Origin: Candidatus Omnitrophota bacterium | Lineage (GTDB): Bacteria > Omnitrophota > Omnitrophia > Omnitrophales > Aquincolibacteriaceae | DNA length: 64,000 nt | NCBI GenBank assembly: GCA_903884815.1 | Contig: CAISGE010000043.1 | Span: 701 to 64,700, forward strand | Reading direction: 5' to 3' | Shown here: positions 1 through 64,000 of the stretch, piece by piece | Position numbering within the stretch: position 1 is the stretch's first letter | How the letters are laid out: each line of letters starts with the position of its first letter | The notes under the pieces: generated by a model | Databases searched by the model: none | Seen by the model: the letters and a program-made list of their open reading frames with translations, nothing else | Told to the model about the DNA's origin: nothing | Position numbers and translations under genes: made by a program

Positions 1-127
1 TTTTCTCTGTACCATTTAATGAGGTTTTTATGGAGAGGGTCTATCAATTTCGACTCAAGCTCACTTAGATTGTCCCGAGCATCTTCCATTTTATGCTCTC
101 TCTCTTTTAAGGCATGTCTTAGAACGT

Positions 128-1477
128 CTACGCATGGCTATGTTCAAACGCCTCTCGCAAGACTGCCTGCGTCAAAAGTTCGGTTCTACATTCACGTTCG
201 ATTACTTGCTTCTCTAAATCATAAATCATGGCCATCAGCTCATTAACCCTCGCAACGATAATTCGTTGTTCCCAAATGGGCGGCAACGGAATAACCAAAT
301 TCATCAATGTGGGAAGTTTTATATTTGGTTGCCCCGCCATCTGATATGCGGCCTTCTTGATTTCAGGCTGTTTCGAACGAAGTAACATTAAGATATAATC
401 CTGATTGCTGTGCGAGGTTGGTTTAATACCTATCATGCTGTCGGGAAAACACATGTCCATCCCTAGAACGCCTAAATTTCCTATAGTCCCGCCAACGATA
501 GCCACTGCAATCGTACCTTTCACGAACTGTTTGGAAACTGAGAATCCTTTATCGTTTAAGGTTTGCTTAAAATCTGTTATGACATCTCCATTGGCACTTA
601 GAGAGCCTATCTGAATGAAAGGATATTTCCCGCCGTAACAGCTTTTGTCATTCCTTGGCCGAATCGAGAATCGACCTCTTTCAAACAATGCATAGTTGCC
701 AAACTTGCACCACACCCACCCTTCGGGCAAAACCATTTTGGTCTCTTCATCTGACGGAGGCGTTAAAATCTTTTCCTTACGCATTTTGCCTTTCGACACA
801 AGAATGTCTCTCTCGACTTGGATTTTCGCAAGAAGCTTTGAGGCATGATTTTCCCCTCTAGTCAGATGTGGATTTTGCCTCCGCCACTCCGAGGTAAGGT
901 TGCCAGCGATAGCTTCTTGAAGAATGGACTGACGTAGATATTTTAGATAATCAATCTGTTCTAAGTGGGTGGAACTCAATGCGTCAATTTTGTCAAAGCT
1001 TGAATTAATGCTATCTAACATTTTTTTTTGGTCGGATACAGACTTATGAATTGATAACCGTTGCCGAAGGAAAAACTCTTCTTTTATTCTTACCCGCCCC
1101 ATCCCTTTTGTTAACTGGTACAGCATATTTAAAAATAATCTTTGGCGGAAAAGATGTATCAAGTAATCTGGCAAAATAATTTTATCGTTGATTTCAAAAG
1201 TGGGCATTTCATTCGTAACAACTGCGCCGTCTAACTCTGCGGGAACTAGGCCGAAAGCTCCAGTATGGGCTGCCAGCCGTGAATAAATAAAGGAACCGCC
1301 CCTAACACGGTACGCTTTGTCTGCTTTTATATTTATACCTTTTTTTTCTTCCCGCAAACTCACAACGCCTGTTTTCGATATCGTCACAAGCTTATACATT
1401 TCATTCGCATGGATAGAAACATCGTCCTCGTATTGCTTAAGAAATGTCCCCAACTCAACGGCAATCATCTCATGCAT
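128..1477 (-). CDS. hsdS: Type I restriction-modification specificity subunit HsdS (two target-recognition domains)
   Basis: 449 aa. Overlaps hsdM by 8 nt, suggesting translational coupling. Two-repeat architecture with central and C-terminal coiled-coil spacers typical of HsdS. Confidence 0.8.
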   Translation of the reverse strand: MHEMIAVELGTFLKQYEDDVSIHANEMYKLVTISKTGVVSLREEKKGINIKADKAYRVRGGSFIYSRLAAHTGAFGLVPAELDGAVVTNEMPTFEINDKIILPDYLIHLFRQRLFLNMLYQLTKGMGRVRIKEEFFLRQRLSIHKSVSDQKKMLDSINSSFDKIDALSSTHLEQIDYLKYLRQSILQEAIAGNLTSEWRRQNPHLTRGENHASKLLAKIQVERDILVSKGKMRKEKILTPPSDEETKMVLPEGWVWCKFGNYALFERGRFSIRPRNDKSCYGGKYPFIQIGSLSANGDVITDFKQTLNDKGFSVSKQFVKGTIAVAIVGGTIGNLGVLGMDMCFPDSMIGIKPTSHSNQDYILMLLRSKQPEIKKAAYQMAGQPNIKLPTLMNLVIPLPPIWEQRIIVARVNELMAMIYDLEKQVIERECRTELLTQAVLREAFEHSHA

Positions 1478-2906
1478 TACTGAGCTCCTTTTTCAGCTTC
1501 TCTAGGAGCTCGTCACTTTTTCGAAACGAATCGTGGAGCATAGAAACAATCTCAGCACTCGAATTGAAGGACTCTTCTTCGGGCACATGCGGATTCTTGA
1601 TGTCGAGGCTGTATCCGTGCTCAGCTATCGTTTTTATTGAAACCTTCCACGCCTGCTCGTTCTCTTTGCGTTTCTTCCACCACTTTTTGAGACTTTCGAA
1701 TTCACTCGTTTGAATGGGCTTGGTTTTACTATACGCCTTCACAGCCTCTGGAAGCTTGTGCTCCCAATACCAAATTTCTTTAGTCGGCTTACCCCTTTCG
1801 AAGAAAAGAAGGTTCGTTGCAACACTGGCATAAGGCTGGAATACTGAGTTGGGTAATCGAACAATGGTATGCAGATTGCAGTTCTCAAGAAAGTGTTGGC
1901 GTATTCGTTGCTTTACGCCATCGCCTGTAAGCGAACCATCAGGCAAAACAATACCGGCCCGACCACCTTCGTTTAGATATCGAATCATTAGAAGCAGAAA
2001 CAAGTCCGCACTTTCCATTGTACGAAAGTTCTGAGGGAAATTCGTCTCTACTCCGTCTGTCACAGAGGCACCAAACGGCGGATTAGCAAGAATCACATCC
2101 ACACGGTCTTTCTGACCTATCGATGTGTATTCACGATTCAAGCTGTCTGTGTAATCGATGTTAGGAACTTCTATATCGTGCAAAATAAGGTTCGTGACAC
2201 TCAACATAAAAGGCAGAGGCTTGAATTCCATTCCATGGATTGTTTTCTCAAGCTCCTTAAGGTCTTTAACTCCCTTAACATCTTGCTTCCGAATGTTCTC
2301 AATGGCGCTAGTCAAGAAGCCACCTGTACCGCACGCCGGGTCTAATACTTTCTCCCCCAAGCGAGGGTTAATCATCTCTGTAATAAACTCGGTAAGCGCA
2401 CGAGGCGTATAAAACTCACCATAGTTGCCAGCATTTTGCAAGTCTCGCAAAATCGTTTCATAAATATCGCCAAACACATGACGGTCCTCGGAGCTGTTGA
2501 AGTCAATCTGGTTGAGCAGGTTAATCACTTGGCGAAGGATGGTGCCGTTTTTCATGTAGTTATTTGTGCCATCAAATATCTCACGGATAATCAATGCACG
2601 CTTGCTACCAGAGCTGACATCAAGATTCTTGAGTTGAGGGATTAGCTTGTCATCAATGAAATTCTTGAGCTCATCACCAGTCATCCCTTCGTCATCAGCC
2701 GCCCAATTACGCCACTGTAATTTTTTAGGCATAGCTGAAACATACTTGCCGTTAAGAAGCTCGAGCTCTTTATCTTTGTCATCCAATATTTTGAGACTAA
2801 TCATCCAGCCGAGCTGTTCAATGCGTTGAGCGTCACCGGATACGCCCGGGTCTTTGCGCATAATGTTTTGCAGGGCTTTGATAATACCGCCGATATTTTT
2901 CATCAC
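1470..2906 (-). CDS. hsdM: Type I R-M N6-adenine DNA methyltransferase HsdM
   Basis: 478 aa. Carries the ANPPFG catalytic motif (VILANPPFGAS) and the N-terminal HsdM domain. Confidence 0.9.
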   Translation of the reverse strand: MMKNIGGIIKALQNIMRKDPGVSGDAQRIEQLGWMISLKILDDKDKELELLNGKYVSAMPKKLQWRNWAADDEGMTGDELKNFIDDKLIPQLKNLDVSSGSKRALIIREIFDGTNNYMKNGTILRQVINLLNQIDFNSSEDRHVFGDIYETILRDLQNAGNYGEFYTPRALTEFITEMINPRLGEKVLDPACGTGGFLTSAIENIRKQDVKGVKDLKELEKTIHGMEFKPLPFMLSVTNLILHDIEVPNIDYTDSLNREYTSIGQKDRVDVILANPPFGASVTDGVETNFPQNFRTMESADLFLLLMIRYLNEGGRAGIVLPDGSLTGDGVKQRIRQHFLENCNLHTIVRLPNSVFQPYASVATNLLFFERGKPTKEIWYWEHKLPEAVKAYSKTKPIQTSEFESLKKWWKKRKENEQAWKVSIKTIAEHGYSLDIKNPHVPEEESFNSSAEIVSMLHDSFRKSDELLEKLKKELSNA

Positions 2907-2912
2907 AACTCC

Positions 2913-5309
2913 TTAGGCTACAGCGTAAATTTCGCGTTCAAGCTCTTCGATAGCTTCTAAATACTTATCTCTGCCACCAAATATTTTCACAATTTCAGCA
3001 GGGGTTCCAAATCGGTTGAAGGGTTCTACCCTTAAAACTGAAGGGTCTTCAATGTTGTCTATGCCCTCATCGGCATACTTATCCAACAAGGCATTCAGAA
3101 TTGTGCGAGCCTTATCCTCATACTTCGTGAAATAATTACGCTTCTTCACTTTGTCCGCACGCTCACGGCGTGTAAGAGGTGGCTTATCCCAAGCGATATG
3201 ACAAATAAGGTCGAATGCGTCCAAATCTTTCTTCACCTCAGAGAGGAGATTGTCGAGCATGATTCCATGTGATTCTAACTGGTCAATGACTGCTCGTTTC
3301 TTCTCGAAGCTATTCCACCTTGCAAGAAAGTCATCAAGAGACCGGAACTCCTTTAAGAGCCCATTTTTTGTATAGTCCTTCAGTGTCTCCGTAATTAATT
3401 TGCCATTCAAATCCAAATGCTGAACTCTCTCATTGAGCACAGAGACATCCACTCCGTTCACATAAACCTTCGGTCCTGGCCATGAGGTAATCGTTCCGCC
3501 CTTGATAATCTCGGGCTTGTTTACGCCGTCAGTTTTATCAAAGTCAACGGGCTTGCCTGTTTCACCGTCGATTATTTGAGTATCTCTCTCCGGGTTTATA
3601 ACTTCATCCGTCAGCTCTTCATCAGCCTTAATGACTTTAATCATTACCGGGTCACCATCAAAATCAGGGCGGGCAAAGATGTCTGTTGCGCTTCGAAAGT
3701 CAATAATAGTAAAGAAGGTTTTCCCGAAGTCCTCTCTGATGCGAGTTCCACGTCCTATGATTTGCTTGAATTCGGTAACAGATTTGATGTTCGAGTCGAG
3801 CACTATGAGTTTGCAGGTCTGAGCATCAACGCCAGTCGTCATTAACTTGGATGTAGTCGCAATAACAGGGTAGCGCTCTTCAGGATTAATGAAATTATCC
3901 ACCTGACGCTTGCCCTCATCGTCATCGCCTGTAATCCGCATCACGTACTTGTAATTCTCCTTTACCAAAGCAGGATTGAGTGTGACGAGAGCCCGTCGCA
4001 TGCGTTCTGCATGCTCAATATCAACGCAAAAAATAATCGTTTTATCAAAGCGATTGGTCTTCGTGAGATATTCAGTTACTTTTTTGGCAACCATTTGCGT
4101 TCGCTCATCTATGACGATGCTCTTGTCATAGTCCTTCGTATTGTAGATACGGTCTTCCACCTCTTTGCCGTCTTTGTCGGTCTTGCCTTCTTCAGGACGC
4201 CATCCTTCAAGGTCTGTATTGAGTCCCACACGGATGACCTTATAGGGTGCTAAAAATCCATCCTCAATGCCCTGCTTGAGCGTGTAGGTATAAACAGGGT
4301 CACCAAAGTATTCTATGTTCGAGACTTCTTTTGTCTCTTTCGGGGTGGCGGTCATGCCTATTTGCGTTGCAGAGCTGAAATAGTTCAATATCTCTCGCCA
4401 TGCGCTATCGGCATCGGCACTTCCTCTGTGGCACTCATCAACCACCACGAGGTCGAAGAAATCACGGCTAAATTCTTTGTAGGCATCCTTGTCCTCGTTG
4501 TAATCCACGAGCCCTTGATAGAGAGCAAGGTAGACCTCAAATGCCTTATCAATCTTCTTATGCTTGATAATCGTCATCTTGTCTTTGAAGTGCTTGAAGT
4601 CATTACGCTTGGTCTGGTCAAGAAGCACGTTGCGGTCAGCCAAGAATAGAATTCTCTTCTTCATGCCACTTTTCCAAAGGCGGTAGATAATCTGAAAAGC
4701 CGTATAGGTTTTTCCTGTTCCAGTAGCCATTACGAGAAGGATTCTGTTCTGTCCTTTAGCAATGGCTTCGACTGTTCGATTGATGGCAATTTGCTGATAG
4801 TAGCGTGGAGTTTTTCCGGAGCCTTCGTAGAAATAGTCAAAACTTGCAATCTCTTCCTGCTTCGGCGTGGCAATGCCCTTGAACTTCTTGTACATGCTCC
4901 AGAGAGCATCAGGGGAAGGAAAATTTTCTAAGGTCAGCTCAATTTCAATAGACGCTGAAAATCCGGAGCTGTCATGCTGAATAAACCCGTCCCCATTTGA
5001 ACTAAAAGCAACAGGCACATCCAGTATTTTCGCATACCCGAGAGCTTGTTGCATCCCAGCGCCAACAGAATGGTTGTTATCCTTCGCTTCAATGACAGCT
5101 ATGGGAATGTTAGGCTTGAGATAGAGAATGAAGTCTGCTCGCTTGCGTTCCCCTCGTGCAGTTTTTTGGCCTTTGACAAAAATTCGGCCATCTGTGAAAT
5201 AGACCTCTTCTCGGACTTGCTTCTGGATATCCCACCCGGCTTTGACGAGAGCTGGCAAGATGAACTGCGTGCAAATATCTCTTTCGGAGAGTTCTTTTTT
5301 GGATGTCAT
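2913..5309 (-). CDS. hsdR: Type I restriction endonuclease subunit HsdR (short form, 798 aa)
   Basis: N-terminal MTSKKELSERDICTQFILPALVKAGWD nuclease domain followed by SF2 helicase motifs (MATGTGKT, DECHRG). Confidence 0.9.
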   Translation of the reverse strand: MTSKKELSERDICTQFILPALVKAGWDIQKQVREEVYFTDGRIFVKGQKTARGERKRADFILYLKPNIPIAVIEAKDNNHSVGAGMQQALGYAKILDVPVAFSSNGDGFIQHDSSGFSASIEIELTLENFPSPDALWSMYKKFKGIATPKQEEIASFDYFYEGSGKTPRYYQQIAINRTVEAIAKGQNRILLVMATGTGKTYTAFQIIYRLWKSGMKKRILFLADRNVLLDQTKRNDFKHFKDKMTIIKHKKIDKAFEVYLALYQGLVDYNEDKDAYKEFSRDFFDLVVVDECHRGSADADSAWREILNYFSSATQIGMTATPKETKEVSNIEYFGDPVYTYTLKQGIEDGFLAPYKVIRVGLNTDLEGWRPEEGKTDKDGKEVEDRIYNTKDYDKSIVIDERTQMVAKKVTEYLTKTNRFDKTIIFCVDIEHAERMRRALVTLNPALVKENYKYVMRITGDDDEGKRQVDNFINPEERYPVIATTSKLMTTGVDAQTCKLIVLDSNIKSVTEFKQIIGRGTRIREDFGKTFFTIIDFRSATDIFARPDFDGDPVMIKVIKADEELTDEVINPERDTQIIDGETGKPVDFDKTDGVNKPEIIKGGTITSWPGPKVYVNGVDVSVLNERVQHLDLNGKLITETLKDYTKNGLLKEFRSLDDFLARWNSFEKKRAVIDQLESHGIMLDNLLSEVKKDLDAFDLICHIAWDKPPLTRRERADKVKKRNYFTKYEDKARTILNALLDKYADEGIDNIEDPSVLRVEPFNRFGTPAEIVKIFGGRDKYLEAIEELEREIYAVA

Positions 5310-5339
5310 TCTATGTTCTTCTTTTGCATATCTAAATTT

Positions 5340-6050
5340 TTAGACAACGTCAGGGAAACTTTTGAGAATCTTGTATTTCAAATAGGTATTAGTGGCTTCG
5401 ACAACTTCAATACGAACGCCTTTGAAACCAATCGTTTTACTTTCGTTTAAATCATACTGAATTTCTTGCGAGAATGCAGGGCGCATTACGTCATTGGAAA
5501 GTTCTCTATACATAAACTTAACGCTATTTCCTACCTTGCCATTATAGAGAAGCTCTTGTTGAAAACTTGCCTTATCGATGGCACGTATTTTTTTCAGCTG
5601 GTAGTTTGGCGTTGGTTCAGGAGGGCCTTTTGTATACGGATGGCTACCAGCAAGTAAAAAAACTTCTACGGAACTATTTTTTTTAGAAATTCGCAATCCA
5701 CCCACTGCTTGAAAAGGCGCCCCGCCAACAGTAAAGTCCTTTGAAGAAAAATACGTCCAATTAGAATCTTCGCATTGAACAATCAAGTCGCCCTGCGGTA
5801 TTGTTACTACTGAGCCATAAAGAAATGTCGTCTTGAAATCCCCCTTCGAGTGGACTTCATTAAGGAGTTTCATGCCCTGATAAGTATAGAGCGTGCCTTT
5901 TGAAACAATTGTGTCGCCCAGCTCCGCTTGTTGCTCTTGATTCAGTTTCGGGATATCTATTTTTTCTAAATTTGGCTGGATTCCTCTTAATGAAGCTGTA
6001 GCGCATCCGCTCATCAATATTAAAATCGCCGCAAGGTATATTTTTTTCAT
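5340..6050 (-). CDS. Lipoprotein of unknown function
   Basis: Lipobox signal (MKKIYLAAILILMSGC). Overlaps the upstream HTH gene by 4 nt. Confidence 0.6.
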   Translation of the reverse strand: MKKIYLAAILILMSGCATASLRGIQPNLEKIDIPKLNQEQQAELGDTIVSKGTLYTYQGMKLLNEVHSKGDFKTTFLYGSVVTIPQGDLIVQCEDSNWTYFSSKDFTVGGAPFQAVGGLRISKKNSSVEVFLLAGSHPYTKGPPEPTPNYQLKKIRAIDKASFQQELLYNGKVGNSVKFMYRELSNDVMRPAFSQEIQYDLNESKTIGFKGVRIEVVEATNTYLKYKILKSFPDVV

Positions 6051-6229
6051 TTACTCTTCCGGCCCAATAGCTTCTCGATGTGATAAGTTTGTATCTTATT
6101 TGGCGTCTTTATCTTTCCGGTAAACCACCTATTGACCGTGCAGAAAGAAACCCCTAGCCTTTCGGCGAGTTCCTGCTGGGAGATACGCTTTTCCAGTCGG
6201 TATGTTTCTAATTTTTCTATCAAGTTCAT
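6047..6229 (-). CDS. XRE-family helix-turn-helix transcriptional regulator (60 aa)
   Basis: HTH_3-like motif ISQQELAERLGVSFCTVNRW. Confidence 0.65.
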   Translation of the reverse strand: MNLIEKLETYRLEKRISQQELAERLGVSFCTVNRWFTGKIKTPNKIQTYHIEKLLGRKSK

Positions 6230-6297
6230 ATGTTTAGCCTCTTATAGCATCTTATATCATGTCGTGATAAACTCCAATTGGTTATTCTGGAGGAAAA

Positions 6298-7224
6298 ATG
6301 GCACTTAAAACATCGAAAAAAACATACCAAAAAAACTACCTGCATTCGCAGTTAAGATGGCAAATAGCGGTAAGAAATCCCGATTTTTCAAAAGCTTTGA
6401 TTCAGCTATTTAAAAAAATCGATGAGATTAACGAGAAGTTTGGCCTACCTTCAATAACTCATCCAGATTATAAAAGCGCTGTTAAAAAACTCGATGCGCA
6501 TTCCGACCTCGAAAGAATGCACGTAATTCTTCCCTTGATAGAAAAACTCAAAGAAAAGTTCAATCTTTCTACAATTGAAGTCAATACAGCACGCCTGCCT
6601 GATGACATAAGAAGGATATTTAATATTTTCACAGCCCCCGTTAGATTTTTATGGAATGAAAATCCGCATCCCGGCAGATATATAGACCTTCGCATCGATG
6701 CACTCGCTGATTTGGAAGTTATCAAGTGTCAGGTGGGCATGATGATGAAAGTCATTTGCAATGGCGAGAAAGAAGGCGTTTTTAAAATACCTGGCCGAGA
6801 ATCTCACAAATTGCACTTGAGCAAAGCGAGTACATATATTCGAGTCTTTGACATGAGAAAAAGAAAGCCGCCTGTCCCGTATGAAGAAATTGCTACAAAG
6901 CTACAGAAGGATGGTTTCTATAAGGGATTAACTTTGAAAAAAGTGGTCAATTCCGCACGGCACGATTTTAGTTTAATCTTTGAAGAAATATACGGTGTCC
7001 CTTTCAAACAATACGACGCAAAGAAATTTAAAAGTGCTGGCATTAAGGAGTGCGCCATATGCGAAAAAAGGTCGCAGTGCAAGGAACTTTGCGCCCCAAT
7101 TTCTTATTTGCTATCGCTAGAAGAGGTTAAGCAACAACATTTTATAAGCACAAAAGCAGACGCAAGAGAGCAGTACAGAGATACCCACTCAGAGGAAGAC
7201 GCAGAAGAGCACGCCAATATCTAG
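6298..7224 (+). CDS. Hypothetical protein (308 aa), island cargo
   Basis: Good RBS (GGAGGaaaaATG). Contains a CxxC...C...C cluster near the C-terminus. No recognisable family. Confidence 0.5.
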   Translation: MALKTSKKTYQKNYLHSQLRWQIAVRNPDFSKALIQLFKKIDEINEKFGLPSITHPDYKSAVKKLDAHSDLERMHVILPLIEKLKEKFNLSTIEVNTARLPDDIRRIFNIFTAPVRFLWNENPHPGRYIDLRIDALADLEVIKCQVGMMMKVICNGEKEGVFKIPGRESHKLHLSKASTYIRVFDMRKRKPPVPYEEIATKLQKDGFYKGLTLKKVVNSARHDFSLIFEEIYGVPFKQYDAKKFKSAGIKECAICEKRSQCKELCAPISYLLSLEEVKQQHFISTKADAREQYRDTHSEEDAEEHANI

Positions 7225-7243
7225 CAAAACAACATAGCCACAA

Positions 7244-7591
7244 TTGAGAGGGCGAGGGCAAATAGCTTCTCGCCTTTTTTGTTTTCAGTCATACCCCTTT
7301 TTTCACACTCCCGCAGGCGATGCTTTCCCAGCCTCGCTTTTTTATCCCCAGCAGATGGTCATGGGTATACCCGTTTTTTCACTTTCCCATAGGTGTATGA
7401 AACATGACACCGCAGAAAACAAACCAATTCAAGAGTGGGAAAGGAGGTATGAAAAGCCTCTCTCAGCAGAGGACTACAAGCAAATCTGTAGCAATCTCGA
7501 CGGGTTTTTCACACTGCTAAAAAAATGGGACCTAGCAAATCAAACACAAATAAAAGGAGACTGCCATGAGAAAAACAGTAAAAACATTTGA
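7244..7591 (+). CDS. Hypothetical small protein (start uncertain)
   Basis: ORF only. The N-terminal part may be non-coding. Confidence 0.25.
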   Translation: MRGRGQIASRLFCFQSYPFFHTPAGDAFPASLFYPQQMVMGIPVFSLSHRCMKHDTAENKPIQEWERRYEKPLSAEDYKQICSNLDGFFTLLKKWDLANQTQIKGDCHEKNSKNI

Positions 7592-7838
7592 ATACAACGG
7601 TGTAACCCTAACCTATGCGCATAAAAAATATAGGTGGAATGGCTGCTGGCGTGATGTCCCCACCGTTACTATCCGGAGGAATTACCTAGATAAAAAATCC
7701 GACTCAAAACGGCCCACATTTTACAGTGAGGTCGACATCAATAATCTTGCAATAGCTATGTGTGAATTAAGAGATTACATGCTATGCGCAGAGAGATTGG
7801 ATGAGCCCGGATATTGTATGGATTGGAACATTGGTTAA
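7566..7838 (+). CDS. Hypothetical protein (90 aa)
   Basis: RBS AAGGAG 8 nt upstream of the ATG. Confidence 0.5.
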   Translation: MRKTVKTFEYNGVTLTYAHKKYRWNGCWRDVPTVTIRRNYLDKKSDSKRPTFYSEVDINNLAIAMCELRDYMLCAERLDEPGYCMDWNIG

Positions 7839-7877
7839 AAAGCGTAGTGAAAATTAAACATAAAAAAGGAGAAAACA

Positions 7878-8207
7878 ATGCCAACGCTACTGAATGACGA
7901 CAGCGACTACGTACCATTTATAAACCCAAGCCAGATTACAGACGGGGAAGAAGTCGAATTTGTGTCGGAAGGGAAATATACAGACGACCAGTTCGGTTCC
8001 AATCGACTGCAAATGGACGTTCGTTTTTCGAATGGGCAAGTACAGAGACTTACTGTAAATAAAACGTCTCAAAAAAACTTGTCGACCGTCTATGGACCGG
8101 AAACCGAAGCTTGGGTTAATCGCAAAGCCCGAATAACTGCAACTAAAAGGCCAACGAGTGTGCCCGGAAAGTGGAAATTCGTAGTAACCCTCTACCCTAT
8201 CGAATAA
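7878..8207 (+). CDS. Hypothetical protein (109 aa)
   Basis: RBS AAAGGAG upstream of the ATG. Confidence 0.5.
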   Translation: MPTLLNDDSDYVPFINPSQITDGEEVEFVSEGKYTDDQFGSNRLQMDVRFSNGQVQRLTVNKTSQKNLSTVYGPETEAWVNRKARITATKRPTSVPGKWKFVVTLYPIE

Positions 8208-8229
8208 CACCAACCACCGTAGAGAGCAA

Positions 8230-8330
8230 CATCCCTATGGATATACATATATATACATATATGTTTTGTACTTTTTAGCATAGTTTTTCTTATGATTAAA
8301 ACTATATAAAAATACATATCCATAGGGATG
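8230..8330. repeat. Inverted repeat (15-bp perfect arms CATCCCTATGGATAT / ATATCCATAGGGATG) flanking a roughly 60-bp AT-rich spacer
   Basis: Read directly. Lies between the cargo genes and the recombinase promoter region. Confidence 0.6.
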
Positions 8331-8770
8331 CATGCTCAGAAAGAAAGCGTTATGCCCCTAGATGGAACGAATAAGAAATGCGAACAGTGCCAAGAGAAGT
8401 GCAAGCAGTGGCGGCAGGTCACAATAATTCACTGCCCTTTTTTTCGGAGCAAACAAAGTCTGCCTACCCCTTCAGCTAAGGCTGGAACCACCAGGATGAC
8501 TTCTGGGACACCCTTTTCTGAAGATGAGCATAGCACCTAGGTAAGACGCACCGGACCACCCTTTAAGCAGGCCGGACGCAAATACCAGCGATTTAACAAA
8601 GCTAAGCGATATAGACGCTTTGGGAGCTTATATGCAACCCCAGCATAAACAACGAATTCGCCCCTGAATTTAAAGGGGTTACGCACTTAATCCCACCTTG
8701 GCGGGCGTCGTTAATAAGCTATAATAAGCTATAAAACGCCATAATCGACCAACAGAAAAGGGGAATTGCT

Positions 8771-10279
8771 ATGAAAGCTGTCATTTACGCAAGAGTTTCG
8801 TCAAAAGAACAGGAGCAGGAGGGCTATTCAATTCCGGCACAGCTTAAACTTCTCAAGGAGTATGCCGCAAAAAACAACTATCAGATTGTGAAGGAGTTCG
8901 TGGACATTGAAACCGCCAAAAAGGCTGGACGGGAAAATTTCAATACCATGATTCAGTTTGTAAAAGCTGATGTGAATATCAAGGCTGTTCTATGCGAAAA
9001 AACGGACAGGCTCTACAGAAACTTCAAAGACTATGTGACAGTCGATGAACTCGACTTAGAAATCCATCTCGTTAAAGAGTCAGAGGTTTTAAGCAAAAAC
9101 TCAAAATCGCATCAAAAGTTTATTCACGGGATAAAGGTATTGATGGCTAAAAACTACATCGACAACCTTGTTGAGGAAACTCGCAAAGGCATGCTTGAAA
9201 AAGCCGAGCGGGGCATATTCCCATCCGGGGCCTCCTTGGGGTATATCAATGCTGAGAAAAAGGCAGAGGGCAATACGATAAGGTATCTGGAGCTAGATAA
9301 GACCCGTGCGCCTGTCATAAATAAAATATTCAGACTCTATGCTACTGGCAAATACTCTATGGAAAAACTGGCGGAGATAGCTTTTGATGATGGCTTCAGA
9401 AATAAACGTGGTAGCAGAGTGAACAAATCGGTCATTGAGTTCATCCTGAAAAATCCCGTCTATTGCGGTGACTTTAGATGGAACAATCGTCTATATCAGG
9501 GAACACATGAAAAAATTGTGACAAAGGAACTCTTTGAGGCCGCACAAGCTCAGCTTAACGGGTCGAACAGACCTAAGCTCGTTAAGGGATTCGCTTATTC
9601 CGGGCTCCTTACTTGTGCAAAATGCGGATTCTCTATCACTGCCGAAATAAAGAAAGGGCGATACGTCTATTACCACTGCACTGAACGAGGCGGGCCTTGT
9701 GGCAATGCGTATGTCAGAGAAGAGGAATTAACCAAGCAGTTTGCCGAGATAGTAAAACAAATTCATATCGATGATGAGATATTGGAGTCCGTTAAAAAAG
9801 CTCTGCTAGAAAGTCATGAAGATGAACGCATGTACCATGCGCAAAAGGTCACGGCACTAAGCGTCCAAAAAGAACGTCTTGAGAATAGGATTCACCAAAT
9901 ATACATCGATAAACTGGATAAGAAAATTTCCAATGACAAATACGAAGCAATGACTTTTGAGTGGAACGAGGAATTAGGCAGAATGCAGAGAGAAATCGCT
10001 AAACACGAGAATGCTGATGCTAATTACCTTTCGCAGGGCGTTCACATTCTCGAACTTTGTAACCGTGCTTACGGTCTGTACTTACAGCAGGAGCCTCGTG
10101 AGGGTGCTAAAATACTGCATACCATACTATCGAACTGCAAGATGGATGGCGTAACTCTAATACCAGAAATGAGAAAGCCCTTTGACATTATCGCCAAAGG
10201 GCTCTCTCGTCTAGAATGGCTCCCCCGCCTGGGATCGAACCAGGGACACTGCGGTTACGGTCTGACTTCAGTTGCCTGA
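8771..10279 (+). CDS. Large serine recombinase (resolvase/invertase N-terminal domain, recombinase domain, zinc ribbon)
   Basis: N-terminal AVIYARVSSKEQ catalytic-Ser motif. C-terminal CAKCG...YYHC zinc ribbon. The last 21 codons as drawn read through the tRNA-Asn 3' exon, so the true stop may be earlier. Confidence 0.85.
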   Translation: MKAVIYARVSSKEQEQEGYSIPAQLKLLKEYAAKNNYQIVKEFVDIETAKKAGRENFNTMIQFVKADVNIKAVLCEKTDRLYRNFKDYVTVDELDLEIHLVKESEVLSKNSKSHQKFIHGIKVLMAKNYIDNLVEETRKGMLEKAERGIFPSGASLGYINAEKKAEGNTIRYLELDKTRAPVINKIFRLYATGKYSMEKLAEIAFDDGFRNKRGSRVNKSVIEFILKNPVYCGDFRWNNRLYQGTHEKIVTKELFEAAQAQLNGSNRPKLVKGFAYSGLLTCAKCGFSITAEIKKGRYVYYHCTERGGPCGNAYVREEELTKQFAEIVKQIHIDDEILESVKKALLESHEDERMYHAQKVTALSVQKERLENRIHQIYIDKLDKKISNDKYEAMTFEWNEELGRMQREIAKHENADANYLSQGVHILELCNRAYGLYLQQEPREGAKILHTILSNCKMDGVTLIPEMRKPFDIIAKGLSRLEWLPRLGSNQGHCGYGLTSVA

Positions 10280-10524
10280 AGAGTCGGACTTTCTCTTTGC
10301 CATATCCAAAATACTTGGACTTAGGCAGCAGGTGTAAAGTCTCTGCACTTGCCCTCCCGCCAAAGGCGGGATGCTAGCTCAGGATAGCCCCAACGCTTTT
10401 TGTTGGGATTTCCCTGACTTAGCCTGCTTATTCACCCTAAAGTTTCCCTTAGGGGCTGCTAACTTTGAGCGTGCTACGCTCACTCGTGCACAGCCGCATG
10501 CTCTACCAGCTGAGCTACAGGGGA
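10217..10524 (-). tRNA. tRNA-Asn(GUU) interrupted by a group I intron (exon 1 10490..10524, exon 2 10217..10257, CCA encoded)
   Basis: Exon sequence is UCCCCUGUAGCUCAGCUGGUAGAGCAUGCGGCUGU / UAACCGCAGUGUCCCUGGUUCGAUCCCAGGCGGGGGAGCCA. It is near-identical in architecture to E. coli tRNA-Asn. The anticodon loop CUGUUAA is restored after removing 232 nt. Confidence 0.7.
10258..10489 (-). ncRNA. Group I self-splicing intron (232 nt) in the anticodon loop of tRNA-Asn
   Basis: The 5' exon ends in U and the intron ends in G. P1 pairs GGCUGU with the IGS GCAGCC, giving a U.G wobble at the splice site. An R-like element (GUGCAGAGACU) and an S-like element (AAGAGAAAGUCCGAC) are present. No internal ORF. 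Confidence 0.6.
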
Positions 10525-10541
10525 ATAACATTTGAAAGAAC
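10517..10541. repeat. Direct repeat copy A (ACAGGGGAATAACATTTGAAAGAAC), covering the tRNA-Asn 5' acceptor strand plus 17 nt of leader
   Basis: Matches copy B at 10867-10891 in 24 of 25 positions. Confidence 0.7.
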
Positions 10542-10548
10542 GATGCTA

Positions 10549-10788
10549 CTAAAACCATTTTAAGAACTTCCTGCCTGCACCCGTTTTTAAATACTTCTCA
10601 CGAAGCAGCGCTTCTTTCCTAGAACGGTAATCCTCGGAACACAAGAGCGTGAAAGGACCGTTACTTCTTGTCCAAGCGTTCTTTCCTTCGTTGTGTTCTG
10701 CCAAACGAGTCTGAACTGATTTCCGGGTAAATCCGACATAGGACTTACCGTTCTTCAAACTCTTCAAAACATAAACATGATATATCAT
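10549..10788 (-). CDS. GIY-YIG nuclease family protein (79 aa, URI domain)
   Basis: Has YVYVL...GKSYVGFT, the GIY-YIG motif. It ends 24 nt upstream of the tRNA-Asn 5' end. Confidence 0.75.
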   Translation of the reverse strand: MIYHVYVLKSLKNGKSYVGFTRKSVQTRLAEHNEGKNAWTRSNGPFTLLCSEDYRSRKEALLREKYLKTGAGRKFLKWF

Positions 10789-10809
10789 AAAAAATCAATT
10801 GAGCTTCCG

Positions 10810-10863
10810 CCTTGAATTGAAAAACAATTCAAGGACGGATCCGTCCTCGCCTCAAGCGAGGCG
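10810..10863. other. Cluster of three consecutive hairpins (10-bp perfect stem CCTTGAATTG/CAATTCAAGG, palindrome GGACGGATCCGTCC, and CGCCTC-aagc-GAGGCG)
   Basis: Read directly. Confidence 0.5.
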
Positions 10864-10866
10864 GAA

Positions 10867-10891
10867 CAGGGGAATAACTTTTGAAAGAACA
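10867..10891. repeat. Direct repeat copy B (ACAGGGGAATAACTTTTGAAAGAAC)
   Basis: Together with copy A it brackets the GIY-YIG gene. Confidence 0.7.
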
Positions 10892-11015
10892 AATACGAAT
10901 CCAAGCAAAAAACGTCAAGACTTATCGATTACGGCTCAGCGCTTATCCCTTGGAGGCGTCAATTATAAAGATTGCGGCCCCTGGGTCAATGAGTGTTTTT
11001 GCCAAGTTTTTAGGT

Positions 11016-11043
11016 TTGCTTTGAAGTCCATAGGTGCTATATT
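11016..11043 (+). promoter_or_regulatory. Putative sigma70 promoter (TTGCTT, 16-nt spacer, TATATT)
   Basis: Sequence match. Lies 38 nt upstream of the ATG at 11081. Confidence 0.35.
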
Positions 11044-11080
11044 TTCACTGAGTCCGGCACCCAAACGAAAGGCAGTTCCC

Positions 11081-11437
11081 ATGACTTCAAAATCAGTTGT
11101 GCTGCTCTTAAGTCTCATCGCGATACTGGGGTTTTCCCCTTCGCGCGCGGTTTTCGCCGAAGACGATACCCTGGTGATGGAGTCCTTTCAAACAGTATCA
11201 GGCAGTGTAACGGAGGTGGATACGGATCACAAGCGGATCACGTTCCGATGGATGGCCGATGACCTCCGATTGCAATACCAGGATGTTGTGCTGGACGTCC
11301 CGGACACATGCGTGATCACCAAGAATTCGGAGACGATCGAGTTGACTGACCTTGAGTCGGGAGATTCCGGCACCGTGCGCTTCGATGAGAATGCCCAGCC
11401 CCTTCCAAAGGCAAGCTCCATCACGATCACAGAATAG
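11081..11437 (+). CDS. Small secreted protein of unknown function (118 aa)
   Basis: Signal peptide [26 protein letters not shown]. The upstream in-frame extension of the drawn ORF (10799..11080) is probably non-coding. Confidence 0.5.
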
Positions 11438-11487
11438 TTTTTAAGCATCGCCTTTTCATCTCAAAAAAAATCTCAGGAGAAAAATTC

Positions 11488-12237
11488 ATGTATAAACTCG
11501 TTTTGATACGCCACGGAGAAAGCATCTGGAATAAAGAGAACCGGTTCACCGGCTGGTATGACGTGGACCTCTCGGAAAAAGGCCTCGGGGAAGCCAAAGA
11601 CGGCGGGCAGCTTCTCAAGAAAGAAGGCTATGAATTTGACATTGCGTTCACCTCGGTGCTCAAGCGCGCGATCCGCACGCTCTGGATCGTGCTCGATCAG
11701 ATGGACCTCATGTGGATCCCGGTCATCCGCGACTGGCGCTTGAACGAACGCCATTACGGCTCCCTCCAGGGTCTCAATAAGTCCGAGACCGCGGCCAAAT
11801 ACGGCGACGAGCAGGTCAAGATCTGGCGCCGGAGCTATGACGTTCCGCCGCCGGCCCTTGAGGAAAGCGATCCCCGCAATCCGGCCAAGGACCCGCGCTA
11901 CAAGAGTTTCCGGAAAAGCGATCTGCCGCTTACGGAATGCCTCAAAGACACCGTCGCGCGCGTCCTTCCCTTCTGGCATGACGTTGTCTCCCCGATGATC
12001 CGGAACGGAAAAAAAGTCCTGATCACCGCCCATGGCAACAGCCTCCGGGCGCTTGTGAAGTATCTGGACAATATTTCCGAAGAAGAGATCCTCGGCATGA
12101 ACATCCCGACCGGCATCCCGCTCGTCTATGAGTTGGATAAAGACCTCAAGCCGATCCGGCATTACTACCTGGGCGATCCCGAAAAGATCAAAGCCGCGAT
12201 GGACGCCGTCGCCAATCAGGGCAAGGCGAAGAAATAA
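11488..12237 (+). CDS. gpmA: 2,3-bisphosphoglycerate-dependent phosphoglycerate mutase
   Basis: Has the [10 protein letters not shown] histidine-phosphatase motif. Full-length match to the GpmA architecture. RBS AGGAGAAAAATTCATG. Confidence 0.9.
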
Positions 12238-12352
12238 TCCCCTCGGGGATAAGACGTCATTCTGACCTCGCGCTTTCTTGCGAAAGCAAGAGCGTGGGAA
12301 GAATCCCGAGTTGAGATCCTTCTCCCGCCGTTGGCGGGATCAGGATGACACA

Positions 12353-12396
12353 AAAAAAAGGCCTGTTCCCTTTCGAGGGAGCAGGCCTTTTTTATT
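12353..12396. terminator. Bidirectional rho-independent terminator (A-tract, GGCCUGUUCCC / GGGAGCAGGCC stem, U-tract)
   Basis: Read directly. Lies between the convergent gpmA and rubrerythrin genes. Confidence 0.7.
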
Positions 12397-12413
12397 AGTT
12401 AAAACCTTCTCGC

Positions 12414-13202
12414 TTACTTGACCGAAATGAACCGTCGCCGGCTCGTCTCGCAAATCGGACAAACTTGGGACTTCATATTCTCCATCACATTACCGCAGAC
12501 CGGGCAGACAAAGAAATCCTTGTTCTTCCCCTTCCAAGCGTTCAGATCGCCAAGCGCCTTTTTGTAGAGGCCGGCGTGAACGGCTTCGGCCCTCCCCGCG
12601 TCCTCGAAAATATCAACGGCTTCTTTATTATTGTCTTTTTTCGCCTTGGCCAGGAATTCCGGGTACATGACCGTGCTTTCGTAGACTTCACCCTTCATCG
12701 CGGCCTCAAGATTCTCCGCGGTGGTTTTCGCGACAGAGGCTTCGATCGTCGCCGCGGGAACCGCCCCGAGGGACTTGATGATCTTGGCATGCCGTTCAAA
12801 ATGGACCTGCTCGGCGCGGGCGGCAGCCCTGAAAAGGCTCGCGACTTTCCCGTAACCTTCTTCATCCGCCTTCTTGGCGAACACCAGGTATCTGGCATTC
12901 GCATTGCTTTCGCCGTTGAACGCGGCCTGAAGATTCTCGAGCGTGGTCTTTTCAATGGGCACCGGAGGAACCGTTGCGACTCCGGAAACAACGGCTGGGG
13001 CAGGCGCAATGACCTCAACGGCAGCGGCCGGACTCCCCGGAACAACGACGATATTCGTCCCCGGGACCGGAGAAGCGGCGGGCGCCTCCACGGCAACCGC
13101 CTTCACGGCTTCCGTGGTTTTAGCTTCTTCGGCATAGGCGCAGAACGCCACGGCGAGAGAAAAGAAAACCGACACGATAAGGATCTTACGCAGATGCTTC
13201 AT
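12414..13202 (-). CDS. Rubrerythrin-family protein with N-terminal signal peptide and Ala/Pro/Val-rich linker
   Basis: Two ferritin-like E...ExxH half-sites. C-terminal rubredoxin-like CPVCG...CPIC. Signal peptide MKHLRKILIVSVFFSLAVAFCAYA. Confidence 0.7.
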   Translation of the reverse strand: MKHLRKILIVSVFFSLAVAFCAYAEEAKTTEAVKAVAVEAPAASPVPGTNIVVVPGSPAAAVEVIAPAPAVVSGVATVPPVPIEKTTLENLQAAFNGESNANARYLVFAKKADEEGYGKVASLFRAAARAEQVHFERHAKIIKSLGAVPAATIEASVAKTTAENLEAAMKGEVYESTVMYPEFLAKAKKDNNKEAVDIFEDAGRAEAVHAGLYKKALGDLNAWKGKNKDFFVCPVCGNVMENMKSQVCPICETSRRRFISVK

Positions 13203-13262
13203 CTTGGATCTCCTTGTGGATGGGTTGGGATACAGACCATGGATTTCAAGGACACTAATCTA

Positions 13263-14453
13263 TCACAAAAGCGGCGTTTTTGAAGACGTGTCTTTTTCCA
13301 AGAGAAATGCGAAAACATCGTCCGAAAGAAGCTGTCCTCGAAGCGTGAAACGCGTGTGTTCCCCCGCCTCTTCAAGGAGCCCCTCGTACCGGAGCGCCGC
13401 CAGCCGTTTTCCAATCCGCGGGTAAATAAGAGGGAATTTTTGAGGGATGACCCCCTCCCGCAGCCGGAGTCCCGTCACAAAGGTTTCGGTCTCTTTTTCT
13501 TCCTTTGTAAGGACATCCTCGATATCGCTCTTCCAGTCCCCGTTTTCGCATTTTTCAAGATAGCGCTCAAGATCCGGCGCGAATTGCGAGCGGATCCCGT
13601 TCAGGTACGTAAAGGCACTCGGCCCGAACCCAAGATATTCCTGATTATGCCAATAGGTCAGATTGTGGCGGGAGGCCAGGCCGGGCTTGGCGAAATTGAC
13701 CACTTCATAATGTTCGTAATCGGCCCCGGTCAGGATCTCGATCGCGCTTTCATACATCCTCGCGTGTTCTTCTTCTCCGGAAAGGTCGAGCTTATTCTCC
13801 TTTGCGAGCCTGCCAAACAGGGTTTCCTCGTGAACCTCCAGATCATAAAGCGATACTTGCGCCGCCTCAAGCGCGACACATCGTCGAAGCGAATCGCGGA
13901 AGTCCTCCAGCGTCTGGCCGGGCACACGAAGCATGAGATCGAAACTGAGATTCGTGATACCGGCCTTCCGGAGATTCAGGGCGGTCTGTTCAATCTCTCT
14001 TGCCGTATGCCGGCGACCCAATTTTTTGAGGATCTCATCCTGGAACGCCTGACAACCGAGGCTGACGCGATTCACGCCAAGCGCCCGAAGAGTCTCGATC
14101 TTGCCCGCGTCGCCATCCCCCGGATTCATTTCGCAGGTAAATTCATATCCGGGTTTCAATTCAAAAGCTCCCTGGATTCCGGACACCAACCTTTCCAGCT
14201 CCGGAATGCTCAGACAAGAGGGCGTGCCCCCTCCTAGATAGAGCGTGTCGAAGGAAAGCCTGCCATGACGCGCCCGAGCCTGATCTATTTCGTGACTCAG
14301 CGCTTTCTGAAATCGTTCACCGAGGTCCGGCGCATGTTCGGCCGTGGTCACAAAATTACAATAGTGGCAACGGGTTTCGCAAAAGGGAATGTGGACGTAG
14401 AAGCCGCGCATAGCTGATTTATAATCATTTCTCTCCCGCAGAGCAAGCGGCAT
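13263..14453 (-). CDS. hemW: Radical SAM heme chaperone HemW / coproporphyrinogen III oxidase-like
   Basis: Carries the HIPFCETRCHYCNF radical-SAM CxxxCxxC motif and the HemN-like C-terminal domain. Confidence 0.8.
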   Translation of the reverse strand: MPLALRERNDYKSAMRGFYVHIPFCETRCHYCNFVTTAEHAPDLGERFQKALSHEIDQARARHGRLSFDTLYLGGGTPSCLSIPELERLVSGIQGAFELKPGYEFTCEMNPGDGDAGKIETLRALGVNRVSLGCQAFQDEILKKLGRRHTAREIEQTALNLRKAGITNLSFDLMLRVPGQTLEDFRDSLRRCVALEAAQVSLYDLEVHEETLFGRLAKENKLDLSGEEEHARMYESAIEILTGADYEHYEVVNFAKPGLASRHNLTYWHNQEYLGFGPSAFTYLNGIRSQFAPDLERYLEKCENGDWKSDIEDVLTKEEKETETFVTGLRLREGVIPQKFPLIYPRIGKRLAALRYEGLLEEAGEHTRFTLRGQLLSDDVFAFLLEKDTSSKTPLL

Positions 14454-14530
14454 TGTAAGGAGTACGGCGGAAGGCGTACGACGGTTAAACCGCTCGTCCT
14501 GCGCCGTACACCGTACGCTGTACTCCTTAC
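14454..14530. repeat. Heptad-periodic palindromic element, GTACGG-type
   Basis: GTAAGGAGTACGGCGGAAGGCGTACG ... CGCCGTACACCGTACGCTGTACTCCTTAC imperfect hairpin. Confidence 0.6.
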
Positions 14531-14548
14531 CACAAAGCTGGCCAGCCC

Positions 14549-16090
14549 TCAGGAGGACTTACGCGTCAACCTTAAAATCTCTTCTTCTTCATTCTCGGGA
14601 TTCTCGGCGATCAGTTTCCGGATATGTTTTTCTTGTTCCTCGTCAAGCTCCCGGAGAGGCTTCCCGATGTGTTTTTCCAGAAGGGCGATGTCCTTCGGCG
14701 CGTCATAATCCTTGCCCGTCTTCATCAGCTCCCGGAGATAGCTCCGGAACTCCGCCGGATATTCGTCCATCAAGAAGTGCACCAGTCCCCAGCTCTGGGC
14801 ATAGCCTAAAAGCGTGTAACTCGGGTCCTGGAGTTTGCGGATCCCTGCGCCGTTCTTGATACTCAGCAGATACTGCAGCGGCATCAGGCTGTGCCCCGCC
14901 TGGAATTCTTCCTTCAGAGACGTCAGTCTTTCTTTATTGATCCCCCCGATGGGATCCGTCGAAACATATTCGGCAAGCCCCTCGGAGAGCCAAGCCCCCC
15001 GGTAAACGCTCCCGGAATCGATCCCGAGCAGATCAAAGAGCTGGTGCCCTCCCTCATGCCGGATGGTCTCCATCGTGCGCTCGCGCGCCCAGCTTTCAAC
15101 CCGTATACGGTCCGCTTCGATCTTGAGCTGGACCTTCTCTACTGCGTCGTAGAAGGCCCATTTCCCGGAAGAGGCGCCGCCGACATAAAGCTCCGCTTTG
15201 GTTTTGGCATCCCCGATCTTTTTTTCAAAATACTCGGCACGACCGATGAAAAAACGGATCATGTCGACCTCTTTGACGTTGTAGAGTACGAGGAATTTTT
15301 TGTCAGGCATGTAGAACCCCGCCATATTGGTCCCTTTGGGAAGACCCGCGAATTTCAAGAAGTCATCATAGGAGCCGAAGATCAGGACGCCGAGCGCGGG
15401 CGCCGGCTTTTCCGTATCGATCAGATCCAGGAACTTCATTGAAAATTCGGCGCAGAAATTCCGGAGCGTTTTCAGGTAAAAAACAAGGTCGGATGAATCG
15501 ACCGTCGAAATAATGTAGTAGGGCGGTTCCTTAAGAGAGTACTTGAAATTCAGGCTGCGAAGCTCTTTAAAGTCTTTGTCCAGGAGATCGTCCGGAGGAG
15601 GCGGCCAAAGCTCGATCTTTTCCACCTTGTCCGCGGCAAACCCGAAGGAAATGCTGCCTCCTCCGTCGACGGCCTGCTTGAGATAAAAGGTTCCTCCGTC
15701 TGCCGAGATCTTATTTCCCGAAGCGATGCGCCCGTCCTTAAGGTAGATCCTCGGATAAGGCGCTTCTTTTTCCGAAGGAGCGTAAGCGGGTTGGATGCCG
15801 TCGGCGGTCTTGACCAGCGTTTCACCGCGACGCACCTCGGCTACGTCATTTGTGGGAAATCCGATCTCGCCGCCTTTAATGCGGATCGTCACGCGGCCCG
15901 CGCTCTCATCAACGATGACACCCTGGATCATACTGCCGTTCTTCAGGATCAAGGTGTCTTTGGCATCTGTCGCCGCGACCTTTTCCGGCGCTTTTTTCAA
16001 CGGCGCGGTCTTTCCCTTGCAGGAGATCGCGAGGGGTAAAAAACAGAGCAGGAAAACAATAGGATAAATTTTTATTTTTAATGCCGTCAC
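14549..16090 (-). CDS. Putative lipoprotein with HExxH (HEGGH) metallopeptidase-like motif
   Basis: Lipoprotein signal (LAISCKG). HEGGHQLF motif. No firm family assignment. Confidence 0.5.
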   Translation of the reverse strand: MTALKIKIYPIVFLLCFLPLAISCKGKTAPLKKAPEKVAATDAKDTLILKNGSMIQGVIVDESAGRVTIRIKGGEIGFPTNDVAEVRRGETLVKTADGIQPAYAPSEKEAPYPRIYLKDGRIASGNKISADGGTFYLKQAVDGGGSISFGFAADKVEKIELWPPPPDDLLDKDFKELRSLNFKYSLKEPPYYIISTVDSSDLVFYLKTLRNFCAEFSMKFLDLIDTEKPAPALGVLIFGSYDDFLKFAGLPKGTNMAGFYMPDKKFLVLYNVKEVDMIRFFIGRAEYFEKKIGDAKTKAELYVGGASSGKWAFYDAVEKVQLKIEADRIRVESWARERTMETIRHEGGHQLFDLLGIDSGSVYRGAWLSEGLAEYVSTDPIGGINKERLTSLKEEFQAGHSLMPLQYLLSIKNGAGIRKLQDPSYTLLGYAQSWGLVHFLMDEYPAEFRSYLRELMKTGKDYDAPKDIALLEKHIGKPLRELDEEQEKHIRKLIAENPENEEEEILRLTRKSS

Positions 16091-16235
16091 AAAACCTCCG
16101 TGCAGTCGTTGTTCACCAGCCGCCCTGAGATTCCACTCAGAGTACCGGCCGCATTTGACAAAAGGGGATGTGGGTGTAGAAACCGCATTCCATGTCGAAG
16201 GTTATAAACAATCCGTTGTACCGTGGCAAGCCTTT

Positions 16236-16307
16236 CGTAAGGCGTACGGTGTACGGGGTACGGCGAAAACTTTTTCCTCCGTACTCAGAACGCCGTACGC
16301 CTTATCG
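16236..16307. repeat. Heptad-periodic palindromic element, GTACGG-type
   Basis: CGTAAGGCGTACGGTGTACGGGGTACGG ... CCGTACGCCTTATCG. Confidence 0.6.
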
Positions 16308-16364
16308 CAAAACTGGCATTCTTCTTGCTACGTGCGTTATAATCTCACAAACCATGAGGCACAA

Positions 16365-16835
16365 ATGATCATCATCTCCGATGCTTTGCTTAACATTCTG
16401 GAAAAGCGGGAATTCGTCTCGATCGCCACGGTTTCCCCGGGCGGCCAACCGAACTCCGTCCCGAAATTCTTTTTTCGCGCCAAAGGCTCGTTCCTTTACC
16501 TGATCGATCATGTCATGGGAAGGACCGTCGAGAATCTCCGAACCAATCCCCTTTGCTCGATCTCTTTCATGGACCTGAACACCCTCGAAGGCTATCGCTT
16601 CAACGGAAAAGCCCGGCTGATCTCGGGCGGAAAAAGCTTCGACGCGATCCTGAAGGAATGGAAGAATCGCCTGATCAAGCTCTCCACGGACCGCGTCATC
16701 GCGGCCGTCACGACAGGCAGGAAAAGCGGTCACTACGAACTGGAGATTTCCGAAAGATTCGTCGTCCTCAAGATCAAAGTAGAGACCATCATCAAGATCG
16801 GCCGTAAAGGGGACGTCTGGCAAGAGACCTCCTGA
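16365..16835 (+). CDS. Pyridoxamine 5'-phosphate oxidase family protein (FMN-binding split barrel)
   Basis: Start moved to MIIISDALL. The upstream part of the drawn ORF is the repeat element. PNPOx-like fold motifs. Confidence 0.55.
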   Translation: MIIISDALLNILEKREFVSIATVSPGGQPNSVPKFFFRAKGSFLYLIDHVMGRTVENLRTNPLCSISFMDLNTLEGYRFNGKARLISGGKSFDAILKEWKNRLIKLSTDRVIAAVTTGRKSGHYELEISERFVVLKIKVETIIKIGRKGDVWQETS

Positions 16836-17000
16836 TTTTTTTGCCTTTTCCTGCTATAATGATCTCCGTTTCGTGCCCCTCCCGCCGATGAAGCGATCTC
16901 GAAAGATCCTCTCGTAAGCGGCTCCAAGGTTTCCCCAGACGAAACCCCTTTTGACATCGCGACGTGTCTTTTACCCTATTTTTTTAAAGGAGGCCTTTTC

Positions 17001-18746
17001 ATGCTAAAACCAAAACTCTTCACCACACTTAAGAATTATTCCTGGGCTCAGTTTCGTGCCGACGGTATCGCCGGTGTTATCGTCGGCGTCGTGGCCTTCC
17101 CTCTCGCGATCGCTTTTGCCATCGCCTCGGGCGTTTCCCCGGACAAAGGTCTCGTCACGGCCGTTATCGCCGGCCTCATCATCTCCGGTCTCGGAGGCAG
17201 TCGCGTACAGATCGGCGGACCGACCGGCGCGTTCGTCGTGATCGTTTACAGCATTCTCCAGAAATTCGGCATGGACGGCCTCCTGGTTGCGACGATCATG
17301 GGCGGGATCATCCTTGTGGCCATGGGCCTTTTCCGCTTTGGCTCTATCATCAAGTTCATTCCCTATCCGGTGATTGTCGGTTTCACAAGCGGGATCGCGG
17401 TCATCATCTTCTCTTCCCAGATCCGCGACTTTCTCGGCCTGACCATGTACACGGTCCCGGCGCCCTTCGTCGAAAAATGGGGCGCGTACGCCCAGGCCTT
17501 TCACACGCTCGATTTTGCCGCGCTCGCGATCGGTCTTTTTTCGCTCCTGATCCTCATCCTCTGGAAGAAAGTCTCGAACCGCATTCCCGCGGCCCTGGTC
17601 GCGCTGATCGCCTCCACCCTGATCGTTCATTATTTTAAGATTCCCGTCGAAACGATCGGCAGCCGGTTCGGGGAGATCCCGAACTCCCTGCCGCATCCCG
17701 TATTTCCCGTGATCCACTGGAAAACCCTTGGGGCACTTTTGCCGAGCGCCATCACGATCGCGGTCCTCGCGGGCATGGAATCGCTTCTTTCGGCCGTCGT
17801 GGCGGACGGCATGATCGGAGGCAAACACCGGCCGAACATGGAGCTTATCGCCCAGGGGATCGCAAATATCGCTTCCCCGCTTTTTGGCGGTATCCCGGCC
17901 ACCGGCGCGATCGCGCGCACCGCAACGAATGTCCATAACGGCGGCCGCACACCGATCGCGGGACTCATCCATGCGTTAGTCCTTTTTATCATCATGTTCT
18001 TTCTCGGGAAATGGATCGCTTGGGTGCCGCTTTCCTGTCTCGCAGCGATATTAATCATCGTGGCCTATAACATGAGCGAACGAAAATCCTTCGCGATGAT
18101 TCTGCGGAGTCCCAAAAGCGATGTCGCGGTGCTTCTTGCGACCTTTCTTTTGACGGTCTTCGTCGATCTCACTGTCGCGATCCAGGCGGGCCTTTTCCTC
18201 GCAATGCTCCTTTTTATGCGGCGCATGGCGATGGTCACGAATGTGGGTCTTATCACGGAGGAGTTAAACGATCAGGAGGATACGGACGACCCAAACGCGG
18301 TAAGCAAGCGCAAGGTCCCGCCCAAAACTGAAGTGTATGAGATCAACGGGCCCTTCTTTTTCGGAGCGTCTTATAAATTCATGGAAGCGATGAACGACAT
18401 CGGCGTGAAATCCAAAGTCCGCATCATCCGCATGCGCAATGTCTTTGCGCTCGACGCGACGGGGCTCCACACACTGACCGAAGCTTACAAAACTTTCAAA
18501 CGAAGCGGGATCACGCTTATCATCGCGGACCTTCACGCCCAACCTTTGGTCGCGATGGAGCGTTCGGGACTTCTGGAGGAGATCGGAGAGAATAATATTT
18601 TCGGGAATATCGACGAAGCCCTGAACCGCGCCCGGGAGATCCTGGGACTGCCCCAGGTCCCCAGTTCCGTTCCTTTCATCCCGACCGTTGCACGCGAGGG
18701 GGGACTCCCGGCACCCAGAAACAGCAGCAATCAAGCGGAGTTTTAA
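17001..18746 (+). CDS. SulP-family anion permease with C-terminal STAS domain
   Basis: N-terminal FRADGIAGVIVGVVAFPLAIAFAIASG signature. 581 aa. Confidence 0.85.
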   Translation: MLKPKLFTTLKNYSWAQFRADGIAGVIVGVVAFPLAIAFAIASGVSPDKGLVTAVIAGLIISGLGGSRVQIGGPTGAFVVIVYSILQKFGMDGLLVATIMGGIILVAMGLFRFGSIIKFIPYPVIVGFTSGIAVIIFSSQIRDFLGLTMYTVPAPFVEKWGAYAQAFHTLDFAALAIGLFSLLILILWKKVSNRIPAALVALIASTLIVHYFKIPVETIGSRFGEIPNSLPHPVFPVIHWKTLGALLPSAITIAVLAGMESLLSAVVADGMIGGKHRPNMELIAQGIANIASPLFGGIPATGAIARTATNVHNGGRTPIAGLIHALVLFIIMFFLGKWIAWVPLSCLAAILIIVAYNMSERKSFAMILRSPKSDVAVLLATFLLTVFVDLTVAIQAGLFLAMLLFMRRMAMVTNVGLITEELNDQEDTDDPNAVSKRKVPPKTEVYEINGPFFFGASYKFMEAMNDIGVKSKVRIIRMRNVFALDATGLHTLTEAYKTFKRSGITLIIADLHAQPLVAMERSGLLEEIGENNIFGNIDEALNRAREILGLPQVPSSVPFIPTVAREGGLPAPRNSSNQAEF

Positions 18747-18755
18747 GTGCTCTGC

Positions 18756-18794
18756 CCTTCTAATTCCCGGAATTGAATTCCCGGAATTAGAAGG
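18756..18794. promoter_or_regulatory. 39-bp near-perfect palindrome containing two AATTCCCGGAATT units
   Basis: CCTTCTAATTCCCGGAATT-G-AATTCCCGGAATTAGAAGG. Lies just downstream of the SulP stop and about 55 nt upstream of the permease start. Confidence 0.45.
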
Positions 18795-18848
18795 GTTGTG
18801 AGAAATCGCTTTGACAAACTTTCGGGCCTCATGGCAAGATAGCATCCC

Positions 18849-20426
<1,578 letters not shown>

Positions 20427-20609
20427 AACTCCAAAAACCAAGATACAAGAACCAAGTAAATTCCAAAAACTAATAATCAAACGGCCAGTTTGGATATTGG
20501 GATTTGGCGATTGGGGATTGTTTGGTTATTGTTTCTTGGAGTTTGGTTATTTGAGAACGTCTCGCAATGAGCGTTCGAAGGAATGTTTGGAAAAGGAATC
20601 GACTGGGGC

Positions 20610-21848
20610 TTAAGTGGGTTCTGCCGATTTCTTCATCCAGCGTTTTCCGCCGAGGATGCGGGCAATCAGCATGCTGACCACATTGCTGCCGACCGCGTTG
20701 ACCAGGGTTGCCGGCGGATCGACAAGCGTGCCGACCATAGAAATGACCGGAAGCGCTTCCGGCGGGAATCCGTAAAGTGTCACGATCAGAAGTTCCCCAA
20801 GAAATCCGCCTCCCGGGATACCCGTCATCACGATCCCGCTGAGAAGCGCAATGCCAAGGGCCGTGACGATCGTCCCGATCCCCGCGAACTTCATCCCGAA
20901 AAAGCTGAAGAGAAGCGCGATCTTCACAACCGCGGAAATACAGGTGCCGTCCATGTGAACCGTCGCACCGATCGGGATCACGATCTTTGAGATATCCCGC
21001 GGGACGCCGATCCTGTCTGCCGCTTCGATATTGGACGGGATGGTCGCGAGACTGCTTCCGGTTCCGAGCGCGGTCAGCGACGCGGGAATAATATTTCTCC
21101 AGAAAGCCCTGACGCCGTTCCCTCCCCCCGCGATCAGCGCGTAGAAAGAAAATCCAAGGAAAAAATAGAGGATCGAGATCGGATAATAAAGCGCGACAAC
21201 CCGGAGGTAAGAGCCCAGCAAGGTGGGGCCGAACACTCCCGTCAAATACGCGAAATAAGCACCGAGTCCGACCGGCGCGTAATACATGATGAGATGGATC
21301 GCTTTCATCATGACCTTGTTGCCGGACACCAGAACGTTCACGAAGGGCTTGCCGTCCTCGCGCGCCAGGGATGCCGAAAGACCGACCAGGAGCGAAAACA
21401 CGATCAGGGCCAGCATGTTCTCTTTAGAAAGCAGGTGAACGAAATCAGGCACCGTAAAAGCCCGGACCAGCTGTTCGACGGTTTTCACCTGCGTGATGGC
21501 AACGCCCCCGTGAAAAACAGGATGATCCACCAGCGCCGGCGGATAAAGCTTCACCCCCAGGATCATGAGAGACGCGGAAACAAGTCCTGTCGCGACAAAG
21601 AGTGTCATCATCAAGGTCATGATCTTCCCCAGGCGGTGAAGGTCGGACATCTCGGCGATCGCGGAGGAAATAGAAAAGAAAACGAGCGGCACGACGGCGG
21701 TAAAAAGCAGGTTGAGGAAAATATCGCCGAGCGGCTTGAGGACCGCGGCTTTTTCCTTGAAGACAAGCCCGAGCCCCGCGCCGAGGGCGATGGAGAAAAG
21801 CAATATTAGCGAGAAAGAGTAGTTTTTCAGAAAATTTTTATGGCTCAT
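20610..21848 (-). CDS. Dicarboxylate/amino acid:cation symporter (DAACS, GltP-like)
   Basis: Typical DAACS N-terminus and length (412 aa). Confidence 0.85.
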   Translation of the reverse strand: MSHKNFLKNYSFSLILLFSIALGAGLGLVFKEKAAVLKPLGDIFLNLLFTAVVPLVFFSISSAIAEMSDLHRLGKIMTLMMTLFVATGLVSASLMILGVKLYPPALVDHPVFHGGVAITQVKTVEQLVRAFTVPDFVHLLSKENMLALIVFSLLVGLSASLAREDGKPFVNVLVSGNKVMMKAIHLIMYYAPVGLGAYFAYLTGVFGPTLLGSYLRVVALYYPISILYFFLGFSFYALIAGGGNGVRAFWRNIIPASLTALGTGSSLATIPSNIEAADRIGVPRDISKIVIPIGATVHMDGTCISAVVKIALLFSFFGMKFAGIGTIVTALGIALLSGIVMTGIPGGGFLGELLIVTLYGFPPEALPVISMVGTLVDPPATLVNAVGSNVVSMLIARILGGKRWMKKSAEPT

Positions 21849-21855
21849 TTCTATC

Positions 21856-21930
21856 CTCGGGAAACGGGGAACGGGTAACGGAGAACGAAAAAGATATTAC
21901 ATTCCCCGTTTACCGACGGACGTTCCCCGG
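21856..21930. repeat. Heptad-periodic palindromic element, GGGAAC/AACGG-type
   Basis: GGGAAACGGGGAACGGGTAACGGAGAACG ... CCCCGTTTACCGACGGACGTTCCCC. Confidence 0.6.
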
Positions 21931-22002
21931 TGCGTCGCTTTGTGGCGCATATTGTATTTGATTCCCGCCAGAAAATCAGTAAGCTTCATGCGTCACCCCA
22001 TT

Positions 22003-22034
22003 AATTCCCGGCCTTTCGCGAAAGACCGGGAATT
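22003..22034. promoter_or_regulatory. Inverted repeat AATTCCCGG-N14-CCGGGAATT immediately upstream of the MFS start codon
   Basis: Shares the AATTCCCGG half-site with the 18756-18794 palindrome. Confidence 0.45.
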
Positions 22035-22045
22035 GGAAAGGGCTT

Positions 22046-23278
22046 ATGGAAGCAAAAAATCCGGATTCGAAACGCAAAGCCCTTCATCTCATTCTCCTTT
22101 TCGGCCTCGTCAGCCTCTTCGGGGACATTATTTATGAGGGTGCCCGGAGCGTCAACGGGCCTTACCTCAAAGTCCTGGGGGCCAACGCCCTGACGGTCGG
22201 TCTCATCGCGGGGCTCGGCGAATTCATGGGCTACGGAATCCGCCTCCTCTCCGGATATTTTTCGGATAAAACGAAATCCTACTGGTTTTTCACGATCGCC
22301 GGTTACTCGCTGCTGATCAGCGTCCCGCTCCTCGCACTCACCGGTTTCTGGAAAATGGCGGCACTTCTCATGGTGATGGAACGCATTGGCAAGGCTATCC
22401 GGAGTCCGGCAAAAGACACGATCCTCTCACAAGCCACAAAACAGGTCGGCACGGGATTCGGGTTCGGTCTCAACGAAGCCATGGACCAGATTGGGGCGAT
22501 CGTGGGGCCGCTTCTTTTCACCGTCGCGTTCCTGGGCACGGCCCAGGCTGAAAAAGGCCTCCGGGATTATCAGGCGGGCTATCACCTGCTGTGGCTGCCC
22601 TTCTTTTTCCTTATGGCCTGCGTCCTGTTCGCGTACTGGAAGACCCCGGATCCGGAAGCCCTTGAAACCTCGGTCACCCGGAACGAATCCGAAAAACTCC
22701 CGAAGATTTTCTGGCTTTACACGGCGTTCAGTTTCTTCGCGACCGCGGGCTTTGTGAGCTTTGTCCTGATGGCCTATCACTTTAAATCGAAGCATGTCCT
22801 CTCCGACGCGCAGATTCCGCTTTTCTACGCGGTTGCGATGGCCGTTGACGGCGGCGCGGCGCTTGTGATCGGGAAGCTTTATGACCGGATGAAAGAAAAG
22901 CAGAAACATGAATGGGCTGGCATCGGCACGCTTCTCATGATCCCCACGCTGTCGCTTGTGATCCCTTTCCTCTGTTTTACCACCACGCCCTGGATCGCGA
23001 TCGTGAGCATCGTTCTTTGGGGCATCGTGATGGCGGGGCATGAAACCATCATGAAGTCTACGATCGCGGACATCACGCCCCTTAAAAAACGCGGCACGGG
23101 CTACGGCATCCTGAATGTGGCCTATGGTCTCGCCATGCTCGTCGGCGGAGTCGTAATGGGTTACCTCTACGACCGCTCCCTCCCAACGCTCATGATCGGC
23201 GTCGCGGCCCTCGAACTTCTCTCGCTCCCGTTCTTCTTCGCGATGAAACGGGAAGTCGCGAAAACAGCCATCTGGTAG
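22046..23278 (+). CDS. MFS transporter
   Basis: 12-TM MFS-like profile. 410 aa. Confidence 0.8.
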   Translation: MEAKNPDSKRKALHLILLFGLVSLFGDIIYEGARSVNGPYLKVLGANALTVGLIAGLGEFMGYGIRLLSGYFSDKTKSYWFFTIAGYSLLISVPLLALTGFWKMAALLMVMERIGKAIRSPAKDTILSQATKQVGTGFGFGLNEAMDQIGAIVGPLLFTVAFLGTAQAEKGLRDYQAGYHLLWLPFFFLMACVLFAYWKTPDPEALETSVTRNESEKLPKIFWLYTAFSFFATAGFVSFVLMAYHFKSKHVLSDAQIPLFYAVAMAVDGGAALVIGKLYDRMKEKQKHEWAGIGTLLMIPTLSLVIPFLCFTTTPWIAIVSIVLWGIVMAGHETIMKSTIADITPLKKRGTGYGILNVAYGLAMLVGGVVMGYLYDRSLPTLMIGVAALELLSLPFFFAMKREVAKTAIW

Positions 23279-23297
23279 GGCAGGTTTAAACCTGCCC
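23278..23297. terminator. Perfect 20-nt palindrome GGGCAGGTTTAAACCTGCCC overlapping the MFS stop codon (no U-tract)
   Basis: Read directly. Confidence 0.35.
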
Positions 23298-23451
23298 TAC
23301 AACTAAAAACCCCTCACCGAACCTCTCCGACCTTCGGACTTGAGTCTCTTATCGCTGGTCCCAGCCCCCGATTCTCCGAATCCATGCTACATTTCTCTGA
23401 GAGAATGCCGATGAGTAAGGGCGAAAATCACTGCCTTGCTCATATAGGAGA

Positions 23452-23949
23452 ATGATCATGAAAAACACGCGAAAAGGCTTCACCCTTGTTGAAGTATTGA
23501 TCGTGGTTGTTATCATCGCTATCCTGGCGTCACTCATTGTCCCCCGAATGCTGATGCAGACGGAAAAAGCCAAAGCCGCGGAAGCCGCCCAAATAGTAGG
23601 GGTTATGAAACGAGCCGCCGAAAGAAGATTCGATCAAAATAGCGGTAATGCTTATTTCTATACGACTTTCGATGGGAAAATCATTGGTCCGGGCGGAATC
23701 ATCCTTAGCGAAAATCCTCTAGACCTCATCGGGATCGAAAAATCAAAAGATTGGAGCTACACGTACGATGCTACTTCCGATTATTGGATGGTCCAGGCAC
23801 AAAGAGCCTCCGATGGGGCTGGCCTATATTACGTGTATGATCCTAATTTTGTTTACTTCGGAGGACCCCAAACTGAAGTGTGGGGCTGCAGCGGCCCTTT
23901 TAAAGATCGCAAAGATTCCAACGGCGTTGTCATCGGTTGCACGATTTAA
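23452..23949 (+). CDS. Prepilin-type N-terminal cleavage/methylation domain protein (type IV pilin / pseudopilin-like)
   Basis: MKNTRKG|FTLVEVLIVVVIIAILA class III signal. Confidence 0.7.
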   Translation: MIMKNTRKGFTLVEVLIVVVIIAILASLIVPRMLMQTEKAKAAEAAQIVGVMKRAAERRFDQNSGNAYFYTTFDGKIIGPGGIILSENPLDLIGIEKSKDWSYTYDATSDYWMVQAQRASDGAGLYYVYDPNFVYFGGPQTEVWGCSGPFKDRKDSNGVVIGCTI

Positions 23950-24077
23950 AAACAGACTGGAATTTGCAAGCTAAAAACGCTGCCATCAGTCCCTCCACCC
24001 TTCGGACGCGAGTCTCTGGGCTGTGGTCTCTTGTCACCAGTCTCACTCCGGCCTTGCCTTAGTGCTATAATCTCCCC

Positions 24078-25145
24078 ATGAGAAAAGTGATACTGGGTAT
24101 ACTCATCAGCCTGATAGCATTCGGAACTGCGGAGGGTTATTCCATGGAAAAAGATGCCAAGAAGCCGGCCGTTTCAAAAGGGGCTCAATGCGCCCTTCCC
24201 ACAAGCGACGCTGAACTCCGGAAGCTCCTCACGCCCGAACAGTATCGCGTCATGCGTGAAAATGGCACGGAAGCGCCTTTCGTCAATGACCTCTGGAACA
24301 ATCACAAGCCCGGAATCTATGTCGACAGGATCACCGGCGAGCCTCTTTTCAGCTCTGTCGATAAATTTGATTCCGGCACCGGTTGGCCGAGCTTCATCCG
24401 CCCCATTGAAAAAGATGCCGTCACCGAAAAGGAAGACACCACTCACGGCATGGTCCGCGTCGAGGCTCGGTCGAAAAAAGGAAACTCCCATCTCGGTCAC
24501 GTCTTCCCCGATGGCCCAAAGCCGACGGGGCTCCGTTATTGCATTAATTCTGCGTCGCTGCGCTTCGTGCCTGTCGCAAACCTTGAAAAAGAAGGCTACC
24601 GAATGTATCTGACGCTCTTCGGAAAAGATCCCGAGAAAAAGAATGCGGCGGTGACCTCAAAAACAGAAACCGCCACCTTCGCCGCGGGGTGCTTCTGGGG
24701 CTCGGAGTACGCTTTCCGAAAGATCCCGGGCGTCCTCAAAACCACCGTGGGATATACCGGTGGCCACACGAAGGACCCGACCTATGAACAGGTCTGCTCC
24801 CACACGACCGGCCACGCCGAAGCCGTTCAAGTCGAATTCGATCCCGCGAAAGTATCCTACGAAAAGCTCCTGGAAACTTTTTGGGCGATGCATGATCCGA
24901 CCACCGTGAACCGCCAGGGGCCGGATATCGGGGATCAATATCGCTCCGCGGTCTTTTTTAACTCTCCGGAACAGGAAAAGGCGGCGTTGGCGCTTAAGAG
25001 CAAACTGGAAAAGTCCGAAAAGTTCAAACGGCCGGTCGTCACCGAGATTACCGCCGCACCGCGATTTTATCCCGCCGAGGAGTATCACCAGCAGTATTTC
25101 GAAAAAACCGGACAGCGGCCGCAGTGCCATCTCCCCAAAAGCTGA
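24078..25145 (+). CDS. msrAB: Bifunctional peptide methionine sulfoxide reductase MsrB-MsrA with signal peptide
   Basis: MsrB motifs ([16 protein letters not shown]) are followed by MsrA (AGCFWGSE). N-terminal signal [16 protein letters not shown]. Confidence 0.85.
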
Positions 25146-25330
25146 CCATAGACCATCGACTAAAGACCAAAGCAAAAATATCCGGCAATATTCTTGTGGC
25201 TAGTCGCTAGTCGTTAGTCATCGCTCTTCGGCGCCGCTTCTTGATAAAAATTCGGGCGGTTCGTAGAGGAATAACGTATAATCCCTTCACTTCCACCATG
25301 CAGCATTCATTCTAAAATTAAGGAGAGATC

Positions 25331-26035
25331 ATGGCACTTCAAGGCTGGTTTCAATTCAAAAAAATGCGCGTGATCTTGGCTTGGAGCGCGATCCCGCTCC
25401 TTCTTCTTTGTTCCCACATGACGGACCGGAGTTTCCAGTGGGGCGCCGTCCTCATGGTGATCGGCGAAATGATCCGCTTTTGGGCGCTCGGCTTCATGGA
25501 GAAAAAAGGGCAGAAACTTGCCATGAGCGGGCCCTACGCCTTCGTGCGCAATCCTCTCTATGTCGGGAATTTCTTTCTGGGCCTGGTCGTCACCGTCATC
25601 GTCTGGAACTGGATCATCCTGGTTGTGTTTCTTGTCGGCTTTCTCGGGATCTACGCCGGGACGATCCGCGGCGAAGAAAAACATCTTCTGGAAAAGTTCG
25701 GCAAGACCTTCGAAGATTACTGCAAGAATGTCCCCTCACTTTTCCCAAGGTTCTCGCCCTATGACGCGCCGACGCGAGACGCCTTTCTGTGGAGCCGCAT
25801 CACCAAGCATCACGAGTACATCACGGTCATGGGCGTCGCCCTGATCCTTCTCCTGATCCAGCTTTACGAAAAACTTTTCCGGCTCAAAGAACCGGCCGCT
25901 GACCACAAGATGCTGATCGCGTCAGCCGTGATCGTGGTGCTCGCCCTTGCGCTCGAACGTTTATTGGTCAGTAAACTCCACATCACATTTTTTGAACGGC
26001 TCCGGGAAAAACACACGCCTTCTCAAAAATCTTAA
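25331..26035 (+). CDS. Isoprenylcysteine carboxyl methyltransferase (ICMT)/phospholipid methyltransferase family membrane protein
   Basis: VRNPLYVGN and EEKHLLEKFGxxFxxY motifs. Multi-TM. Confidence 0.65.
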   Translation: MALQGWFQFKKMRVILAWSAIPLLLLCSHMTDRSFQWGAVLMVIGEMIRFWALGFMEKKGQKLAMSGPYAFVRNPLYVGNFFLGLVVTVIVWNWIILVVFLVGFLGIYAGTIRGEEKHLLEKFGKTFEDYCKNVPSLFPRFSPYDAPTRDAFLWSRITKHHEYITVMGVALILLLIQLYEKLFRLKEPAADHKMLIASAVIVVLALALERLLVSKLHITFFERLREKHTPSQKS

Positions 26036-26042
26036 GCCTTCC

Positions 26043-26080
26043 CAAGGCCCGGTCTTTTTTTAAAGGCCGGGCCTTTCATT
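26043..26080 (+). terminator. Hairpin AAGGCCCGG-N13-CCGGGCCTT followed by a T-rich tract
   Basis: Read directly. Lies downstream of the ICMT-family gene. Confidence 0.45.
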
Positions 26081-26183
26081 CTCGCCACGAAAAAATTCGC
26101 TTAGCCCTCAGTAAAAAGTTGACCCGAGCGCGGCTGAGTCCCTATAATCCCTCAGATCATTTTTCTCTCGGGAGGTTTGACCC

Positions 26184-27635
26184 ATGATGGATTTTAAACA
26201 AAAGGTCCTTTGCATCGGTTTCGGCTCTGTCGGAAAATGCGCTCTGCCGATTCTCCTCGAGCACATCCGCATTCCCTACAAAAACATCACGGTCCTCGAC
26301 TTGGCCGACAAGCGCAAGGAACTCGCGCCCTGGATCAAGAAAGGCGTTGTCTTCTCCCAGGAACGCATCAACCCCATCAATATCGCCCGAACCCTTTCAA
26401 AATATGTCTCGCCCGGCGGCATGATCATCGACCTGGCGTGGAACATTGATTCGATCGACATGCTTTCCTGGTGCCATGAAAATAAAGTGCTCTACGTGAA
26501 CACTTCCGTCGAGGAATGGGACCCCTACGCCAACATCGATAAAAAAACCCCCCTGGAAAAATCGCTTTATTTCAAGCAAATGGAGATCCGCAAGATGACG
26601 GCCAAATGGAGCGACGGGGCCACGACCGCGGTGCTGGACCACGGGGCCAATCCGGGGCTGATCTCCCACTTCACGAAGCAGGGGCTTCTCGATATCGCCG
26701 AAAAAGCGACGCGCGACAAAACCACGTCCAAGCGCGACCGCAAGACCCTGGAACGTTTTATCCGCGATGAGAAATTCCACCGCCTGGCGATGAAGCTCGG
26801 GGTAAAAACCATTCACATCAGCGAGCGCGACACCCAGATCACCGATCAGCCCAAGGAAGTGGATGAATTCGTCGGAACCTGGTCGATCGAAGGGCTCCGG
26901 GAAGAAGCCATCTCCCCCTCAGAAATGGGTTGGGGCACGCATGAAAAAGAACTTCCGCTTCTGGCCACGATACCGGACTACGGCCCGCAGAACCAGATCT
27001 TCCTGTCTCAGATGGGAATGAACACCTGGGTACGCTCTTGGGTTCCTAACTACGAGATCGTCGGAATGGTCATTCGCCACGGCGAAGCCTTCTCGATCTC
27101 TGAAAAACTCACGGTGTGGAAGAACGGGAAAGCCATCTATCGCCCCACGGTCCATTACGCTTATATGCCTTGCAACGAAACCCTGGCCTCGGTCCACGAA
27201 CTCCGGTGCCGCAATTACGAGCTTCAGCCCAAATGCCGCATTATGTCCGATGAGATCGTCAAAGGCGCGGACATCCTGGGCTCGCTCATCATGGGACACA
27301 AATACAACTCCTGGTGGACGGGAAGCATCCTGACGATCGACGAAGCCCGCAAACTCGTGCCACATCAAAACGCGACCACGATCCAGGTCGCGATCGGCGT
27401 CGTCGCGGCAGCCATGTGGATGATCGAGAACCCTGGAAAAGGCGTCTGCGTCGCGGATGACCTCCCGCATAAGGAAATCCTCGCGACCGCAAAACCCTAT
27501 CTCGGAACGTTTGTTTCTGAAGTCAACGACTGGACACCTTTTGAGAATTATCAGGTGTTCTTCAAAGAGAACCTCCATTCGCACCTGGACAAGAAAAACC
27601 CCTGGTGCTTTAAGAACTTTCTTTTTAAACCCTGA
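26184..27635 (+). CDS. hss: Homospermidine synthase
   Basis: Near-colinear with bacterial Hss. Motifs GFGSVG, KGIHISERDTQ, VNTWSVEG, HYAYMPCNE, QNATTIQV, PYLG and DWTP are present. Confidence 0.85.
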   Translation: MMDFKQKVLCIGFGSVGKCALPILLEHIRIPYKNITVLDLADKRKELAPWIKKGVVFSQERINPINIARTLSKYVSPGGMIIDLAWNIDSIDMLSWCHENKVLYVNTSVEEWDPYANIDKKTPLEKSLYFKQMEIRKMTAKWSDGATTAVLDHGANPGLISHFTKQGLLDIAEKATRDKTTSKRDRKTLERFIRDEKFHRLAMKLGVKTIHISERDTQITDQPKEVDEFVGTWSIEGLREEAISPSEMGWGTHEKELPLLATIPDYGPQNQIFLSQMGMNTWVRSWVPNYEIVGMVIRHGEAFSISEKLTVWKNGKAIYRPTVHYAYMPCNETLASVHELRCRNYELQPKCRIMSDEIVKGADILGSLIMGHKYNSWWTGSILTIDEARKLVPHQNATTIQVAIGVVAAAMWMIENPGKGVCVADDLPHKEILATAKPYLGTFVSEVNDWTPFENYQVFFKENLHSHLDKKNPWCFKNFLFKP

Positions 27636-27646
27636 GAATCCTGTCC

Positions 27647-28108
27647 ATGCCAACGACAAGCCTCTGCGCAGAGCATCAGCAACCCGGCCAGGGAAATTGC
27701 GCCGCATGCCAGAAGAGTCTCTGCAATGCCTGCACGATACGCCTTTCCCAGGGACGGACGCTTTGCGCTTCCTGCTTTAACTCTCAAGCCTCCGGGGCGG
27801 GAGAAGCATCCCTGGCGGCCTACCGAAAAACCTGGACGCAATTCAAATGGTTCCAGATCCTCGGTGTCCCTGCGACCATCGCGTTTGTTTATTTCTTGAA
27901 TAAGGCCAATTCCCTTAGCTGCGCTTTCCGGATAGATGCCTATCTTTATTTCCTTATACCGCTCCCCATCGTCACCTATCTTTATTTTTTCTTTAAACTG
28001 CGCTGCCCTTCATGCCGCAGCTATGTGCTTTTTTATTTCGGTAACAGCATCTTGGAGTCCGTCCGGTCCAAGTTCTGCCCTCGCTGCGGCCAACAGTTGA
28101 AAGCCTGA
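27647..28108 (+). CDS. Membrane protein with N-terminal B-box-like zinc finger and C-terminal zinc ribbon
   Basis: Cys clusters flank two predicted TM helices. Lies 12 nt downstream of hss. Confidence 0.5.
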   Translation: MPTTSLCAEHQQPGQGNCAACQKSLCNACTIRLSQGRTLCASCFNSQASGAGEASLAAYRKTWTQFKWFQILGVPATIAFVYFLNKANSLSCAFRIDAYLYFLIPLPIVTYLYFFFKLRCPSCRSYVLFYFGNSILESVRSKFCPRCGQQLKA

Positions 28109-28116
28109 TTTCGCCC

Positions 28117-28464
28117 ATGATCAAAAAAAAGAATGAACGGGAAGTCGAAGTCCGCCAGCACATGCGCGGAGGCGAGGGCGCCGTGACCGTCCGCCACTAT
28201 TTCAAGCCCGAGGAGATCAAAGTCGCGACGCGACTTTGCGCGGAGCTTTTGCTCCCTCCCGGCACGGACATCGGCCTTCACGACCATGTGAACGAAGATG
28301 AGATCTATATCATTCAAAAAGGGCGGGGGCTCATGACCGACGGCGGCAAAGAATTCCAGGTTGAAGCTGGGGACGCCATCCTCACCGGCCAGGGCGCCTC
28401 GCATTCCATCAAAAACACCGGCACGGAAGATCTCGTCATCACGGCCGTCATCATCAAGTACTAA
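28117..28464 (+). CDS. Cupin domain protein
   Basis: HDHVNEDEIYIIQKGRG ... HSIKNTG cupin motifs. Confidence 0.65.
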   Translation: MIKKKNEREVEVRQHMRGGEGAVTVRHYFKPEEIKVATRLCAELLLPPGTDIGLHDHVNEDEIYIIQKGRGLMTDGGKEFQVEAGDAILTGQGASHSIKNTGTEDLVITAVIIKY

Positions 28465-28525
28465 GATTTTAAATTTTCCCGCCTTTGGACGGGACCCCGC
28501 CGCAGGCGGTGGCAAACTTTGAGAT
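28465..28525. repeat. Roughly 60-bp repeated element, copy 1 (AAATTTTCCCGCCTTTGGACGGGACCCCGCCGCAGGCGGTGGCAAACTTTGAGAT)
   Basis: About 90% identical to 30706-30767. Conserved CCGCC-NNN-GGCGG hairpin. Confidence 0.65.
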
Positions 28526-28532
28526 CGTAGCC

Positions 28533-29648
28533 ATGCATCCCACATTCCCGCAAGAGACGTTCCTTCCTCCCCGGATCCTTTTTAAAAGGGGCGGACTTTC
28601 GGATCTCGCAGACGAAGTCGCGGAATTCTCCGGACCCGGCCTGATCGTTCACGGCGTGTCGCTGGCAAAAAATGGTTTTTTGGAAAAGATCGCCCAGGAT
28701 CTCAAACTCGCGGGACTTCGCGCGGAATTCTTCTGCAGATCGAAGGGGGAACCGACCCTAGCGGAGATCCGCGCGGTGATCACGCAAGGTCGCGCCGACA
28801 AGGTCCGATGGATCGCGGGGATCGGCGGCGGGAGCGTGCTGGACCTCGCCAAGGCCGCGGCCGGACTTTACAACGCGAAGCAAGATCCCACCTATTATCA
28901 GGAGGGCGGTACCCTCGAGGAACCCGGCATCCCTTTTATCGCGGTCCCGACCACCGCCGGCAGTGGTTCCGAAGCCTCGCTCAATGCCGTGATCATCAAT
29001 TCTGAGAAGAAAATAAAGCTCTCTATCCGCCACAGGGATTTCCTCGCGCGGAAGGTGATCCTCGACCCCGATCTCCTAAAGGGTCTTCCCTTCGCCGTCA
29101 TGGCTCATTCCGGTATGGATGCTTGGGTGCAGGCGTATGAATCCTTTATTTCGAAGAACTCCTCCTGGTTCAGCGAAAATTTCGCGCTCAAGGCCATTCA
29201 ACTTATCAGCCGGCATCTGGTGCCCGCGCTGAACGCCGGCAGAGACGAAGATCTCGAAGGCCTTTTGCTCGGCAGTTTTTTATCCGGAGTGGCCTTCTCA
29301 CATTCGCGACTCGGCGTGATCCACGGCATCGCCCATCCCCTTGGCATTCTGTATGACGTCCCGCACGGGCTGATCTGTTCGCTTTGCTTCATCCCTTCGA
29401 TCAAGCTCAACCTCGACGCCATGGGCAATCAGAAATACGCCATCATGAGCCAGGCGGTCGGAATGGATCTCCTCCAAAAAATCCATGAACTCCAAAAGAC
29501 CCTCAGGATCGTCTCCCCTTTCAAGGGGAAGCCTATTCTCGATAAAGAAAAGATCATTGCGGAGACCCTCAAATCCGGTTCCACCGCCGCAAACCCCAAG
29601 ACCATCACCCGCGCGGATGTCGAATATTTGCTTCGAGAGATTTTTTAA
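28533..29648 (+). CDS. Iron-containing alcohol dehydrogenase family protein
   Basis: GGGSVLD, PTTAGSGSE and HGIAHPLG motifs. Start placed at MHPTFP, after the repeat element. Confidence 0.8.
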   Translation: MHPTFPQETFLPPRILFKRGGLSDLADEVAEFSGPGLIVHGVSLAKNGFLEKIAQDLKLAGLRAEFFCRSKGEPTLAEIRAVITQGRADKVRWIAGIGGGSVLDLAKAAAGLYNAKQDPTYYQEGGTLEEPGIPFIAVPTTAGSGSEASLNAVIINSEKKIKLSIRHRDFLARKVILDPDLLKGLPFAVMAHSGMDAWVQAYESFISKNSSWFSENFALKAIQLISRHLVPALNAGRDEDLEGLLLGSFLSGVAFSHSRLGVIHGIAHPLGILYDVPHGLICSLCFIPSIKLNLDAMGNQKYAIMSQAVGMDLLQKIHELQKTLRIVSPFKGKPILDKEKIIAETLKSGSTAANPKTITRADVEYLLREIF

Positions 29649-29661
29649 AACATCTCTCGAA

Positions 29662-29690
29662 GAGGGAAACGGCTAACGGGAAACAGGGAA
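29662..29690. repeat. Heptad-periodic element, GGGAAC/AACGG-type
   Basis: GGGAAACGGCTAACGGGAAACAGGGAA. Confidence 0.5.
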
Positions 29691-29764
29691 TGCAGCGCTT
29701 TTACGCTACCCGTTCCACGTCCGCCGATCCCCTGGAAATAAAAGGCGGTCGCCTTTTTATTTTC

Positions 29765-30682
29765 ATGCTACGATGCCCCATGGATCAGAAACCTTCCTTA
29801 GGCTATTGGCTTCAATACATCCTCGTCCGCCTTTTAGCATTTCTTGCGACGGTGCTTCCCGTGGAAGCCTCGCATCAGGTCGCCTGCGCCTTCGGGACCC
29901 TGAGCTACTGGGTTCTCGGCAAACGTCGCAGAATCGCGCTTGAGAATATCGCCAACGCCCTGGGGGACTCCCTTCCGGATCGAAGAAAAAAAGAGATTGC
30001 GCGGGCCGCGTTCCAGAGCGCCGCTCTTTCCATGATGGAGCTTTTCACCGTCGAAAAGATCAAGAAAGAAGCCGCCACACGTTTTAAGCTTTACGGAAAT
30101 GAATTCCTCGAGGAAGCGTTTTCCAAAAATCAGGGCGTCGTGCTCGTGATCTCCCACCTGGGTTCCTGGGAATATCTCTCCTTCCTTCCCTTTTTCACCA
30201 AACGACCTTGGTCGGTGGTGGTGAAGAATATTAAGAATCCCTATCTCAACACGGCGATTGATGCCATGCGACGCGTCATGACCGTCAACCCGATCTCTAA
30301 AGATAGCTCCGTGCGGGCCCTCTTTCAGGAACTCCGGGCCGGCCACGGTGTTGCGATCCTGGTGGACCAATGGAGCGGCCCTGACGGGCTCTGGGTGGAT
30401 TTCTTTAACACCGGGACCTCCACCACATCGATCCCCGCGAGGCTTTCTGAAAAGACCGGCTGCGCGCTTGTCTCAGCCTACTGTCTGAGGACGACGCCGG
30501 GACATTATGAGATCCATATCGAGAAACCGATCGCCCATAACATGGAACAACCGGGCTGGGAGAATACGATCACGAAGGATCTTAATGAAGTCCTGGAGCG
30601 ACAGATCCGGACGCATCCCGAACAATGGCTGTGGGGCCATCGCCGGTGGAAAGACAAGCCCGATAATCTCCGGAATGTTTAA
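29765..30682 (+). CDS. LpxL/HtrB-family lipid A biosynthesis (lauroyl/myristoyl) acyltransferase
   Basis: The N-terminal TM segment (YWLQYILVRLLAFL) and acyltransferase-domain motifs fit the family. The in-frame ATG at 29690 is an alternative start, but it lies inside a repeat element and ahead of a small hairpin plus T-tract at 29737-29762. Confidence 0.65.
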   Translation: MLRCPMDQKPSLGYWLQYILVRLLAFLATVLPVEASHQVACAFGTLSYWVLGKRRRIALENIANALGDSLPDRRKKEIARAAFQSAALSMMELFTVEKIKKEAATRFKLYGNEFLEEAFSKNQGVVLVISHLGSWEYLSFLPFFTKRPWSVVVKNIKNPYLNTAIDAMRRVMTVNPISKDSSVRALFQELRAGHGVAILVDQWSGPDGLWVDFFNTGTSTTSIPARLSEKTGCALVSAYCLRTTPGHYEIHIEKPIAHNMEQPGWENTITKDLNEVLERQIRTHPEQWLWGHRRWKDKPDNLRNV

Positions 30683-30705
30683 CTAGCCCTGCGGGCTGGA
30701 TTTTG

Positions 30706-30767
30706 AGATTTGAAATTTTCCCGCCTTTGGGACGGGACCCCGCCGAAGGCGGTGGCAAATTTGGGAT
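30706..30767. repeat. Roughly 60-bp repeated element, copy 2
   Basis: GATTTGAAATTTTCCCGCCTTTGGGACGGGACCCCGCCGAAGGCGGTGGCAAATTTGGGAT. Confidence 0.65.
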
Positions 30768-30774
30768 AAAAACA

Positions 30775-31941
30775 ATGGACATTGAACTCAAGATCGAAAA
30801 ACTGGTGTTTGGCGGCGACGGGCTGGGATTCGTCGAGGGAAAGGCGTGCTTCGTCGAAGGAGCGCTTCCGGGCGAGAAGATCCATGCCCGTATCCTCAAC
30901 GACAAATCCAACTTCATGAAAGCCAAGCTTATCCACGTGCTTGAGGCCTCCCCGCTTCGCATGGTCCCGCCCTGCCCTTATGTGGAACGCTGCGGCGGAT
31001 GCCAGTACCAGCATCTTCCCTATGCCGAAGAACTGAAATGGAAAGAACTTCAGGTCCGCGAAAGTTTCAGGCAGGCGTTCAAGGGTGAAGAGATCTCGAT
31101 TCTTCCCATTCAACACGGCAGCCGGGATTACGGCTACCGGTCGAGCATCACGATCCACCGCACGACGGAAAAAAACCATAAACCCCAGCGCCTTGGTTTT
31201 GTCGGCCATGACAACTATTCCAAGGTTATGATCGATCACTGCATGCTGGCCGACGACCGGCTCCGGGAGATCTTCACGACAGAGCACAAGCTCAACCGGC
31301 GCGAAGAACGGCGCGGCTTCAAACTGGATGAAAAGGGGCGCATCTTCACTAACGATGAGGAAAAACTTTATCGCGTGGCGATCGGCGGTCAATCCCTTTG
31401 GGTCAGCTCCATGGGATTTTTCCAGAATAATATTGAGGTCACGGAACTCATCGCCAAAAAACTCGCGGAGTATGTCGCGGTTCTAAAGCCCGCCCGTTTT
31501 CTGGATCTTTATGCCGGCGTCGGGACATTCCCGCTCCTCGCGGCTCGTGACGTTCCGGAAGTCCATTGTTTTGAGGATAGTCCTTTCAGCGTCGGATGCC
31601 TGCGGCGCAATGTCCGGGACTTAGGGATCCCTCTGGCGGGCATTTTTGCCGGAAAAGTCGAGAAGACCTTTCCGCGTTTTATGGTCCAGCATCCCAAGCC
31701 CGGAACACTGGTTTTTATGGACCCGCCGCGCACGGGGATCGCTTCCTCGCTCGCGGATTTTCTGGCCAAGGAAGACGCCGGGGAGAATATCTTTTATCTT
31801 GCCTGCGACCTGCAGATCCTCCTGCGCGACCTGAGGCTCATTCTTTCCACCGGCCGCTACAAGGTCCGCGAAGTCACGCCCTTCGACATGTTCCCCCGCA
31901 CGAAGCATATCGAGGTGCTAACGCACCTCCGCCGAACGTAA
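30775..31941 (+). CDS. TRAM-domain 23S rRNA (uracil-5)-methyltransferase, RlmD/RumA-like
   Basis: N-terminal TRAM domain, CPYVERCGGCQ Fe-S cluster, and C-terminal SAM-MTase domain (FMDPPRTG). Confidence 0.75.
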   Translation: MDIELKIEKLVFGGDGLGFVEGKACFVEGALPGEKIHARILNDKSNFMKAKLIHVLEASPLRMVPPCPYVERCGGCQYQHLPYAEELKWKELQVRESFRQAFKGEEISILPIQHGSRDYGYRSSITIHRTTEKNHKPQRLGFVGHDNYSKVMIDHCMLADDRLREIFTTEHKLNRREERRGFKLDEKGRIFTNDEEKLYRVAIGGQSLWVSSMGFFQNNIEVTELIAKKLAEYVAVLKPARFLDLYAGVGTFPLLAARDVPEVHCFEDSPFSVGCLRRNVRDLGIPLAGIFAGKVEKTFPRFMVQHPKPGTLVFMDPPRTGIASSLADFLAKEDAGENIFYLACDLQILLRDLRLILSTGRYKVREVTPFDMFPRTKHIEVLTHLRRT

Positions 31942-31943
31942 AC

Positions 31944-31996
31944 TCGGGGAACGGGGAACGAATCGTTAGCCGTTCCCTGGGGATCGTTCCCCGTCG
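31944..31996. repeat. Heptad-periodic palindromic element, GGGAAC/AACGG-type, overlapping the 3' end of the HI0933-like gene
   Basis: CGGGGAACGGGGAACGAATCGTTAGCCGTTCCCTGGGGATCGTTCCCCGTCGG. Confidence 0.6.
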
Positions 31997-33186
31997 GAGC
32001 TTTTAGCTCCGGCTACCGCGCCGCTGGCCCAGGCCCAGGCAAGATTGTAGCCGCCCCGCCGTCCCTGAACATCGAGAATTTCCCCCGCGAAATAAAGACC
32101 TTTTTTAAGGCGGGATTCCAGCGTCTCCGGGTCCACATCTTCCAACCGTATCCCCCCCGCCGTGAACTCCGCTTCATTCCAACCGCGTGTCCCGATCACT
32201 TTAAATTCCTTATGCTTGAGCAGGCGGGCGATCGCCGCCGCATCGGAATCTTGCAAAGTCCCGCGAAGAAGTCCTGACATTTTATGAGGCAGCAGCCCTT
32301 CCACGAGATTCTCCCGGTGGATCCCTCTCTCCAATTTCCCGGACAGCTCTGCCACAAGCTCTTTCTCTTCCATGAACGGGACAAGGTCCACCGTCACCGT
32401 GACATTCGATATGTGATCGCGATTGACGGCAACCGAGATCTCATCGCTCACGTCGAGTACCGCCGTCCCGGAAAGTCCGTACTGTGTAAAAAGGAGTTCC
32501 CCCGTCGCTGTGCGGATCTCATTTCCCTGAATGCGACTCGTCACCGCGGCCCGGACCTTCTGCCCCTGAAGCGCATGACACCACGGATCTTTCACGATAA
32601 GAGCCACGGTGCTTGGCACCGGTTCCAGGATCTTGTGACCCAACGCCGCCGCGAGGGTGTAACCGTTGCCGTCGGCTCCGAGCGCGGGGTAGGATTTGCC
32701 GCCGGCACACAGGATCACTTTGCGTCCCGTCTCCGCTTCCCCGCTTCTTGCGCGAACTTCAAAACCATTCTTGGCAGGACGGACACTCTGGATCTCACAG
32801 CCAAGATCAAGCACCACCTTGAGCCGTTCCAGTTCCATCTCAAGGACTTTCAGCACCGACGCGGCCTGATTGGTCACCGGAAAGACGCGACCGGACTCAT
32901 CCGCGTAAACGGCAAGCCCGAGTTCTTTGAAAAATTGAAGCATAGCGTCTTTTCCAAACTGCTCTAGGACCGAACGAACCAAGGCTTGACCCGCGGGATT
33001 GTAAAAAGAGGCGTCGAGGGTTTCGTTCAAAAGGTTGCAGCGGCCGGCGCCGGTGACGAGGAGTTTCTTCCCGAGCTTCGGCATCTTTTCACAAAGGAGC
33101 ACAGACGCCCCCTGGCGCTTCGCGGTGATCGCCGCCATGATCCCGGCGGCACCTCCACCGATCACGATCACATCATACGGTGTCAT
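31966..33186 (-). CDS. HI0933-like (YhiN/aminoacetone oxidase family) NAD(P)/FAD-dependent oxidoreductase
   Basis: YDVIVIGGGAAGIMAA Rossmann motif. 406 aa. The C-terminal tail is encoded by the repeat element. Confidence 0.8.
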   Translation of the reverse strand: MTPYDVIVIGGGAAGIMAAITAKRQGASVLLCEKMPKLGKKLLVTGAGRCNLLNETLDASFYNPAGQALVRSVLEQFGKDAMLQFFKELGLAVYADESGRVFPVTNQAASVLKVLEMELERLKVVLDLGCEIQSVRPAKNGFEVRARSGEAETGRKVILCAGGKSYPALGADGNGYTLAAALGHKILEPVPSTVALIVKDPWCHALQGQKVRAAVTSRIQGNEIRTATGELLFTQYGLSGTAVLDVSDEISVAVNRDHISNVTVTVDLVPFMEEKELVAELSGKLERGIHRENLVEGLLPHKMSGLLRGTLQDSDAAAIARLLKHKEFKVIGTRGWNEAEFTAGGIRLEDVDPETLESRLKKGLYFAGEILDVQGRRGGYNLAWAWASGAVAGAKSSDGERSPGNG

Positions 33187-35059
33187 AGTCGCCTCCCGAG
33201 CGCAACGGTCTACGGTTAACGGTCAACGCGCCGCCTTTCCGTTGCCCGTTGTAAGTTATCCGTTGTCCGAATCTTTTCGGCTGTATCATGAGTCTCTGCG
33301 CCTCACGTTCTTTATAAGTTTTCGCGACGGGGACGGCTTCTCCCGTCAGCGGATTTTTCCCTGTGTAATACATGCAGGTTGAAACCGTCATCGGAAGCGG
33401 CATAAAATCCTGAACCTGCTCGGGATGCATGCCGTGCGCCTCCAGATACGCGGCAAGCTCGCGAGCATCGGCGTCGGTCGAACCCGGATGCGCGCTCACA
33501 AAATAATTCACGAGATACTGTTCCTTCCCGGCCTTGCGTGTCATCGTCTTGAAACGCTCCGCGAAGCGCTCGTAAACCTTGAACGGCGGTTTATTCATTT
33601 GCTTGAGCGTGGCATCCGAGGCATGTTCCGGCGCGACCTTGAGCTGCCCGCTCACATGGCTGCGGCAAAGGGCCTCGAGATAAGCATCCGATTCCTTTTC
33701 CACGAGCAGGTCATACCGGAGGCCGCTTTGGATAAACAGATGCTTCACCTTCGGGATGGCCATCACTTCTTTCCAAAGCTCCATGGATTTCTCATACCCC
33801 AGCTTCAAGCTGGGACATTTCTTCGGCATCATGCATTGCTTCGTCTTACAGGCGCCGGAGTTTTCCCACATTTCGCAGGTCGCGCCGTAGAGATTGGCGG
33901 TCGGACCGCCAATGTCGGTAATCGTCCCCTTGAAATCCTTGAGCGCCGCGAGTGTCCGCACTTCCTTCAGGATTGACTCCTTGCTTCGGCTCTGGATCAT
34001 CCGACCCTGATGCGCGTAAAGCGAGCAGAAGTTGCATTCCGCCGAGCAGCCGCGATGCGATGTGATGGAAAAGCGAACGGTTTCAAATCCGGGAACACCT
34101 CCGAGCTTAGCATAGACCGGATGCCAGGCGCGCGCGAAAGGAAGGTCATAATAATGATCGAGCTCGGGAGCCGTCAGCGGGAAAGCCGGGGGCTGCTGGA
34201 TCACATAGCGGTTGCCGTGCTTCTGGACCACGGGCTTTCCACGGATGGGGTCCGCCTCGCCGTACATAAGCCGGAAGGCCTCGTTGAATTTCTCCTTGTC
34301 GGCAGCAACTTCTTCATACGACGGGATCTGAACAGCCCCCTCGCAGCCTTCCGTGTTGCGGCGTATGACTGCCGTGCCGCGGATATTGTCGAAAAGCTGA
34401 CCGATCCCTTTTTTGTCATCCCCGAATGTTTTTATCGGGGATCCAGGTTCTGGATTCCCGCCTAAAGCCTGCGGGAATGACAGCAAAGAGCTAACAGCGG
34501 CGAGGCGCCTCGCGATCTCGAGGATCTGGGTTTCCCCCATGCCATACACAAGAATGTCGGCTTTCGCGTCCACGAGCATGGAGCGGCGGACGCTTTCTTC
34601 CCAATAATCAAAATGCGCGAGACGCCGAAGGCTCGCCTCGGGGCCTCCGAGCACCACCGGCACGCCGGGGAAAAGTCCTTTGATCTTGCTGGAATAAACA
34701 ATGGAAGCGCGGTTGGGGCGAAGACCGGAGTGACCGGCGGGCGCGAAACTGTCCACGCGGCGGGGCTTTTTGCTCGCGGTATAATTGCTGACCATGGAAT
34801 CGAGATTCCCGGCTGAGATCCCGAAAAAAAGACGGGGCCTCCCGAGTGCGAGAAAATCGTCGTTCTTGCGCCAGTCCGGCTGAGCAATGATCCCGACCTT
34901 GTAGCTGGCATCCTCAAGCACACGGCCGATCATCGCCGCGCCATAGGAGGGATGGTCCACATAGGCGTCGCCGGTGATGAGAATGATGTCACACTCACTC
35001 CACCCGCGCTCTGCCATGTCTTGCTTGGATATAGGAAGAAATCTCTTTCGATCACTCAT
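33173..35059 (-). CDS. ygiQ: YgiQ-family radical SAM protein (UPF0313)
   Basis: N-terminal DIILITGDAYVDHPSYG signature. Radical-SAM core. The C-terminal 25 aa are encoded by a repeat element. Confidence 0.85.
   Translation of the reverse strand: MSDRKRFLPISKQDMAERGWSECDIILITGDAYVDHPSYGAAMIGRVLEDASYKVGIIAQPDWRKNDDFLALGRPRLFFGISAGNLDSMVSNYTASKKPRRVDSFAPAGHSGLRPNRASIVYSSKIKGLFPGVPVVLGGPEASLRRLAHFDYWEESVRRSMLVDAKADILVYGMGETQILEIARRLAAVSSLLSFPQALGGNPEPGSPIKTFGDDKKGIGQLFDNIRGTAVIRRNTEGCEGAVQIPSYEEVAADKEKFNEAFRLMYGEADPIRGKPVVQKHGNRYVIQQPPAFPLTAPELDHYYDLPFARAWHPVYAKLGGVPGFETVRFSITSHRGCSAECNFCSLYAHQGRMIQSRSKESILKEVRTLAALKDFKGTITDIGGPTANLYGATCEMWENSGACKTKQCMMPKKCPSLKLGYEKSMELWKEVMAIPKVKHLFIQSGLRYDLLVEKESDAYLEALCRSHVSGQLKVAPEHASDATLKQMNKPPFKVYERFAERFKTMTRKAGKEQYLVNYFVSAHPGSTDADARELAAYLEAHGMHPEQVQDFMPLPMTVSTCMYYTGKNPLTGEAVPVAKTYKEREAQRLMIQPKRFGQRITYNGQRKGGALTVNRRPLRSGGDYDTV
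33199..33268. repeat. Heptad-periodic palindromic element, AACGG-type (CAACGGT CTACGGT TAACGGT CAACGCG ... CCGTTGC CCGTTGT ... CCGTTGT), in-frame in the ygiQ 3' end
   Basis: Read directly. Confidence 0.6.
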
Positions 35060-35081
35060 AGCTTAGAATTATACCTCAAAA

Positions 35082-35195
35082 CGTAAGGCGTACGGTGTAC
35101 GGAGTAATGAGTTGAGTACGGGGTACGGGGTACGGCGCAAACACCTCTCCAACAAGAACGCTAGTCCCCGTACGCGTTACTCCTTACTCCGTCCT
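35082..35195. repeat. Heptad-periodic palindromic element, GTACGG-type, immediately downstream of the giant-gene stop
   Basis: CGTAAGGCGTACGGTGTACGG ... GTACGGGGTACGGGGTACGGCG ... CCCCGTACGCGTTACTCCTTACTCCG. Confidence 0.6.
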
Positions 35196-35198
35196 GTG

Positions 35199-38100
35199 TT
35201 ACGCGGCGGAGGCGAGGGAGCGGGCGGCTTCGGCGAATTTCTGGAGATTCTCCGCAAGCTTGAAGATGACGCTCAGGGACTGGACCCCGTGAAGCCTGTT
35301 TTGCTCTTCGGGCTTTTGTTCAAGCAGTGTGTTGATCGCGGCGATCAAGCCGTAAGACTTCTGGGTGAGCGTCATGCCTTTATCGCTGAAAACAAAGAGC
35401 ATCCGTTTCCCTTGATTGGATATGGACACAGCAGGCTCAAGCACCCGGAGCGCCTCCCCGTTATCTTCACGGAGATCATACACCAGCGCGTTTTCGGAAT
35501 TCTGTTTCGCGAAACCCGTGATCGCGGTTTCCTCCGAAACAACCTTCACATCCACACCGCCCTGGATACCGCGCGTCTCTTGGACCTTTCTAATGAGAGC
35601 GCCATGGAACTGTTCCAGATCCGCCGGCAAAGCGCCCGGCACCACGACCTGGAACTGGAGTTTGCTCTTGGCCATGACCTCAACGAGTCTCTTGAGCACC
35701 GAATCCTCCTTCTGAGGAATAGCACCAAAGATGACCGACACCTGCTGCCGTCCCGATTCCAGCTTCGTCGGATCCGTCAAAAGCTTCTCCACGCTGACCC
35801 TCTTTTCCGAACGCGTCATCGCGTGAGCGCTTGGCATGAGCTGATCCATCGTCTTCATGAACATCTCACGCCCGATTTCAAGCACGCGCGGCGCGGCGAA
35901 AACATCCTTCGCCGCCTCATGCGCCACCCAAATCTCTGCATCGGAAAGACGATGCTCAGACCTCCTCTCCTCCCTAGAGACCGGGTTCCCGGTGGATGGC
36001 GTGGAACGACCTTCGGCGGGAGGGTGGCCGAACACCTTCACGGTGAGCCAGAGCGCGGCTTGGCTTTGATATTCGAGGGCTTTTCCTTTCTGTGGATCCA
36101 AGGCGTCTTTGAAAATATTGCTGTTAAGAAAAATCCTCTCGTAGAAATCATCCGCATCCGTGAATGGCCGCATCGCTTCGATCGGTGCGATCTCTTCAGC
36201 CATCAGTTCAAAAGAAGCGTAGCCGCCTTTATCGAACCAGATTTCGTTTGTCATCCCTCTCAAGATATTCTGCCATTTGCTGACCGCCGCCGCCAAAGCT
36301 TGGCGCCTAGAAGACTCGTCCTGTTTCGTCGCGGCGCCATCAGGAGAAGCCGGCTTTTTCACCAATTCCCCGACAAATCGCCATCCCAGTATCGTTTCGC
36401 CACTATAGGCAACATCCGGCTCTGGGATCTTGAACCCCAACGATCGCGCTGTGGCCGCAAGCCGCGATACATATTCGGGGGTCAACTTCTCCGAGACGGC
36501 AACGCGTTCCCGCAACATTTCTTCGTGGTTTTTAAAAACCATGGCTTGCAATAAAAGCAACCCTTTCAATCGATCAAGCGGAATCTCTCCATCCCCCCCT
36601 CTGGCAATAGTTATTAATGCCTGAATAGCATTCAAAAGTTGCTTGAAGAATTCCAGCGTTACATTATCCTCCGTGCCGACAAACTTCCTCACGTCGGTGA
36701 TTGCGGACTGGATCTTTCCCTCCACGACCTCAAGCCGCTGAATGATCTGTGGGCGCGTGGGAACCGGGTCCCAATCCGCGATCCGGCCCAGGCCCGCTTC
36801 ATCGAGCGGCCCTAACATTTCCAACTCGTATTTTGTCGCCTGGGTGATCGCGCTACCGGGATGATGCATGAAAAAGCAGAAGCGCCCGCCTTCCTTTAAG
36901 ATGATCGCGGCCTGCCGCAGAACGGCCGGAACATCGCCGTATTCCACCCCGTATTGGCTCATCACCAGATCTGCTGCATCCTTCGGGACCCCCGGGGCCT
37001 CGGACGCTCGCTCCATAGCGGCCTGAACGAACGTCACACCCTTGGGCTTGCTTCCGGGCGTGTTCCGGAAAGGATCCACATAATCCACCGCATGGACCTG
37101 CGCACCGGGCGTAATCGCAAGAACACCGGCTTCGGCCTTTCCGCGGCCCGAAGCCAGACCCACGACCTTGGCGTCGGAAGGCAGCTTGCGGAACAAGGGC
37201 TCCCACACCGACTTCATCAAAGCTCGTTCAAGTTCCGGCCAAACAGGGCTATGCTCCCCGCTTGGCATGACGTCATAAAGAGATTGCCAATCACGCTGAG
37301 GGTCATAAGATTTTGCCGGGACCGCCTGAGGAGGCGCAGCTTTCCGGATCAGGCGGCCCCTGAAATACAGCCCCATCACACTGCCATTCATTTTAGCCCC
37401 GCTCACGTCCTTTTCCGTAATTTGGAACCCCAAATCCCGAGCCGTAAGGACGAGCTCCCGGAGATATTCCGGGTCCATTTTTTCGGCGACCCTGACCCTC
37501 TCCTGCAAAAATCGTTCCTGGTCATCAAGAGTCGCCGGCAAGGCACCAAGAAGAAGCTTAAGATCTTCGTCCGGCCTATAATCCGGTCTACGAACGCCCG
37601 CCAGTAAAGCGTCGATGGCCCGCAGGTACTGATCGAAAAATCCGGCGGCATCATTGTCATTCCCGTCCCTGGTCCTTCTAACCGACTCCACAATGGGTTC
37701 GATCCTCTTCCGGAGGGTCTCAAGACGTTCGAGGATCTCCTCCCGGTCAGGGACCGGGGCCCAATCGGCGATCCGGGTGACGCCTGTTTCGCGGGCCTTC
37801 TTAATCGCTTCCAGATCTTCCCGCGCGGAGTTGATGATCGCGCTGTAGGGATGATGCATGAAAAAGCAAAATAGTCCGCCTTCTTTCAAGATGTCCGCGG
37901 TCTCACGGAGTACCTTTATTACATCGCCGTATTCCACGCCAAATAGGCTCATGACCAGGTCCGCGTCGTGCGGTATCCCCGCCGCTTTGGACGCCTGCTC
38001 CATATCGGCTTGAATGAACGTGACACCCTGGGGCTTGCTTTCCGGATCATCCCGGAATGGATCTATGAAATCCACCGCGTAAACCTGGGCCCCCTGGACG

Positions 38101-41100
38101 ATCTTGCGGGCCCAGGTTTCGGGGACCGCGCGACCCGAGGCCAAACCGACCACCTTGGCGCCAGGCGGCAGCTCGCGGAACAAGGGTCCCCAAAGATTGA
38201 GCTTCAGGAACTGATCGTAATCATCCGGAACCACGCTGTTTTGCCCGGGAGCCATAGCGTCATAAACCCGTTGCCATTGTTTCTGCGGGGTCGTGGGGCT
38301 TTCAGCCAAACGAAGCTTCATGTTGCCTCGCGGCAGCCGCGTTTCCGCCCGACCCGGAGAATCCCCGGGAGCTGCCGGCACCGCGATTGGTTGTGCGGGA
38401 CTCGCTTCAGACCGTTCTGTTTTCAATACATTCTTAACCTCAGGAAAGATTCCTATTCTCTTTAAAAGCTCTTCCGCCAAGGGCAAATCTTCCCGAACGC
38501 CACGAGCCATCAACCAAAAACCACGACATACATTCCACACGGTCAAAAACAGTATTTTGATCTGGAAAGCGACCGACCAGTGCACCCTTTCATAGTGGTT
38601 GTACGCAATGCTTGGCCTCACATAGCTTGAAGCAAGAAAACCTTTTTGCGTGGAAGCGCCAAGAGGAAACTGCGCCTTGAAATAGCTAAAAAGTCCGGGC
38701 TTTCTGAAAGCCAGGATCGCATCCAGATGTTGCCGCGTTGTTTCGCCCTTGAGCAACGGCCTAGGGCCAAAAAAAGTCATTGAGCCTTCGATGATATTGA
38801 AAAGCTGGGGCAATTCATCCAAGCCCGATCTCCTCAGGATCGCGCCAAAGGGTATAGAAAAGCTACCGAACGGCAACGTTATTTCTTCCTTATTCTTCTC
38901 TAGGGTTCTTAATTTATAGACCATGAAGAGTTTTCCCCGGTAGCCGACCCTTTGTTGTTTCAAGATCACCGGACTTCCGGAAAACAGCCAGATCAAACCG
39001 GAGATGATCAGAATCACGGGAGAGAAAAGTATCGCTAAGGAAAGCCCTGCCAGTACATCGAAGATCCGTGATCCCGTGATCGGCCGGAGTCCTTCAGATT
39101 TTTTGGCCCATGATCCGGTGCCTGACGTTCCTCGATCCATCACGAACGTCGCAAGAATGTTGGGATCCTGTTGCCCGTCAGCCGGCTCCCGCATCTCCGC
39201 CCGCTCCGGAGAATCCCCGGGGGCTGCCCGTGTGGCTGTGGAAGCGATCAACTCACCGACAGGCACCTTGTTGGCAGTCACCCCGGGGGATGTTGCGGAT
39301 TGATTGATTTTTTGGATACGCGATTCGGCACGACTGCCTTTGTCCTTTTCCACGCGCCCGGCGGGACTAAACCCGGCGTTGGCGAGATACTGCTCGACGT
39401 TCTTCCAGTGGCTCATCGGGAAAAGGTGGATCCCCGTTACACCCGGCAGGAGCAAGGCCTTTTCAAACCGGCCGCGATTGTAAGAATCCCGGAACTTTCC
39501 GAACGCCTCGGGCTGCTTTACCTTGAAGGCCTCCGCTCTTTGCCAAGCATCGAGCGATTTTGCGGCCTCGGGATCGCGATAGGGATCCACTCCCATGAGA
39601 TGGCACCAGAAGCGGAGGTTCTTCGCACTCGATATCTCGGTCATGCCAATCTTGAATTGGAGGTTATCCATTAAGCCTGCGGCTTGAGCGGCATCCCAAG
39701 TTTTCCGGAACTCGCCGGGGAAAAGTGGCGGCTGGGTGTAGATCACGGTCGCACCCGCTTTTTTCTTCCTCGTCAGATCCTGGAGGGCATCTCCCGCATG
39801 GGGATTCCAGGTCGCCCAGATCTGAACATTTGCCGGAATCTCGCCGTTTTTCTTCATCTTGACCGCTTCTTTGATTGCCCAGTCGGTCTGGACCAGGAAT
39901 TGAGCGAGCGGTGTTTTCCTCAAGGGGTGCCCCCCGCCCATGAAGAGAAGCGCCTTCGTCTGGGGCCGGTTCCCAAGGTCCCGGATTATATCGAGTACAT
40001 CGAACGCCGACTGGGTTTGAAGCGCCACGGTCGCGACAAAATCCGTCCCAGGCAGTGGCATTTCCCGAATCTTCTCAAAACGCCCGACCTCGCTCCACAT
40101 GTCGGCGATTTTGACGGCGCGCGGGTCCTGAGAATTTTCAATCTTTTCGCCCCGACGACGCATGAATTCCTGGAACCCCCGGGGATACGGGAACGAGTCC
40201 TTGCGAAGCTTTTTTCCACGCATCATCAAAGCGGCATCTTCGACCCAAGCCGGAACTTCCGGAGCGCTCCGCGTGCTTGTCCCGTCAATCCACCCCGCTC
40301 CGTATAGCTGCATGAACGCGTCCCTTTCAGCAAGATACTTTTTCATGGATGCGGGATCATCCAACCGCGGCGCCGCAAGTTCCGCCGTCACGGTGAATTT
40401 CTTTTCGCTTACCCTCTCAGACAATCGCCCCAATCGGTTTCGCGTCTCGAATCGCAAAGAATCTCCGGGGACTGCCGGCGTGACTGCAGGAGCGATCAAC
40501 TCACCGACAGGCACCTTGTTGGCAGTCACCCCGGGGGATGTTGCGGATTGATTAATTTTTTGGATACGCGATTCGGCACGCGAAGCTTCAGCATCGGAGC
40601 GAGCGGCATCTGCTCCCGCGCCACTTGATACCGTGTCAGCCGAAGCATCGGTTTCTTTGGCTGCATTATTTGCCTCGATGAAAGCCTCGGCTTTATCCAG
40701 CGCGACATCCAATTGTCCTGGGGAAGGCTTGTGCCAAAGACGGGAATCCGGCCAATAATCCGCCAGGGGGCCGGCGACACTGCGATACCCGAGCGCCTTG
40801 AACACAAGCCTCTCCAAGACCTGAAACCAGAAAAATATTCTCTCGAAGAATCGAACCACGGGATTTCGTGTGGATTGCCGGCGGCCCTCCGGGAGATAGT
40901 CGATATCCGTCTTCACCCAGAGCTTCCACTTGCCATCCTCCGGATCATACGTCAATACCGTCATCGCGGCATTCTTGAGATTCCCTCTTTCAAAATGTTG
41001 GTAGACCGCGTCGAACTGGGAGGAGGGGATCTCCAGCATGTTCATGAGGTCCATCAAAAAATCAAGCCTGTGCACACCGATGAGAAATGTCTTTTCCGGA

Positions 41101-44100
41101 CGCGTGGGGATCTCTTTCAAAAACAGGAGCGCCTTGTCCTTTTCGGCCTGGGATCCGGAATAACCTTCGATCTCGTACTTCGCGGGATCTCTCCTGAAGA
41201 TCCTGAACATTTTCGCCCGCGTGGACGCAACCCAACGGTAAGGATAACCGCCGAACCAGTCCAATTTCACTTCGCGCAAGCTCTCCAGAACCTCCGGCTT
41301 TTTGCCCGCCCGGCGCGCCAACGGAGAAACCGTTTGGTAGTCCCGCTCGAGATCGCTGGAGAGATAAGCCTCAAAGGTGATCTTCATTTTCTTGAAAAAA
41401 GCCACCAGGGCCGCGACCTGAAGACGCCCGAAAATCGTCAAGGGCGAGAACATGGAATGATCCTGATGGTACTCAAACTCATTGGACCCGGAACGCCCGT
41501 GGGATACAAGGGTCACAAGCTTTCGCCCCGGCTTTTCCGCAAGCCATTGGCGCATGTCCTCATATTGATCAAAGAAATTTTCGGCAAACATGTATTCCGG
41601 ATTCAGGCGCTTTATTTCCTCGGACGTCAATTGCTTCGGTTTATCCCGATTCTCAGAGCGGCGTGCAACGCCAACTTGAACCGGTTTCAACCGCGTAGGT
41701 TGAAGGGGTTTATGCGGCAGGACCTCACGAATTTGCGGCATGTAGATCGCCCCCAGGGCTAAAAGAATATCCCCGGCTACAGTGAAACCGATCTGAAACC
41801 ACCAGTCCTGGATCCAAAAAACAGGATTCATCATGAGCCACGCGCTGTCTTGGTGTAACTGAAGAACAATTGGAAGGTTCACAAATGCCGTCGCGAAAGA
41901 AAGCGCCAGTTTTAGGCGCGTGACACCGGAAACCAACGGTAAAGTTCCCTCAGGCCGCGAAGATGCGTAGGGATTAAAATCAGCTTCGGAAATCGCGGCG
42001 GATTGCGCCTGGCCGTCTCTACTTTCTGAACGGTCAAGCGGTTCAAGACGGACCCAATACGAATCCTGAAGGCGGGAATCCCGAGGAAATCTCGAAGGGG
42101 TCAGTTGCGCGTCCAGGATGACGCCCTTGTCGGTGCGCCCTTGAAAATATTTTTTCCATGTCGGGGTCTGCCGGGTCCAAAAAAAGACGGAGTCAGCTCC
42201 CTTCTCCTGCATCGCGGCAAAAAAGGTATCCCGGAAGAAAACCCAGTCCTGATCCGGACCGTCCGGCCGCGTCACAAGAGCCTGAAGCACCACTTTCTTG
42301 TAGGTCTCACGGGTTCCTTCTTTCTCATGCCCCCAAGGCGTGAAAAACAAGATCCCGTCGAGCTTCATGTCCGCGTCAAACATCGCCCAGACCGGCTCGC
42401 CGTAAGACAGAGTCTCCCTCAAGATCTTCTCCGTCATCCAGAAGCCGTCCCGCCCGTGGTCTTTCGCTTCGATCGCCTCAAGGCTCGCAAAAACTTTTGC
42501 GAGCACGGCCTCATCCGTTATCTTGGACAGATCCGCGATGATCAGCCCGTCCGGCCTTTCCGCGATCACCGCGCCGGCAAGATCTTCTTTGCGAAGCTCT
42601 GAGCGGATGGCCCCAGAAAATTCCCGGAATTCCGCGCGGGGATTTCCGGGAATGGTTCCGGGTTGAATGGCTTGCCGCACTTCAGAGCGCTTCTCTCCTC
42701 TTTCACGAACAAAATCTATCGTCTTGCCCAAGACCCGGAATAAGGCCTCGTTGTCTTCGAAAAGAATCCCCGCCTCCGTAATGGCTTCCCGCACGTGATA
42801 ATCGGACGGGATCGGCTGACCATTCCAGACCAGTTCCCGGCAATGCTGCAAGGTGAACTCGATCGCCTCCCGACGCATCCGCTCGATCAGCTGTTCTGCC
42901 AGTAAGCGCGCCTGGATCAGCTCGATCCCCATTAGAAAGAATGTCTTGTCGTCGGGCAAGGAAGGCATTTCCGCGGGCGGACGATTCCCATGCTTGCGAT
43001 CGAGCGCTTTATTGATGACGGAAGCGTCAACCCTCTCCAGGGTCGCCAGGATCTCCAGGGAAGCCAGGATCTTCCGCAACTTTTCTTTTGAAAGTTCCAT
43101 GAACGGAGGGCCGTCATCCAACATGTCCGGGGATTCTTCATCCGAGGCCATTTGTGAGATCATCTTCTCCACCTCTGACCGGTGCTGAAACTCCCTTTGA
43201 TCCACGACCCATTGGACCACAATGATCGCGTCTTCAATAAGCCGGCGCTCGGCTTCGGCTGTTTTTCCGGAAAGGCCCTGCCCCGCCAAAGCTTCTCGGA
43301 CGGATACGATCGCTTTTGACCGACCCTTCTCGAGCGGCTGCCCGCCATGGAGGACCTTCTCATAGGCCCTGAGCGTACGGATCACTCCGTCAAGAGCCGA
43401 GCGTCTGCCGATGACTTTCCCATTTCCGTCTTTCGGCATCAGTGCCACGCCCAGCGCTTTCGCCTCTTTTTTTTGATCCGGCGAAAGGTCCTTATAATCG
43501 ATCTTATACCGCATCTCCGACCGGGTGGCCTCAGCTGCGGCGATCGCGCGCAGAATATCCGCTTCCCGGATCTTTTTCAGGGAGAGAAGTTCTTCAAAAG
43601 CACTCCGGATACCGGCTTGGAAATGCTCCGACAAGGGAGTCCCGTCGCCATTCTTCATCTCAAAGATATCTTCGGCGCCAAAACTGCGGGTCTCCACGGG
43701 AACGTCGTCGATATTGATCTTGAGCTCATCCAAAACCCGGGTCACGACATGCATGCGGCCAAGCCCGTTGGGCATATGGACAAGCAGCCGTACATTTCCC
43801 TGCTTTTCCGAGGGAAGGAATTTGAGCGAGGCCGGACCGCCGCTGTCCTCGAACGTATCAAACTCATAAGGCCGTCCCTGCGCCGCAAAGAGCGCCCGCA
43901 GCTTCGGCATGTAATCCTTCTCGACGACGATTTCTCTCAGGGCCTTCGTCAGAGCTGCCACAAAATCATCCGAGACCCCCATCTCTTCACCTTCCTGGCC
44001 GACCTGGTAGACCATAAAATGGTCGAAGGTCTTCCCGTCAAATCCCGTCACGTCCGCGTCATGAATACTGAGACGAAAACCAGCAAACACCCCCGTGAGA

Positions 44101-47100
44101 CGTGCGAGTATCCCGGGCTCGTCGAAGGGAACACCGACCGCGATGTGGAGAAAGTGCTGATCGGCCCGCGAATAACCCTCCTCCGAGTGTAAGACGCTGA
44201 CGAGCGGGATCCCCTGCCGGTCCACCGGCATCTCTTCTAGCTTATTGAAAAGGACCAGGTGTTCTTGGATCATATCCGGCCGAAAACGACGGAGATAATC
44301 ATAACCTTTCAGTGCGGCGAATTTCCCGAGCTGTTTGCGGGCCTCGGCGAGGGCCGCCTCAGACGGATAATATCGCTTTAATTGATCGAGCAGTTCCTCG
44401 GTGTAAGCCCTGTTCTTCTCATCGCGGCGGCGAAGGATCTTTTCCCGTGAAAGTGCATTAAAGCCGCTTTCAAAGAACGCCTGAAGCTCGAGAAAGAACT
44501 CCCGCGTCCGTTCCAGAATGATCGGATTGACCCAAGCCTCAGGCGCTCTCCCCATCAATTCTGCGTTCCGGTCGGGATGCGTTCCGAGACGGTCGGCGAG
44601 CGTTATCGCGGCAAAAGCGCGGATCAAGGAACGGGGATCGAGCCCTTCTTCCGCGCTCATCGCAAGCCGCGCCTGCCAATCGAAAAGCGCGCTTTCGATC
44701 AGTTCCCTGAAATTCTGGATAATGGAATTACCGTGTTGGTGATACCAAATGATGAATTGAAGGAATGCAAAGGTCCGGAATTCGTCCGCGGCAAACTGGG
44801 TGAGAAGCCCCGCTCTCTCAAGGATTTGGGGCAGGAGTGTGATCGCGCCGCGGATCTGATGGGACACCTGGAATTTCGTCAGGATCAACTGTTTGCCGAC
44901 GTCGTGGAAAAGAACTCCCAGGCGCATCCTCGCAAGCCATTCCGGATCTTTGGCCGACTCGTGAAACCCGACGGCCCCGAGAACCTGGGAAGGCGCTCCG
45001 TTCGGCGGCAAGTCCCCGAACGTGAGCTCCTCGAAATTATCAAACGCGTAAAGCGCGTGATTGCTCACGCGATAATAATGCCAGTACGCATTGTCATCAT
45101 AGATATTATCAAGCTCCGCGAACTCCGGGCTCATCAGAGAAAGCAACCCCGTCTGATGCATCGCGTAGACCGCGTCAGAAATATCGGTCTGGACTCTCAG
45201 GAAACGCATGAATCCTTTCCAAAGTTCCCGGGCCTCCGGGCTATCGGACGCGACCGTTCCGGCGGCAGCCATGATCGCGATCTGATTAAACGCGCTCACC
45301 GGCTTCTTTGTCTCGGCGGACCGGATAAAAAGATCCATGACTCGCTCGGGATCGAATGTCTTTCCCGGATCAGGATCGATTATTTCCCGGGCAGTTTCCG
45401 CGATAGGCGTTTCCAAAATCCCGCTACCGATCTCATAAAGAAGATCGATAAAAAGGCGCGCTTTCAACAATGCGCTCTCAAACTCAGGACGGAACTCCCC
45501 TTGCGCCGGGCGTCCCCTTTCATCAACTTCGCTCAGCGTCTGAAGCGCTTCCTTCCAGCCCTTTCCTAAAACTTCTTCATTCAGACCTTTTTCATGAAGG
45601 AACTGCCTGGCAGCTTCAACAAGTCTTTGGTCCCCCATATTAAGCCACTCGCGCTCGATCTGCCCTGCTTCATTGGGAATGATCTCCTCAGGGCGGAGAA
45701 CTACTTCATCGCCACGGATGGTGATGCCAAAGGCTTTTTGAAGGAGAGGCAGCTGCTGCGTGATCAGGTAGGCGGCTTCCATGCCCGGATCGGGTTGTTT
45801 GCGGCCAAGATCCTTGTCCTTGGGACGATTTTTACTCCAGGCCCTCGCGGCTTTCGAAAAGCTGTCTTCATCCACCACGCGCATGTTGGAACGATTGGCT
45901 CGCAGACGATGACGGGAATCGACGCGGACGAGAACTTCATTTAAAACCTCGTCTGTGATCGTTTCGTGGCTGAACGCGAATTCCAGATCCTCCGCAAGAT
46001 CTTTCATTTCGCGACTGGACGGTTGACTTCCGTCAGGCCGGAGAACATGAATCGTATCCTGGATCTGGAGTCCCACCTTGCGGCTGTACCCCACCGTATC
46101 GATCGTGCTCCGGGGGCCCAACAATAAACCGTGCATGAGAAGAATATGCGCGATATCCGCCAAAGCGCCGATCCCGTCCGGCGTTTCAAGGTAGACAAAG
46201 TTCGAGTGCCCGTAGTGGCGCACCAGCACCTTCGTCGGCGGCAGCGGCATCAACGCCGGGCTGCGGAAAAAAGGCTTGTTCCGGTAGCCGGACCTGACCT
46301 TGCCGGCATCTTCCATAAGAAGCGCGGACCGGAATCTTTCCGTCAGATTTTCGCTGAATTTTGGATCTTCTTCCAAAGCCTGGTCCAGAAAATTGCGACG
46401 GACGATCATCGCATTGACCGTAATAGCCCCCTTGGCGAAGTGTTGCGGAAGAAGCGACAGAACGCTGAACTGTCCCTGCTTTCCGCTCGCCAGGACGGTC
46501 GCGATCCGGAAGAGACGCCCCGGCCGGTCCAAGCGGCTGCGGGACGCGACACGCAGCACCCACGTATCGGGGATGCCCGTCGCTTCCCAGTCAACCCGCA
46601 CCTCATCGTCCTCCAATCCCTCCGCAAAGCCAGGCAGCTGATCAAGAGGCACGTGTTCCCGGTAATACGTCTTCATTCTTTCCGGATCCATGAATTCCTC
46701 TTCCGTGATCTCAAGGAAAGGCTTGAGGCGGTTCAGATAGATTTCGGTCCGGCCCTTCTGGAAGGTCTCGATTTGGGTCAGGGTAAGGGCGACAAGCACC
46801 TGCCATCTGTGAAAATCGGGCCGGCCGGCGGCATCGCTCAGGTTATCTCTTTGGAACTCCAGGAACTCGTCGGGATAATAGAGCCCGCTGTTCTGCATCA
46901 AAGAAAAAAGGGCTGTGCGTTTTTCGATCAACCAACGGGCCTTACCGGCTTCCGCCGGATCAAGGCCGATCAAAGCGAAAACCTTGGACGGGTCGATCCC
47001 GGGGATCTTCTGATCGATCAGGGCATCCACCAGCATCGCCGCGCGCACGGGAGCCAGCCAATCCTCCGGGATCGAAAGGCGAGACGCTCCGGCCATCGGA

Positions 47101-50100
47101 CCGGTCACTTCAGCCTTCCCCCGGAGGCCGTCCAGAATGCGGGCATAATTGATCGATTGAACATCCAGCGTATGCTCGTATTTAAAATCCTGGACCACGC
47201 GATGGTTGAGTTCACGGTATCCGGGGACGATCTCTTCGAGAAGTCCCAACAGATGCGCCTGCAGCAAAAGATCCCCGATGGGACCCTTCGCGCGTAGGAT
47301 GGCGGCAAAAGCCGCCCGGGCCTGAGCGCGAAAGGCCTCGTCCCGGCCAAGATGCTCCAGAAAAGCAGCCCGGGCATTTTTTATGCCGTCCAAAAGTTCT
47401 CCCGTGAGGGCACAGTCGTGCTCGGCGGCAAATTTGAATATTTCAAGGATGTCGTCCGGACGGATACTTTGACCGGGATGCAGCGTGAGAACCGCTTCCT
47501 TCCGGTCTTCGGGAATAAGCACAGGCCCGTTTTCCGTGATCGTTTCCCCAAAGCGCTTGGCCTTCTCCACTCCCGGGAATGGGAATTTCTCATCGTCCCC
47601 ATCCGGCAGGAAATCGTATTGAAGCGGTGTGGTCTTCTGAAGGGCGCGGTCCAGGATCGTCGAGGCGTAGAGGTAAAGGGTTCTCTGCGCCCTGTGGAGA
47701 TCTTCGAGAAAAAGGACCACCCGCGCGTCTTCACCGGCACCGGTCTCTCGGTACATCCACTCCGCGAGCGCGGGCTGCTGCTCAAGCCCTAGCCGGTCGC
47801 TTGAGCCCCCTTCCTCCGCAGTCGGCAACGCCTGAAGTTTCCAGCGGATCTCACGGATATGCGCCGCGGCCTTCCGGGCTTCTTCAAATTCTTCGCGGGT
47901 CAGAAAAGCGATGTTGTGGCCGGAGGTCTGATCGATCGCGTCATTTTCATCCCGGAAGAACAAACGCACGACCCAACTCGCCACATCAAAATCCTTAAGC
48001 CCACCGGCTCCCCACTTGAGGTCCGGCTCGCGCTCCGCGAGTCCGCTGAAATAGCCCTCCTCCTGCCTGTGTTCGTCCCACGCATCCAGAATCTGTCGCA
48101 GGACCCGGGCTCTCTTCACCGGTTGATCCAGGTGGTTTTTCAAAGCCGTCTCCAACTCTGCAAACGGAAGACCCGGAGAGCTCACTTCCCGGGCGAACAG
48201 CAGCTGTGTCATGGCCTCTCTTTGGATCTCAGGGGCTGTGGTGCGATGCGTGGCTTGCATGCGAGCCGCGAAAGAAGCGCTCGACGCAGCGTTGAATTCC
48301 TTGGTCAGCCCCAGATCGGTTACAGTCACGGGGTTTTCAAATTCTTCTAGAGCGAAAAGATCCCAGGCCCCGCCCAGGACTCGGGACGATTCATAAACGA
48401 ACCCGCCGGGCGTGAAGTGATCCTTAAGGGATTCAACGTCTGCATGGGTCCGGACCACGACGAGCCCGTCATAGTCCGAGTGAGGTGCCACTTCCCGGCG
48501 CCCGTAACTGCCCGTAGCCACAAAAAGCATCGGTGGCGTATCGGGATAATTCCTGTGGATGTACCGTTTGAACTCCTCGGCCACTTTCGCCACATAGTGA
48601 TCCGCGAGGTCCGCGAGTGCCACGGACTTCTCCTCCCAAGGGGTATTACTTTTCAGAATCTTTTCCCGCTGGGCTTTGAATAAGGCGCCTTCCCGGCTGA
48701 TCCAATCGAGCTGATCATCCGGCAGCGTGGTATTCCGCGTCTCCGACCGGCGTCTGTGACGCCCGCGATCCCGAGGGCCGGAGCCACTAAATTCACGCAT
48801 AACATCGTTATAGTCCATCACCCATTCGTGCACGTCGGGGTCCTTACATCTCTCAAAAGTGTCGCGATCCCAAACCATGATGAGATAGTCCTTCGCCCTG
48901 GAAATGGCCACATTGATCCGGTTTCTTCCCTCCACCGGATCGGCCAAAAAGCCGACATTGTCATCCTCGTTGGAACGCACCCAGGAAACGATCACGGCTT
49001 TGTACTCCGAACCCTGGGATTTATTGACGGTCGTAACATCCAAAAGAGAAACCTCGATCTCATAGGCTGCCGGAAAGCTCCCTTCAAGTCCCAAAAATCT
49101 GAGGATCTCTGCAGCCTGGGTTCTACGGTCGCCTTCGCCCCGCCGAATCCTCCTGAGAGAGTCCTTGATCCCCCTGACTTTCTCCCTGCGCACCCCGCCC
49201 TTCTGCTGCCCTCGAAGACCCCGATAACCCGGATGATTGGCCATAAGCCAAGAATCGGCCCGATAATCGACCCTGGCTTCAAGGGCCTCCGACCCGAACA
49301 ACTCCTCAAACACTATCCATTCGTCATTGCTCAGTTCTTGTCCCGCCGCAAGCCGGACCAGATAATCATGGGCCTTTGATGTGGCGAGAAGACGGTCGCG
49401 GATCAACTCCACCTGATCCGCGTAAGGCGAGATCACGCCGATGTCTTCAGCGCCAAGATGTTTCTTGTTCATCAACCAATGAATATGCGTGATCACACGA
49501 TCCGCTTCTCCGGGATTTTTTTTGCCCCCATCATGATCCTCACTATTCGCGTTCTCATCATGGAAGCCGAAGCGCCCGTGAGTATTATCATCGATCACCA
49601 TCCCCGTGATCTCCCGCCCGGCCATCAGTTTGGGACGACCGGACTTACGGTAAAAATAGTTGATCAGACGTACGATCCAGCTGCCCGAACGCCGTTGAAT
49701 ATTCAGAAAGAAATAGGGTGCAAAAGAAACAAATCCGGCAAGGGCCAGCTCGCGCGGGTAAAAAAGATCCAGCGCTTTTTCCAGATAGGATTTTTTGTGA
49801 GCATTCCGTTTCTCCTTGTCCAGGATCTCAAGGAGCGTCCTTTGCCCGAAACGGGTCTTCAACTCATTGCCGGCAAAGATATTTCGGCCGAGCTTCTTTG
49901 CCTGATTCAGATATTTCGTAATAAATCTCCGGTCCTCATCACTGATCCCGAATGCCGGTAACTGGTCGGGATCGCCCACCACGATTATTTTTTTTACGCC
50001 TTGCAGCTGCGCAAAAGCGAAAAAGAACTCGGGGAGCGTCGCAAGACTGGCTTCATCAATGATCAGAACGTCGGTGTTCAGCAGTTCCGGCCGTGTCCTG

Positions 50101-53100
50101 ATCTCCTTATCTCCGGAAAAACCATTGATCGTCCCGATCAAAAGGCTTCCTCCGCCGCTTTTTCTCTGTTTGAGCATGAGATCCAGCTCGGGACCGCGTG
50201 CTTCCCAGGAGGGCAGGATCTCATGATCAATGGCATCTTCATTGCTCCCGACCCGGACAAAGGGAAGTCCGTCTTCGAGCAGTTTTTTTGCAACATTGTC
50301 GGCTCCCGCGTTGGATTGTGACAACACCACCACGCGCTGCCCCCCCTCGGATGCCAATTTTGTGATCCATTCGATCACCTTGGTCTTTCCCGTTCCGGGA
50401 GGTCCCTGGACCAGGACGATGGGGCTTGCGGAACCATAGTTTCCGGGGCTTCCGGCCGGCCGCAAAGTCTCTTTGACGGCCGCCCGCTGAGCCGGATCCA
50501 GGGCCTTTCCGCTCTCGGCATACTCCGCCTCCATCTTTTCGAAGGCCGAAAAATCGGTTTCCTTTTCTTGAGCCGCCACCCCGATCTGAAGACCCAGGGC
50601 ATAATCCACCAGGGCATTCCCCGTGGTGGCCTGTGTGGTCAGGAGACCGTTTCCCTTTGCGAGGCGGGTGCTTGTCGTAAGGTTCAACACATAGTCGGCA
50701 AGATAATCTTCCTGTCTTTCCAAGGCCCGGGCAGACGTGCGTGTCAGGATACCGCCCTTCGAAACCTCACCGGTCAATAGCGCGTTCAGGTAGTCAAAAC
50801 CTTTGTGAGTTTCCGGAAGCTCAAACTGCATAAAGCTCCGGCCGTGTTCCACGCCCCGCTTCACCAGACGGAAAAAGGGCTGCATCGGCTCCTTTTTCGA
50901 AGGATTGCGGATCCGGAATGTGTCTTCCGGCCAGCCGAATTTTTCCGGTTTCCCGAGATCATCCCATACCGTTTCTCCCCCCGTAGCTCCGGCGCGACCC
51001 AGTTTGAGATCGTAAACGGTAAACATCCGTTTTTCGGGATGTAATTCGATCTTTGAAAACTTGATCTCGATCGGCCGGCCATTGGACTCCCGGATGTTCT
51101 CTTCTTCACGCTCTTGTCTGGCTTTCACCATGGCCGAGATCAGAAAGCCCTGGTCCGTGAGTTCCGGTAGCCAGTGCTGAGCCATAGCATGGGACGCCAG
51201 ATTTCTCGCTGCGCGCCCTTCGTCCGCAATGACGGGAAATTCACGTTCGAGTTCGGCAACGAACACCGCGTAATAATAGGCCTTCTTAAAATCCGTGGCT
51301 TTACCCGCGACACCCGAATGGAAAGCCTCTTCCGCCAGTCTCAGTACAAGCTGCGCGGCACGGACAGCTCTGTTCGGAAAAACCGCGAGCCGTTTCGCAT
51401 TTTCAAAAACGGCCGAATAAGTTCCATTCCCCGAGATCGCGTGCTCCAGCCCCTGGAGTGTGGACCGGAGATCCTGAATCTCGTCCCGAAGATGCTGCAC
51501 GGTATCATGCTCCGCCAAAGGACTCCCCTGACTCCAGTTTTTCTGCATCTCCCGAAGGGAGTTTTCAAGTTGTCCCTCCGCTTTCTCAAGCTCGCTTCTC
51601 TCCAGCGATCCTCGGACTGTGCTAAGCGCCCCGATCCAGGTCTCAAGTGCTTTTCTGCGCTTGCGCGTTTTGTTGCCCGTCAAAGATTCCGGGAACTCCT
51701 GCAATTTTTCCAACGCTCCGGAATAATCCTCCTCCGCGAACTTTTCGAGGGCCTGAGCTTCGATCTCCCGGGCCCCCTGAACCTTTTCTTTTAAATCAAG
51801 CGCTTCCCGGTCCTCGGAATTGTCTTTTAAAATCGCGGTGATCGACCGCTCGAGAGAATCCAGATCTTTGTCCTGGGCCGCAAGATCTTTTTGTAATTGC
51901 CGTTTTCTTTCTGCCACTCTCTTTCTCTTTGCCGCCAGTTCCTGGATCGAAAGCGCCAGGTCTCCGGATGCGCCGTTCCTCCGCGCAGTTTCGAGCGACT
52001 GGCCGCATTCAGCATATTTCGCGTCCTTGAATTGTTGCTCGGCAAGCTCGTAATATCCCTGCGGCGTCAGTTGCGTTTCAAGCTCCTTGCGGAAAGCGCT
52101 CACGGGAGCCTGCCACTGTTTCGAAACGTCGTCCCGGAGTATCCTGTCGCAAAATAATACGGCCCCGATGGCCGGCACCGACGAAGGCGCCATTTCGGTA
52201 AAAACATCCACCCAGGCGCTGCGTTCAGCAGGACTGCCATCCGCCCACTTCGAATCCATGACCCGGAAAAGAGCCATATTCCATTCCGGGGAAGCCACGC
52301 GTGACATCAGGGCATTCAGAACAAAAAAACGGTTATCCACCGAATCGACCGGAATGCGCGTCTCAGCGCGTCCCTCGGCGATAAGTTCCGCCAAAAGCGA
52401 TATCGCCGTTTCTTTGTAGGCCGGCGGGAGATTCAAGAAGCGATTCAAAAGAATTTCGATCCGGTCATAAACAGGCGGCGCGCGCGTCCCGTTTGCCGCC
52501 GCAGCGTTCTCCTGAAAAATAAAAAGCTTCTCCAGGATATCCAAAGCTGCCTTGCGGCTTCCGCCCTCCTGCACTGTAAACACCGCTTCCACCAGCGCCG
52601 TATCCATCGCCGGAAATGTTGCCCCGTCCCCTGCTTCCTCATCAGCCCTGTGAAGTTCCGTAAGCGCCATTTTTACCGCGTCGTTGTCCTCTCGGGCCAG
52701 GGCAAGGCACAACCGGAAATAAGCTTGTTGATTTCTGGCAAAGGGCTTGTCGGTGGAAAAATGAGAAGCGCGTGAACCTGCTTGGAATTCCGCTTCGGTC
52801 ACCGGATTCCTGGAAGCAGCCGCGGTTTCCCGGAAATAGGCTATCGCGACACCCAAGGCCTTTTCGGCCAGCTCCGGTTCTTGGCTACGAATCTCATTCG
52901 CGAAGAGGAACAGACTGTTGATCATTTGTGCTTTGAAAGAATCGATGTCAGGCGTTGAAGGATCACTCAAAGCAATGGGCTTCATCGCTGCATAAAAACG
53001 CTCACGCTCCGGGTTGTGGCGGGCCAAAAGCGCCAAATTGAGCGACTCAGGAGATGGAGCAACCGGAGCCTGCTCACCGCTCTCCGGGAAGAAAACTCCC

Positions 53101-56100
53101 AGGAGCTCCGGATTGGACATAAGAAGAATGTCGATAAGGCCGGTGTTGACCCCCGCGATGGAACGAAGCGCCACCGAATGTTTTCCGGATCGCTCGCTGC
53201 TATCCCCCGCCGCCAATCGCGGAACAACTTTCAAAAGACGGATCCACGGAACCATCCATTTCTGAAGCTCCTCCCATTTTTGAGCGCGGAACAAATACTC
53301 CGCGCGATGGGCATAAGCCTCCAGGATCTCTTGAGGGTCCAGCTCAAGTTTTTTCGCGGCGTTTTCAAGATCTTCGGAACCGACATTGCGTCTCCCGAGT
53401 TGTCTGAAATAAAGGACGAAGAACCTGTCGAGAAGCGCTTGATGCACTTTCTCAAACCTTTCTTTCAGCGGATGCGACGCCGCCTTCGCCCCCAGCTCGA
53501 ATAACATTTCAGACAAATAACTGTAAACCTGAAGGAGCAACTGATCTTTCGCTTCGGGCGAGGCTTTTTTCTCCGCGGGACTGAACAACACTTCAAAAGC
53601 CGCGGGCCCCCCCTCGAGCAAGCCCTCAAGAAAGGAAAGTATATTTTCCATGAAAGCAACGGACGCTTTATTTTCAGGATTAAGGGCCATCACTCGCGAT
53701 AAGCTGGAGATACTCTCAATGAAGTAAAAAAGATAACTCGAGGCGGCCAACGTACTTTCCTTTCTCTTGGACAGTCTGTCGTGAAGGACCTTGTCTTGGG
53801 TCTCTTGTTCGACGGCCTCTTGAAGGAGTTCCAGGAGACTTTCCGGCTTATAGCCGCTCGCCACAAGACGCGCCGCAAAAGATTCATAAACAAGGGTCTT
53901 CAGGGATCTTTTGTGCTGCCGCATAAAAGCGGTAATCCAGTCGTTGATCGCCTGCGTGGATCGGGGCCGCACTTTCCCGGAAAAGAGCGCCCGGATGACC
54001 GCGTTCGAGTCCGTGACAAATGCCATGACGTTCCGGTGATCCGCCTCTTTTGCCTGTTCGATCAGGAATGCCATCATATCCGCGTTCAAGGCTGGGTCTT
54101 GGATCTGGACACAGAAATGAAGCGCCGCGAGCCAGATCTCGAGACCTTGTTCTTGAAGAAGAATGCTCAGTGCCGCTTTCAGAGAGGGTTCATGGTCAAC
54201 GTTAAACTCCCCCTCCATGCCTAAGTCGGCCCAGGCCACGAGAACCTTTTCGATCACCTCAGGATTGTTTCTAACGGCGTAGATCAGCATTTCGGCAAGG
54301 ACTTTGGGATCCTCCGGCCACCGGTAGGGGTCGACCAGGATCGAAACGATCGCGGCGTCGGAGCGGGACACATAATGACCGCTCTCAGGGGATGCCGGAT
54401 CCTCAAACGGCGTAAAAGGCATGCCGGGGTGGAAGAATTGGCTAAAACTACCGTAACGGGAGGAGCCCTTGACCCCGGTTTTTCCATTTTTCACGAGGTC
54501 ACTGAAAATACCGGTCAAAACTTCCGTGGCCTCCGCTTCCTTCCCCTGCTCGAGAAGCCACTCCGCGTAATAACTTTCCGCGATTCGCGTCGCGAACCAG
54601 ACTCCGGAGATCCCCCGGATGTCTTGGTAGCGCCGGCGCATTTCCATTGCCGTCTCGGCCGAAAAATCATCTTCGATCAGCCTTTCATAATAAAAAACCA
54701 TCATCTCTGCCGTCTTTTGCCAAGCCGCCTCAGCCCGGGCTTCGGCAGCCAGGGCTTCGCCCTCATCACCCTGTCGCTGGCCGGCCATGACTCCCATAAA
54801 GTGGCTAAAGCGTCCACTATCCAGAAAACCCTTTGCCTTAGCCAGATATTCAAGCGCAGCGGGCATATTTCCGGCTCTTCTAAGACGGTCCGCCTTCACC
54901 AAATAAGCCGGGAAGAGGATTGCCACGTCATCGTTCACTCCTCCACCGCTCCCCTCGCTCAGCTGAATCGCGCGATCGAGACTCGCTTCGGTGTGGTGTA
55001 CAGACAGCCAAAGAGCATTCACAAATTGCGACTGGGTCCGGCTGCCCCTCACAACATTGATCAAGGTTTCTTCGGGACGCTCAGGGTCAAGATCATGCGG
55101 TTTGTCTTTATAATAAGCGAGAATCTTCCTCCGCATAGACTCCCCCGTTTCCCGGGCCTCCGCTTGAACCTTCTGGAGGGTTTCTTCCATGTCGGCAAGG
55201 GTCTCGAGCGAGAACCTGAGAAGTTCTTCCGTGGCAGGGATTCGGCGGCTGTCAAGACTGAAATCCATGCTCAGTTTTCCGAGAAGCTCCGTGAGTAAGC
55301 CTATGAGACCGGCATCCAAAGTTCCGTCATGACCGTCTAAGATCAAGGAAAGTGCCGCGATGCTAAAGAAAAGGGATCTCTCTCTTTCCCCGATTTTCCG
55401 GTAATTGCCGGCAAGAGTAGCAAATCCATGCTCCGTAAGTTCCGGGGTATAACCGTAAAGACGGAACGCTTTCATGCGTTGTTCGATCCCCTCGCGGTAT
55501 TGCCCCCGCATCTCCTCCCACCCCGGCAAAAGAAACAGGTTCAGCATCTGCACTCTCGCGACGCCGATATCTGCGGGCAGTGTAATATCCTCAATGCTCC
55601 GAATCCCTTTTCTCCGAAAGTGGACTTCGCAAGCCTCCTCTAATTCAGTCAAAATAGCCCCCATCACCGGGGTGGGCCATTCGTTGACTGAATTGCCATG
55701 CCCGACCCGGATCCTGTCAAAAACAGATCTCGCGAACGGCTCTTGGAAATACTTCTCGGATTTGCTGATAAAATAAGCCCGGAATTCTTCTTCCGTGAGT
55801 TCCCCGTCCAAGTCGATCCGGCCCTCAGAACGCGATGTGGTCGTCCCCAAAGAAACAAGTGATTGTCCCGCGAATTTATTGAGCAGTTTTCCGGCAGACC
55901 GGGCTCCGGGTTCCGCCCCGGATTCTTTTCGCGCCTCGGCGCGGACCGGATGAGTAACGCGAAACAGGGCAAGCGAGTCCCCGAGCGTGCTATGTCCTTC
56001 GTGGATTTCTTTTCCGTATTTTTCCTGGAAATCCTCCCACCACGCCTCGCTCTCAGCAGTCTCAAAAATAACGTCAAAGTTGTGCTCCCGGAGAGCGCGG

Positions 56101-58655
56101 GCGATCATGGTGGGCGACAGAAAGTCCGTCACCATGTCTCCCGGGCCGGAAATAGCGTGCCAAACACTTACAATCTTAGTATTTTTCTTGTAGTTTTGGA
56201 GCATTTCCCCGGAATGACTCCCCTCTCCGAAAAGCAAAATGCCTATGCTCTGAAAGAACTTCGCGAGGGCATAAGCGCTGTCGATCGTAACGGGCGCGTC
56301 GTTCAGAGGATGGGTTAGAAGGATCTTGTCTCCATCCAGCCGGATCGCTATACGGCCCGCCGAGGGATGAAGTTTCTTGAAGAGGCCCGGACAGTAAAGA
56401 GCCTTGTAATCAAGGGGATGCAGGCTGTGACTTTTTCTTTGATACTCCCGCCGGTAACTTTTTTTGTTGGCCTCCATATAAAAAACGCTCCGGCGGGGAC
56501 GAACTATGATCTCCTCATCCGTAACCGTAACGACCTCCAGCCATTCTGGCCTTTCGGGATCTAAAATAATCCCGTCCCCGGGCTCTAGATCCTGGCCTTC
56601 ATACAGAAAAGCCCGTGGAACTTTGCCGTCGATCTTGATCCCCCGCTTTTTTTCCGAGGGGCGAGACTTAGCGTTTTCTTCAGCCTCTTCTTGGACAGCA
56701 GGATTCGCCGTCCGATTCTCCGCGCGGGCAAAGCTAAGTTGAGTACCGTTCCACGCAAGACCGAGGGCCGCCAACCTGGGAGCGATCAACTCACCGACAG
56801 GCACCTTGTTCCGGCCGCCGACCGTTCGAAGGGCTTCCTGGAAAATTCCAAGAAGATGGCCGGCGATGACGGGCCCAAGGTCTTTGCGTAGATCCGGGAG
56901 CAAAGCGAAGGAAGGAGCACGAACGCTTGAATCTTGATCGCGCGACGAATCGGACCCCGGTTTTGGCGTTGCGCGCTGCGCTCTGCGCGCTGCGCCCGGA
57001 GGTGGGGTGATACCCGTCATCACGCTGAGGTAATTCGCATTCGATTCCAGATTCGTGATACGCGGCGCGACGCGGACATAAGAAATTCCGTTTTTCTTAA
57101 AGAGTTCCGCGAGACCTTCCGAATGGAATCCGCCAGTCACGAGAACCGCATTCGCCTGCTTCAGCGATTTCATTTGCGCGAACATGTTCCTGAAGAGTGC
57201 CTGTTCCCGCTTTTCAGCAGTCTCATAGAAGCTCAACGCGCAACGCGCAACGGTCAACGTTGGACTCGCGAGCTTTTCACGTTGTGCGTTGTGCGTTGTG
57301 CGTTGCTCTAGCAATTCCTGATACTCTTCCCGCGAAAGTTCCAGGCTGAAAAGTTTCTTCAGCGACCGGTACTCTTTATACCTTTCGATCAGGGCTTTCT
57401 CCACATCGGAAGTCGCGAGCTTCGCGAGAATCTGATCGTTTAATTTTTCGACCTCCTTGAAAAGGTCCGGCGCTTGCAACTCGTTTGAAAGGATCGCGAT
57501 CCCGATACGACGGGTCAGATTCGGATAATCTTCAAAACGGAAACCGAGCGGCGCGGCCTTGGAATAGAAATCCTCCATGAGAGAGCGAATGTCTCTACCG
57601 CGAGGTAAGGCGGAAGGCGTACGGCGTGCGGCGCCCGACGCTTCGTCTTGTAGAATATCTGACAGATGATAGCTCTCCGGATCTAACCGATGGGCTAAAA
57701 TCCAGGATATAAGCTTTTGTTTTTCCTCCCCATACTCCGTACCCCGTACTTCGTACGCCGTTTTTTCAAGTGCTTTTAATTTAAAAAATCGAACTAATTG
57801 CGGCCAATCGTATTGTTCCCGGGCATTCGTAAGGTCCAGCGCGAGATGCTCCTCCGCGACTTTCGGAAGTTGTTCCAGCCCTGCGAAAGGCTCGGCCGCA
57901 ACCTCACTGTGAAAAGCCCAATCGCGGAAGAATTTTTTGAGTCCGAGATTGAAGGCCACGGAGGCTTCATCGGTGATCTTCTGGCGGATCTCTTTGAGGG
58001 CGGCATCGGTTTGCGGCTTTGCCGCATAAACAGCGCGAAACTGCTCGAGGTTTTCTTTGTAGAGCTTGAGGTCTTCGACGCCGTAAACGCGTCCGGCGGA
58101 AGGCGAACGGCGAGCGAGGCTTTCTTTTGCGCCGTACTCCGTACTCCTTACTCCGTACGAATCAGCAAGATCCAGCTCCACACCGCCGATCAGTCCCCGG
58201 CGATTCATTTCTTCAAGAAGTTGGCGATTCAGTTTCGCGTCATCAAAAAAATGGAGGTTTGCAGGATCAAGGGGTTTCCAGGCACCCTCGAGATAAACCG
58301 TATTGAGACCGTAGGCCTTTCGCAGGTGGGCGAGAATACGTTCAATGTTTTCCTGCCCCTCGGGCTGCCCGTGAGCTTCTTCCACGTGGACAATCACGGG
58401 TACGGCGGAAGGCGTACGGTGTACCGCGTCACTGCTTTGAGGTGATACCTCATGATAGACTTCTCGGATGATTCCAAGTTCAGAAGGGATTGAGATCTTC
58501 TCCTCTAAGGAAGTTAGAGAAATCTCCGGACTCCGTACGCCGTACGCCGTACTCAGAGTAGGAGTAGCCTGGACAGTCGTCGTCGTAAAGCAGATCAGCG
58601 TGCAAACAGCAAACGCACGCAAAAAGTGAGAGAACTCTCCCTTAGTTTGACGCAT
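35199..58655 (-). CDS. Giant multidomain protein (7,818 aa). It has a signal peptide, a UPF1-like SF1 helicase, a GlnD/GlnE-like nucleotidyltransferase with HD and ACT domains, internal TM helices, a MetF-like domain, a PglC-like phosphoglycosyl transferase and tandem SAM-MTase-like units.
   Basis: One uninterrupted ORF of 23,457 nt in a 58%-GC background. Multiple unambiguous enzyme motifs are all in the same frame (see the sub-features below). There is a plausible promoter and an N-terminal Sec signal. Confidence 0.75.
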   Translation of the reverse strand: MRQTKGEFSHFLRAFAVCTLICFTTTTVQATPTLSTAYGVRSPEISLTSLEEKISIPSELGIIREVYHEVSPQSSDAVHRTPSAVPVIVHVEEAHGQPEGQENIERILAHLRKAYGLNTVYLEGAWKPLDPANLHFFDDAKLNRQLLEEMNRRGLIGGVELDLADSYGVRSTEYGAKESLARRSPSAGRVYGVEDLKLYKENLEQFRAVYAAKPQTDAALKEIRQKITDEASVAFNLGLKKFFRDWAFHSEVAAEPFAGLEQLPKVAEEHLALDLTNAREQYDWPQLVRFFKLKALEKTAYEVRGTEYGEEKQKLISWILAHRLDPESYHLSDILQDEASGAARRTPSALPRGRDIRSLMEDFYSKAAPLGFRFEDYPNLTRRIGIAILSNELQAPDLFKEVEKLNDQILAKLATSDVEKALIERYKEYRSLKKLFSLELSREEYQELLEQRTTHNAQREKLASPTLTVARCALSFYETAEKREQALFRNMFAQMKSLKQANAVLVTGGFHSEGLAELFKKNGISYVRVAPRITNLESNANYLSVMTGITPPPGAARRAQRATPKPGSDSSRDQDSSVRAPSFALLPDLRKDLGPVIAGHLLGIFQEALRTVGGRNKVPVGELIAPRLAALGLAWNGTQLSFARAENRTANPAVQEEAEENAKSRPSEKKRGIKIDGKVPRAFLYEGQDLEPGDGIILDPERPEWLEVVTVTDEEIIVRPRRSVFYMEANKKSYRREYQRKSHSLHPLDYKALYCPGLFKKLHPSAGRIAIRLDGDKILLTHPLNDAPVTIDSAYALAKFFQSIGILLFGEGSHSGEMLQNYKKNTKIVSVWHAISGPGDMVTDFLSPTMIARALREHNFDVIFETAESEAWWEDFQEKYGKEIHEGHSTLGDSLALFRVTHPVRAEARKESGAEPGARSAGKLLNKFAGQSLVSLGTTTSRSEGRIDLDGELTEEEFRAYFISKSEKYFQEPFARSVFDRIRVGHGNSVNEWPTPVMGAILTELEEACEVHFRRKGIRSIEDITLPADIGVARVQMLNLFLLPGWEEMRGQYREGIEQRMKAFRLYGYTPELTEHGFATLAGNYRKIGERERSLFFSIAALSLILDGHDGTLDAGLIGLLTELLGKLSMDFSLDSRRIPATEELLRFSLETLADMEETLQKVQAEARETGESMRRKILAYYKDKPHDLDPERPEETLINVVRGSRTQSQFVNALWLSVHHTEASLDRAIQLSEGSGGGVNDDVAILFPAYLVKADRLRRAGNMPAALEYLAKAKGFLDSGRFSHFMGVMAGQRQGDEGEALAAEARAEAAWQKTAEMMVFYYERLIEDDFSAETAMEMRRRYQDIRGISGVWFATRIAESYYAEWLLEQGKEAEATEVLTGIFSDLVKNGKTGVKGSSRYGSFSQFFHPGMPFTPFEDPASPESGHYVSRSDAAIVSILVDPYRWPEDPKVLAEMLIYAVRNNPEVIEKVLVAWADLGMEGEFNVDHEPSLKAALSILLQEQGLEIWLAALHFCVQIQDPALNADMMAFLIEQAKEADHRNVMAFVTDSNAVIRALFSGKVRPRSTQAINDWITAFMRQHKRSLKTLVYESFAARLVASGYKPESLLELLQEAVEQETQDKVLHDRLSKRKESTLAASSYLFYFIESISSLSRVMALNPENKASVAFMENILSFLEGLLEGGPAAFEVLFSPAEKKASPEAKDQLLLQVYSYLSEMLFELGAKAASHPLKERFEKVHQALLDRFFVLYFRQLGRRNVGSEDLENAAKKLELDPQEILEAYAHRAEYLFRAQKWEELQKWMVPWIRLLKVVPRLAAGDSSERSGKHSVALRSIAGVNTGLIDILLMSNPELLGVFFPESGEQAPVAPSPESLNLALLARHNPERERFYAAMKPIALSDPSTPDIDSFKAQMINSLFLFANEIRSQEPELAEKALGVAIAYFRETAAASRNPVTEAEFQAGSRASHFSTDKPFARNQQAYFRLCLALAREDNDAVKMALTELHRADEEAGDGATFPAMDTALVEAVFTVQEGGSRKAALDILEKLFIFQENAAAANGTRAPPVYDRIEILLNRFLNLPPAYKETAISLLAELIAEGRAETRIPVDSVDNRFFVLNALMSRVASPEWNMALFRVMDSKWADGSPAERSAWVDVFTEMAPSSVPAIGAVLFCDRILRDDVSKQWQAPVSAFRKELETQLTPQGYYELAEQQFKDAKYAECGQSLETARRNGASGDLALSIQELAAKRKRVAERKRQLQKDLAAQDKDLDSLERSITAILKDNSEDREALDLKEKVQGAREIEAQALEKFAEEDYSGALEKLQEFPESLTGNKTRKRRKALETWIGALSTVRGSLERSELEKAEGQLENSLREMQKNWSQGSPLAEHDTVQHLRDEIQDLRSTLQGLEHAISGNGTYSAVFENAKRLAVFPNRAVRAAQLVLRLAEEAFHSGVAGKATDFKKAYYYAVFVAELEREFPVIADEGRAARNLASHAMAQHWLPELTDQGFLISAMVKARQEREEENIRESNGRPIEIKFSKIELHPEKRMFTVYDLKLGRAGATGGETVWDDLGKPEKFGWPEDTFRIRNPSKKEPMQPFFRLVKRGVEHGRSFMQFELPETHKGFDYLNALLTGEVSKGGILTRTSARALERQEDYLADYVLNLTTSTRLAKGNGLLTTQATTGNALVDYALGLQIGVAAQEKETDFSAFEKMEAEYAESGKALDPAQRAAVKETLRPAGSPGNYGSASPIVLVQGPPGTGKTKVIEWITKLASEGGQRVVVLSQSNAGADNVAKKLLEDGLPFVRVGSNEDAIDHEILPSWEARGPELDLMLKQRKSGGGSLLIGTINGFSGDKEIRTRPELLNTDVLIIDEASLATLPEFFFAFAQLQGVKKIIVVGDPDQLPAFGISDEDRRFITKYLNQAKKLGRNIFAGNELKTRFGQRTLLEILDKEKRNAHKKSYLEKALDLFYPRELALAGFVSFAPYFFLNIQRRSGSWIVRLINYFYRKSGRPKLMAGREITGMVIDDNTHGRFGFHDENANSEDHDGGKKNPGEADRVITHIHWLMNKKHLGAEDIGVISPYADQVELIRDRLLATSKAHDYLVRLAAGQELSNDEWIVFEELFGSEALEARVDYRADSWLMANHPGYRGLRGQQKGGVRREKVRGIKDSLRRIRRGEGDRRTQAAEILRFLGLEGSFPAAYEIEVSLLDVTTVNKSQGSEYKAVIVSWVRSNEDDNVGFLADPVEGRNRINVAISRAKDYLIMVWDRDTFERCKDPDVHEWVMDYNDVMREFSGSGPRDRGRHRRRSETRNTTLPDDQLDWISREGALFKAQREKILKSNTPWEEKSVALADLADHYVAKVAEEFKRYIHRNYPDTPPMLFVATGSYGRREVAPHSDYDGLVVVRTHADVESLKDHFTPGGFVYESSRVLGGAWDLFALEEFENPVTVTDLGLTKEFNAASSASFAARMQATHRTTAPEIQREAMTQLLFAREVSSPGLPFAELETALKNHLDQPVKRARVLRQILDAWDEHRQEEGYFSGLAEREPDLKWGAGGLKDFDVASWVVRLFFRDENDAIDQTSGHNIAFLTREEFEEARKAAAHIREIRWKLQALPTAEEGGSSDRLGLEQQPALAEWMYRETGAGEDARVVLFLEDLHRAQRTLYLYASTILDRALQKTTPLQYDFLPDGDDEKFPFPGVEKAKRFGETITENGPVLIPEDRKEAVLTLHPGQSIRPDDILEIFKFAAEHDCALTGELLDGIKNARAAFLEHLGRDEAFRAQARAAFAAILRAKGPIGDLLLQAHLLGLLEEIVPGYRELNHRVVQDFKYEHTLDVQSINYARILDGLRGKAEVTGPMAGASRLSIPEDWLAPVRAAMLVDALIDQKIPGIDPSKVFALIGLDPAEAGKARWLIEKRTALFSLMQNSGLYYPDEFLEFQRDNLSDAAGRPDFHRWQVLVALTLTQIETFQKGRTEIYLNRLKPFLEITEEEFMDPERMKTYYREHVPLDQLPGFAEGLEDDEVRVDWEATGIPDTWVLRVASRSRLDRPGRLFRIATVLASGKQGQFSVLSLLPQHFAKGAITVNAMIVRRNFLDQALEEDPKFSENLTERFRSALLMEDAGKVRSGYRNKPFFRSPALMPLPPTKVLVRHYGHSNFVYLETPDGIGALADIAHILLMHGLLLGPRSTIDTVGYSRKVGLQIQDTIHVLRPDGSQPSSREMKDLAEDLEFAFSHETITDEVLNEVLVRVDSRHRLRANRSNMRVVDEDSFSKAARAWSKNRPKDKDLGRKQPDPGMEAAYLITQQLPLLQKAFGITIRGDEVVLRPEEIIPNEAGQIEREWLNMGDQRLVEAARQFLHEKGLNEEVLGKGWKEALQTLSEVDERGRPAQGEFRPEFESALLKARLFIDLLYEIGSGILETPIAETAREIIDPDPGKTFDPERVMDLFIRSAETKKPVSAFNQIAIMAAAGTVASDSPEARELWKGFMRFLRVQTDISDAVYAMHQTGLLSLMSPEFAELDNIYDDNAYWHYYRVSNHALYAFDNFEELTFGDLPPNGAPSQVLGAVGFHESAKDPEWLARMRLGVLFHDVGKQLILTKFQVSHQIRGAITLLPQILERAGLLTQFAADEFRTFAFLQFIIWYHQHGNSIIQNFRELIESALFDWQARLAMSAEEGLDPRSLIRAFAAITLADRLGTHPDRNAELMGRAPEAWVNPIILERTREFFLELQAFFESGFNALSREKILRRRDEKNRAYTEELLDQLKRYYPSEAALAEARKQLGKFAALKGYDYLRRFRPDMIQEHLVLFNKLEEMPVDRQGIPLVSVLHSEEGYSRADQHFLHIAVGVPFDEPGILARLTGVFAGFRLSIHDADVTGFDGKTFDHFMVYQVGQEGEEMGVSDDFVAALTKALREIVVEKDYMPKLRALFAAQGRPYEFDTFEDSGGPASLKFLPSEKQGNVRLLVHMPNGLGRMHVVTRVLDELKINIDDVPVETRSFGAEDIFEMKNGDGTPLSEHFQAGIRSAFEELLSLKKIREADILRAIAAAEATRSEMRYKIDYKDLSPDQKKEAKALGVALMPKDGNGKVIGRRSALDGVIRTLRAYEKVLHGGQPLEKGRSKAIVSVREALAGQGLSGKTAEAERRLIEDAIIVVQWVVDQREFQHRSEVEKMISQMASDEESPDMLDDGPPFMELSKEKLRKILASLEILATLERVDASVINKALDRKHGNRPPAEMPSLPDDKTFFLMGIELIQARLLAEQLIERMRREAIEFTLQHCRELVWNGQPIPSDYHVREAITEAGILFEDNEALFRVLGKTIDFVRERGEKRSEVRQAIQPGTIPGNPRAEFREFSGAIRSELRKEDLAGAVIAERPDGLIIADLSKITDEAVLAKVFASLEAIEAKDHGRDGFWMTEKILRETLSYGEPVWAMFDADMKLDGILFFTPWGHEKEGTRETYKKVVLQALVTRPDGPDQDWVFFRDTFFAAMQEKGADSVFFWTRQTPTWKKYFQGRTDKGVILDAQLTPSRFPRDSRLQDSYWVRLEPLDRSESRDGQAQSAAISEADFNPYASSRPEGTLPLVSGVTRLKLALSFATAFVNLPIVLQLHQDSAWLMMNPVFWIQDWWFQIGFTVAGDILLALGAIYMPQIREVLPHKPLQPTRLKPVQVGVARRSENRDKPKQLTSEEIKRLNPEYMFAENFFDQYEDMRQWLAEKPGRKLVTLVSHGRSGSNEFEYHQDHSMFSPLTIFGRLQVAALVAFFKKMKITFEAYLSSDLERDYQTVSPLARRAGKKPEVLESLREVKLDWFGGYPYRWVASTRAKMFRIFRRDPAKYEIEGYSGSQAEKDKALLFLKEIPTRPEKTFLIGVHRLDFLMDLMNMLEIPSSQFDAVYQHFERGNLKNAAMTVLTYDPEDGKWKLWVKTDIDYLPEGRRQSTRNPVVRFFERIFFWFQVLERLVFKALGYRSVAGPLADYWPDSRLWHKPSPGQLDVALDKAEAFIEANNAAKETDASADTVSSGAGADAARSDAEASRAESRIQKINQSATSPGVTANKVPVGELIAPAVTPAVPGDSLRFETRNRLGRLSERVSEKKFTVTAELAAPRLDDPASMKKYLAERDAFMQLYGAGWIDGTSTRSAPEVPAWVEDAALMMRGKKLRKDSFPYPRGFQEFMRRRGEKIENSQDPRAVKIADMWSEVGRFEKIREMPLPGTDFVATVALQTQSAFDVLDIIRDLGNRPQTKALLFMGGGHPLRKTPLAQFLVQTDWAIKEAVKMKKNGEIPANVQIWATWNPHAGDALQDLTRKKKAGATVIYTQPPLFPGEFRKTWDAAQAAGLMDNLQFKIGMTEISSAKNLRFWCHLMGVDPYRDPEAAKSLDAWQRAEAFKVKQPEAFGKFRDSYNRGRFEKALLLPGVTGIHLFPMSHWKNVEQYLANAGFSPAGRVEKDKGSRAESRIQKINQSATSPGVTANKVPVGELIASTATRAAPGDSPERAEMREPADGQQDPNILATFVMDRGTSGTGSWAKKSEGLRPITGSRIFDVLAGLSLAILFSPVILIISGLIWLFSGSPVILKQQRVGYRGKLFMVYKLRTLEKNKEEITLPFGSFSIPFGAILRRSGLDELPQLFNIIEGSMTFFGPRPLLKGETTRQHLDAILAFRKPGLFSYFKAQFPLGASTQKGFLASSYVRPSIAYNHYERVHWSVAFQIKILFLTVWNVCRGFWLMARGVREDLPLAEELLKRIGIFPEVKNVLKTERSEASPAQPIAVPAAPGDSPGRAETRLPRGNMKLRLAESPTTPQKQWQRVYDAMAPGQNSVVPDDYDQFLKLNLWGPLFRELPPGAKVVGLASGRAVPETWARKIVQGAQVYAVDFIDPFRDDPESKPQGVTFIQADMEQASKAAGIPHDADLVMSLFGVEYGDVIKVLRETADILKEGGLFCFFMHHPYSAIINSAREDLEAIKKARETGVTRIADWAPVPDREEILERLETLRKRIEPIVESVRRTRDGNDNDAAGFFDQYLRAIDALLAGVRRPDYRPDEDLKLLLGALPATLDDQERFLQERVRVAEKMDPEYLRELVLTARDLGFQITEKDVSGAKMNGSVMGLYFRGRLIRKAAPPQAVPAKSYDPQRDWQSLYDVMPSGEHSPVWPELERALMKSVWEPLFRKLPSDAKVVGLASGRGKAEAGVLAITPGAQVHAVDYVDPFRNTPGSKPKGVTFVQAAMERASEAPGVPKDAADLVMSQYGVEYGDVPAVLRQAAIILKEGGRFCFFMHHPGSAITQATKYELEMLGPLDEAGLGRIADWDPVPTRPQIIQRLEVVEGKIQSAITDVRKFVGTEDNVTLEFFKQLLNAIQALITIARGGDGEIPLDRLKGLLLLQAMVFKNHEEMLRERVAVSEKLTPEYVSRLAATARSLGFKIPEPDVAYSGETILGWRFVGELVKKPASPDGAATKQDESSRRQALAAAVSKWQNILRGMTNEIWFDKGGYASFELMAEEIAPIEAMRPFTDADDFYERIFLNSNIFKDALDPQKGKALEYQSQAALWLTVKVFGHPPAEGRSTPSTGNPVSREERRSEHRLSDAEIWVAHEAAKDVFAAPRVLEIGREMFMKTMDQLMPSAHAMTRSEKRVSVEKLLTDPTKLESGRQQVSVIFGAIPQKEDSVLKRLVEVMAKSKLQFQVVVPGALPADLEQFHGALIRKVQETRGIQGGVDVKVVSEETAITGFAKQNSENALVYDLREDNGEALRVLEPAVSISNQGKRMLFVFSDKGMTLTQKSYGLIAAINTLLEQKPEEQNRLHGVQSLSVIFKLAENLQKFAEAARSLASAA
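36400..37345 (-). other. Giant protein: SAM-methyltransferase-like unit 2 (tandem duplicate of unit 1)
   Basis: DAKVVGLASGRGKAE, ADLVMSQYGVEYGD, ILKEGGRFCFFMHHP. DNA also similar: 36861-36890 versus 37849-37878. Confidence 0.5.
37350..38300 (-). other. Giant protein: SAM-methyltransferase-like unit 1
   Basis: GAKVVGLASGRAVPE (motif I-like), ADLVMSLFGVEYGD, ILKEGGLFCFFMHHP. Confidence 0.5.
38600..39080 (-). other. Giant protein: PglC-like monotopic phosphoglycosyl transferase (bacterial sugar transferase) domain
   Basis: RIFDVLAGLSLAILFSPVILIISGL re-entrant helix, YKLRTL, LRRSGLDELPQLFNIIEGSMTFFGPRP (catalytic DE dyad), FRKPGL. Near-colinear with C. jejuni PglC. Confidence 0.75.
39209..39330. 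repeat. Intragenic repeat encoding linker RAESRIQKINQSATSPGVTANKVPVGELIA (copy 1)
   Basis: About 90 nt essentially identical to 40459-40580. Core GCGATCAACTCACCGACAGGCACCTTGTTGGCAGTCACCCCGGGGGATGTTGCGGATTGATT. Confidence 0.7.
39340..40440 (-). other. Giant protein: MetF/methylenetetrahydrofolate-reductase-like TIM-barrel domain (tentative)
   Basis: Order-preserving resemblance to MetF: FTVTAELAAPR / LYGAG / VIYTQPPLF / GIHLFPMSH versus VSFEFFPPR / VTYGA / AITQFFFD / DFHFYTLNR. Weak, so tentative. Confidence 0.35.
40459..40580. repeat. Intragenic linker repeat (copy 2). A partial third copy lies at 56775-56805.
   Basis: Read directly. Confidence 0.7.
41700..41960 (-). other. Giant protein: internal cluster of 2-3 transmembrane helices
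   Basis: LKLALSFATAFVNLPIVLQL ... VFWIQDWWFQIGFTVAGDILLALGAIYM. Confidence 0.5.
43690..44190 (-). other. Giant protein: tandem ACT domains
   Basis: HIAVGVPFDEPGILARLTGVFAGFRLSIHDADV and VRLLVHMPNGLGRMHVVTRVLDELKINIDDV. Confidence 0.5.
44500..45100 (-). other. Giant protein: HD phosphohydrolase domain
   Basis: MRLGVLFHDVGKQ (H...HD...K metal-binding signature). Confidence 0.6.
46000..46260 (-). other. Giant protein: ACT-like domain
   Basis: VLVRHYGHSNFVYLETPDGIGALADIAHILLMHGLLLG. Confidence 0.4.
47950..48600 (-). other. Giant protein: GlnD/GlnE-like nucleotidyltransferase domain
   Basis: LFVATGSYGRREVAPHSDYDGLVV (G-S-x9-D-x-D NTase motif) and downstream DLKWGAGGLKDFD. Confidence 0.7.
48880..50450 (-). 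other. Giant protein: UPF1-like superfamily 1 helicase domain
   Basis: Walker A LVQGPPGTGKT, Walker B LIIDEAS, VVGDPDQLP, ISPYADQV, VNKSQGSEYKAVIV, NVAISRAK. Confidence 0.8.
51480..52000 (-). other. Giant protein: long coiled-coil segment
   Basis: Heptad-like charged repeats RKRVAERKRQLQKDLAAQDKDLDSLERS ... LEKAEGQLENSLREMQ. Confidence 0.45.
57244..57316. repeat. Heptad-periodic palindromic element, CAACGCG/GTTGTGCG-type, in-frame inside the giant gene
   Basis: CAACGCG CAACGCG CAACGG ... GTTGTGC GTTGTGC GTTGTGC GTTGC. The arms pair with G.U wobbles only on the plus-strand transcript. Confidence 0.55.
57603..57765. repeat. GTACGG-type palindromic element (arms 57603-57645 and 57730-57765), in-frame inside the giant gene
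   Basis: AAGGCGGAAGGCGTACGGCGTGCGG ... CATACTCCGTACCCCGTACTTCGTACGCCG. Confidence 0.55.
58088..58158. repeat. GTACGG-type palindromic element, in-frame inside the giant gene (encodes SYGVRSTEYGAK / ARRSPSAGR)
   Basis: Read directly. Confidence 0.55.
58397..58562. repeat. GTACGG-type palindromic element (arms 58397-58427 and 58530-58562), in-frame inside the giant gene
   Basis: GGGTACGGCGGAAGGCGTACGGTGTACCGCG ... CTCCGTACGCCGTACGCCGTACTCAGAGTAGG. Confidence 0.55.
58566..58655 (-). other. Giant protein: N-terminal Sec signal peptide (MRQTKGEFSHFLRAFAVCTLICFTTTTVQA)
   Basis: Positive n-region, hydrophobic core, VQA cleavage-like site. Confidence 0.55.
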
Positions 58656-58703
58656 AGTCTGAATGGTGTAGATGCCTTTCGTATAGTGAGTTGATCTGTT
58701 AGA

Positions 58704-58732
58704 AATGTAGCACCTGGAATGGCTTTTTTCAA
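58704..58732 (-). promoter_or_regulatory. Putative sigma70 promoter of the giant gene (TTGAAA, 17-nt spacer, TACATT on the minus strand)
   Basis: Sequence match within a 270-bp AT-rich divergent intergenic region. Confidence 0.35.
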
Positions 58733-58770
58733 ATTTTTATAAATGTTATTTATAAAATAATAGACTTCTT

Positions 58771-58800
58771 TATAGCATTCATAGCAATACATAGCATTAC
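58771..58800. promoter_or_regulatory. Three phased ATAGCA(A/T)T direct repeats (spacing 9-10 bp) in the AT-rich divergent region
   Basis: TATAGCATTCATAGCAATACATAGCATTAC. Confidence 0.35.
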
Positions 58801-58869
58801 TATCTATCAGATTAACATCGATTCTGTTCTCTTATTAACTTCAATCTGTTTTCAATGCGGGTTTAAAGT

Positions 58870-58896
58870 TTACGAGACGAGGTTTCGTGATATAAT
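58870..58896 (+). promoter_or_regulatory. Putative promoter of the peroxiredoxin gene with extended -10 (TGATATAAT)
   Basis: TGnTATAAT at 58888-58896. The ATG at 58941 is preceded by GGAGG. Confidence 0.45.
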
Positions 58897-58940
58897 TCCC
58901 GCTCTTCGAGGCGCTTTAATCAACTCTTTTGGAGGCTCGT

Positions 58941-59504
58941 ATGGTCAAGATCGGCGAAGCAGTCCCTAATTTCGAAGCCCAGGCTTATCAAAACAATGAG
59001 ATCAAACGGATCAAATTGTCCGACTACAAAGGCAAGTGGGTCGCCATTGTCTTCTACCCTGCCGATTTCACGTTTGTCTGCCCCACGGAACTTGAGGAAG
59101 CCGCCGCTCTCTACGAAGACTTCAAGAAGGAAAGTGCGGAGCTTCTGAGCGTCAGCACAGACACGGTATTCGTCCATAAAGCATGGCATGACGTCTCACC
59201 CGCGATCCAGAAGGTAAAATACCCCATGGTCGCCGACCCGACAGGGAATCTCTGCAAAATGTTCGGGACCTACATCGAAGCGGAAGGTCTCGCGCTGCGC
59301 GGCAGCTTTGTGATCGACCCGGACGGCGTGCTTCAGGCCTATGAAATCCACAATTTGCCGGTCGGCCGCAGCATGCAGGAATTGCTTCGCAAGCTTAAAG
59401 CTTCCAAATTTGTTCACGAAAACGGCGGAGAGGTCTGCCCCGCGAACTGGCAGCCAGGCAAGAAAACCCTGAAACCGGGGTTGGATCTCGTCGGAAAAAT
59501 CTAA
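58941..59504 (+). CDS. Peroxiredoxin (AhpC/TSA family, typical 2-Cys)
   Basis: FTFVCPTEL peroxidatic Cys motif and resolving Cys near the C-terminus (EVCPANW). Confidence 0.85.
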   Translation: MVKIGEAVPNFEAQAYQNNEIKRIKLSDYKGKWVAIVFYPADFTFVCPTELEEAAALYEDFKKESAELLSVSTDTVFVHKAWHDVSPAIQKVKYPMVADPTGNLCKMFGTYIEAEGLALRGSFVIDPDGVLQAYEIHNLPVGRSMQELLRKLKASKFVHENGGEVCPANWQPGKKTLKPGLDLVGKI

Positions 59505-59655
59505 AGGCAGCATGTCGTTCAGGGTATGTTGTAGGTAGCAATCCACATTTTTTTCGACATACTACATACGACCTGCCATATACAATGCGTTCTATTTACG
59601 TTATCATCAATCACTGATTCTGAAACGGATCGGTCAAACTGAAAGAGGTATCAAA

Positions 59656-60237
59656 ATGTCCTTCACGCTCCCCGAACTGCCTTACGCCATGGACGCCCTT
59701 GCCCCGCAGATCAGCAAGGAAACGCTCGAATATCATTACGGCAAGCATCACAACGCCTATGTCACGAACCTCAACAAACTGACGGACGGGAAACCGGAAG
59801 CCGGAAAATCCCTCGAAGAACTGATCAAGACCGCCAAGGGCCCGATCTTTAATAATGCGGCACAGGTCTGGAATCACACCTTCTACTGGAACTGCCTGAA
59901 ACCCCAGGGCGGCGGCGAACCCACGGGAGCTCTGGCGGATGCGATCAATGTGTCCTTCGGAAGCTTTGAGGAGTTCAAGACCCTTTTCACCAGCATGTCG
60001 GTCGGACTTTTCGGGTCGGGTTGGGCCTGGCTTGTAAAGGACGAGGATGGAACGCTCGGTATCGAAGCGATGTCAAACGCCGGATGCCCTCTCACGAATG
60101 GTCAGACACCGCTTCTTACCTGCGACGTCTGGGAACATGCTTATTACGTCGATTACCGGAACGCCCGCGCGAAATACGTGGAAACATTCTGGAATCTCGT
60201 CAATTGGGAGTTTGTTTCAAAGAATTTACAGGGGTAA
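59656..60237 (+). CDS. sod: Superoxide dismutase [Fe/Mn]
   Basis: LPELPYAMDALAPQISKETLEYHYGKHH and the DVWEHAYY motif. Confidence 0.9.
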   Translation: MSFTLPELPYAMDALAPQISKETLEYHYGKHHNAYVTNLNKLTDGKPEAGKSLEELIKTAKGPIFNNAAQVWNHTFYWNCLKPQGGGEPTGALADAINVSFGSFEEFKTLFTSMSVGLFGSGWAWLVKDEDGTLGIEAMSNAGCPLTNGQTPLLTCDVWEHAYYVDYRNARAKYVETFWNLVNWEFVSKNLQG

Positions 60238-60240
60238 ATT

Positions 60241-60382
60241 CTCGTACGGCGAAAGGTGTACGGCGTACAGCGCAGAGTCAAAAGGCCCGGTCTTGATTTT
60301 AAGATCGGGCCTTTTTATTGTTCCAAATATTCTTCATGAACCATTTGATTTTTGCCGTACTCCGTACGCCTTACGCCGTACT
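60241..60382. repeat. GTACGG-type palindromic element whose two arms (60241-60270 and 60348-60382) bracket the sod terminator
   Basis: CGTACGGCGAAAGGTGTACGGCGTACAGCG ... GCCGTACTCCGTACGCCTTACGCCGTAC. Confidence 0.55.
60280..60319. terminator. Rho-independent terminator (GGCCCGGUCUU / AAGAUCGGGCC stem plus U-tract), bidirectional for sod and the TPR gene
   Basis: Read directly. Confidence 0.7.
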
Positions 60383-60872
60383 AGTTCAGCATCGATTGCA
60401 TGCGTGAGATGGCTTTTCCTGCAAGAGAATATTCGGGGTTCTGTTCAAGGGCATGCCTGTAAGCTTCAAGCGCCTGAGCCCAATCGCCCTGATGCTCCCA
60501 AACGCGTCCCAGATTATACCAGGCGTAAAAACGCCCGTCATAGCGCTCTGCCACCGTGGCCTTCTCCAGCCACGTAAGAGCCTCGTCCCAACGTCCTGTC
60601 TCGATCATATAGGCCCCGATATCGTTATAGGGATTTCCGTATTCGGGATCAAGCCGAATGGCCTTTTCACACTCGCGGATCGCGTCTCCATACTGACCTT
60701 TGACGCTGAGGGCCCAGCCCAGGCACGTGTGCGCCTCAGGCGTAGCTTGTGAAACAATGGATTTCCTGTAAAGCACGATTGCCTCATCCACTTTGCCGGC
60801 CATTTGCATTTCATAGGCCTCCCGAAGGAATTTTGCCGCCTCTTCATCTTTATTCAGATTAAATTCATTCAT
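60381..60872 (-). CDS. Tetratricopeptide repeat protein
   Basis: Four or five TPR units (W-LG-Y-A-F-A-P pattern). Confidence 0.7.
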   Translation of the reverse strand: MNEFNLNKDEEAAKFLREAYEMQMAGKVDEAIVLYRKSIVSQATPEAHTCLGWALSVKGQYGDAIRECEKAIRLDPEYGNPYNDIGAYMIETGRWDEALTWLEKATVAERYDGRFYAWYNLGRVWEHQGDWAQALEAYRHALEQNPEYSLAGKAISRMQSMLN

Positions 60873-60888
60873 TTTTCATCCATGGTGG

Positions 60889-60963
60889 TTGGGGGAACGG
60901 GAAACGGTGAACGGGTAACGAAAAGGGCTTTTACGTTCAACGTTCCCCTTTAGCCGTTCCCCG
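60889..60963. repeat. Heptad-periodic palindromic element, GGGAAC/AACGG-type
   Basis: GGGGAACGGGAAACGGTGAACGGGTAACG ... CGTTCAACGTTCCCCTTTAGCCGTTCCCC. Confidence 0.6.
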
Positions 60964-60967
60964 GTTA

Positions 60968-61603
60968 TTAGAATTTCATGTAAGGGTTCGTGCGTCTCTC
61001 ATTTCCGATAGTCGAGGAATCCGCATCTCCATAGGCGTGCCCCGGAAAAACCTGCAGAGATCCATCGAGACCGGCAAGACGCTTGAGGCTTTGCATCAAC
61101 TTCTTCTCATCCCCGCCCGGAAGATCGCATCGGCCGCAGGCGCCCACAAAGAGCGTATCGCCCGTCACGAGCTTCTCTCCAACCTGGATGCACTGAGCGC
61201 CTTCCGTGTGGCCGGGCGTGTGAAGAAAGATCATCTCCACGGCCCCAATCTTGAGCGTAAAACCTTCCTTCGTTTCTATGAGCTGTTTCGAGGCAACGTC
61301 CTTCAGGAATTTCGCTTCATTCGCGTGAACATAGATCTTTGCGCCGGTCTTTTCGACGAGGGCCTCGACGCCATTCGCGTGATCAAAATGCGTGTGCGTC
61401 AGGATCCCCGCGACGACCTTCATCCCGTCTTTCTCGGCCTCCTTCAGGATCGCATCCACGTCCCAGGCCGGATCCACCACCGCGCATTCCTTGACCTTCT
61501 TGTCCCCGATCAGGTAGACAAAATTCCCCATATAGCCGACGGAGATCTGCTTGAAATACAAGTCTGGGCTACCCACAACAGCAGCATCCCTTACTCTTCT
61601 CAT
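60968..61603 (-). CDS. MBL-fold metallo-hydrolase (hydroxyacylglutathione hydrolase-like)
   Basis: THTHFDHANG zinc-binding motif. The start as drawn overlaps folA by 35 nt, so the true start is uncertain. Confidence 0.7.
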   Translation of the reverse strand: MRRVRDAAVVGSPDLYFKQISVGYMGNFVYLIGDKKVKECAVVDPAWDVDAILKEAEKDGMKVVAGILTHTHFDHANGVEALVEKTGAKIYVHANEAKFLKDVASKQLIETKEGFTLKIGAVEMIFLHTPGHTEGAQCIQVGEKLVTGDTLFVGACGRCDLPGGDEKKLMQSLKRLAGLDGSLQVFPGHAYGDADSSTIGNERRTNPYMKF

Positions 61604-62057
61604 AATAGATCACCTCAAGCAACGGATCGTCCTGGATTTTGAGTCTTTTCTTCTCGGTGAAAGCGGCCGGAATCTCCGGGTAGAGAACGTCACCCTCGAA
61701 ATCCGCATGGATACGGGTCAGATAGATCGCATCCACACGATCGATGGTGGTCCTGTAAAGCATCGCCCCCCCGATAATGAAGGCGTGTTCGGTCTTGACG
61801 CTTTTCAAAGCCTCGTCCAAGGACGCAAAAAAGGTCTGTCCGGGATAGGGTTTCTGCCCGCTCTGGTCCAAAATGATATTGGTACGACCCGGCAAGGCTT
61901 TGCAACCAAGGCTTTCAAACGTCTTGAGCCCCATGATCACAGTCTGTCCCAAAGTCGTCGCCTTGAAATGCTGAAGATCCTTGGAGAAATGCCACGGGAG
62001 CTGATTCCCCTTCCCGATCACGCGGTTATTCGCCACTGCAACGATATGAAATAACAT
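61569..62057 (-). CDS. folA: Dihydrofolate reductase
   Basis: Start moved to MLFHIVAVANNRVIGKGNQLPW, which has a GGAG RBS. The upstream in-frame extension runs into a repeat element. Confidence 0.8.
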   Translation of the reverse strand: MLFHIVAVANNRVIGKGNQLPWHFSKDLQHFKATTLGQTVIMGLKTFESLGCKALPGRTNIILDQSGQKPYPGQTFFASLDEALKSVKTEHAFIIGGAMLYRTTIDRVDAIYLTRIHADFEGDVLYPEIPAAFTEKKRLKIQDDPLLEVIYYEKSKGCCCCG

Positions 62058-62105
62058 AAGCGGTATAGATTCTCCTTTTCTGTTTTGTGGCCCGAACAAG
62101 TTAAA

Positions 62106-62166
62106 CGAGTACGGCGTCTCGCGTACGGCGCTTTCCCTCCGTACTCTGTACGCCTTACACCGTACG
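62106..62166. repeat. GTACGG-type palindromic element between thyA and folA
   Basis: CGAGTACGGCGTCTCGCGTACGGCG ... CCGTACTCTGTACGCCTTACACCGTACG. Confidence 0.6.
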
Positions 62167-62961
62167 CTAAACGGCCACCGGCGCTTTGATCGCCGGATGC
62201 GGGTCATAATTTTCGAGCGTAAAGTCTTCGAATTTGAAATCGAAAATATTTTTTACAGCCGGGCTCAGCTTCATGATGGGAAGCGCGCGAGGCTCCCGCG
62301 ACAACTGAAGATCCACCTGTTCGAGATGGTTCCGGTAAATATGCACATCCCCAAAGGTGTGGATGAATTCCCCGGGTTGAAGCCCCGTCACCTGCGCCAT
62401 CATCAGAGTAAGAAGAGCGTAAGACGCGATGTTGAACGGCACTCCGAGAAAAACATCAGCGCTCCGCTGATAAAGCTGGCAGGAAAGCCTGCCGCCCAGG
62501 ACATAGAACTGGAAGAACGCGTGACAGGGCGGCAGCGCCATTTTCTCGATCTCGCCGGCATTCCAGGCGCTCACAATAATGCGCCTGCTATCCGGATTCG
62601 TCCGGATCATTTCCACCGCCTGAGAGATCTGATCCATGACCGTGCCGTCCGTGCGCTTCCAGGCACGCCACTGAGCCCCGTAAACCGGCCCCAGATCCCC
62701 ATTCGCATCCGCCCACTCATCCCAGATCGTAACGCCGTTATCCTTCAGGAACTTGATGTTCGTATCGCCCCTGAGAAGCCAGAGCAACTCATAGATCACG
62801 GCTTTGGTATAAACTTTCTTGGTGGTCAAAAGGGGAAAACCACGAGCAAGATCAAAACGCATTTGATAGCCGAACGTGCTGATCGTTCCGGTGCCCGTGC
62901 GATCCTGCTTTTCAGTCCCGTGATCCCGGATATGCCTTAAAAGATCCAGATATTGTTTCAT
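62167..62961 (-). CDS. thyA: Thymidylate synthase
   Basis: N-terminal [21 protein letters not shown] signature. 264 aa. Confidence 0.9.
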
Positions 62962-63989
62962 GAAGTTTGTGCCGGACCGTCCGGAAGGCCTGTCCCGGAT
63001 TCTTTGGGTGGAACTTTGGCAAATCCCGGGAGAGCCACTTCTTTCACAAAGTGCGTGTCATCCACATTCAAATCATCAAAAAAAGAACTCTTAAGAGAAA
63101 AAACGGATCCGTCTGCGGAACTCTTCACGTAATAGCAATCCCCTTCCGCAGACTTCGTCCCGGACTTAAGGATCTGCTTGGCATTGTTCTCGGTGACGAT
63201 CAGCTGCCAGACGGGTTTCTCCAATCCATACTTCGTCCCATCGGGAGCCACGACCTTTTCGGCCCGTACACTGTTCATCGTCGCAATGAATTTCACAACT
63301 TTGTCGGAATCCAAGGGAAGCCGCATCTCTTGGCGGAGAAATTTCCAGGTGCTCTGGGCGGGATCCTTGGGATCGACTTCGCGCACGAGTCCTGCCACCA
63401 TGTTTTGCTCGGTCCCCTTGGCAAGGTAGATTTGGATCTTCGTCACCTTCTCGGGATCCAGGTTGAAGAGCCGGAGATCGACCCAAAAATCGCCTGAGGG
63501 CTTGGCTGTTTCGAGATCCATGAAAATCCCCAGGCTCTCCGGCAGATCCCCCTCAACACGATAAACATCCGCGCTTCCGGATTTACGGATAAAAGAACCT
63601 CCGGCGCCGTCCTTCTTGGCCCCGACCCGAAGATCCAGAAGCGGCACATCCCCCGTCCCCAGACACTTGATCGAAAAGGAATCCGTGTCGTCTATTCCGA
63701 AATCCTTAAAAAGTTCTTTCCCCGTCCCGCGCAGTTCCCCTCGTGCCAAAATAAGTTGCCCGATAAGTTTATCCACTTTCTCGGAGTTCGCCGGAGCATT
63801 CCAGAGGCTTTTGACTTTCCAGACGCCGTTCTCTCTTGCGAGTTCGACAGGCTCCGTCTCAGCTCCGCGAGAGACCAAGATCCTCTCGACTTTGGCTGAG
63901 TCAAAATTCGCAAGAGCAGCCCCCGTTCGCTGTGAGGAATTCTCTCTCTCCCCCGCGAAACGGACCCAGGTTTTGAGAAGTATCCCCAT
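62958..63989 (-). CDS. Hypothetical protein (possibly DUF4340-like), N-terminus may extend beyond the window
   Basis: ORF overlaps the thyA start by 4 nt. No confident family call. Confidence 0.4.
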
Positions 63990-64000
63990 AGCGAGAACTC

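Follow-up and report, generated by a model that had tools for sequence, protein, structure and literature searches.

The 64-kb stretch of DNA analysed here, hereafter termed the window, most probably carries on its minus strand a functional gene for tRNA-Asn(GUU) in which a 232-nt, ORF-less, IC3-like group I ribozyme interrupts the anticodon loop after U35 and before U36, a reading to which a probability of about 0.9 is assigned. That a group I intron interrupts this tRNA at 35/36 is supported by five independent lines of evidence. This kind of intron is already known, and the window intron is a further example. Introns at 35/36 of tRNA-Asn(GUU) were catalogued as 'Asn.4Ug' by Williams 2020 (bioRxiv 10.1101/2020.01.27.920355), and tRNA-Asn 35/36 introns were described, with self-splicing in vitro, by Nakagawa et al. 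2026 (mSystems, PMC13011429). An earlier note on this DNA had called such an insertion in an Asn(GUU) host unusual; the site itself holds, as judged from the exons and from an intron-less allele, but the rarity does not, the class having been catalogued in 2020, tested in 2026 and found in at least 119 genomes. The features of the locus are collected in Table 1, where intron nucleotide i corresponds to window coordinate 10490 - i.

Table 1. Coordinates of the interrupted tRNA-Asn gene, the helices of its intron and the flanking features (window positions; nt, intron nucleotides for helices)
Feature	Position	Strand	Description
Large serine recombinase	8771..10279	+	Pfam Resolvase, Recombinase, Zn_ribbon_recom
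Terminator-like hairpin	10171..10208	-	17 pairs and U-rich tail; starts 8 nt past the CCA end; consensus scan only
tRNA-Asn 3' exon	10257..10217	-	41 nt, UAACCGCAG...GGGGGAGCCA; tRNA positions 36-76
Group I intron	10489..10258	-	232 nt, GCACGAG...CAGACCG; without ORF
Omega-G, last intron nucleotide	10258	-	G in every reconstructed homologue; invariant column G267 of alignment A1
P9 hairpin	10266..10281	-	nt 209-214/219-224, GCAA loop L9; covariation
J8/7, then P7 3' strand	10286..10299	-	CAAAGAGAA, then AGUCC; homologue alignment
P8 hairpin	10300..10325	-	nt 165-190; covariation
P3 3' strand	10327..10332	-	nt 158-163, CCUGCU; covariation
P7 5' strand	10338..10343	-	nt 147-152, within GUGCAGAGACU, bulged A; guanosine-binding helix
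P6/P6a extended hairpin	10347..10378	-	nt 112-143; covariation and minimum free energy (MFE) fold
P4-P5 domain	10379..10417	-	P4 nt 73-78/106-111, P5 nt 82-88/96-102, J4/5 AAA
P3 5' strand	10423..10428	-	nt 62-67, AGCAGG; pairs with 10327..10332
P2 hairpin	10435..10454	-	nt 36-43/48-55, GAAA loop L2; covariation
Internal guide sequence	10454..10463	-	GUUA|GCAGCC; 10/10 complementary to exon ends
Extra P1-loop hairpin	10466..10482	-	nt 8-13/19-24; MFE and centroid folds; gappy region of alignment A1
tRNA-Asn 5' exon	10524..10490	-	35 nt, UCCCCUGUAGCUCAGCUGGUAGAGCAUGCGGCUGU; tRNA positions 1-35
GIY-YIG-only protein	10549..10788	-	79 aa; Pfam PF01541, E = 1.4e-14

The exons define the host gene. 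The 5' exon ends in C32 U33 G34 U35, with U35 as the -1 nucleotide of the 5' splice site, and the 3' exon begins with U36 A37 and includes the discriminator G73 and an encoded CCA, so that the insertion point lies between anticodon nucleotides 35 and 36. When the exons are joined, ARAGORN recognizes a 76-nt tRNA-Asn(GTT), with a 7-bp acceptor stem containing one U.G, a D stem of GCUC/GAGC, an anticodon stem of UGCGG/CCGCA, the loop CUGUUAA, discriminator G and CCA. Thus, the exon and intron coordinates and the canonical 76-nt tRNA-Asn proposed in the earlier note are borne out, both by reading of the sequence and by ARAGORN on the joined exons, and the group I hallmarks that it had listed (the U.G in P1, a guide, a terminal G, the R-like element GUGCAGAGACU and the S-like element AAGAGAAAGUCCGAC) are all found at the positions that it had assigned to them. 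The borders are further fixed by an orthologous locus, L123/L129, which contains an uninterrupted tRNA-Asn(GTT) that is identical to the predicted ligated exons at 76 of 76 positions; the blastn alignment with this intron-less allele breaks exactly at 10490/10257. Proteins encoded at L123/L129 are closely related to those of the window (gpmA, 91 % identity; GIY-YIG, 82 %).

The covariance-model check that the earlier note had suggested also came out in favour of a group I fold, as Rfam Intron_gpI (RF00028) matches 10485..10265 on the minus strand over the full length of the model with 51.8 bits and E = 2.9e-10, this being 1.8 bits above the gathering cut-off of 50 bits. It is the sole Rfam match within the 64-kb window, and homologous introns score between 63 and 90 bits against the same model. 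The closeness of the score to the cut-off counts against confidence in the best explanation. Relative to shuffles, folding of the isolated intron gives a z-score of -4.13, and thermodynamic folding recovers P2, P4-P5, P6a, P8 and P9. Covariation was assessed on 46 homologues sharing less than 85 % identity with one another, using a hand-drawn P1-P10 structure of 65 pairs. Across these homologues, 81.6 % of the cells of the structure are paired, compared to 35-44 % when the 3' partners are slid, and the covariation score is 0.412 vs 0.130 in shuffles, a level reached by none of 500 shuffles. Changes on both sides occur in 43 of the 65 pairs; they are abundant in P2, P3, P8 and P9, and P7 is invariant. 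Additionally, none of the 46 aligned homologues departs from the U-1.G pair (U35.G31 here) or from omega-G.

Helix by helix, the intron has the elements expected of a compact group I core. The guide, GUUAGCAGCC, is complementary over its whole length to the two exon ends (GGCUGU|UAAC), its GCAGCC part occupying intron nt 31-36 (10459..10454); GCAGC(C) and (G)GCUGU of the 5' exon make up P1, in which U35.G31 marks the splice site, and GUUA pairs with UAAC of the 3' exon to form a 4-bp P10 that is contiguous with P1. GCAGC is invariant in all 46 aligned homologues, and P10 is kept in the sub-lineage of the window, but only 58.8 % of its cells are paired across the whole family. A point that weighs against the best explanation is that a P1 of 5-6 bp has to form in competition with the final base pairs of the anticodon stem. 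Among relatives, the additional P1-loop hairpin is variable in length or absent. All eight pairs of P2 show changes on both sides (89.7 % of cells paired), and compensatory changes are seen in five of the six pairs of P3 (88 % of cells paired) and in five of the six pairs of P9 (91.5 %). All cells of P4 are paired (100 %), two of its pairs covarying, and the proximal pairs of P5 are conserved, this domain being aligned by Rfam too. In P6, proximal pairs are conserved or covary and the distal part varies in length; in P8, every cell of the outer pairs is paired (100 %) and the inner pairs are compensatory in five of five cases. Five P7 pairs formed with 10286..10290 are invariant in 46 of 46 homologues, as is AGUCC, and J8/7 is near-invariant. 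L2 is a GNRA loop in all 46 homologues and L9 in 35, the other 11 having longer or different L9 loops, which, in those printed, are long AT-rich inserts. The Azoarcus intron has GNRA loops in L2 and L9 as well. A P7-P3' insert is present in 18 of the 46 relatives and is lacking in the window intron. The structural criteria for subgroup IC3 are the lack of P2.1, of P5abc and of a P7.1/P7.2-type insert; the window intron has P1-P10 alone, in an architecture like that of the IC3-labelled Asn intron considered below, a comparison that draws only upon anatomy and the published labelled sequences covered here.

By homology with characterized group I introns, we infer both the splicing mechanism and catalysis by the window RNA. 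The precursor would be transcribed, possibly jointly with the upstream GIY-YIG ORF, and (G)GCUGU of the 5' exon would pair with the guide GCAGC(C), giving a P1 in which U35 takes part in the U.G wobble. An external guanosine, held in P7, would then attack the U35|G bond, after which GUUA would hold UAAC of the 3' exon (P10) and the terminal G232 would take the place of the external guanosine in P7. Attack by the freed 3'-OH of U35 after G232 would ligate the exons as a CUGUUAA loop and release the intron, and normal end-processing would yield the 76-nt tRNA, with its CCA end already encoded. The precedent for activity applies by analogy, since the Asn 35/36 introns that have been tested are those of Patescibacteria, and are almost all IA.

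Among the known relatives, the nearest one tabulated in the rows of Table S5 of PMC13011429 covered here is an IC3-labelled Asn intron from Bacillota_A (GCA_022846035.1). According to that entry, the two introns share the host tRNA, the insertion site, U-1 and omega-G, as well as a P1-loop hairpin, the guide (A)UUAGCAGCC and a P2 with a GAAA loop; both also have GAGACUUUACAC without a P7-P3' insert, lack a homing endonuclease gene and are about 210-230 nt long. However, their global identity is 61.6 %, i.e. they are approximately 40 % diverged, and the host lineages differ. Both genes are missed or miscalled by ARAGORN. Within the same rows of Table S5, an Omnitrophota Asn 35/36 intron was not found, the sole Omnitrophota row being an fMet intron. 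The tRNA-Asn and tRNA-Asp 35/36 introns of Patescibacteria, which self-splice accurately in vitro (PMC13011429), have the same insertion site and splice-site rules as the window intron; however, tRNA introns in Patescibacteria are nearly all IA and some of the Asn ones carry HNH homing endonuclease genes, whereas the window intron contains no ORF. Likewise, the IA1/IA2-labelled Asn introns of Bipolaricaulota, Cyanobacteriota and Nitrospirota have an extra P7-P3' segment that the window intron lacks. Classical IC3 introns reside in tRNA-Leu(UAA) at 34/35, tRNA-fMet at 33/34, tRNA-Arg(CCU) and, in Azoarcus, tRNA-Ile(CAU) at 36/37. With these, the window intron shares a small core (about 200-250 nt) of P2-P9 only, without P5abc, near-identical R and S elements (GUGYAGAGACU, AAGRGAnAGUCC) and an anticodon-loop site after U, but it differs in host tRNA and insertion position and, therefore, in guide sequence; identity to the tRNA-Leu IC3 intron of Acidobacteriota is 59 %. 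Based on one restrictive pattern scan of species-representative genomes, genes of the Asn 35/36 kind occur in at least 119 species-level genomes from many phyla, mostly metagenome-assembled, and of 118 pattern matches in other genomes, 112 rebuild to a full cloverleaf tRNA-Asn with an intron that follows U35 and ends in G.

Two readings that would deny a functional tRNA-Asn have to be weighed. The gene could instead be a tRNA-Thr(CGU) interrupted between positions 33 and 34, which is what ARAGORN reports with option -i (tRNA-Thr(cgt), 232-nt intron at 33/34), and the alternative 5' site is likewise preceded by U. However, the intron would then end in C rather than G, the guide pairs with CUGU|UAAC and not with CU|CGUAA, and the body of the tRNA is of the Asn type, having U1-A72, the discriminator G73 and the full 76/76 match to the tRNA-Asn(GTT) of L123. 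The intron is thus displaced by 2 nt in a miscall, and a displacement of this kind, turning Asn into Thr, has been published as a software artefact for the 35/36 class. Omega-G, the pairing of the guide and the intron-less allele together rule the Thr reading out, and it is scarcely credible. It is also unlikely, if less extremely so, that the intron has decayed and no longer splices, leaving a tRNA pseudogene in a cell that relies on another tRNA-Asn gene. A second such gene elsewhere in the genome is possible, with none in the window, and the Rfam score barely exceeds its cut-off, yet every core position that is invariant in the 46 homologues is intact, including P7, J8/7, J6/7, the U.G pair and omega-G. 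Moreover, the window intron and that of another orthologous locus, L026, differ at 19 % of positions and nevertheless keep their helices through compensatory changes (P2), with exons that are 100 % identical, a pattern indicative of purifying selection acting on ribozyme and tRNA alike.

The other alternatives to a self-contained intron in tRNA-Asn involve its neighbours. A low-GC defence island spans 1..~10215, with the serine recombinase at its edge, and abuts the 3' end of the tRNA, so the intron might be thought to have come with, or to belong to, this island, with its recombinase and type I restriction-modification system. The tRNA lies exactly at the shift in GC, which takes place near 10 kb (0.43 to 0.55), and the last ~20 codons of the recombinase ORF run antisense to the 3' exon and the final 22 nt of the intron, the sole ORF overlap with the intron. 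On the other hand, L026 has the homologous intron (81 % identity) and identical exons without the island, the similarity between window and L026 covering the whole tRNA and ending 2 nt after CCA, and the intron is absent from L123/L129 despite a comparable island there, whose serine recombinase differs from that of the window (32 % identity). Similarity between the window and L129 also ends just after CCA. The L026 and L129 comparisons therefore rule out the island as carrier, making this origin extremely improbable; the island is independent of the intron. A search of the window and, through L130 and L131, of up to 6 kb beyond its start for another att-like copy of the 3' end of the tRNA gave only chance matches of 13-18 nt; with a serine recombinase, long repeats would not be expected. 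The GIY-YIG gene, in turn, shares the strand of the tRNA and stops 24 nt upstream of it, outside the intron, within which no endonuclease ORF, and no ORF of at least 60 aa, was found. Its product could be a free-standing homing endonuclease that mobilizes the intron in trans, as GIY-YIG is a classical homing-endonuclease fold and homologous small ORFs lie directly upstream of intron-bearing tRNA-Asn genes at L026, L050, L071, L049 and L080, the last of which has another phylum label and another intron lineage. However, the family also lies directly upstream of intron-less tRNA-Asn (L123, L124/L125), where a nuclease targeting intron-less tRNA-Asn alleles would not be expected, and of tRNA-Val(CAC) and tRNA-Ala(GGC) (L126/L127); because it flanks intron-less tRNA genes, it is tied to tRNA genes and not to introns. 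Furthermore, the protein is a bare 79-aa catalytic domain without a DNA-binding domain, and, of the 69 loci for which 400 nt or more of upstream sequence is available, only 6 have the ORF. A homing role is thus very unlikely and, with homologues that have been followed into their contigs flanking intron-less tRNAs, unsupported. A more distant member of the GIY-YIG family is located in a rhamnose operon.

The orthologous alleles also bear on the history of the intron in tRNA-Asn. L026 is more distant from the window (gpmA, 86 % identity) than is L123, and has kept the intron; being common to the two, the intron appears to have been vertically inherited in the lineage of the window. Because the closer relative L123 has none, it looks, from the sequences compared, as if the intron was precisely lost, or replaced, in the L123 lineage. 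The intron is polymorphic among very close relatives, and a homing endonuclease gene is present in none of the window, L123/L129 and L026. Continuing gain or erasure of these tRNA-Asn introns by a route that needs no endonuclease is a speculative and unlikely possibility. Options for such a route include reverse splicing or recombination with spliced or cDNA copies, as well as replacement of the 3' part of the tRNA as serine-recombinase islands integrate into the gene; the window and L123 both have islands whose recombinase ORFs run into the tRNA. Small GIY-YIG nucleases that are adjacent to tRNAs may also take part in gain or erasure.

The window intron does not reveal a new mechanism. Its gene is a tRNA-Asn gene that is unseen by default tRNA finders, ARAGORN with default settings reporting no tRNA genes in the 64-kb window, and that is labelled Thr(CGU) once introns are allowed. 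Because the gene is missed or mislabelled, genomes of this lineage seem to be without tRNA-Asn unless intron-aware mapping is used. The locus extends a class that was recently described for the most part from Patescibacteria to a host that, judged from its closest relatives, probably belongs to Omnitrophota/PVC, and the pattern scan suggests that the Asn 35/36 class is much commoner outside Patescibacteria than a survey of complete genomes had indicated. Finally, the intron-plus and intron-minus orthologous alleles constitute a natural pair for the study of intron loss.

Joining the two exons of the split minus-strand gene gives a 76-nt RNA that ARAGORN calls as tRNA-Asn(GTT), with a 7-bp acceptor stem containing one U.G, a D stem of GCUC/GAGC, an anticodon stem of UGCGG/CCGCA, the loop CUGUUAA, discriminator G and an encoded CCA; under default settings, the program reports no tRNA in the whole 64-kb window. 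The exon/intron cut proposed in the earlier note thus holds, together with every tRNA feature that it listed. The Infernal comparison with RF00028 that it suggested was passed narrowly, as the Rfam scan places Intron_gpI at 10485..10265 (-) with 51.8 bits (E = 2.9e-10, full model covered) against a gathering score of 50 bits. Since the joined exons form tRNA-Asn and Intron_gpI is the sole Rfam match in the whole window, the original observation is confirmed. The guide sequence G27-C36 (GUUA|GCAGCC) is the full complement, with one G.U, of the exon junction GGCUGU|UAAC, pairing with the 5' exon as P1, where U35.G31 marks the splice site, and with the 3' exon as a P10 of 4 bp. Thermodynamic folding of the intron alone gives back the P1-loop hairpin, P2, P4-P5, P6a, P8 and P9, with a z-score of -4.13 relative to dinucleotide shuffles. 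The window intron has no P2.1, P5abc, P7-P3' insert or ORF.

Features of the split tRNA-Asn gene, its intron and its neighbourhood (plain numbers are window coordinates; intron nucleotide i lies at 10490 - i)
Feature	Position	Strand	Remarks
5' exon	10524..10490	-	35 nt; minus strand of 10100..10650 read
Intervening sequence	10489..10258	-	232 nt
3' exon	10257..10217	-	41 nt
P1-loop extra hairpin	intron nt 8-13 with 19-24
P2	intron nt 36-43 with 48-55		GAAA loop
P3	intron nt 62-67 with 158-163
P4	intron nt 73-78 with 106-111
P5	intron nt 82-88 with 96-102
P6/P6a	intron nt 112-143
P7	intron nt 147 and 149-152 with 200-204		bulged A
P8	intron nt 165-190
J8/7			CAAAGAGAA
P9	intron nt 209-214 with 219-224		GCAA loop
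Intron end	G232
hsdS	128-1477		type I restriction-modification, low-GC part
hsdM	1470-2906		type I restriction-modification, low-GC part
hsdR	2913-5309		type I restriction-modification, low-GC part
Large serine recombinase	8771..10279	+	502 aa, low-GC part
GIY-YIG protein	10549-10788	-	79 aa, lone GIY-YIG domain; gene ends 24 nt upstream of tRNA, same strand
Putative terminator-like hairpin	10208..10171	-	downstream of tRNA; consensus scan only
Putative promoter-like site	10989..10962		upstream of GIY-YIG ORF; consensus scan only

One pattern scan of a species-representative genome collection, for a tRNA-Asn D arm plus C32-U35 followed 125-155 nt downstream by GYAGAGACT, found at least 119 matching loci. 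For 112 of the 118 evaluable matches listed, a script rebuilds the full cloverleaf with loop CUGU|UAA, the intron following U35, ending in G and measuring 203-277 nt. By submitter label, the hosts among the matches listed comprise 52 Clostridia MAGs, 13 'Deltaproteobacteria'/Thermodesulfobacteriota, 10 Nitrospirota, 9 Burkholderiales-type, 7 Binatia, 6 Planctomycetia, 4 Omnitrophota, 3 Bdellovibrionota, 2 Spirochaetia, 1 Saccharibacteria and 2 labelled archaea, as well as others. After thinning to 46 sequences of <85% mutual identity (alignment A1), the hand-drawn structure has standard pairs in 81.6% of cells, compared with 35-44% after a shift of the 3' partners by 1-3 columns. For covariation, the score is 0.412 vs 0.130 for shuffled data (0/500 shuffles reach 0.412), and both-sided changes occur in 43 of 65 pairs, with compensatory changes carrying P2 (8/8), P3 (5/6), inner P8 (5/5) and P9 (5/6). 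Across the 46 sequences, P4 is paired in 100% of cells, no variation occurs in the five P7 pairs or the U.G pair, and a GNRA tetraloop caps L2 in 46/46 and L9 in 35/46; other family members score 63.6-89.6 bits with Intron_gpI. Together, this covariation, the invariant pairs, the tetraloops and the Rfam scores of relatives show that the group I fold is real and conserved, and that selection acts on it.

Some members fall outside Rfam's reach. In a Clostridia MAG (L004:6890-7326 (-)), where a 5S rRNA gene lies directly upstream of the split tRNA-Asn, the intron is missed at E <= 0.001, and a Burkholderiaceae intron (L014:4912-5148) reaches only 36 bits, under the cut-off; Rfam-based surveys therefore under-count the class. 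A 7.29-Mb contig of Candidatus Vecturithrix (L059:4885-5425 (-)) carries two tandem split tRNA-Asn copies separated by ~190 nt, their introns measuring 250 and 251 nt.

The earlier note considered an Asn host with a 35/36 site unusual, which is true of the classical literature but no longer, the class having been published. Williams (2020, bioRxiv 10.1101/2020.01.27.920355) mapped 5,292 intron-split bacterial tRNA genes, which expanded the 4 host/site settings known before to 21; as cited by Nakagawa et al. (2026, mSystems, PMC13011429), these include 'Asn.4Ug', sometimes miscalled Thr.2Ug. Nakagawa et al. reported 28 35/36 introns in 4,934 complete genomes (19 Patescibacteria, 3 Cyanobacteriota, 3 Nitrospirota and 1 each in Bacillota_A, Bipolaricaulota and Pseudomonadota), with 25 of the 28 classed IA. 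Among the entries of their Table S5 drawn on here, the 210-nt Bacillota_A intron (GCA_022846035.1) is labelled IC3; like the window intron, to which it has 61.6% global identity, it has a P1-loop hairpin, the guide AUUAGCAGCC, a P2 with GAAA, GAGACUUUACAC and no insert. In contrast, the Bipolaricaulota and Cyanobacteriota Asn introns, labelled IA1/IA2 in those entries, contain an extra P7-P3' segment that the window intron lacks, and the Nitrospirota Asn entries are likewise labelled IA1. In A1, a segment of ~35-45 nt between the P7 5' strand and the P3 3' strand (columns ~278-320) occurs in 18 of 46 introns (e.g. L010, L011, L024, L030, L047 and L080), which have the guide sequence near the intron 5' end and labels that include Nitrospirota, Binatia, 'Deltaproteobacteria' and Bdellovibrionota, whereas it is absent from the window, Clostridia, PVC and Burkholderiales introns. 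Hence, one host/site class contains two structural lineages.

The class may extend to archaea. On a 565-kb contig labelled Candidatus Pacearchaeota (JBAZNI010000001.1; L090:7060-7360 (+)), a tRNA-Asn(GUU) with G1-C72 and no encoded CCA is interrupted at 35/36 by a group I intron of 225 nt (Intron_gpI, 78.2 bits; guide GUUA|GCAGCU), the core of which resembles the bacterial PVC/Omnitrophota lineage; L042:983-1281 is listed as a further case. In the work of Nawrocki (2018), archaeal group I introns were confined to rRNA genes, and a Pacearchaeota tRNA match was dismissed as misbinning (Williams 2020). The L090 neighbourhood is clearly archaeal (intein-containing MCM, aIF-2 beta and a universal archaeal KH protein), and so an archaeal tRNA gene may genuinely be the host of this group I intron.

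Among the matches listed, the intron closest to that of the window is in L026, labelled 'uncultured bacterium' (81% identity over 213 nt), with 100% identical exons, upstream synteny (gpmA 86%) and P2 differences that are compensatory. The next-closest listed introns come from MAGs labelled PVC, Omnitrophota, Planctomycetia and Spirochaetia; in L052 (Omnitrophica label), a homologue of the window permease (83% amino-acid) adjoins the same split tRNA in truncated form, and the GIY-YIG homologue P0010 derives from an Omnitrophica MAG. Judging from these labels, the host is probably an Omnitrophota or PVC relative. The closest relative found, a JGI contig (3300029288; L123 and L129, one locus), shares synteny with the window (a rubrerythrin gene, gpmA with 91% amino-acid identity and the small GIY-YIG gene with 82%) and has an uninterrupted tRNA-Asn(GTT) (L123:2265-2340 = L129:10265-10340) that matches the predicted ligated exons at 76/76 positions; the blastn alignment of the window with L129 stops exactly at 10490 and restarts at 10257. 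A two-protein relationship reads ((window intron+, L123 intron-), L026 intron+). Because the more distant L026 keeps the intron, the simplest history would be an ancestral intron with precise loss or replacement in the L123 lineage.

That intron-less allele also acts as a natural control for the identity of the tRNA. With introns allowed, ARAGORN moves the intron 2 nt to give tRNA-Thr(CGT) split at 33/34, which makes C the last intron nucleotide, whereas in the Asn solution a U precedes the 5' splice site and the intron ends in G. The uninterrupted tRNA-Asn rules out the Thr reading, and a misreading of Asn as Thr by ARAGORN and tFind is a documented artefact in this class (Nakagawa et al. 2026; Williams 2020). 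The view of the intron as a dead relic is likewise contradicted, set against a selected fold. Homing driven by the adjacent GIY-YIG gene would fit the homologues similarly placed at five further intron-containing loci, but is contradicted by those upstream of intron-less tRNA-Asn (L123, L124/125), tRNA-Val(CAC) and tRNA-Ala(GGC) (L126/127), so the association is with tRNA genes, not the intron. This lone-GIY-YIG family of ~80 aa lies ~10-25 nt directly upstream of tRNA genes on the same strand (L123:2001-2243, L124/L125:2001-2246, L126:569-790 and 2033-2296); a more distant homologue sits in a rhamnose operon.

Carriage of the intron by the neighbouring island might be suggested by their contact. 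GC is ~0.43 in 1..10000 and ~0.55 past it, the last ~20 recombinase codons overlap the putative terminator, the 3' exon and 22 nt of the intron on the opposite strand, and, as the similarity of L026 and L129 to the window ends 2-3 nt past CCA, the low-GC island abuts the tRNA 3' end. However, L026 carries the intron but no island, and L129 a comparable island but no intron, which contradicts an island-borne intron and makes the two independent. The L129 recombinase is different (591 aa, 32% identity), and its ORF spans the entire tRNA in antisense. In the window and as far as 6 kb past its start, no repeat of the tRNA end turned up on the far flank of the window island. Large serine recombinases repeatedly converge on the tRNA-Asn 3' end with ORFs antisense into the tRNA (window 1-10279, L129:10253-20243, L124:2272-3147 and L045:5389-5988); those of the window and L129 border low-GC defence islands, with type I R-M in both and Mrr in L129, and past the window start (L131) lie an AAA-ATPase gene and an IS21 element.

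The best explanation, at a probability of about 0.9, is that an active, endonuclease-less group I ribozyme resides in pre-tRNA-Asn. It is predicted to leave by the standard two transesterifications, which would restore the anticodon GUU. Direct observation covers its anatomy, conservation, covariation and exon junction. Homology and the published splicing of other 35/36 introns argue for catalysis. The finding is correct, but the Asn 35/36 kind is already published; what it adds is incremental, namely a host lineage new to the class, a natural allele without the intron and evidence of wide occurrence in MAGs, and its practical value lies in an annotation blind spot.

Follow-up and report, generated by a model that had tools for sequence, protein, structure and literature searches.

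The locus described here raises a question of origin: how did a small GIY-YIG nuclease gene come to lie between two copies of the same 25-bp sequence, directly beside a tRNA-Asn gene? The arrangement was found in a 64-kb window of Candidatus Omnitrophota DNA (the whole stretch that was analyzed), and a previous sequence-only reading had taken it for the insertion of a homing-endonuclease-like cassette between the tRNA and its original leader. Orthologous sites in syntenic relatives were compared with the window, and a survey of 80 homologous loci was drawn from GTDB species genomes (Omnitrophota, Patescibacteria and others) with a query alignment of 10 closer sequences.

Architecture of the tRNA-Asn locus

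The repeat, ACAGGGGAATAAC[A/T]TTTGAAAGAAC, occurs only twice in the window (Table 1), its copies being identical at 24 of 25 positions, and it did not occur in any of 100 dinucleotide-preserving shuffles with 3 mismatches tolerated; the direct repeat reported around the GIY-YIG gene is hence genuine. Some particulars of that report needed correction. Its second copy, given as 10867-10891, was one nucleotide away from the actual 10866-10890, and the copy described as 7 nt of tRNA plus 17 nt of leader actually holds 8 plus 17, i.e., the 7-nt acceptor strand plus U8. The 79-aa ORF does lie between the copies but not "exactly" so, as the hairpin, AGCTCA and an 11-nt spacer stand before it and 7 nt after it.

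Table 1 Features of the tRNA-Asn locus in window coordinates
Feature	Position	Strand	Details
Sigma-70-type promoter of the tRNA-Asn unit	10962..10989	-	TTGACC (10989-10984), 16-nt spacer, TATAAT (10967-10962)
Native pre-tRNA 5' leader, upstream of the duplication	10891..10961	-	3' part (GATAAGTCTTGACGTTTTTTGCTTGGATTCGTATTT) common with L104
Upstream repeat copy	10866..10890	-	Leader -17..-1 (10890-10874) and pseudo-copy of tRNA positions 1-8 (10873-10866)
GC-rich double-hairpin element (DHE), 60 nt	10806..10865	-	Core stems TCCGCC/GGACGGA and TCCGTCC/GGCGGA; enlarged self-pairing loops
AGCTCA and spacer	10789..10805	-	Pseudo-copy of tRNA positions 9-14 (10805-10800), then 11-nt AT-rich spacer to the start codon
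GIY-YIG ORF, 79 aa	10549..10788	-	Stand-alone UPF0213/Slx1-like nuclease domain
Downstream repeat copy	10517..10541	-	Leader -17..-1 (10541-10525) and functional tRNA-Asn positions 1-8 (10524-10517)
tRNA-Asn(GUU) host gene, outside the cassette	10220..10524	-	Exon 1 10524-10490, exon 2 10257-10220, encoded CCA 10219-10217
Group I intron, 232 nt, no ORF	10489..10258	-	Rfam RF00028 at 10485-10265, 51.8 bits; splits the tRNA after position 35

The segment present in the window and absent from the empty-site relative L104 amounts to 349 bp and comprises the GC-rich double hairpin, the 79-aa GIY-YIG gene and an extra copy of the leader and tRNA start. The GIY-YIG gene is the sole ORF between the repeat copies, and no recombinase is encoded there. 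A target-site duplication of the transposon type was rejected, since neither terminal inverted repeats flanking the cassette nor a transposase domain (Pfam) was found and the duplication is variable in length: the duplicated tRNA segment ranges in relatives from ~8 to >60 nt and is interrupted by GC double hairpins. The upstream repeat copy is identical to its ortholog in L110 at 24 of 25 positions, despite saturated synonymous sites in the ORF.

On the unspliced sequence the tRNA-Asn gene was missed by ARAGORN, and once the sequence was spliced at points set by group I rules (the 5' exon ending in U, the intron in G) the program called tRNA-Asn(GTT). The intron-containing tRNA that had been noticed beside the cassette is thus present, with an RF00028 match of 51.8 bits; the ortholog in L004/L011 is intron-less. 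The promoter is the sole promoter-like site in 10100-11100, agrees with the consensus at 11 of 12 positions, and its sequence (CACTCATTGACCC...TATAATT) is kept throughout the syntenic relatives, whether they have the cassette or lack it. It lies 71 nt further upstream than the repeat, which rules out the option that the repeat is a general promoter motif. In L104, the 3' part of the leader, GATAAGTCTTGACGTTTTTTGCTTGGATTCGTATTT, directly adjoins the single leader/tRNA copy. As the cassette is situated downstream of the tRNA promoter, it is probably transcribed together with the tRNA, judging from the order of the elements.

The sequence GTT CTT TCA AAT GTT ATT CCC CTG TAG reads in frame as VLSNVIPL* and resembles the ...KIIPR* and ...VTPL* ends of those relatives whose ORF stops inside the tRNA. 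The conserved GTTCTTT...TAT leader was considered, and not established, as a possible relic of an ORF 3' end.

Empty and filled sites in syntenic relatives

L104 is syntenic with the window: the neighboring 118-aa protein is 75% identical, gpmA is 98% identical over the 96 aa that are present, and the same upstream flank (...GATAAGTCTTRRCGTTTTTTGCTTGGRTWCGTATTT) is found. It carries one GTTCTTTCAAATGTTAT-TCCCCTGTAGC copy and lacks the GIY-YIG gene. A single copy with no cassette was likewise found in L108, L092, L098, L100, L101, L103, L106 and L112. All nine empty-site relatives carry the tRNA-Asn promoter of the window, and five of them were aligned across the site (L092, L098, L103, L104 and L108). 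The search for an empty site with one 25-mer, which the sequence-only reading had proposed as its check, was thus positive in L104 and eight others, and these single-copy sites bear out that the cassette was inserted between the tRNA and the leader and promoter that originally preceded it, duplicating the target. Where the cassette is present, in the window, L110 and L107, it sits at the identical junction of TCCCCTGT and TCCGCC.

Presence of the cassette does not follow relatedness. Identity of gpmA to the window is 98% in L104, 96% in L108 and 96% in L092, all of which are empty, and 91% in L110 and L102, which are filled; with the closest relatives empty and more distant ones filled, gain or loss must have been repeated. 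The ORF is under purifying selection, with a dN/dS of 0.07 between the window and L110. For the same pair, dS is ~1.7 in the ORF (short, and with saturated synonymous sites) and 0.70 in the neighboring gpmA. The higher value in the ORF therefore gives no sign of recent transfer, while the saturation and the shortness of the ORF would leave room for it. From these alignments, vertical descent with repeated precise loss would fit equally well as transfer.

The intron varies independently of the cassette. Both are present in the window and L107, the cassette without the intron in L110 = L004 = L011, the intron without the cassette in L104, L108, L092 and others, and neither in L094, L105 and L113. 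In L104, L092, L098 and L103 the intron has its own 98-aa HNH ORF (PF01844, 22.2 bits). The suggested homing link between cassette and intron accordingly finds no support at this locus, as all four combinations occur and the relatives' intron brings its own ORF. An intron-encoded endonuclease was also rejected, because the GIY-YIG ORF lies upstream of the tRNA, the intron is ORF-less here, and cassette and intron occur separately.

The nuclease, its hairpin and the wider family

The identification of the ORF at 10549-10788 as GIY-YIG is upheld by a PF01541 match over residues 3-69 (54.5 bits, cut-off 22.6, E = 1.4e-14). A profile search against the PDB matched 1zg2 (3e-13), 1ywl (1e-11) and SLX1 (1e-5 to 1e-3), and neither I-TevI nor UvrC was matched in this search. 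The AF2 model (pLDDT 94) comprises one beta-beta-alpha-alpha-beta-alpha-alpha domain with no auxiliary domain, for which the top Foldseek matches were 1zg2, Slx1 (7cq2, 6seh and 4xm5) and 1ywl, with I-TevI and UvrC at E ~1. By these profile and predicted-structure comparisons, the protein is assigned to the stand-alone UPF0213/Slx1 lineage rather than the I-TevI/Seg or UvrC type. Across 26 homologues, Y6, Y17, G19, R28, H32 and E64 are invariant and N33 nearly so.

The protein ends 10 residues past the catalytic domain, a C-terminal DNA-binding module being absent, and it scores 14.5 bits against the cut-off of 56.05 for the I-TevI/Seg-type family TIGR01453. On both counts a classical GIY-YIG homing endonuclease was rejected; the earlier phrase "homing-endonuclease-like" holds for the presence and absence at a fixed site but not for the type of enzyme.

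The DHE folds as two hairpins with a minimum free energy of -36.8 kcal/mol and can alternatively be drawn as a four-way junction around a central palindrome, GGACGGATCCGTCC. It is found as a single copy within the window. Neither the DHE nor the leader matched any Rfam 15 family at gathering score, and at E <= 5 only chance-level matches on the opposite strand were obtained. In alignments anchored by the flanks, compensatory changes preserve the pairing in the orthologs of L110 and L107; window and L110 are identical at 51 of 62 positions, with compensatory differences, while the ORF has a pS of 0.68. It is these flank-aligned orthologs that serve as usable evidence for hairpin conservation. 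Among 22 canonical 30-nt double hairpins of the wider family, pairing was 100% and 6 of 12 pairs had double changes, a covariation that is circular and was discounted because the sequences had been pre-selected by a hairpin filter. The consensus of the bacterial double hairpins is TCCGCC-ARA-GGCGGA-YCAGCC-TYT-GGCTGR, and a strand-asymmetry test of RNA versus DNA action counted 22 G.T against 19 A.C mismatches, a split that favors neither.

In the survey, 32 of 80 loci have a strict GC double hairpin in the 200 nt preceding the ORF, in most loci 11-50 nt from the ORF start, and 10 of 58 double hairpins lay outside the cassette neighborhood (227 kb scanned). The hairpin is a clean insertion in a pseudo-tRNA, after which the tRNA sequence resumes for 5-15 nt; the second unit of L107, for instance, keeps AGCTCAGC (tRNA positions 9-16) after its hairpin. 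Insertion points were located in the D loop (between positions 17 and 18), the anticodon stem (between 28 and 29), the anticodon loop and the T loop, and some pseudo-tRNA copies hold several hairpins. None was seen inside an intact tRNA or protein gene in the surveyed loci.

Linkage to stable RNA genes runs through the family. The GIY-YIG ORF is linked to a tRNA or rRNA gene in 74 of 80 loci, and a same-strand tRNA starts between -87 and +55 nt from the ORF stop in 51 of the 80. The stop codon is the U8-A9-G10 TAG of the tRNA itself in 18 of those 51, and the resulting ORF-tRNA overlap of 10 nt in these 18 loci leaves no space for a separate tRNA promoter. In ~10 further loci an intact tRNA lies just upstream and a 3' partial copy downstream; at least 6 loci have an intron-containing tRNA-Asn that ARAGORN missed, and in one locus (L090) the host is a 16S rRNA gene. 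At 40-120 nt upstream of the ORF, 31 of 50 tested loci have a significant partial copy of the cognate tRNA, corresponding to its 5' part, and the reverse-complement control gave a comparable score in only 1 of 50 (L045). Tandem or nested units occur in L107 and L034, and L009 has two cassettes at neighboring tRNA genes.

Protein clades track tRNA identity. In 48 of 74 cases a protein and its nearest neighbor share the type of tRNA they lie beside, a count that never exceeded 23 when 1000 permutations were run. Members of the tRNA-Asn clade come from Omnitrophota, from several lineages of Patescibacteria and from MAGs labeled Planctomycetia or Gammaproteobacteria. At 17 of 27 tRNA-Asn loci, the tRNA fragment upstream stops at the anticodon (positions 35-37). 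As a separate observation at the family level, the group I intron site between positions 35 and 36 coincides with this common fragment end. The UPF0213-type family as a whole comprises 26,214 clusters at 50% identity (E <= 1e-3), and 6,814 clusters at E <= 1e-10. The more distant paralogue P0025 (45% identity) belongs to a sugar-nucleotide operon whose gene table lists no tRNA, the locus itself not having been scanned for tRNA genes, so tRNA linkage is not universal in UPF0213. We know of no cleavage activity or target for stand-alone UPF0213 proteins, and no description of an association of UPF0213 with tRNA genes, or of its mobility, was found in searches of the freely readable literature.

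Origin of the cassette and likeness to known systems

Given the cassette anatomy, its presence and absence at orthologous sites, the position of the promoter, the purifying selection on the ORF, the conserved hairpin and the tRNA linkage of the family, we favor, with some reserve, the reading that the 349-bp unit is a selfish and mobile homing-like cassette within the transcription unit of tRNA-Asn. By inserting in the 5' part of the tRNA gene, it would strand the resident promoter, leader and positions 1-8 (to ~14-16) upstream as a pseudo-fragment, while a copy at the 3' end of the cassette would keep the tRNA gene intact; the 25-bp repeat would then be the overlap of the stranded fragment with the cassette-borne copy. 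The nuclease gene, for which no separate promoter-like site was found in the interval scanned, would be transcribed from the strong tRNA promoter, and RNase P would cut the tRNA from the 3' end of the shared transcript. Spread and maintenance would proceed by nuclease-initiated recombinational repair, in which the stranded tRNA fragment and the intact tRNA at the other end may act as portable homology arms, and recombination between the repeats could remove the cassette. We infer that the protein cleaves DNA, that it recognizes either a sequence or, as Slx1 does, a hairpin or cruciform, and that the cassette moves by double-strand-break repair.

Other points speak against homing. It is not apparent how a 79-aa catalytic domain could recognize one particular sequence, and the intact downstream tRNA still holds any target in the tRNA body, which leaves self-immunity unexplained. 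The upstream pseudo-copy and the GTTCTTT leader motif are also conserved beyond what a neutral scar would lead one to expect, which hints at a further function outside the model.

Several of the same observations would also suit an enzyme beneficial to the host and tied to tRNA genes or tRNA, vertically inherited and held in the tRNA operon for co-expression, with the repeats and hairpins as slippage by-products or regulatory RNA and the empty sites as losses. Its task might be to resolve R-loops or cruciforms where tRNA genes are highly transcribed, or to process or repair RNA. The strong purifying selection (dN/dS 0.07), an ORF dS that is not below that of gpmA and thus shows no recent transfer, and the conservation of hairpin and upstream pseudo-copy all agree with it. 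So does B. subtilis yazA, the neighbor of a tRNA methyltransferase gene. A prokaryotic Slx1-like domain is furthermore fused to a TrmH-type tRNA methyltransferase, from which a role in RNA metabolism has been suggested (PMC1564403). Nevertheless, we hold a host enzyme to be unlikely, since presence and absence are interleaved among close relatives, one protein clade sits at the same tRNA species across phyla, and units occur in tandem or nested (L107, L034), as paired cassettes (L009) and within a 16S rRNA gene (L090); moreover, a housekeeping role needs no partial duplicate of each neighboring tRNA.

The clean hairpin insertions at several pseudo-tRNA positions, sometimes several per copy, and the 10 of 58 hairpins away from the ORF could alternatively signify that the GC double hairpin is the true mobile unit, MITE-like and mobilized in trans by the Slx1-like nuclease, with the ORF and tRNA duplications as passengers or scars of breakage and repair. 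Slx1, the nearest characterized relative, cleaves branched and stem-loop DNA (PMC6902002, PMC8287910). This origin is nonetheless quite improbable, as the hairpin is a single copy in the window, was seen within no intact tRNA or protein gene in the surveyed loci, and in most loci is coupled to the ORF start at 11-50 nt, a tightness unexpected for an independent element. Scarcely credible is a duplication of att sites by a site-specific recombinase, or a repeat due to chance or a promoter. A large serine recombinase gene (8771-10279) does adjoin the tRNA, and tRNA genes are classic integration sites, but the recombinase and its island flank the tRNA on its opposite (3') side. A search of the 64-kb window for the tRNA's native downstream flank found none, which places the far end of that island outside it. 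L110 and L004 have the cassette without a nearby recombinase, in L104 the recombinase at the 3' end is a different one (32% identity) and the cassette is missing, and this independent distribution contradicts the att reading; serine recombinases, moreover, exchange at a 2-bp core and make no 25-bp duplications. A chance or promoter repeat is opposed by its uniqueness in the window, the zero occurrences expected by chance and the location of the promoter elsewhere.

Carrying the selfish-cassette reading further, it is possible, if speculative, that the unit represents an undescribed class of bacterial mobile element, in which a minimal Slx1-like nuclease and a GC double hairpin home into tRNA (occasionally rRNA) genes via duplicated-tRNA homology arms, recognizing DNA structure (a hairpin, cruciform or cloverleaf that the element or the tRNA gene extrudes) and not sequence. 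A tRNA-linked locus with empty sites, together with the tRNA linkage of the family, suggests a testable role for UPF0213, that of a selfish cassette exploiting the promoters and sequence of tRNA genes. In 2006, a survey of the superfamily characterized stand-alone prokaryotic Slx1-like proteins as vertically inherited, housekeeping-like and of unknown function, proposed the stand-alone domain as the ancestral GIY-YIG form, and posed the question of whether other GIY-YIG lineages could be molecular parasites (PMC1564403). If the selfish reading is true, thousands of UPF0213 proteins, from Patescibacteria, Omnitrophota and further phyla, would count as selfish and not housekeeping, and parasitism would be the life style of the stand-alone Slx1-like domain. 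In terms of annotation, the tRNA genes of these phyla may hold pseudo-5' halves and hairpins, into which ORF callers extend genes, and tRNA finders miss the intron-bearing copies. For the evolution of tRNA genes, such cassettes would generate partial duplications and possibly split or chimeric genes. Should the nuclease be structure-recognizing, it could offer a very small programmable or structure-specific nuclease tool.

Free-standing GIY-YIG homing genes with a partial copy of the host gene are known from fungal mitochondria, where the ORFs are fused to the ends of atp6 or cox; the Allomyces atp6 case was reportedly described by Paquin, Laforest and Lang in 1994. The cassette resembles them in the ORF within an essential gene, the element-supplied duplicate, the displaced pseudo-fragment, the direct repeats and the variable presence. 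It differs in that the host is a bacterial tRNA gene whose 5' (not 3') part is duplicated, transcription is from the host promoter instead of by in-frame fusion, and the 79-aa Slx1-like domain has no DNA-binding module. Another kindred case is SegB of phage T4, a Seg-type enzyme of ~220 aa with a DNA-binding region. It is a free-standing GIY-YIG homing endonuclease encoded in the T4 tRNA gene cluster, and its cleavage of the tRNA gene region leads to preferential inheritance of segB and its flanks (PMC2330249; PMC13096335). The free-standing GIY-YIG gene among tRNA genes is the common element; unlike the cassette, SegB is of the I-TevI/UvrC lineage, is phage-borne and has no partial tRNA duplication or GC double hairpins.

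With regard to the protein itself, the best matches BH0048 (1zg2) and EF2693 (1ywl), together with E. coli YhbQ and eukaryotic SLX1, have the same minimal GIY-YIG fold and catalytic residues, although SLX1 requires SLX4 and a RING domain, both of which are absent here. The hairpin recalls the DHEs of Allomyces and the GC clusters of yeast, short GC-rich two-hairpin elements of AT-rich fungal mitochondrial DNA that are inserted in non-essential parts of structural RNA genes and in intergenic regions and were historically found near mobile endonuclease ORFs. Shortness, GC-richness and two adjacent hairpins are common to both; the present element is bacterial, has a different consensus and is tied to one ORF family and to tRNA pseudo-copies, and homology is neither shown nor expected. 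Finally, tRNA-integrating genomic islands likewise target a tRNA gene, restore it by a duplicate segment and leave a direct repeat, but they rely on tyrosine or serine recombinases, extend over kilobases and as a rule duplicate the 3' end, whereas the cassette measures 349 bp, encodes no recombinase and duplicates the 5' end.

The tRNA-Asn locus and its empty and filled alleles

Two copies of the 25-mer ACAGGGGAATAAC[A/T]TTTGAAAGAAC lie in the window, identical at 24 of 25 positions; no third copy was found there even at three mismatches, and none arose in 100 dinucleotide-preserving shuffles. The bracketing repeat of the sequence-only reading is thus real, although its second copy had been placed one nucleotide off and lies at 10866-10890. 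Repeat, tRNA, intron, ORF and promoter are all on the minus strand. No tRNA was called in the window by ARAGORN; a group I intron was matched at 10485-10265 (Rfam RF00028, 51.8 bits), and its flanks, joined by group I rules (5' exon ending in U, intron ending in G), splice to a 73-nt tRNA-Asn(GUU) with encoded CCA. From these limits, the first repeat copy comprises tRNA positions 1-8 and 17 nt of leader.

Features of the tRNA-Asn locus, in window coordinates except for the last row
Feature	Position	Strand	Basis
Promoter TTGACC-16-TATAAT	10989-10962	minus	
Native leader, 71 nt	10961-10891	minus	
Upstream repeat: leader -17 to -1 and TCCCCTGT	10890-10866	minus	
GC-rich element, 60 nt	10865-10806	minus	
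AGCTCA, tRNA positions 9-14	10805-10800	minus	
AT-rich spacer, 11 nt	10799-10789	minus	
GIY-YIG ORF	10788-10549	minus	PF01541, E = 1.4e-14
7 nt between ORF and downstream repeat	10548-10542	minus	
Downstream repeat, continuing into the real tRNA	10541-10517	minus	
tRNA-Asn exon 1	10524-10490	minus	group I splice rules
tRNA-Asn group I intron	10489-10258	minus	splice rules and RF00028
tRNA-Asn exon 2	10257-10220	minus	group I splice rules
HNH-bearing tRNA-Asn intron (related locus L104)	L104 6618-6914	minus	

A search of metagenome contigs for GTTCTTT-N10-TCCCCTGTAGCTCAG gave 26 loci, nine of which are empty (L092, L098, L100, L101, L103, L104, L106, L108 and L112): they have the window's promoter (CACTCATTGACCC...TATAATT), a single leader/tRNA copy and no GIY-YIG gene. 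L104 is clearly orthologous to the window locus, its adjoining 118-aa protein being 75% identical and its gpmA 98% identical over the 96 aa present, and there the flank GATAAGTCTTRRCGTTTTTTGCTTGGRTWCGTATTT runs straight into the single leader/tRNA copy, leaving 349 bp extra in the window. This empty site bears out the proposed insertion with target duplication. The cassette is inserted in the 5' region of the tRNA gene, downstream of the tRNA promoter, and the duplicated 5' segment keeps the tRNA intact.

The cassette is polymorphic among relatives. The filled alleles L110 (the same locus as L004 and L011) and L107 share exactly the window's junction of TCCCCTGT with TCCGCC, with cassette proteins 82% and 60% identical to that of the window, respectively. 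L107 (1042 nt) contains three leader/tRNA(1-8) copies, two hairpin elements and one ORF, as if two units had been stacked and one of them had then lost its ORF. By gpmA the closest relatives of the window are empty (L104, L108 and L092, 96-98% identity), whereas the filled L110 and L102 stand at 91%, which implies more than one gain or loss.

A link between cassette and intron had also been raised as a possibility and was not found at this locus, where each occurs without the other: in L110 the cassette lies beside an intron-less tRNA-Asn, L108 has an ORF-less intron as in the window and no cassette, and in L104, L092, L098 and L103, likewise without the cassette, the intron bears a 98-aa HNH ORF (PF01844, 22.2 bits) near its 5' end. 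The intron is thus served by a separate homing endonuclease, unrelated to the cassette protein.

The leader motif GTTCTTT at -17 of tRNA-Asn (window 10525-10541 and 10874-10890) is common to many of the related loci L091-L116, which otherwise differ in promoters and tRNA sequences. Translated in frame into the tRNA, this leader reads VLSNVIPL and a stop. Homologues with an ORF that stops in the U8-A9-G10 TAG of the tRNA have similar C-termini (KIIPR, VTPL), and the motif may be a processing signal or what is left of an earlier cassette. L092 and L110 have in common a 64-nt GC-rich insert (GCTGTTCTTCGAGCGAAA...GGAGCCGCCCTTGAAGGCCGAAGGCCGG...) between promoter and GTTCTTT, which starts with a GTTCTT-like motif; it may be an older cassette that has decayed, at a site otherwise "empty".

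On the 3' side, a large serine recombinase ORF of 502 aa (8771-10279, plus strand) converges on the tRNA, crosses exon 2 in antisense and reaches the intron; the tRNA complement thus encodes its last ~20 residues (...EWLPRLGSNQGHCGYGLTSVA). The island behind it (128-8207) holds a type I R-M system with ORFs of 798, 478 and 449 aa. In L104 the same place is taken by a different recombinase (4766-6421, 32% identical), and its gene, too, stops within the complement of the tRNA. By this pattern the 3' end of tRNA-Asn appears to be a hot spot for serine-recombinase islands in which the attachment site lies within the recombinase gene. A terminator-like 17-bp hairpin followed by a T-rich run (10171-10208, minus strand), 9 nt past the tRNA CCA, falls within the recombinase ORF of the opposite strand, and the window lacks the native terminator present in L108 and L110 (CCCGTGCGAACCAAG...).

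Linkage of the gene family to stable-RNA genes

Homologous loci (n = 80, 43-82% identity) were taken from one-genome-per-species contigs, the hosts being mainly Omnitrophota and many Patescibacteria lineages, with others in MAGs labelled Planctomycetia, Gammaproteobacteria, Chloroflexota and more. A same-strand tRNA starts -87 to +55 nt from the ORF stop in 51 of the 80, and in 18 of these 51 the ORF ends exactly in the tRNA's U8-A9-G10 TAG. About ten more loci have a mirror layout (L019, L042, L058, L078 and L083, for example), in which an intact tRNA just upstream is followed by the ORF and a 3' partial copy with duplicated trailer. ARAGORN missed an intron-bearing tRNA-Asn in at least six loci, and in L090, a Zambryskibacteria MAG (~1380-1800), the host is a 16S rRNA gene in place of a tRNA: rRNA sequence flanks the homologue, which lies in the 5' region of that gene. 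In total, 74 of 80 loci show linkage to a stable-RNA gene, and the clade to which the cassette belongs shares one layout of three parts (ORF, partial copy and hairpin). Genomes have roughly one tRNA gene per 25-80 kb, which puts chance adjacency at ~0.1%.

The linked tRNA types are Asn (27), Ala, Val, Pro, Gly, Lys, Ile, Gln, Met, His, Thr and Arg. In 48/74 cases a protein and its nearest neighbour sit at the same type of tRNA, compared with a maximum of 23 when labels were permuted 1000 times. Host relatedness contributes to this figure, but the tRNA-Asn protein clade still crosses phyla. L009 (400-2400) has two cassettes, at adjoining tRNA-Val and tRNA-Ala genes.

Of the 50 loci that have a tRNA downstream, 31 gave a significant local alignment to a copy of its 5' part, which lies 40-120 nt upstream of the ORF and starts at about position 1 or as far as 19 nt into the leader; with the reverse complement as control, only L045 (1/50) scored comparably. 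By strict search, two adjacent GC hairpins lie within 200 nt upstream of the ORF in 32/80 loci and within 250 nt downstream in 13/80, with only 10 elsewhere in 227 kb (consensus TCCGCC-ARA-GGCGGA-YCAGCC-TYT-GGCTGR). The hairpin cleanly interrupts the pseudo-copy at sites including the D loop (17/18), anticodon stem (28/29) and anticodon loop, after which come 5-15 nt more of tRNA sequence, a short AT-rich spacer and the ORF. In L034 (1350-1900), tandem tRNA D-arm fragments and double hairpins alternate both before and after the ORF.

The 60-nt element, present once in the window and matching no Rfam family, follows this design with bigger loops, as do related forms in L005/L022 and L015. Its two adjacent hairpins (-36.8 kcal/mol) have base stems TCCGCC/GGACGGA and TCCGTCC/GGCGGA and enlarged, self-pairing loops; the central palindrome GGACGGATCCGTCC also allows a drawing as a four-way junction. 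Between window and L110 it is identical at 51/62 positions, every difference being compensatory in a stem or in a loop, against 68% synonymous difference in the ORF, so that the element, which may act as RNA or as DNA, is constrained. The only other strict GC double hairpin of the window, at 31978-32013 (TGGGGATCGTTCCCCGTCGGAGCTTTTAGCTCCGGC), is unrelated in sequence.

In 17 of the 27 tRNA-Asn-linked loci (among them L012, L015, L018, L020-L024, L029, L030, L033-L036, L043 and L048) the upstream fragment ends at G(G/A)CTGT, anticodon positions 35-37, directly after a double hairpin inserted at 28/29. These ends coincide with the group I intron insertion point at 35/36, which may reflect shared target preference or shared ancestry. 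Intron-bearing tRNA-Asn genes occur also in several other lineages (L015, L027, L041, L043, L047 and L082), all missed by ARAGORN.

The nuclease and the probable mode of spread

The profile of 26 homologues matches the UPF0213 proteins BH0048 (1zg2, 3e-13) and EF2693 (1ywl, 1e-11) in the PDB, then SLX1 (1e-5 to 1e-3), with no match to I-TevI or UvrC. The AF2 model (pLDDT 94) is one minimal domain, for which Foldseek ranks 1zg2, Slx1 structures and 1ywl at the top and I-TevI and UvrC only at E ~1. Residues Y6, Y17, G19, R28, H32 and E64 are invariant among homologues. The family numbers 26,214 clusters (50% identity) at E <= 1e-3 and 6,814 at E <= 1e-10, nearly all members being 80-125 aa. The cassette protein belongs to the stand-alone Slx1/UPF0213 lineage; the homing-endonuclease-like type first assigned to it is contradicted by the want of a DNA-binding module and by a score of 14.5 bits against a cut-off of 56 for the NCBIfam group I intron endonuclease model (TIGR01453). 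Between window and L110 the ORF has a dN/dS of 0.07, with synonymous sites saturated (pS 0.68), and selection maintains the gene.

P0025, a paralogue at greater distance (45% identity), is part of a dTDP-sugar/nucleotidyltransferase operon (L117, 1501-1782); the gene table, the source for tRNAs at this locus, lists none. Its N-terminal MNPVR extension is common to several homologues, and sample ERZ1426827 is the source of one P0025 contig and of a contig with the window's protein; P0025 may represent the housekeeping UPF0213 copy, in the same organism or in one related to it.

We consider the unit probably a mobile cassette. The ORF would be expressed from the tRNA promoter, the 10-nt ORF/tRNA overlap in 18 relatives leaving no room for another, and the tRNA would be released by RNase P. 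The nuclease would start recombination, the upstream fragment and downstream tRNA could serve as homology arms for entry into the same tRNA gene in any genome, and recombination between the repeats could remove the unit. As the nearest characterised relatives (Slx1) are structure-specific, the hairpin or a cruciform is a plausible substrate.

This mobile reading has weak points: the domain is tiny and lacks a reading head, recognition within the tRNA should leave the intact copy a target, the dS between window and L110 is higher for the ORF (~1.7) than for gpmA (0.70) and so does not point to recent transfer, and the upstream pseudo-copy is kept beyond neutral expectation. That the protein is instead a host-beneficial, tRNA-linked enzyme seems unlikely to us, if worth keeping in view; that the hairpin is the primary mobile unit, with the nuclease gene secondary, we hold to be improbable, and recombinase att sites or chance account for the arrangement only with very slight probability.

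Comparison with known systems

The cassette resembles free-standing homing endonuclease genes in supplying a replacement piece of the host gene, as fungal mitochondrial GIY-YIG ORFs do. T4 SegB is the tRNA-gene example (PMC2330249). The homing endonuclease enzyme family differs from the cassette protein in the domain composition and model score described here. According to a 2006 survey, the stand-alone Slx1/UPF0213 lineage is vertically inherited and its function is not known (PMC1564403). No report of a UPF0213-tRNA gene association was found in literature that covered few subscription journals, and the locus leads to a widespread, apparently undescribed arrangement of nuclease gene, hairpin and partial tRNA copy, whose hairpins share with fungal mitochondrial double-hairpin elements and GC clusters a likeness of form only.

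Follow-up and report, generated by a model that had tools for sequence, protein, structure and literature searches.

The DNA analysed here, a 64-kb stretch from a Candidatus Omnitrophota bacterium (hereafter the window, to which counts refer unless stated otherwise), carries a genuine family of dispersed elements, located at gene boundaries and in some cases within reading frames, each consisting of two convergent arms of about 28 nt that are made up of approximately four copies of a family-specific heptamer. We regard the chances as about even that these elements represent a lineage-wide class of short dispersed repeats in Candidatus Omnitrophota, which would be of the heptameric-SSR or REP-BIME type and would share the inverted-pair architecture of the Xanthomonas GGGAATC repeats. 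Dispersed inverted arms built from heptads had been proposed in the first-pass annotation, and period 7 is indeed uniquely enriched, with 13 tandem stretches versus 0-2 for periods 5, 6, and 8-12, while TRF detects about 25 period-7 arrays with copy numbers of roughly 3-5. The further proposal that the heptads exceed the expectation from base composition holds for GTACGG (n = 17 versus 4.0 ± 2.1 in dinucleotide shuffles) and CCGTAC (n = 22 versus 5.0 ± 2.2), nearly all copies of which lie inside elements, but does not extend to the hexamers GGAACG and CAACGC, which show no enrichment on their own in the window counts, tandem arrangement being the sole unusual feature of these two families.

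Census and architecture of the elements

Inverted heptamer arms are present at all 14 of the loci reported previously (14/14), and three further loci were added: a CCAAGAN palindrome (20426-20544), an AGACCAN/NTAGTC element (25144-25221), and a single array (56966-56997). The elements of the window, with no strand assigned, are as follows, z denoting the RNA-fold score.

14455-14530: GTACGGN element, arms 14455-14482 and 14503-14530, spacer 20 nt; in the spacer of two minus-strand genes, DUF1570 and a HemN-like gene; RNA fold -43.8 kcal/mol, z -6.5
16237-16305: GTACGGN element, arms 16237-16264 and 16278-16305; divergent DUF1570/PNPOx spacer; z -7.4
20426-20544: CCAAGAN long imperfect palindrome; convergent spacer of amino-acid permease and SDF genes; z -5.3
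21858-21930: GGGAACG element; divergent spacer, with 8 nt separating the element end from the SDF start codon; z -3.6
25144-25221: AGACCAN/NTAGTC element; msrAB/ICMT spacer; weak fold, z -1.7
29662-29725: degenerate GGGAACG element; downstream of Fe-ADH and followed by a terminator-like hairpin (29740-29757); z -1.2
31944-31992: short GGGAACG element; between convergent trmA-like and HI0933-like genes, running into the HI0933-like ORF over its final ~9 codons; z -2.9
33199-33270: CAACGGT/CAACGCG element; supplying the final ~30 codons of ygiQ in-frame, with the ygiQ stop inside the SD/ATG region of the HI0933-like gene that follows; z -1.6
35083-35194: GTACGGN element, left side of two arrays (35083-35110, 35116-35136), right side of one (35167-35194); in the gap separating the end of the giant ORF from the start of ygiQ; z -2.1
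56966-56997: single GCGCWGC array; within the giant ORF, encoding AARRAQRA; complementary to the arm 57231-57252
57229-57310: CAACGCG hairpin, site S4; in-frame in the giant ORF, encoding QRTTHNAQRE...TLTVARCA; z -3.4
57605-57763: GTACGGN split pair, site S3; arms 57605-57632 and 57729-57763 around a 96-nt conserved coding segment of the giant ORF
58088-58158: GTACGGN compact element, site S2; in-frame in the giant ORF, encoding SYGVRSTEYG...RRSPSAG; an insertion relative to P0001 and P0004-P0007; z +0.37 (folded as 58085-58162), not better than shuffles
58400-58552: GTACGGN split pair, site S1; arms 58400-58427 and 58525-58552 around 97 nt of conserved coding sequence, a short way past the signal peptide
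60244-60381: GTACGGN split pair; arms 60244-60271 and 60354-60381 around the bidirectional sod/TPR terminator; z -10.7
60892-60962: GGGAACG element; lactB/TPR spacer; z -3.5
62106-62166: GTACGGN element; thyA/DHFR spacer, directly after the thyA stop codon; z -1.8

Together they occupy more than half of the intergenic gaps and represent at least five heptamer families, which recur in other Omnitrophota MAGs; several of these MAGs also share the unit order GTAAGGC-GGAAGGC-GTACGGC-GTACGGC. The reported absence of elements from the low-GC island stands as observed, with none at 1-10.5 kb, yet it is weak evidence, as only about three would be expected there at core density.

The arm heptamers include GTACGGN, GGGAACG, CAACGSN, AGACNNN, CCAAGAN, ATAAGTG, and CCACGAA, depending on the family. 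Their arrangement is strongly polar: a convergent partner was present for 33 of the 41 GTACGG arrays and a divergent one for a single array, and in 32 of 36 elements, from at least nine families, the 5' arm is the purine-rich one. Unit number is likewise constrained, being four in 26 of 33 GTACGG arms. The spacers, by contrast with the arms, range from 5 to 97 nt and are unrelated to each other in sequence; in the clear cases they are host sequence, namely the sod terminator or the conserved coding segments of S1 and S3. The first-pass annotation had the elements often bracketing genuine terminators, which applies to one of them only (60244-60381, at sod), whereas two others merely adjoin a terminator-like hairpin. 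The element stems themselves are not followed by a T-run, the U-tract of an intrinsic terminator.

Turnover at orthologous sites and copies within reading frames

The occupancy of orthologous spacers differs between related species. At lactB/TPR, the GGGAACG copy has an ortholog in L125 (83% nucleotide identity, with a 12-nt indel) and none in L127; at thyA/DHFR, the GTACGG element of the window is replaced in L125 by an unrelated AGCCNNT heptad hairpin and in L127 by an empty spacer of 31 nt; and the L125 and L127 spacers orthologous to sod/TPR measure 1 and 8 nt, respectively. As L127 is devoid of elements at most orthologous spacers, they are dispensable there. At thyA/DHFR, L125 presents a clean insertion of ~40 nt relative to the empty L127 site, as would be expected of classical MITEs or REPINs, in which a transposase (DDE or RAYT/HUH) copies the whole arm-loop-arm unit and inserts it as one piece, and the inverted-repeat architecture of 60-160 bp, the mostly intergenic location, and the existence of families within a genome would fit as well. 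We nevertheless hold such an origin to be distinctly improbable: no target-site duplications or other direct repeats were found around the 33 elements examined, the aligned flanks are unrelated and contain no conserved GTAG-type head, and the spacers share neither sequence nor length, at least three of them (S1, S3, and the sod terminator) being pre-existing host sequence.

Copies within reading frames are concentrated in the giant ORF, where they fall inside predicted disordered loops of the fast-evolving N-terminal domain, the heptad-encoded segments corresponding to low-pLDDT loops in the AlphaFold model. This domain is a strong hotspot, the giant-protein family holding five of the 17 window elements, all six arrays in L005, and four of 18 loci that were fetched by pattern alone; in ORF clustering over ~250 kb of Omnitrophota DNA, it is also the only family that recurs across loci beyond syntenic orthologues. 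Rather than five copies in the first 1.1 kb of the ORF, as initially described, four elements comprising eight arms fall within the first 1.43 kb, followed by one lone array at 1.66-1.69 kb. That such copies are missing from orthologues was borne out, as S2 is lacking in several homologues (P0001, P0004-P0007) and L126 is free of arrays. The families occupying sites S1-S4 vary among the window, L007, L008, and L125; the arms of S1 are GTACGG in the window and L008 and AGACTAC in L007, both arms switching jointly while the enclosed conserved segment is kept. The second predicted case, a C-terminal tail of ygiQ, is equally real: the frame reads through a CAACGSN hairpin, orthologues have other families or nothing at this position, and at least four families are found among the tails of about 60 orthologues.

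It had been suggested that in-frame copies persist because the units contain no stop codon in any of the six frames. This is true of the idealized units, but the real copies are not more open than random DNA, 46 frames being open in the 17 elements versus 54.2 expected for random core segments, and tandem copies of the same-class families AGACTAG and ATAGCTT have stops in six of six frames, so that stop-codon freedom fails as an explanation of persistence. Phase variation, whereby a change by one 7-nt unit in either direction would cause a frameshift and turn the secreted giant protein on or off, is suggested by a unit length that is not a multiple of three and by the clustering of arrays towards the start of a gene whose secreted giant product evolves fast; it is scarcely credible, however, given that the units are imperfect and number only 3-5, that three assemblies give the same 7818-aa ORF, that L005 matches L006 without a difference for 12.2 kb, that the majority of copies are intergenic and lie beside housekeeping genes, and that the trend so far is for no unit-number heterogeneity at S1-S4.

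Hairpin potential without selection on pairing

Folding strength varies widely, the four strongest elements reaching z values of -10.7, -7.4, -6.5, and -5.3, four further ones lying between -3.6 and -2.9, and six lying above -2.2, including the coding copy at 58085-58162 (+0.37). Every seventh pair of the arms is mostly unpaired. There is no compensatory covariation between the arms, which falls below shuffles; 77.9% of cells are paired, versus 80.9 ± 0.8% in arm-reshuffled controls, and there is no sense-strand or G-U bias, the two strands giving folds of about the same quality. The ability to form a hairpin is a consequence of having two same-family arrays in facing orientation and is not maintained by compensatory evolution; hairpin formation, by which the elements had first been characterized, is not a selected property.

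These data also weigh on the reading of the elements as selected RNA structures, whose stems would regulate their own transcripts by attenuation, RNase III processing, or ribosome pausing, especially in the 5' region of giant-gene mRNAs. The great stability of some copies, the hotspot in the N-terminal domain, the start of S1 ~10 codons past the signal/TM helix, and the conservation of positions across species despite sequence turnover are in its favor, but in addition to the missing covariation and strand bias, several copies, the coding S2 included, fold no better than shuffles, the L126 homologue has neither arrays nor structure, each of the convergent transcripts at the sod terminator would hold a single arm, and Rfam returned no match at the gathering threshold and chance matches only in E-value mode; we therefore judge this reading improbable.

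Alternatively, the elements could be microsatellites that arise in situ by 7-nt polymerase slippage, the opposite arm arising and being kept alike by intrastrand template switching (quasi-palindrome correction) in the absence of any dispersal. This would agree with the heptad periodicity of the arms, with the 12-nt indel in the orthologous GGGAACG element, with conserved positions bearing changing sequences, and with the over-representation of heptamer SSRs in many bacteria, for which slippage has been proposed (PMC4679880, PMC4692102). Template switching would, however, make the two arms of an element resemble each other more than they resemble arms of other elements, whereas the reverse is observed, and the defined, non-homogeneous unit order with its fixed length of about four units, the families common to many loci and genomes, and the identity of elements in 3-4 independent metagenome assemblies further render slippage in place an unlikely origin.

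Relation to known repeats and mode of spread

The closest parallels are the Xanthomonas and Nostoc heptameric repeats and the cyanobacterial STRR repeats, which share the 7-nt unit, the preference for about four units, and the dispersed, mostly intergenic distribution. In Xanthomonas, convergent GGGAATC pairs, intergenic and with a preference for four units, number 70-75 per genome and have the G-rich strand first on both strands (PMC4692102), comparable to the convergent pairs with the purine-rich strand first described here; the GGGAACG unit is two bases off GGGAATC. The Xanthomonas GGGAATC and Nostoc GGGGA(C/T)T repeats also occupy corresponding intergenic positions in related species while varying in length and sequence (Rehm et al. 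2015, PMC4692102). Unlike in Xanthomonas, at least five unrelated families coexist in one 64-kb window, nearly all arrays are paired, in-frame copies are frequent in one protein family, and the phylum is a different one. As read from the sequences, G3 tracts are confined to the GGGAACG family and are lacking in GTACGGN, CAACGSN, AGACNNN, and CCAAGAN; most families here are thus unable to form G-quadruplexes, which cannot explain the four-unit rule in this case. The initial statement that the elements match no described family therefore needs dividing: the Omnitrophota families themselves appear undescribed in the literature, but their architecture is known from Xanthomonas (PMC4692102).

With the REP, BIME, and REPIN sequences of Proteobacteria, the elements have in common that they are short, dispersed, extragenic palindromic DNA in inverted pairs, located in spacers within and between operons, with families within a genome, and both plausibly form mRNA hairpins; they differ in having arbitrary spacers, intragenic in-frame copies, no GTAG head, and arms that are direct heptamer arrays and not themselves palindromes, as a REP/REPIN unit would be. 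The comparison originally drawn with Rickettsia palindromic elements (RPE) is a fair analogy, both being palindromic, present in-frame as loop-like extra peptide, and absent from some orthologues, but RPEs are single-family insertions of 100-150 bp without heptad periodicity, whereas the present copies are mostly intergenic and have arms that can lie on either side of coding sequence that was already there; given the heptad composition, homology is implausible. Eukaryotic foldback (FB) transposons also possess inverted arms of short tandem subrepeats, in their case hundreds to thousands of base pairs long and transposase-associated, a likeness that we would take as analogy.

For the class of dispersed repeats that we favor, the arms would spread as modules at the DNA level, landing in sequence free of constraint (intergenic spacers and codons for disordered loops) and being repeatedly renewed or overwritten there, which would explain both the family differences at one spacer or loop between species and the closeness of copies to their family consensus. 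As no insertion signature was found, this mode of spread is one that we infer. Copies in ORFs would persist only where no stop happens to interrupt the frame and an inserted loop is tolerated by the protein. In the weakest step of the account, that of function, transcribed elements would fold as long imperfect stems of 6-bp blocks parted by 1x1 mismatches and may serve as generic REP-like mRNA punctuation (for example, 3'-end protection, cistron insulation, or translational coupling) rather than as specific riboregulators. Three observations run counter to the account: the joint replacement of both split-pair arms around a retained segment is not predicted by ordinary whole-element insertion; the concentration in the 5' region of one gene family, that of the giant proteins, exceeds what permissive DNA would predict by itself, which hints at a specific role; and L127 manages without elements at most of the orthologous spacers.

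A more radical, and in our estimation long-shot, proposal is that the arms are not copied as elements at all but are written by a strand-polar, templated 3'-end process, in which a reverse-transcriptase/telomerase-like or integrase-like enzyme would deposit a fixed, family-specific array of ~28 nt per strand at two staggered nicks. Such writing would explain why the purine-rich strand runs 5' to 3' towards the center on both strands, why the spacer is 5-100 bp of host DNA, why the two arms change family jointly in split pairs, and why rewriting recurs at the same sites in different lineages, the 5' region of giant genes among them; if true, these elements would represent a DNA-writing system or genomic scar of a novel type.

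Heptad arrays in the window

Tandem repetition in the window is concentrated at a single period: 13 tandem regions repeat every 7 nt, against 0–2 at periods 5, 6 and 8–12, and TRF reports about 25 period-7 arrays of 3–5 copies each. The heptads are organized into elements, in which two facing arms of tandem units surround a spacer, and inverted arms are present at all 14 of the coordinates taken from the first-pass annotation. The expectation that the heptads exceed chance frequency holds for one family and not for two others: GTACGG occurs 17 times and CCGTAC 22 times (4.0±2.1 and 5.0±2.2 in dinucleotide shuffles), nearly all copies lying inside elements, whereas the GGAACG and CAACGC hexamers taken alone are not enriched over shuffles of the window, so that those families are unusual in their tandem arrangement only. 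Further occurrences beyond the first list are:

20426–20544: element, CCAAGAN
25144–25221: element, AGACCAN/NTAGTC
56966–56997: single array

Gene calls place an element in 12 of the roughly 21 intergenic spacers of the 53-kb core, with co-directional, convergent and divergent types among them. A second palindromic motif, based on AATTCCCGG and without heptad periodicity, occupies two spacers (18755–18795 and 22003–22034), with five copies in the window where 1.7 would be expected.

The elements had been described as absent from the low-GC island, and none was found in 1–10.5 kb, although this is weak evidence because only about three would be expected there. The island itself (1–10500; GC 0.41–0.45 versus 0.53–0.58 in the core) ends at a split tRNA gene and includes or adjoins the following features:

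8771–10279, plus strand: large serine recombinase, within the island
10195–10545, minus strand: tRNA gene interrupted by a group I intron
10265–10485: Rfam RF00028 match, 51.8 bits
about 10550–10790, minus strand: GIY-YIG ORF, just past the split tRNA

ARAGORN found no tRNA in the window; with the exons read by eye, the anticodon loop CTGTTAA would make this gene tRNA-Asn(GUU), and the island looks like an integrated element with the tRNA as its attachment site.

Anatomy, pairing and reading frames of the elements

Arrays of the GTACGG family have a convergent partner in 33 of 41 cases and a divergent neighbour in only one, their arms comprise four heptamers in 26 of 33, GTACGGC is the usual unit next to the loop, and GGAAGGC is often second or third from it; across all families, the purine-rich arm is the 5' arm in 32 of 36 elements. 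An asymmetry in which only one arm bears the GGAAGGC unit was compared with transcription direction and dropped (9 versus 3, not significant), and an RfaH ops-like reading of GGCGGAAGGCGT was rejected because, in the giant gene, it is the template strand that carries this motif. Spacers range from 5 to 97 nt and share no sequence relation, and in three window elements, two of them at sites S1 and S3 in the N-terminal domain of the giant ORF, the spacer is clearly host sequence:

35199–58655, minus strand: giant ORF, 7818 aa, called identically in three assemblies
arms 58400/58525: S1, enclosing a conserved coding segment of the N-terminal domain
arms 57605/57729: S3, enclosing a conserved coding segment of the N-terminal domain
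arms 60244/60354: sod/TPR, enclosing a bidirectional terminator

The segments enclosed at S1 and S3 also occur in arm-free homologues, and a search of element flanks and spacers found neither target-site duplications nor conserved loops. A MITE model, in which each element would have arrived as a mobile unit, is contradicted by host-derived, unrelated spacers and by the absence of target-site duplications.

The facing arms form stems, and pairing was examined by aligning 22 GTACGG elements arm to arm, with 3' arms re-dealt among elements in 500 shuffles as the control. Paired cells amounted to 77.9% observed versus 80.9±0.8% re-dealt (500 of 500 shuffles equal or higher), the covariation score was 0.047 versus 0.075, and a separate permutation test on arm pairing agreed. 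Pairs at each seventh position are mostly unpaired (12, 17, 19 and 12 of 22 elements), and the stems are therefore 6-bp blocks with 1×1 mismatches between them. Pairing is not selected; the stems arise from two arrays of the same family facing each other. Slippage in situ followed by template switching, which would copy one arm from the other, is contradicted by the lack of arm–arm similarity. Selection for an RNA structure is contradicted by the absence of both covariation and strand bias, fold energies of top and bottom strands being about equal and G-U counts showing no sense bias. Element fold z-scores run from –10.7 to +0.37. Rfam in gathering mode gave no match to the elements across the whole window, and in E-value mode (14.3–35.3 kb and 56.9–62.3 kb) only sub-threshold chance matches, the one real match in the window being the group I intron.

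The first-pass annotation had attributed the persistence of in-frame copies to the freedom of the units from stop codons. Arrays of idealised GTACGGN, GGGAACG or CAACGCG units are indeed open in six of six frames, but open frames in the 17 real elements total 46, where random core segments of equal length would give 54.2, and AGACTAG or ATAGCTT units in tandem leave no frame open; stop-freeness is therefore neither a property of the class nor the cause of its persistence.

Turnover at orthologous sites

At 99.99% identity to the window, four contigs drawn from several metagenomes show no SNP within any element; phase variation, in which changes in unit number would shift the reading frame of the giant protein, is contradicted by the invariance of the assemblies. 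Among more distant genomes, the syntenic relative L125 (amino acid identity 85% for sod, 89% for thyA, 83% for DHFR, 85% for TPR and 75% for lactB) retains an orthologous GGGAACG hairpin between lactB and TPR, with 83% of nucleotides identical and a 12-nt indel. Its thyA–DHFR spacer holds an AGCCNNT hairpin versus the unrelated GTACGG hairpin of the window, and its TPR–sod spacer measures 1 nt versus 143 nt in the window (arms plus terminator). In a third relative, L127, all three spacers are short and empty, and the ygiQ tail carries its only element, a GGGAACG hairpin that has decayed. In locus L128, ygiQ has ATAGCYN arrays on either flank, by the 3' end and ahead of the start, with AGTCTCN arrays upstream as well.

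The ygiQ gene records the same turnover in protein. In about 60 Omnitrophota orthologues, the tails that come after a conserved ...KERQFQRELVQPK motif are translations of differing heptad families, and the proposal that a heptad copy persists in frame as the C-terminal tail of ygiQ was thus right.

Tail types among ygiQ orthologues
QRATHNAQR..LRVDRRPLR, CAACGSN family: 13 orthologues
GTMNGERQT..FPVNRFP, GGGAACG family: 9 orthologues
two other types: 4 orthologues each
short tails: 8 orthologues

The ending ..DY[DG][ST][VIL], found in 29 of 70 tails, is an out-of-frame translation of the SD and ATG that belong to the next gene, HI0933-like. For the latter, a similar C-terminal tail had been claimed; the overlap exists, but spans only about nine codons. 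Of DUF3362, ygiQ in this Omnitrophota clade covers no more than the first ~52 positions (window 33173–33290; P0010–P0129); its frame then reads through a hairpin between the two genes and terminates within the SD/start of the HI0933-like gene. A native ...YKQPKNRGLVLDALRK... continuation is retained in deeper orthologues.

The N-terminal domain of the giant ORF is a hotspot for the elements. It follows a signal/TM segment, spans about 550 aa, has homologues in 11 loci (the largest ORF cluster among the Omnitrophota loci compared), and holds 5 of 17 window elements and all six arrays of the 18.9-kb locus L005; among 18 loci chosen by DNA pattern alone, the match lies inside it in four. Arrays at four linker sites, S1–S4, encode YGVRS/TEYG and RTPSA/RTPYA peptides, and one more array lies downstream. 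Arrays occur at equivalent sites in the homologues from L007, L008, L125, L005, L068, L075, L114 and L032, and families often differ: at S4 the window has CAACGCG, L007 has CCACGAA and L125 has AGACTAG, and at S2 the GTACGG of the window is replaced by GGGACTS in L008. The split pair at S1 is GTACGG in both arms in the window and L008, and AGACTAC in both arms in L007. Arrays and excess structure are both missing from the L126 homologue. Low-confidence segments of the AlphaFold model (pLDDT 78.5), at 27–47, 73–82, 169–185, 339–349 and 455–462, match the heptad-encoded stretches. A peptide search with the translated hairpin returned only spurious 45–109-aa ORFs over intergenic arrays and was uninformative about host proteins.

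The domain has no Pfam, PDB-sequence or significant Foldseek match and is not evidently a nucleic-acid enzyme; its weak, non-significant structural matches are to erythromycin-esterase-like folds. Pfam matches of the giant ORF include SF1 helicase (AAA_11/AAA_12), GlnD_UR_UTase, His_Phos_1 and Bac_transf. The densest case seen is the 2.4-kb metagenome contig L007 (1–2378), with five heptad pairs of three families, four pairs within the domain homologue and an ATAAGTG hairpin upstream at 86–170. In the homologue P0007, a duplicated insertion at S3 (alignment A1, columns 380–470) encodes ...SEIATPPKTGLAMTA... and resembles the translation of a different dispersed repeat that is not built from heptads; in that case the S3 loop also takes in other repeat classes.

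Distribution and place among heptamer repeats

The homologues of ygiQ and of the N-terminal domain are annotated as Candidatus Omnitrophota. A (GTACGGN)3 scan of GTDB genomes gave at least 116 loci, the Omnitrophota MAGs among the matches listed being JBAYVF01, JBAXGK01, JBDRCT01 and JAZDFE01, with CAYMER01 and CAZPCF01 as further MAGs; paired GTACGGN, ATAAGTG, AGACTCC and CAACGCG families are common to the listed MAGs and the window. Similar pairs occur in Planctomycetota, Gemmatimonadota and Thiohalocapsa sp. ML1 (a purple sulfur bacterium in culture), the last with two families, GAGTACG and AAGGGCC:

L062: 3236–3300
L080: 5054–5124 and 7527–7747
L120: 39–120 and 1148–1245

A viral origin was rejected, as a viral-contig scan gave 11 matches, all single arrays and none paired.

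The best-supported reading is that the elements are REP/BIME-like dispersed repeats of the heptameric-SSR class, whose paired ~28-nt arms would be propagated or renewed at the DNA level, with the hairpin a by-product and any REP-like role in mRNA putative. Several features not accounted for in this way, namely the strict purine-first polarity, the simultaneous change of family in both split arms, the repeated rewriting at the same sites and the giant-gene hotspot, are those that a strand-polar, templated process writing the arrays would predict; that process is speculative, and we consider it improbable.

Heptamer repeats, recognized since 2007 as the long SSRs with the strongest over-representation in bacteria, still lack an explanation. 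Two published Omnitrophota genome descriptions yielded no mention of hairpins, palindromes or heptamers. In Xanthomonas, GGGAATC repeats form 70–75 convergent inverted pairs per genome, prefer four units, are intergenic, and keep the same gene neighbours while varying in length and sequence, their function not being known (Rehm et al. 2015, PMC4692102); heptamer over-representation and the idea of slippage have been reviewed (MacGregor 2015, PMC4679880). Unlike those repeats, most heptamer sequences here are unable to form G-quadruplexes, yet unrelated heptamers share three rules: arms of about four units (~28 nt), strict purine-first convergent pairing and a mismatch at every seventh position. 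That the rules hold for mostly non-G4 heptamers undercuts the G4 explanation given for Xanthomonas and points instead to a shared mechanism that does not depend on sequence, be it an enzyme that generates the arrays or a factor that reads heptads. Since the elements extend or interrupt ORFs, as in the ygiQ tails and the giant-protein loops, they have an effect on gene calling in Omnitrophota MAGs and on the protein-length statistics of these, and the similar pairs in cultured Thiohalocapsa sp. ML1 open the question to experiment.
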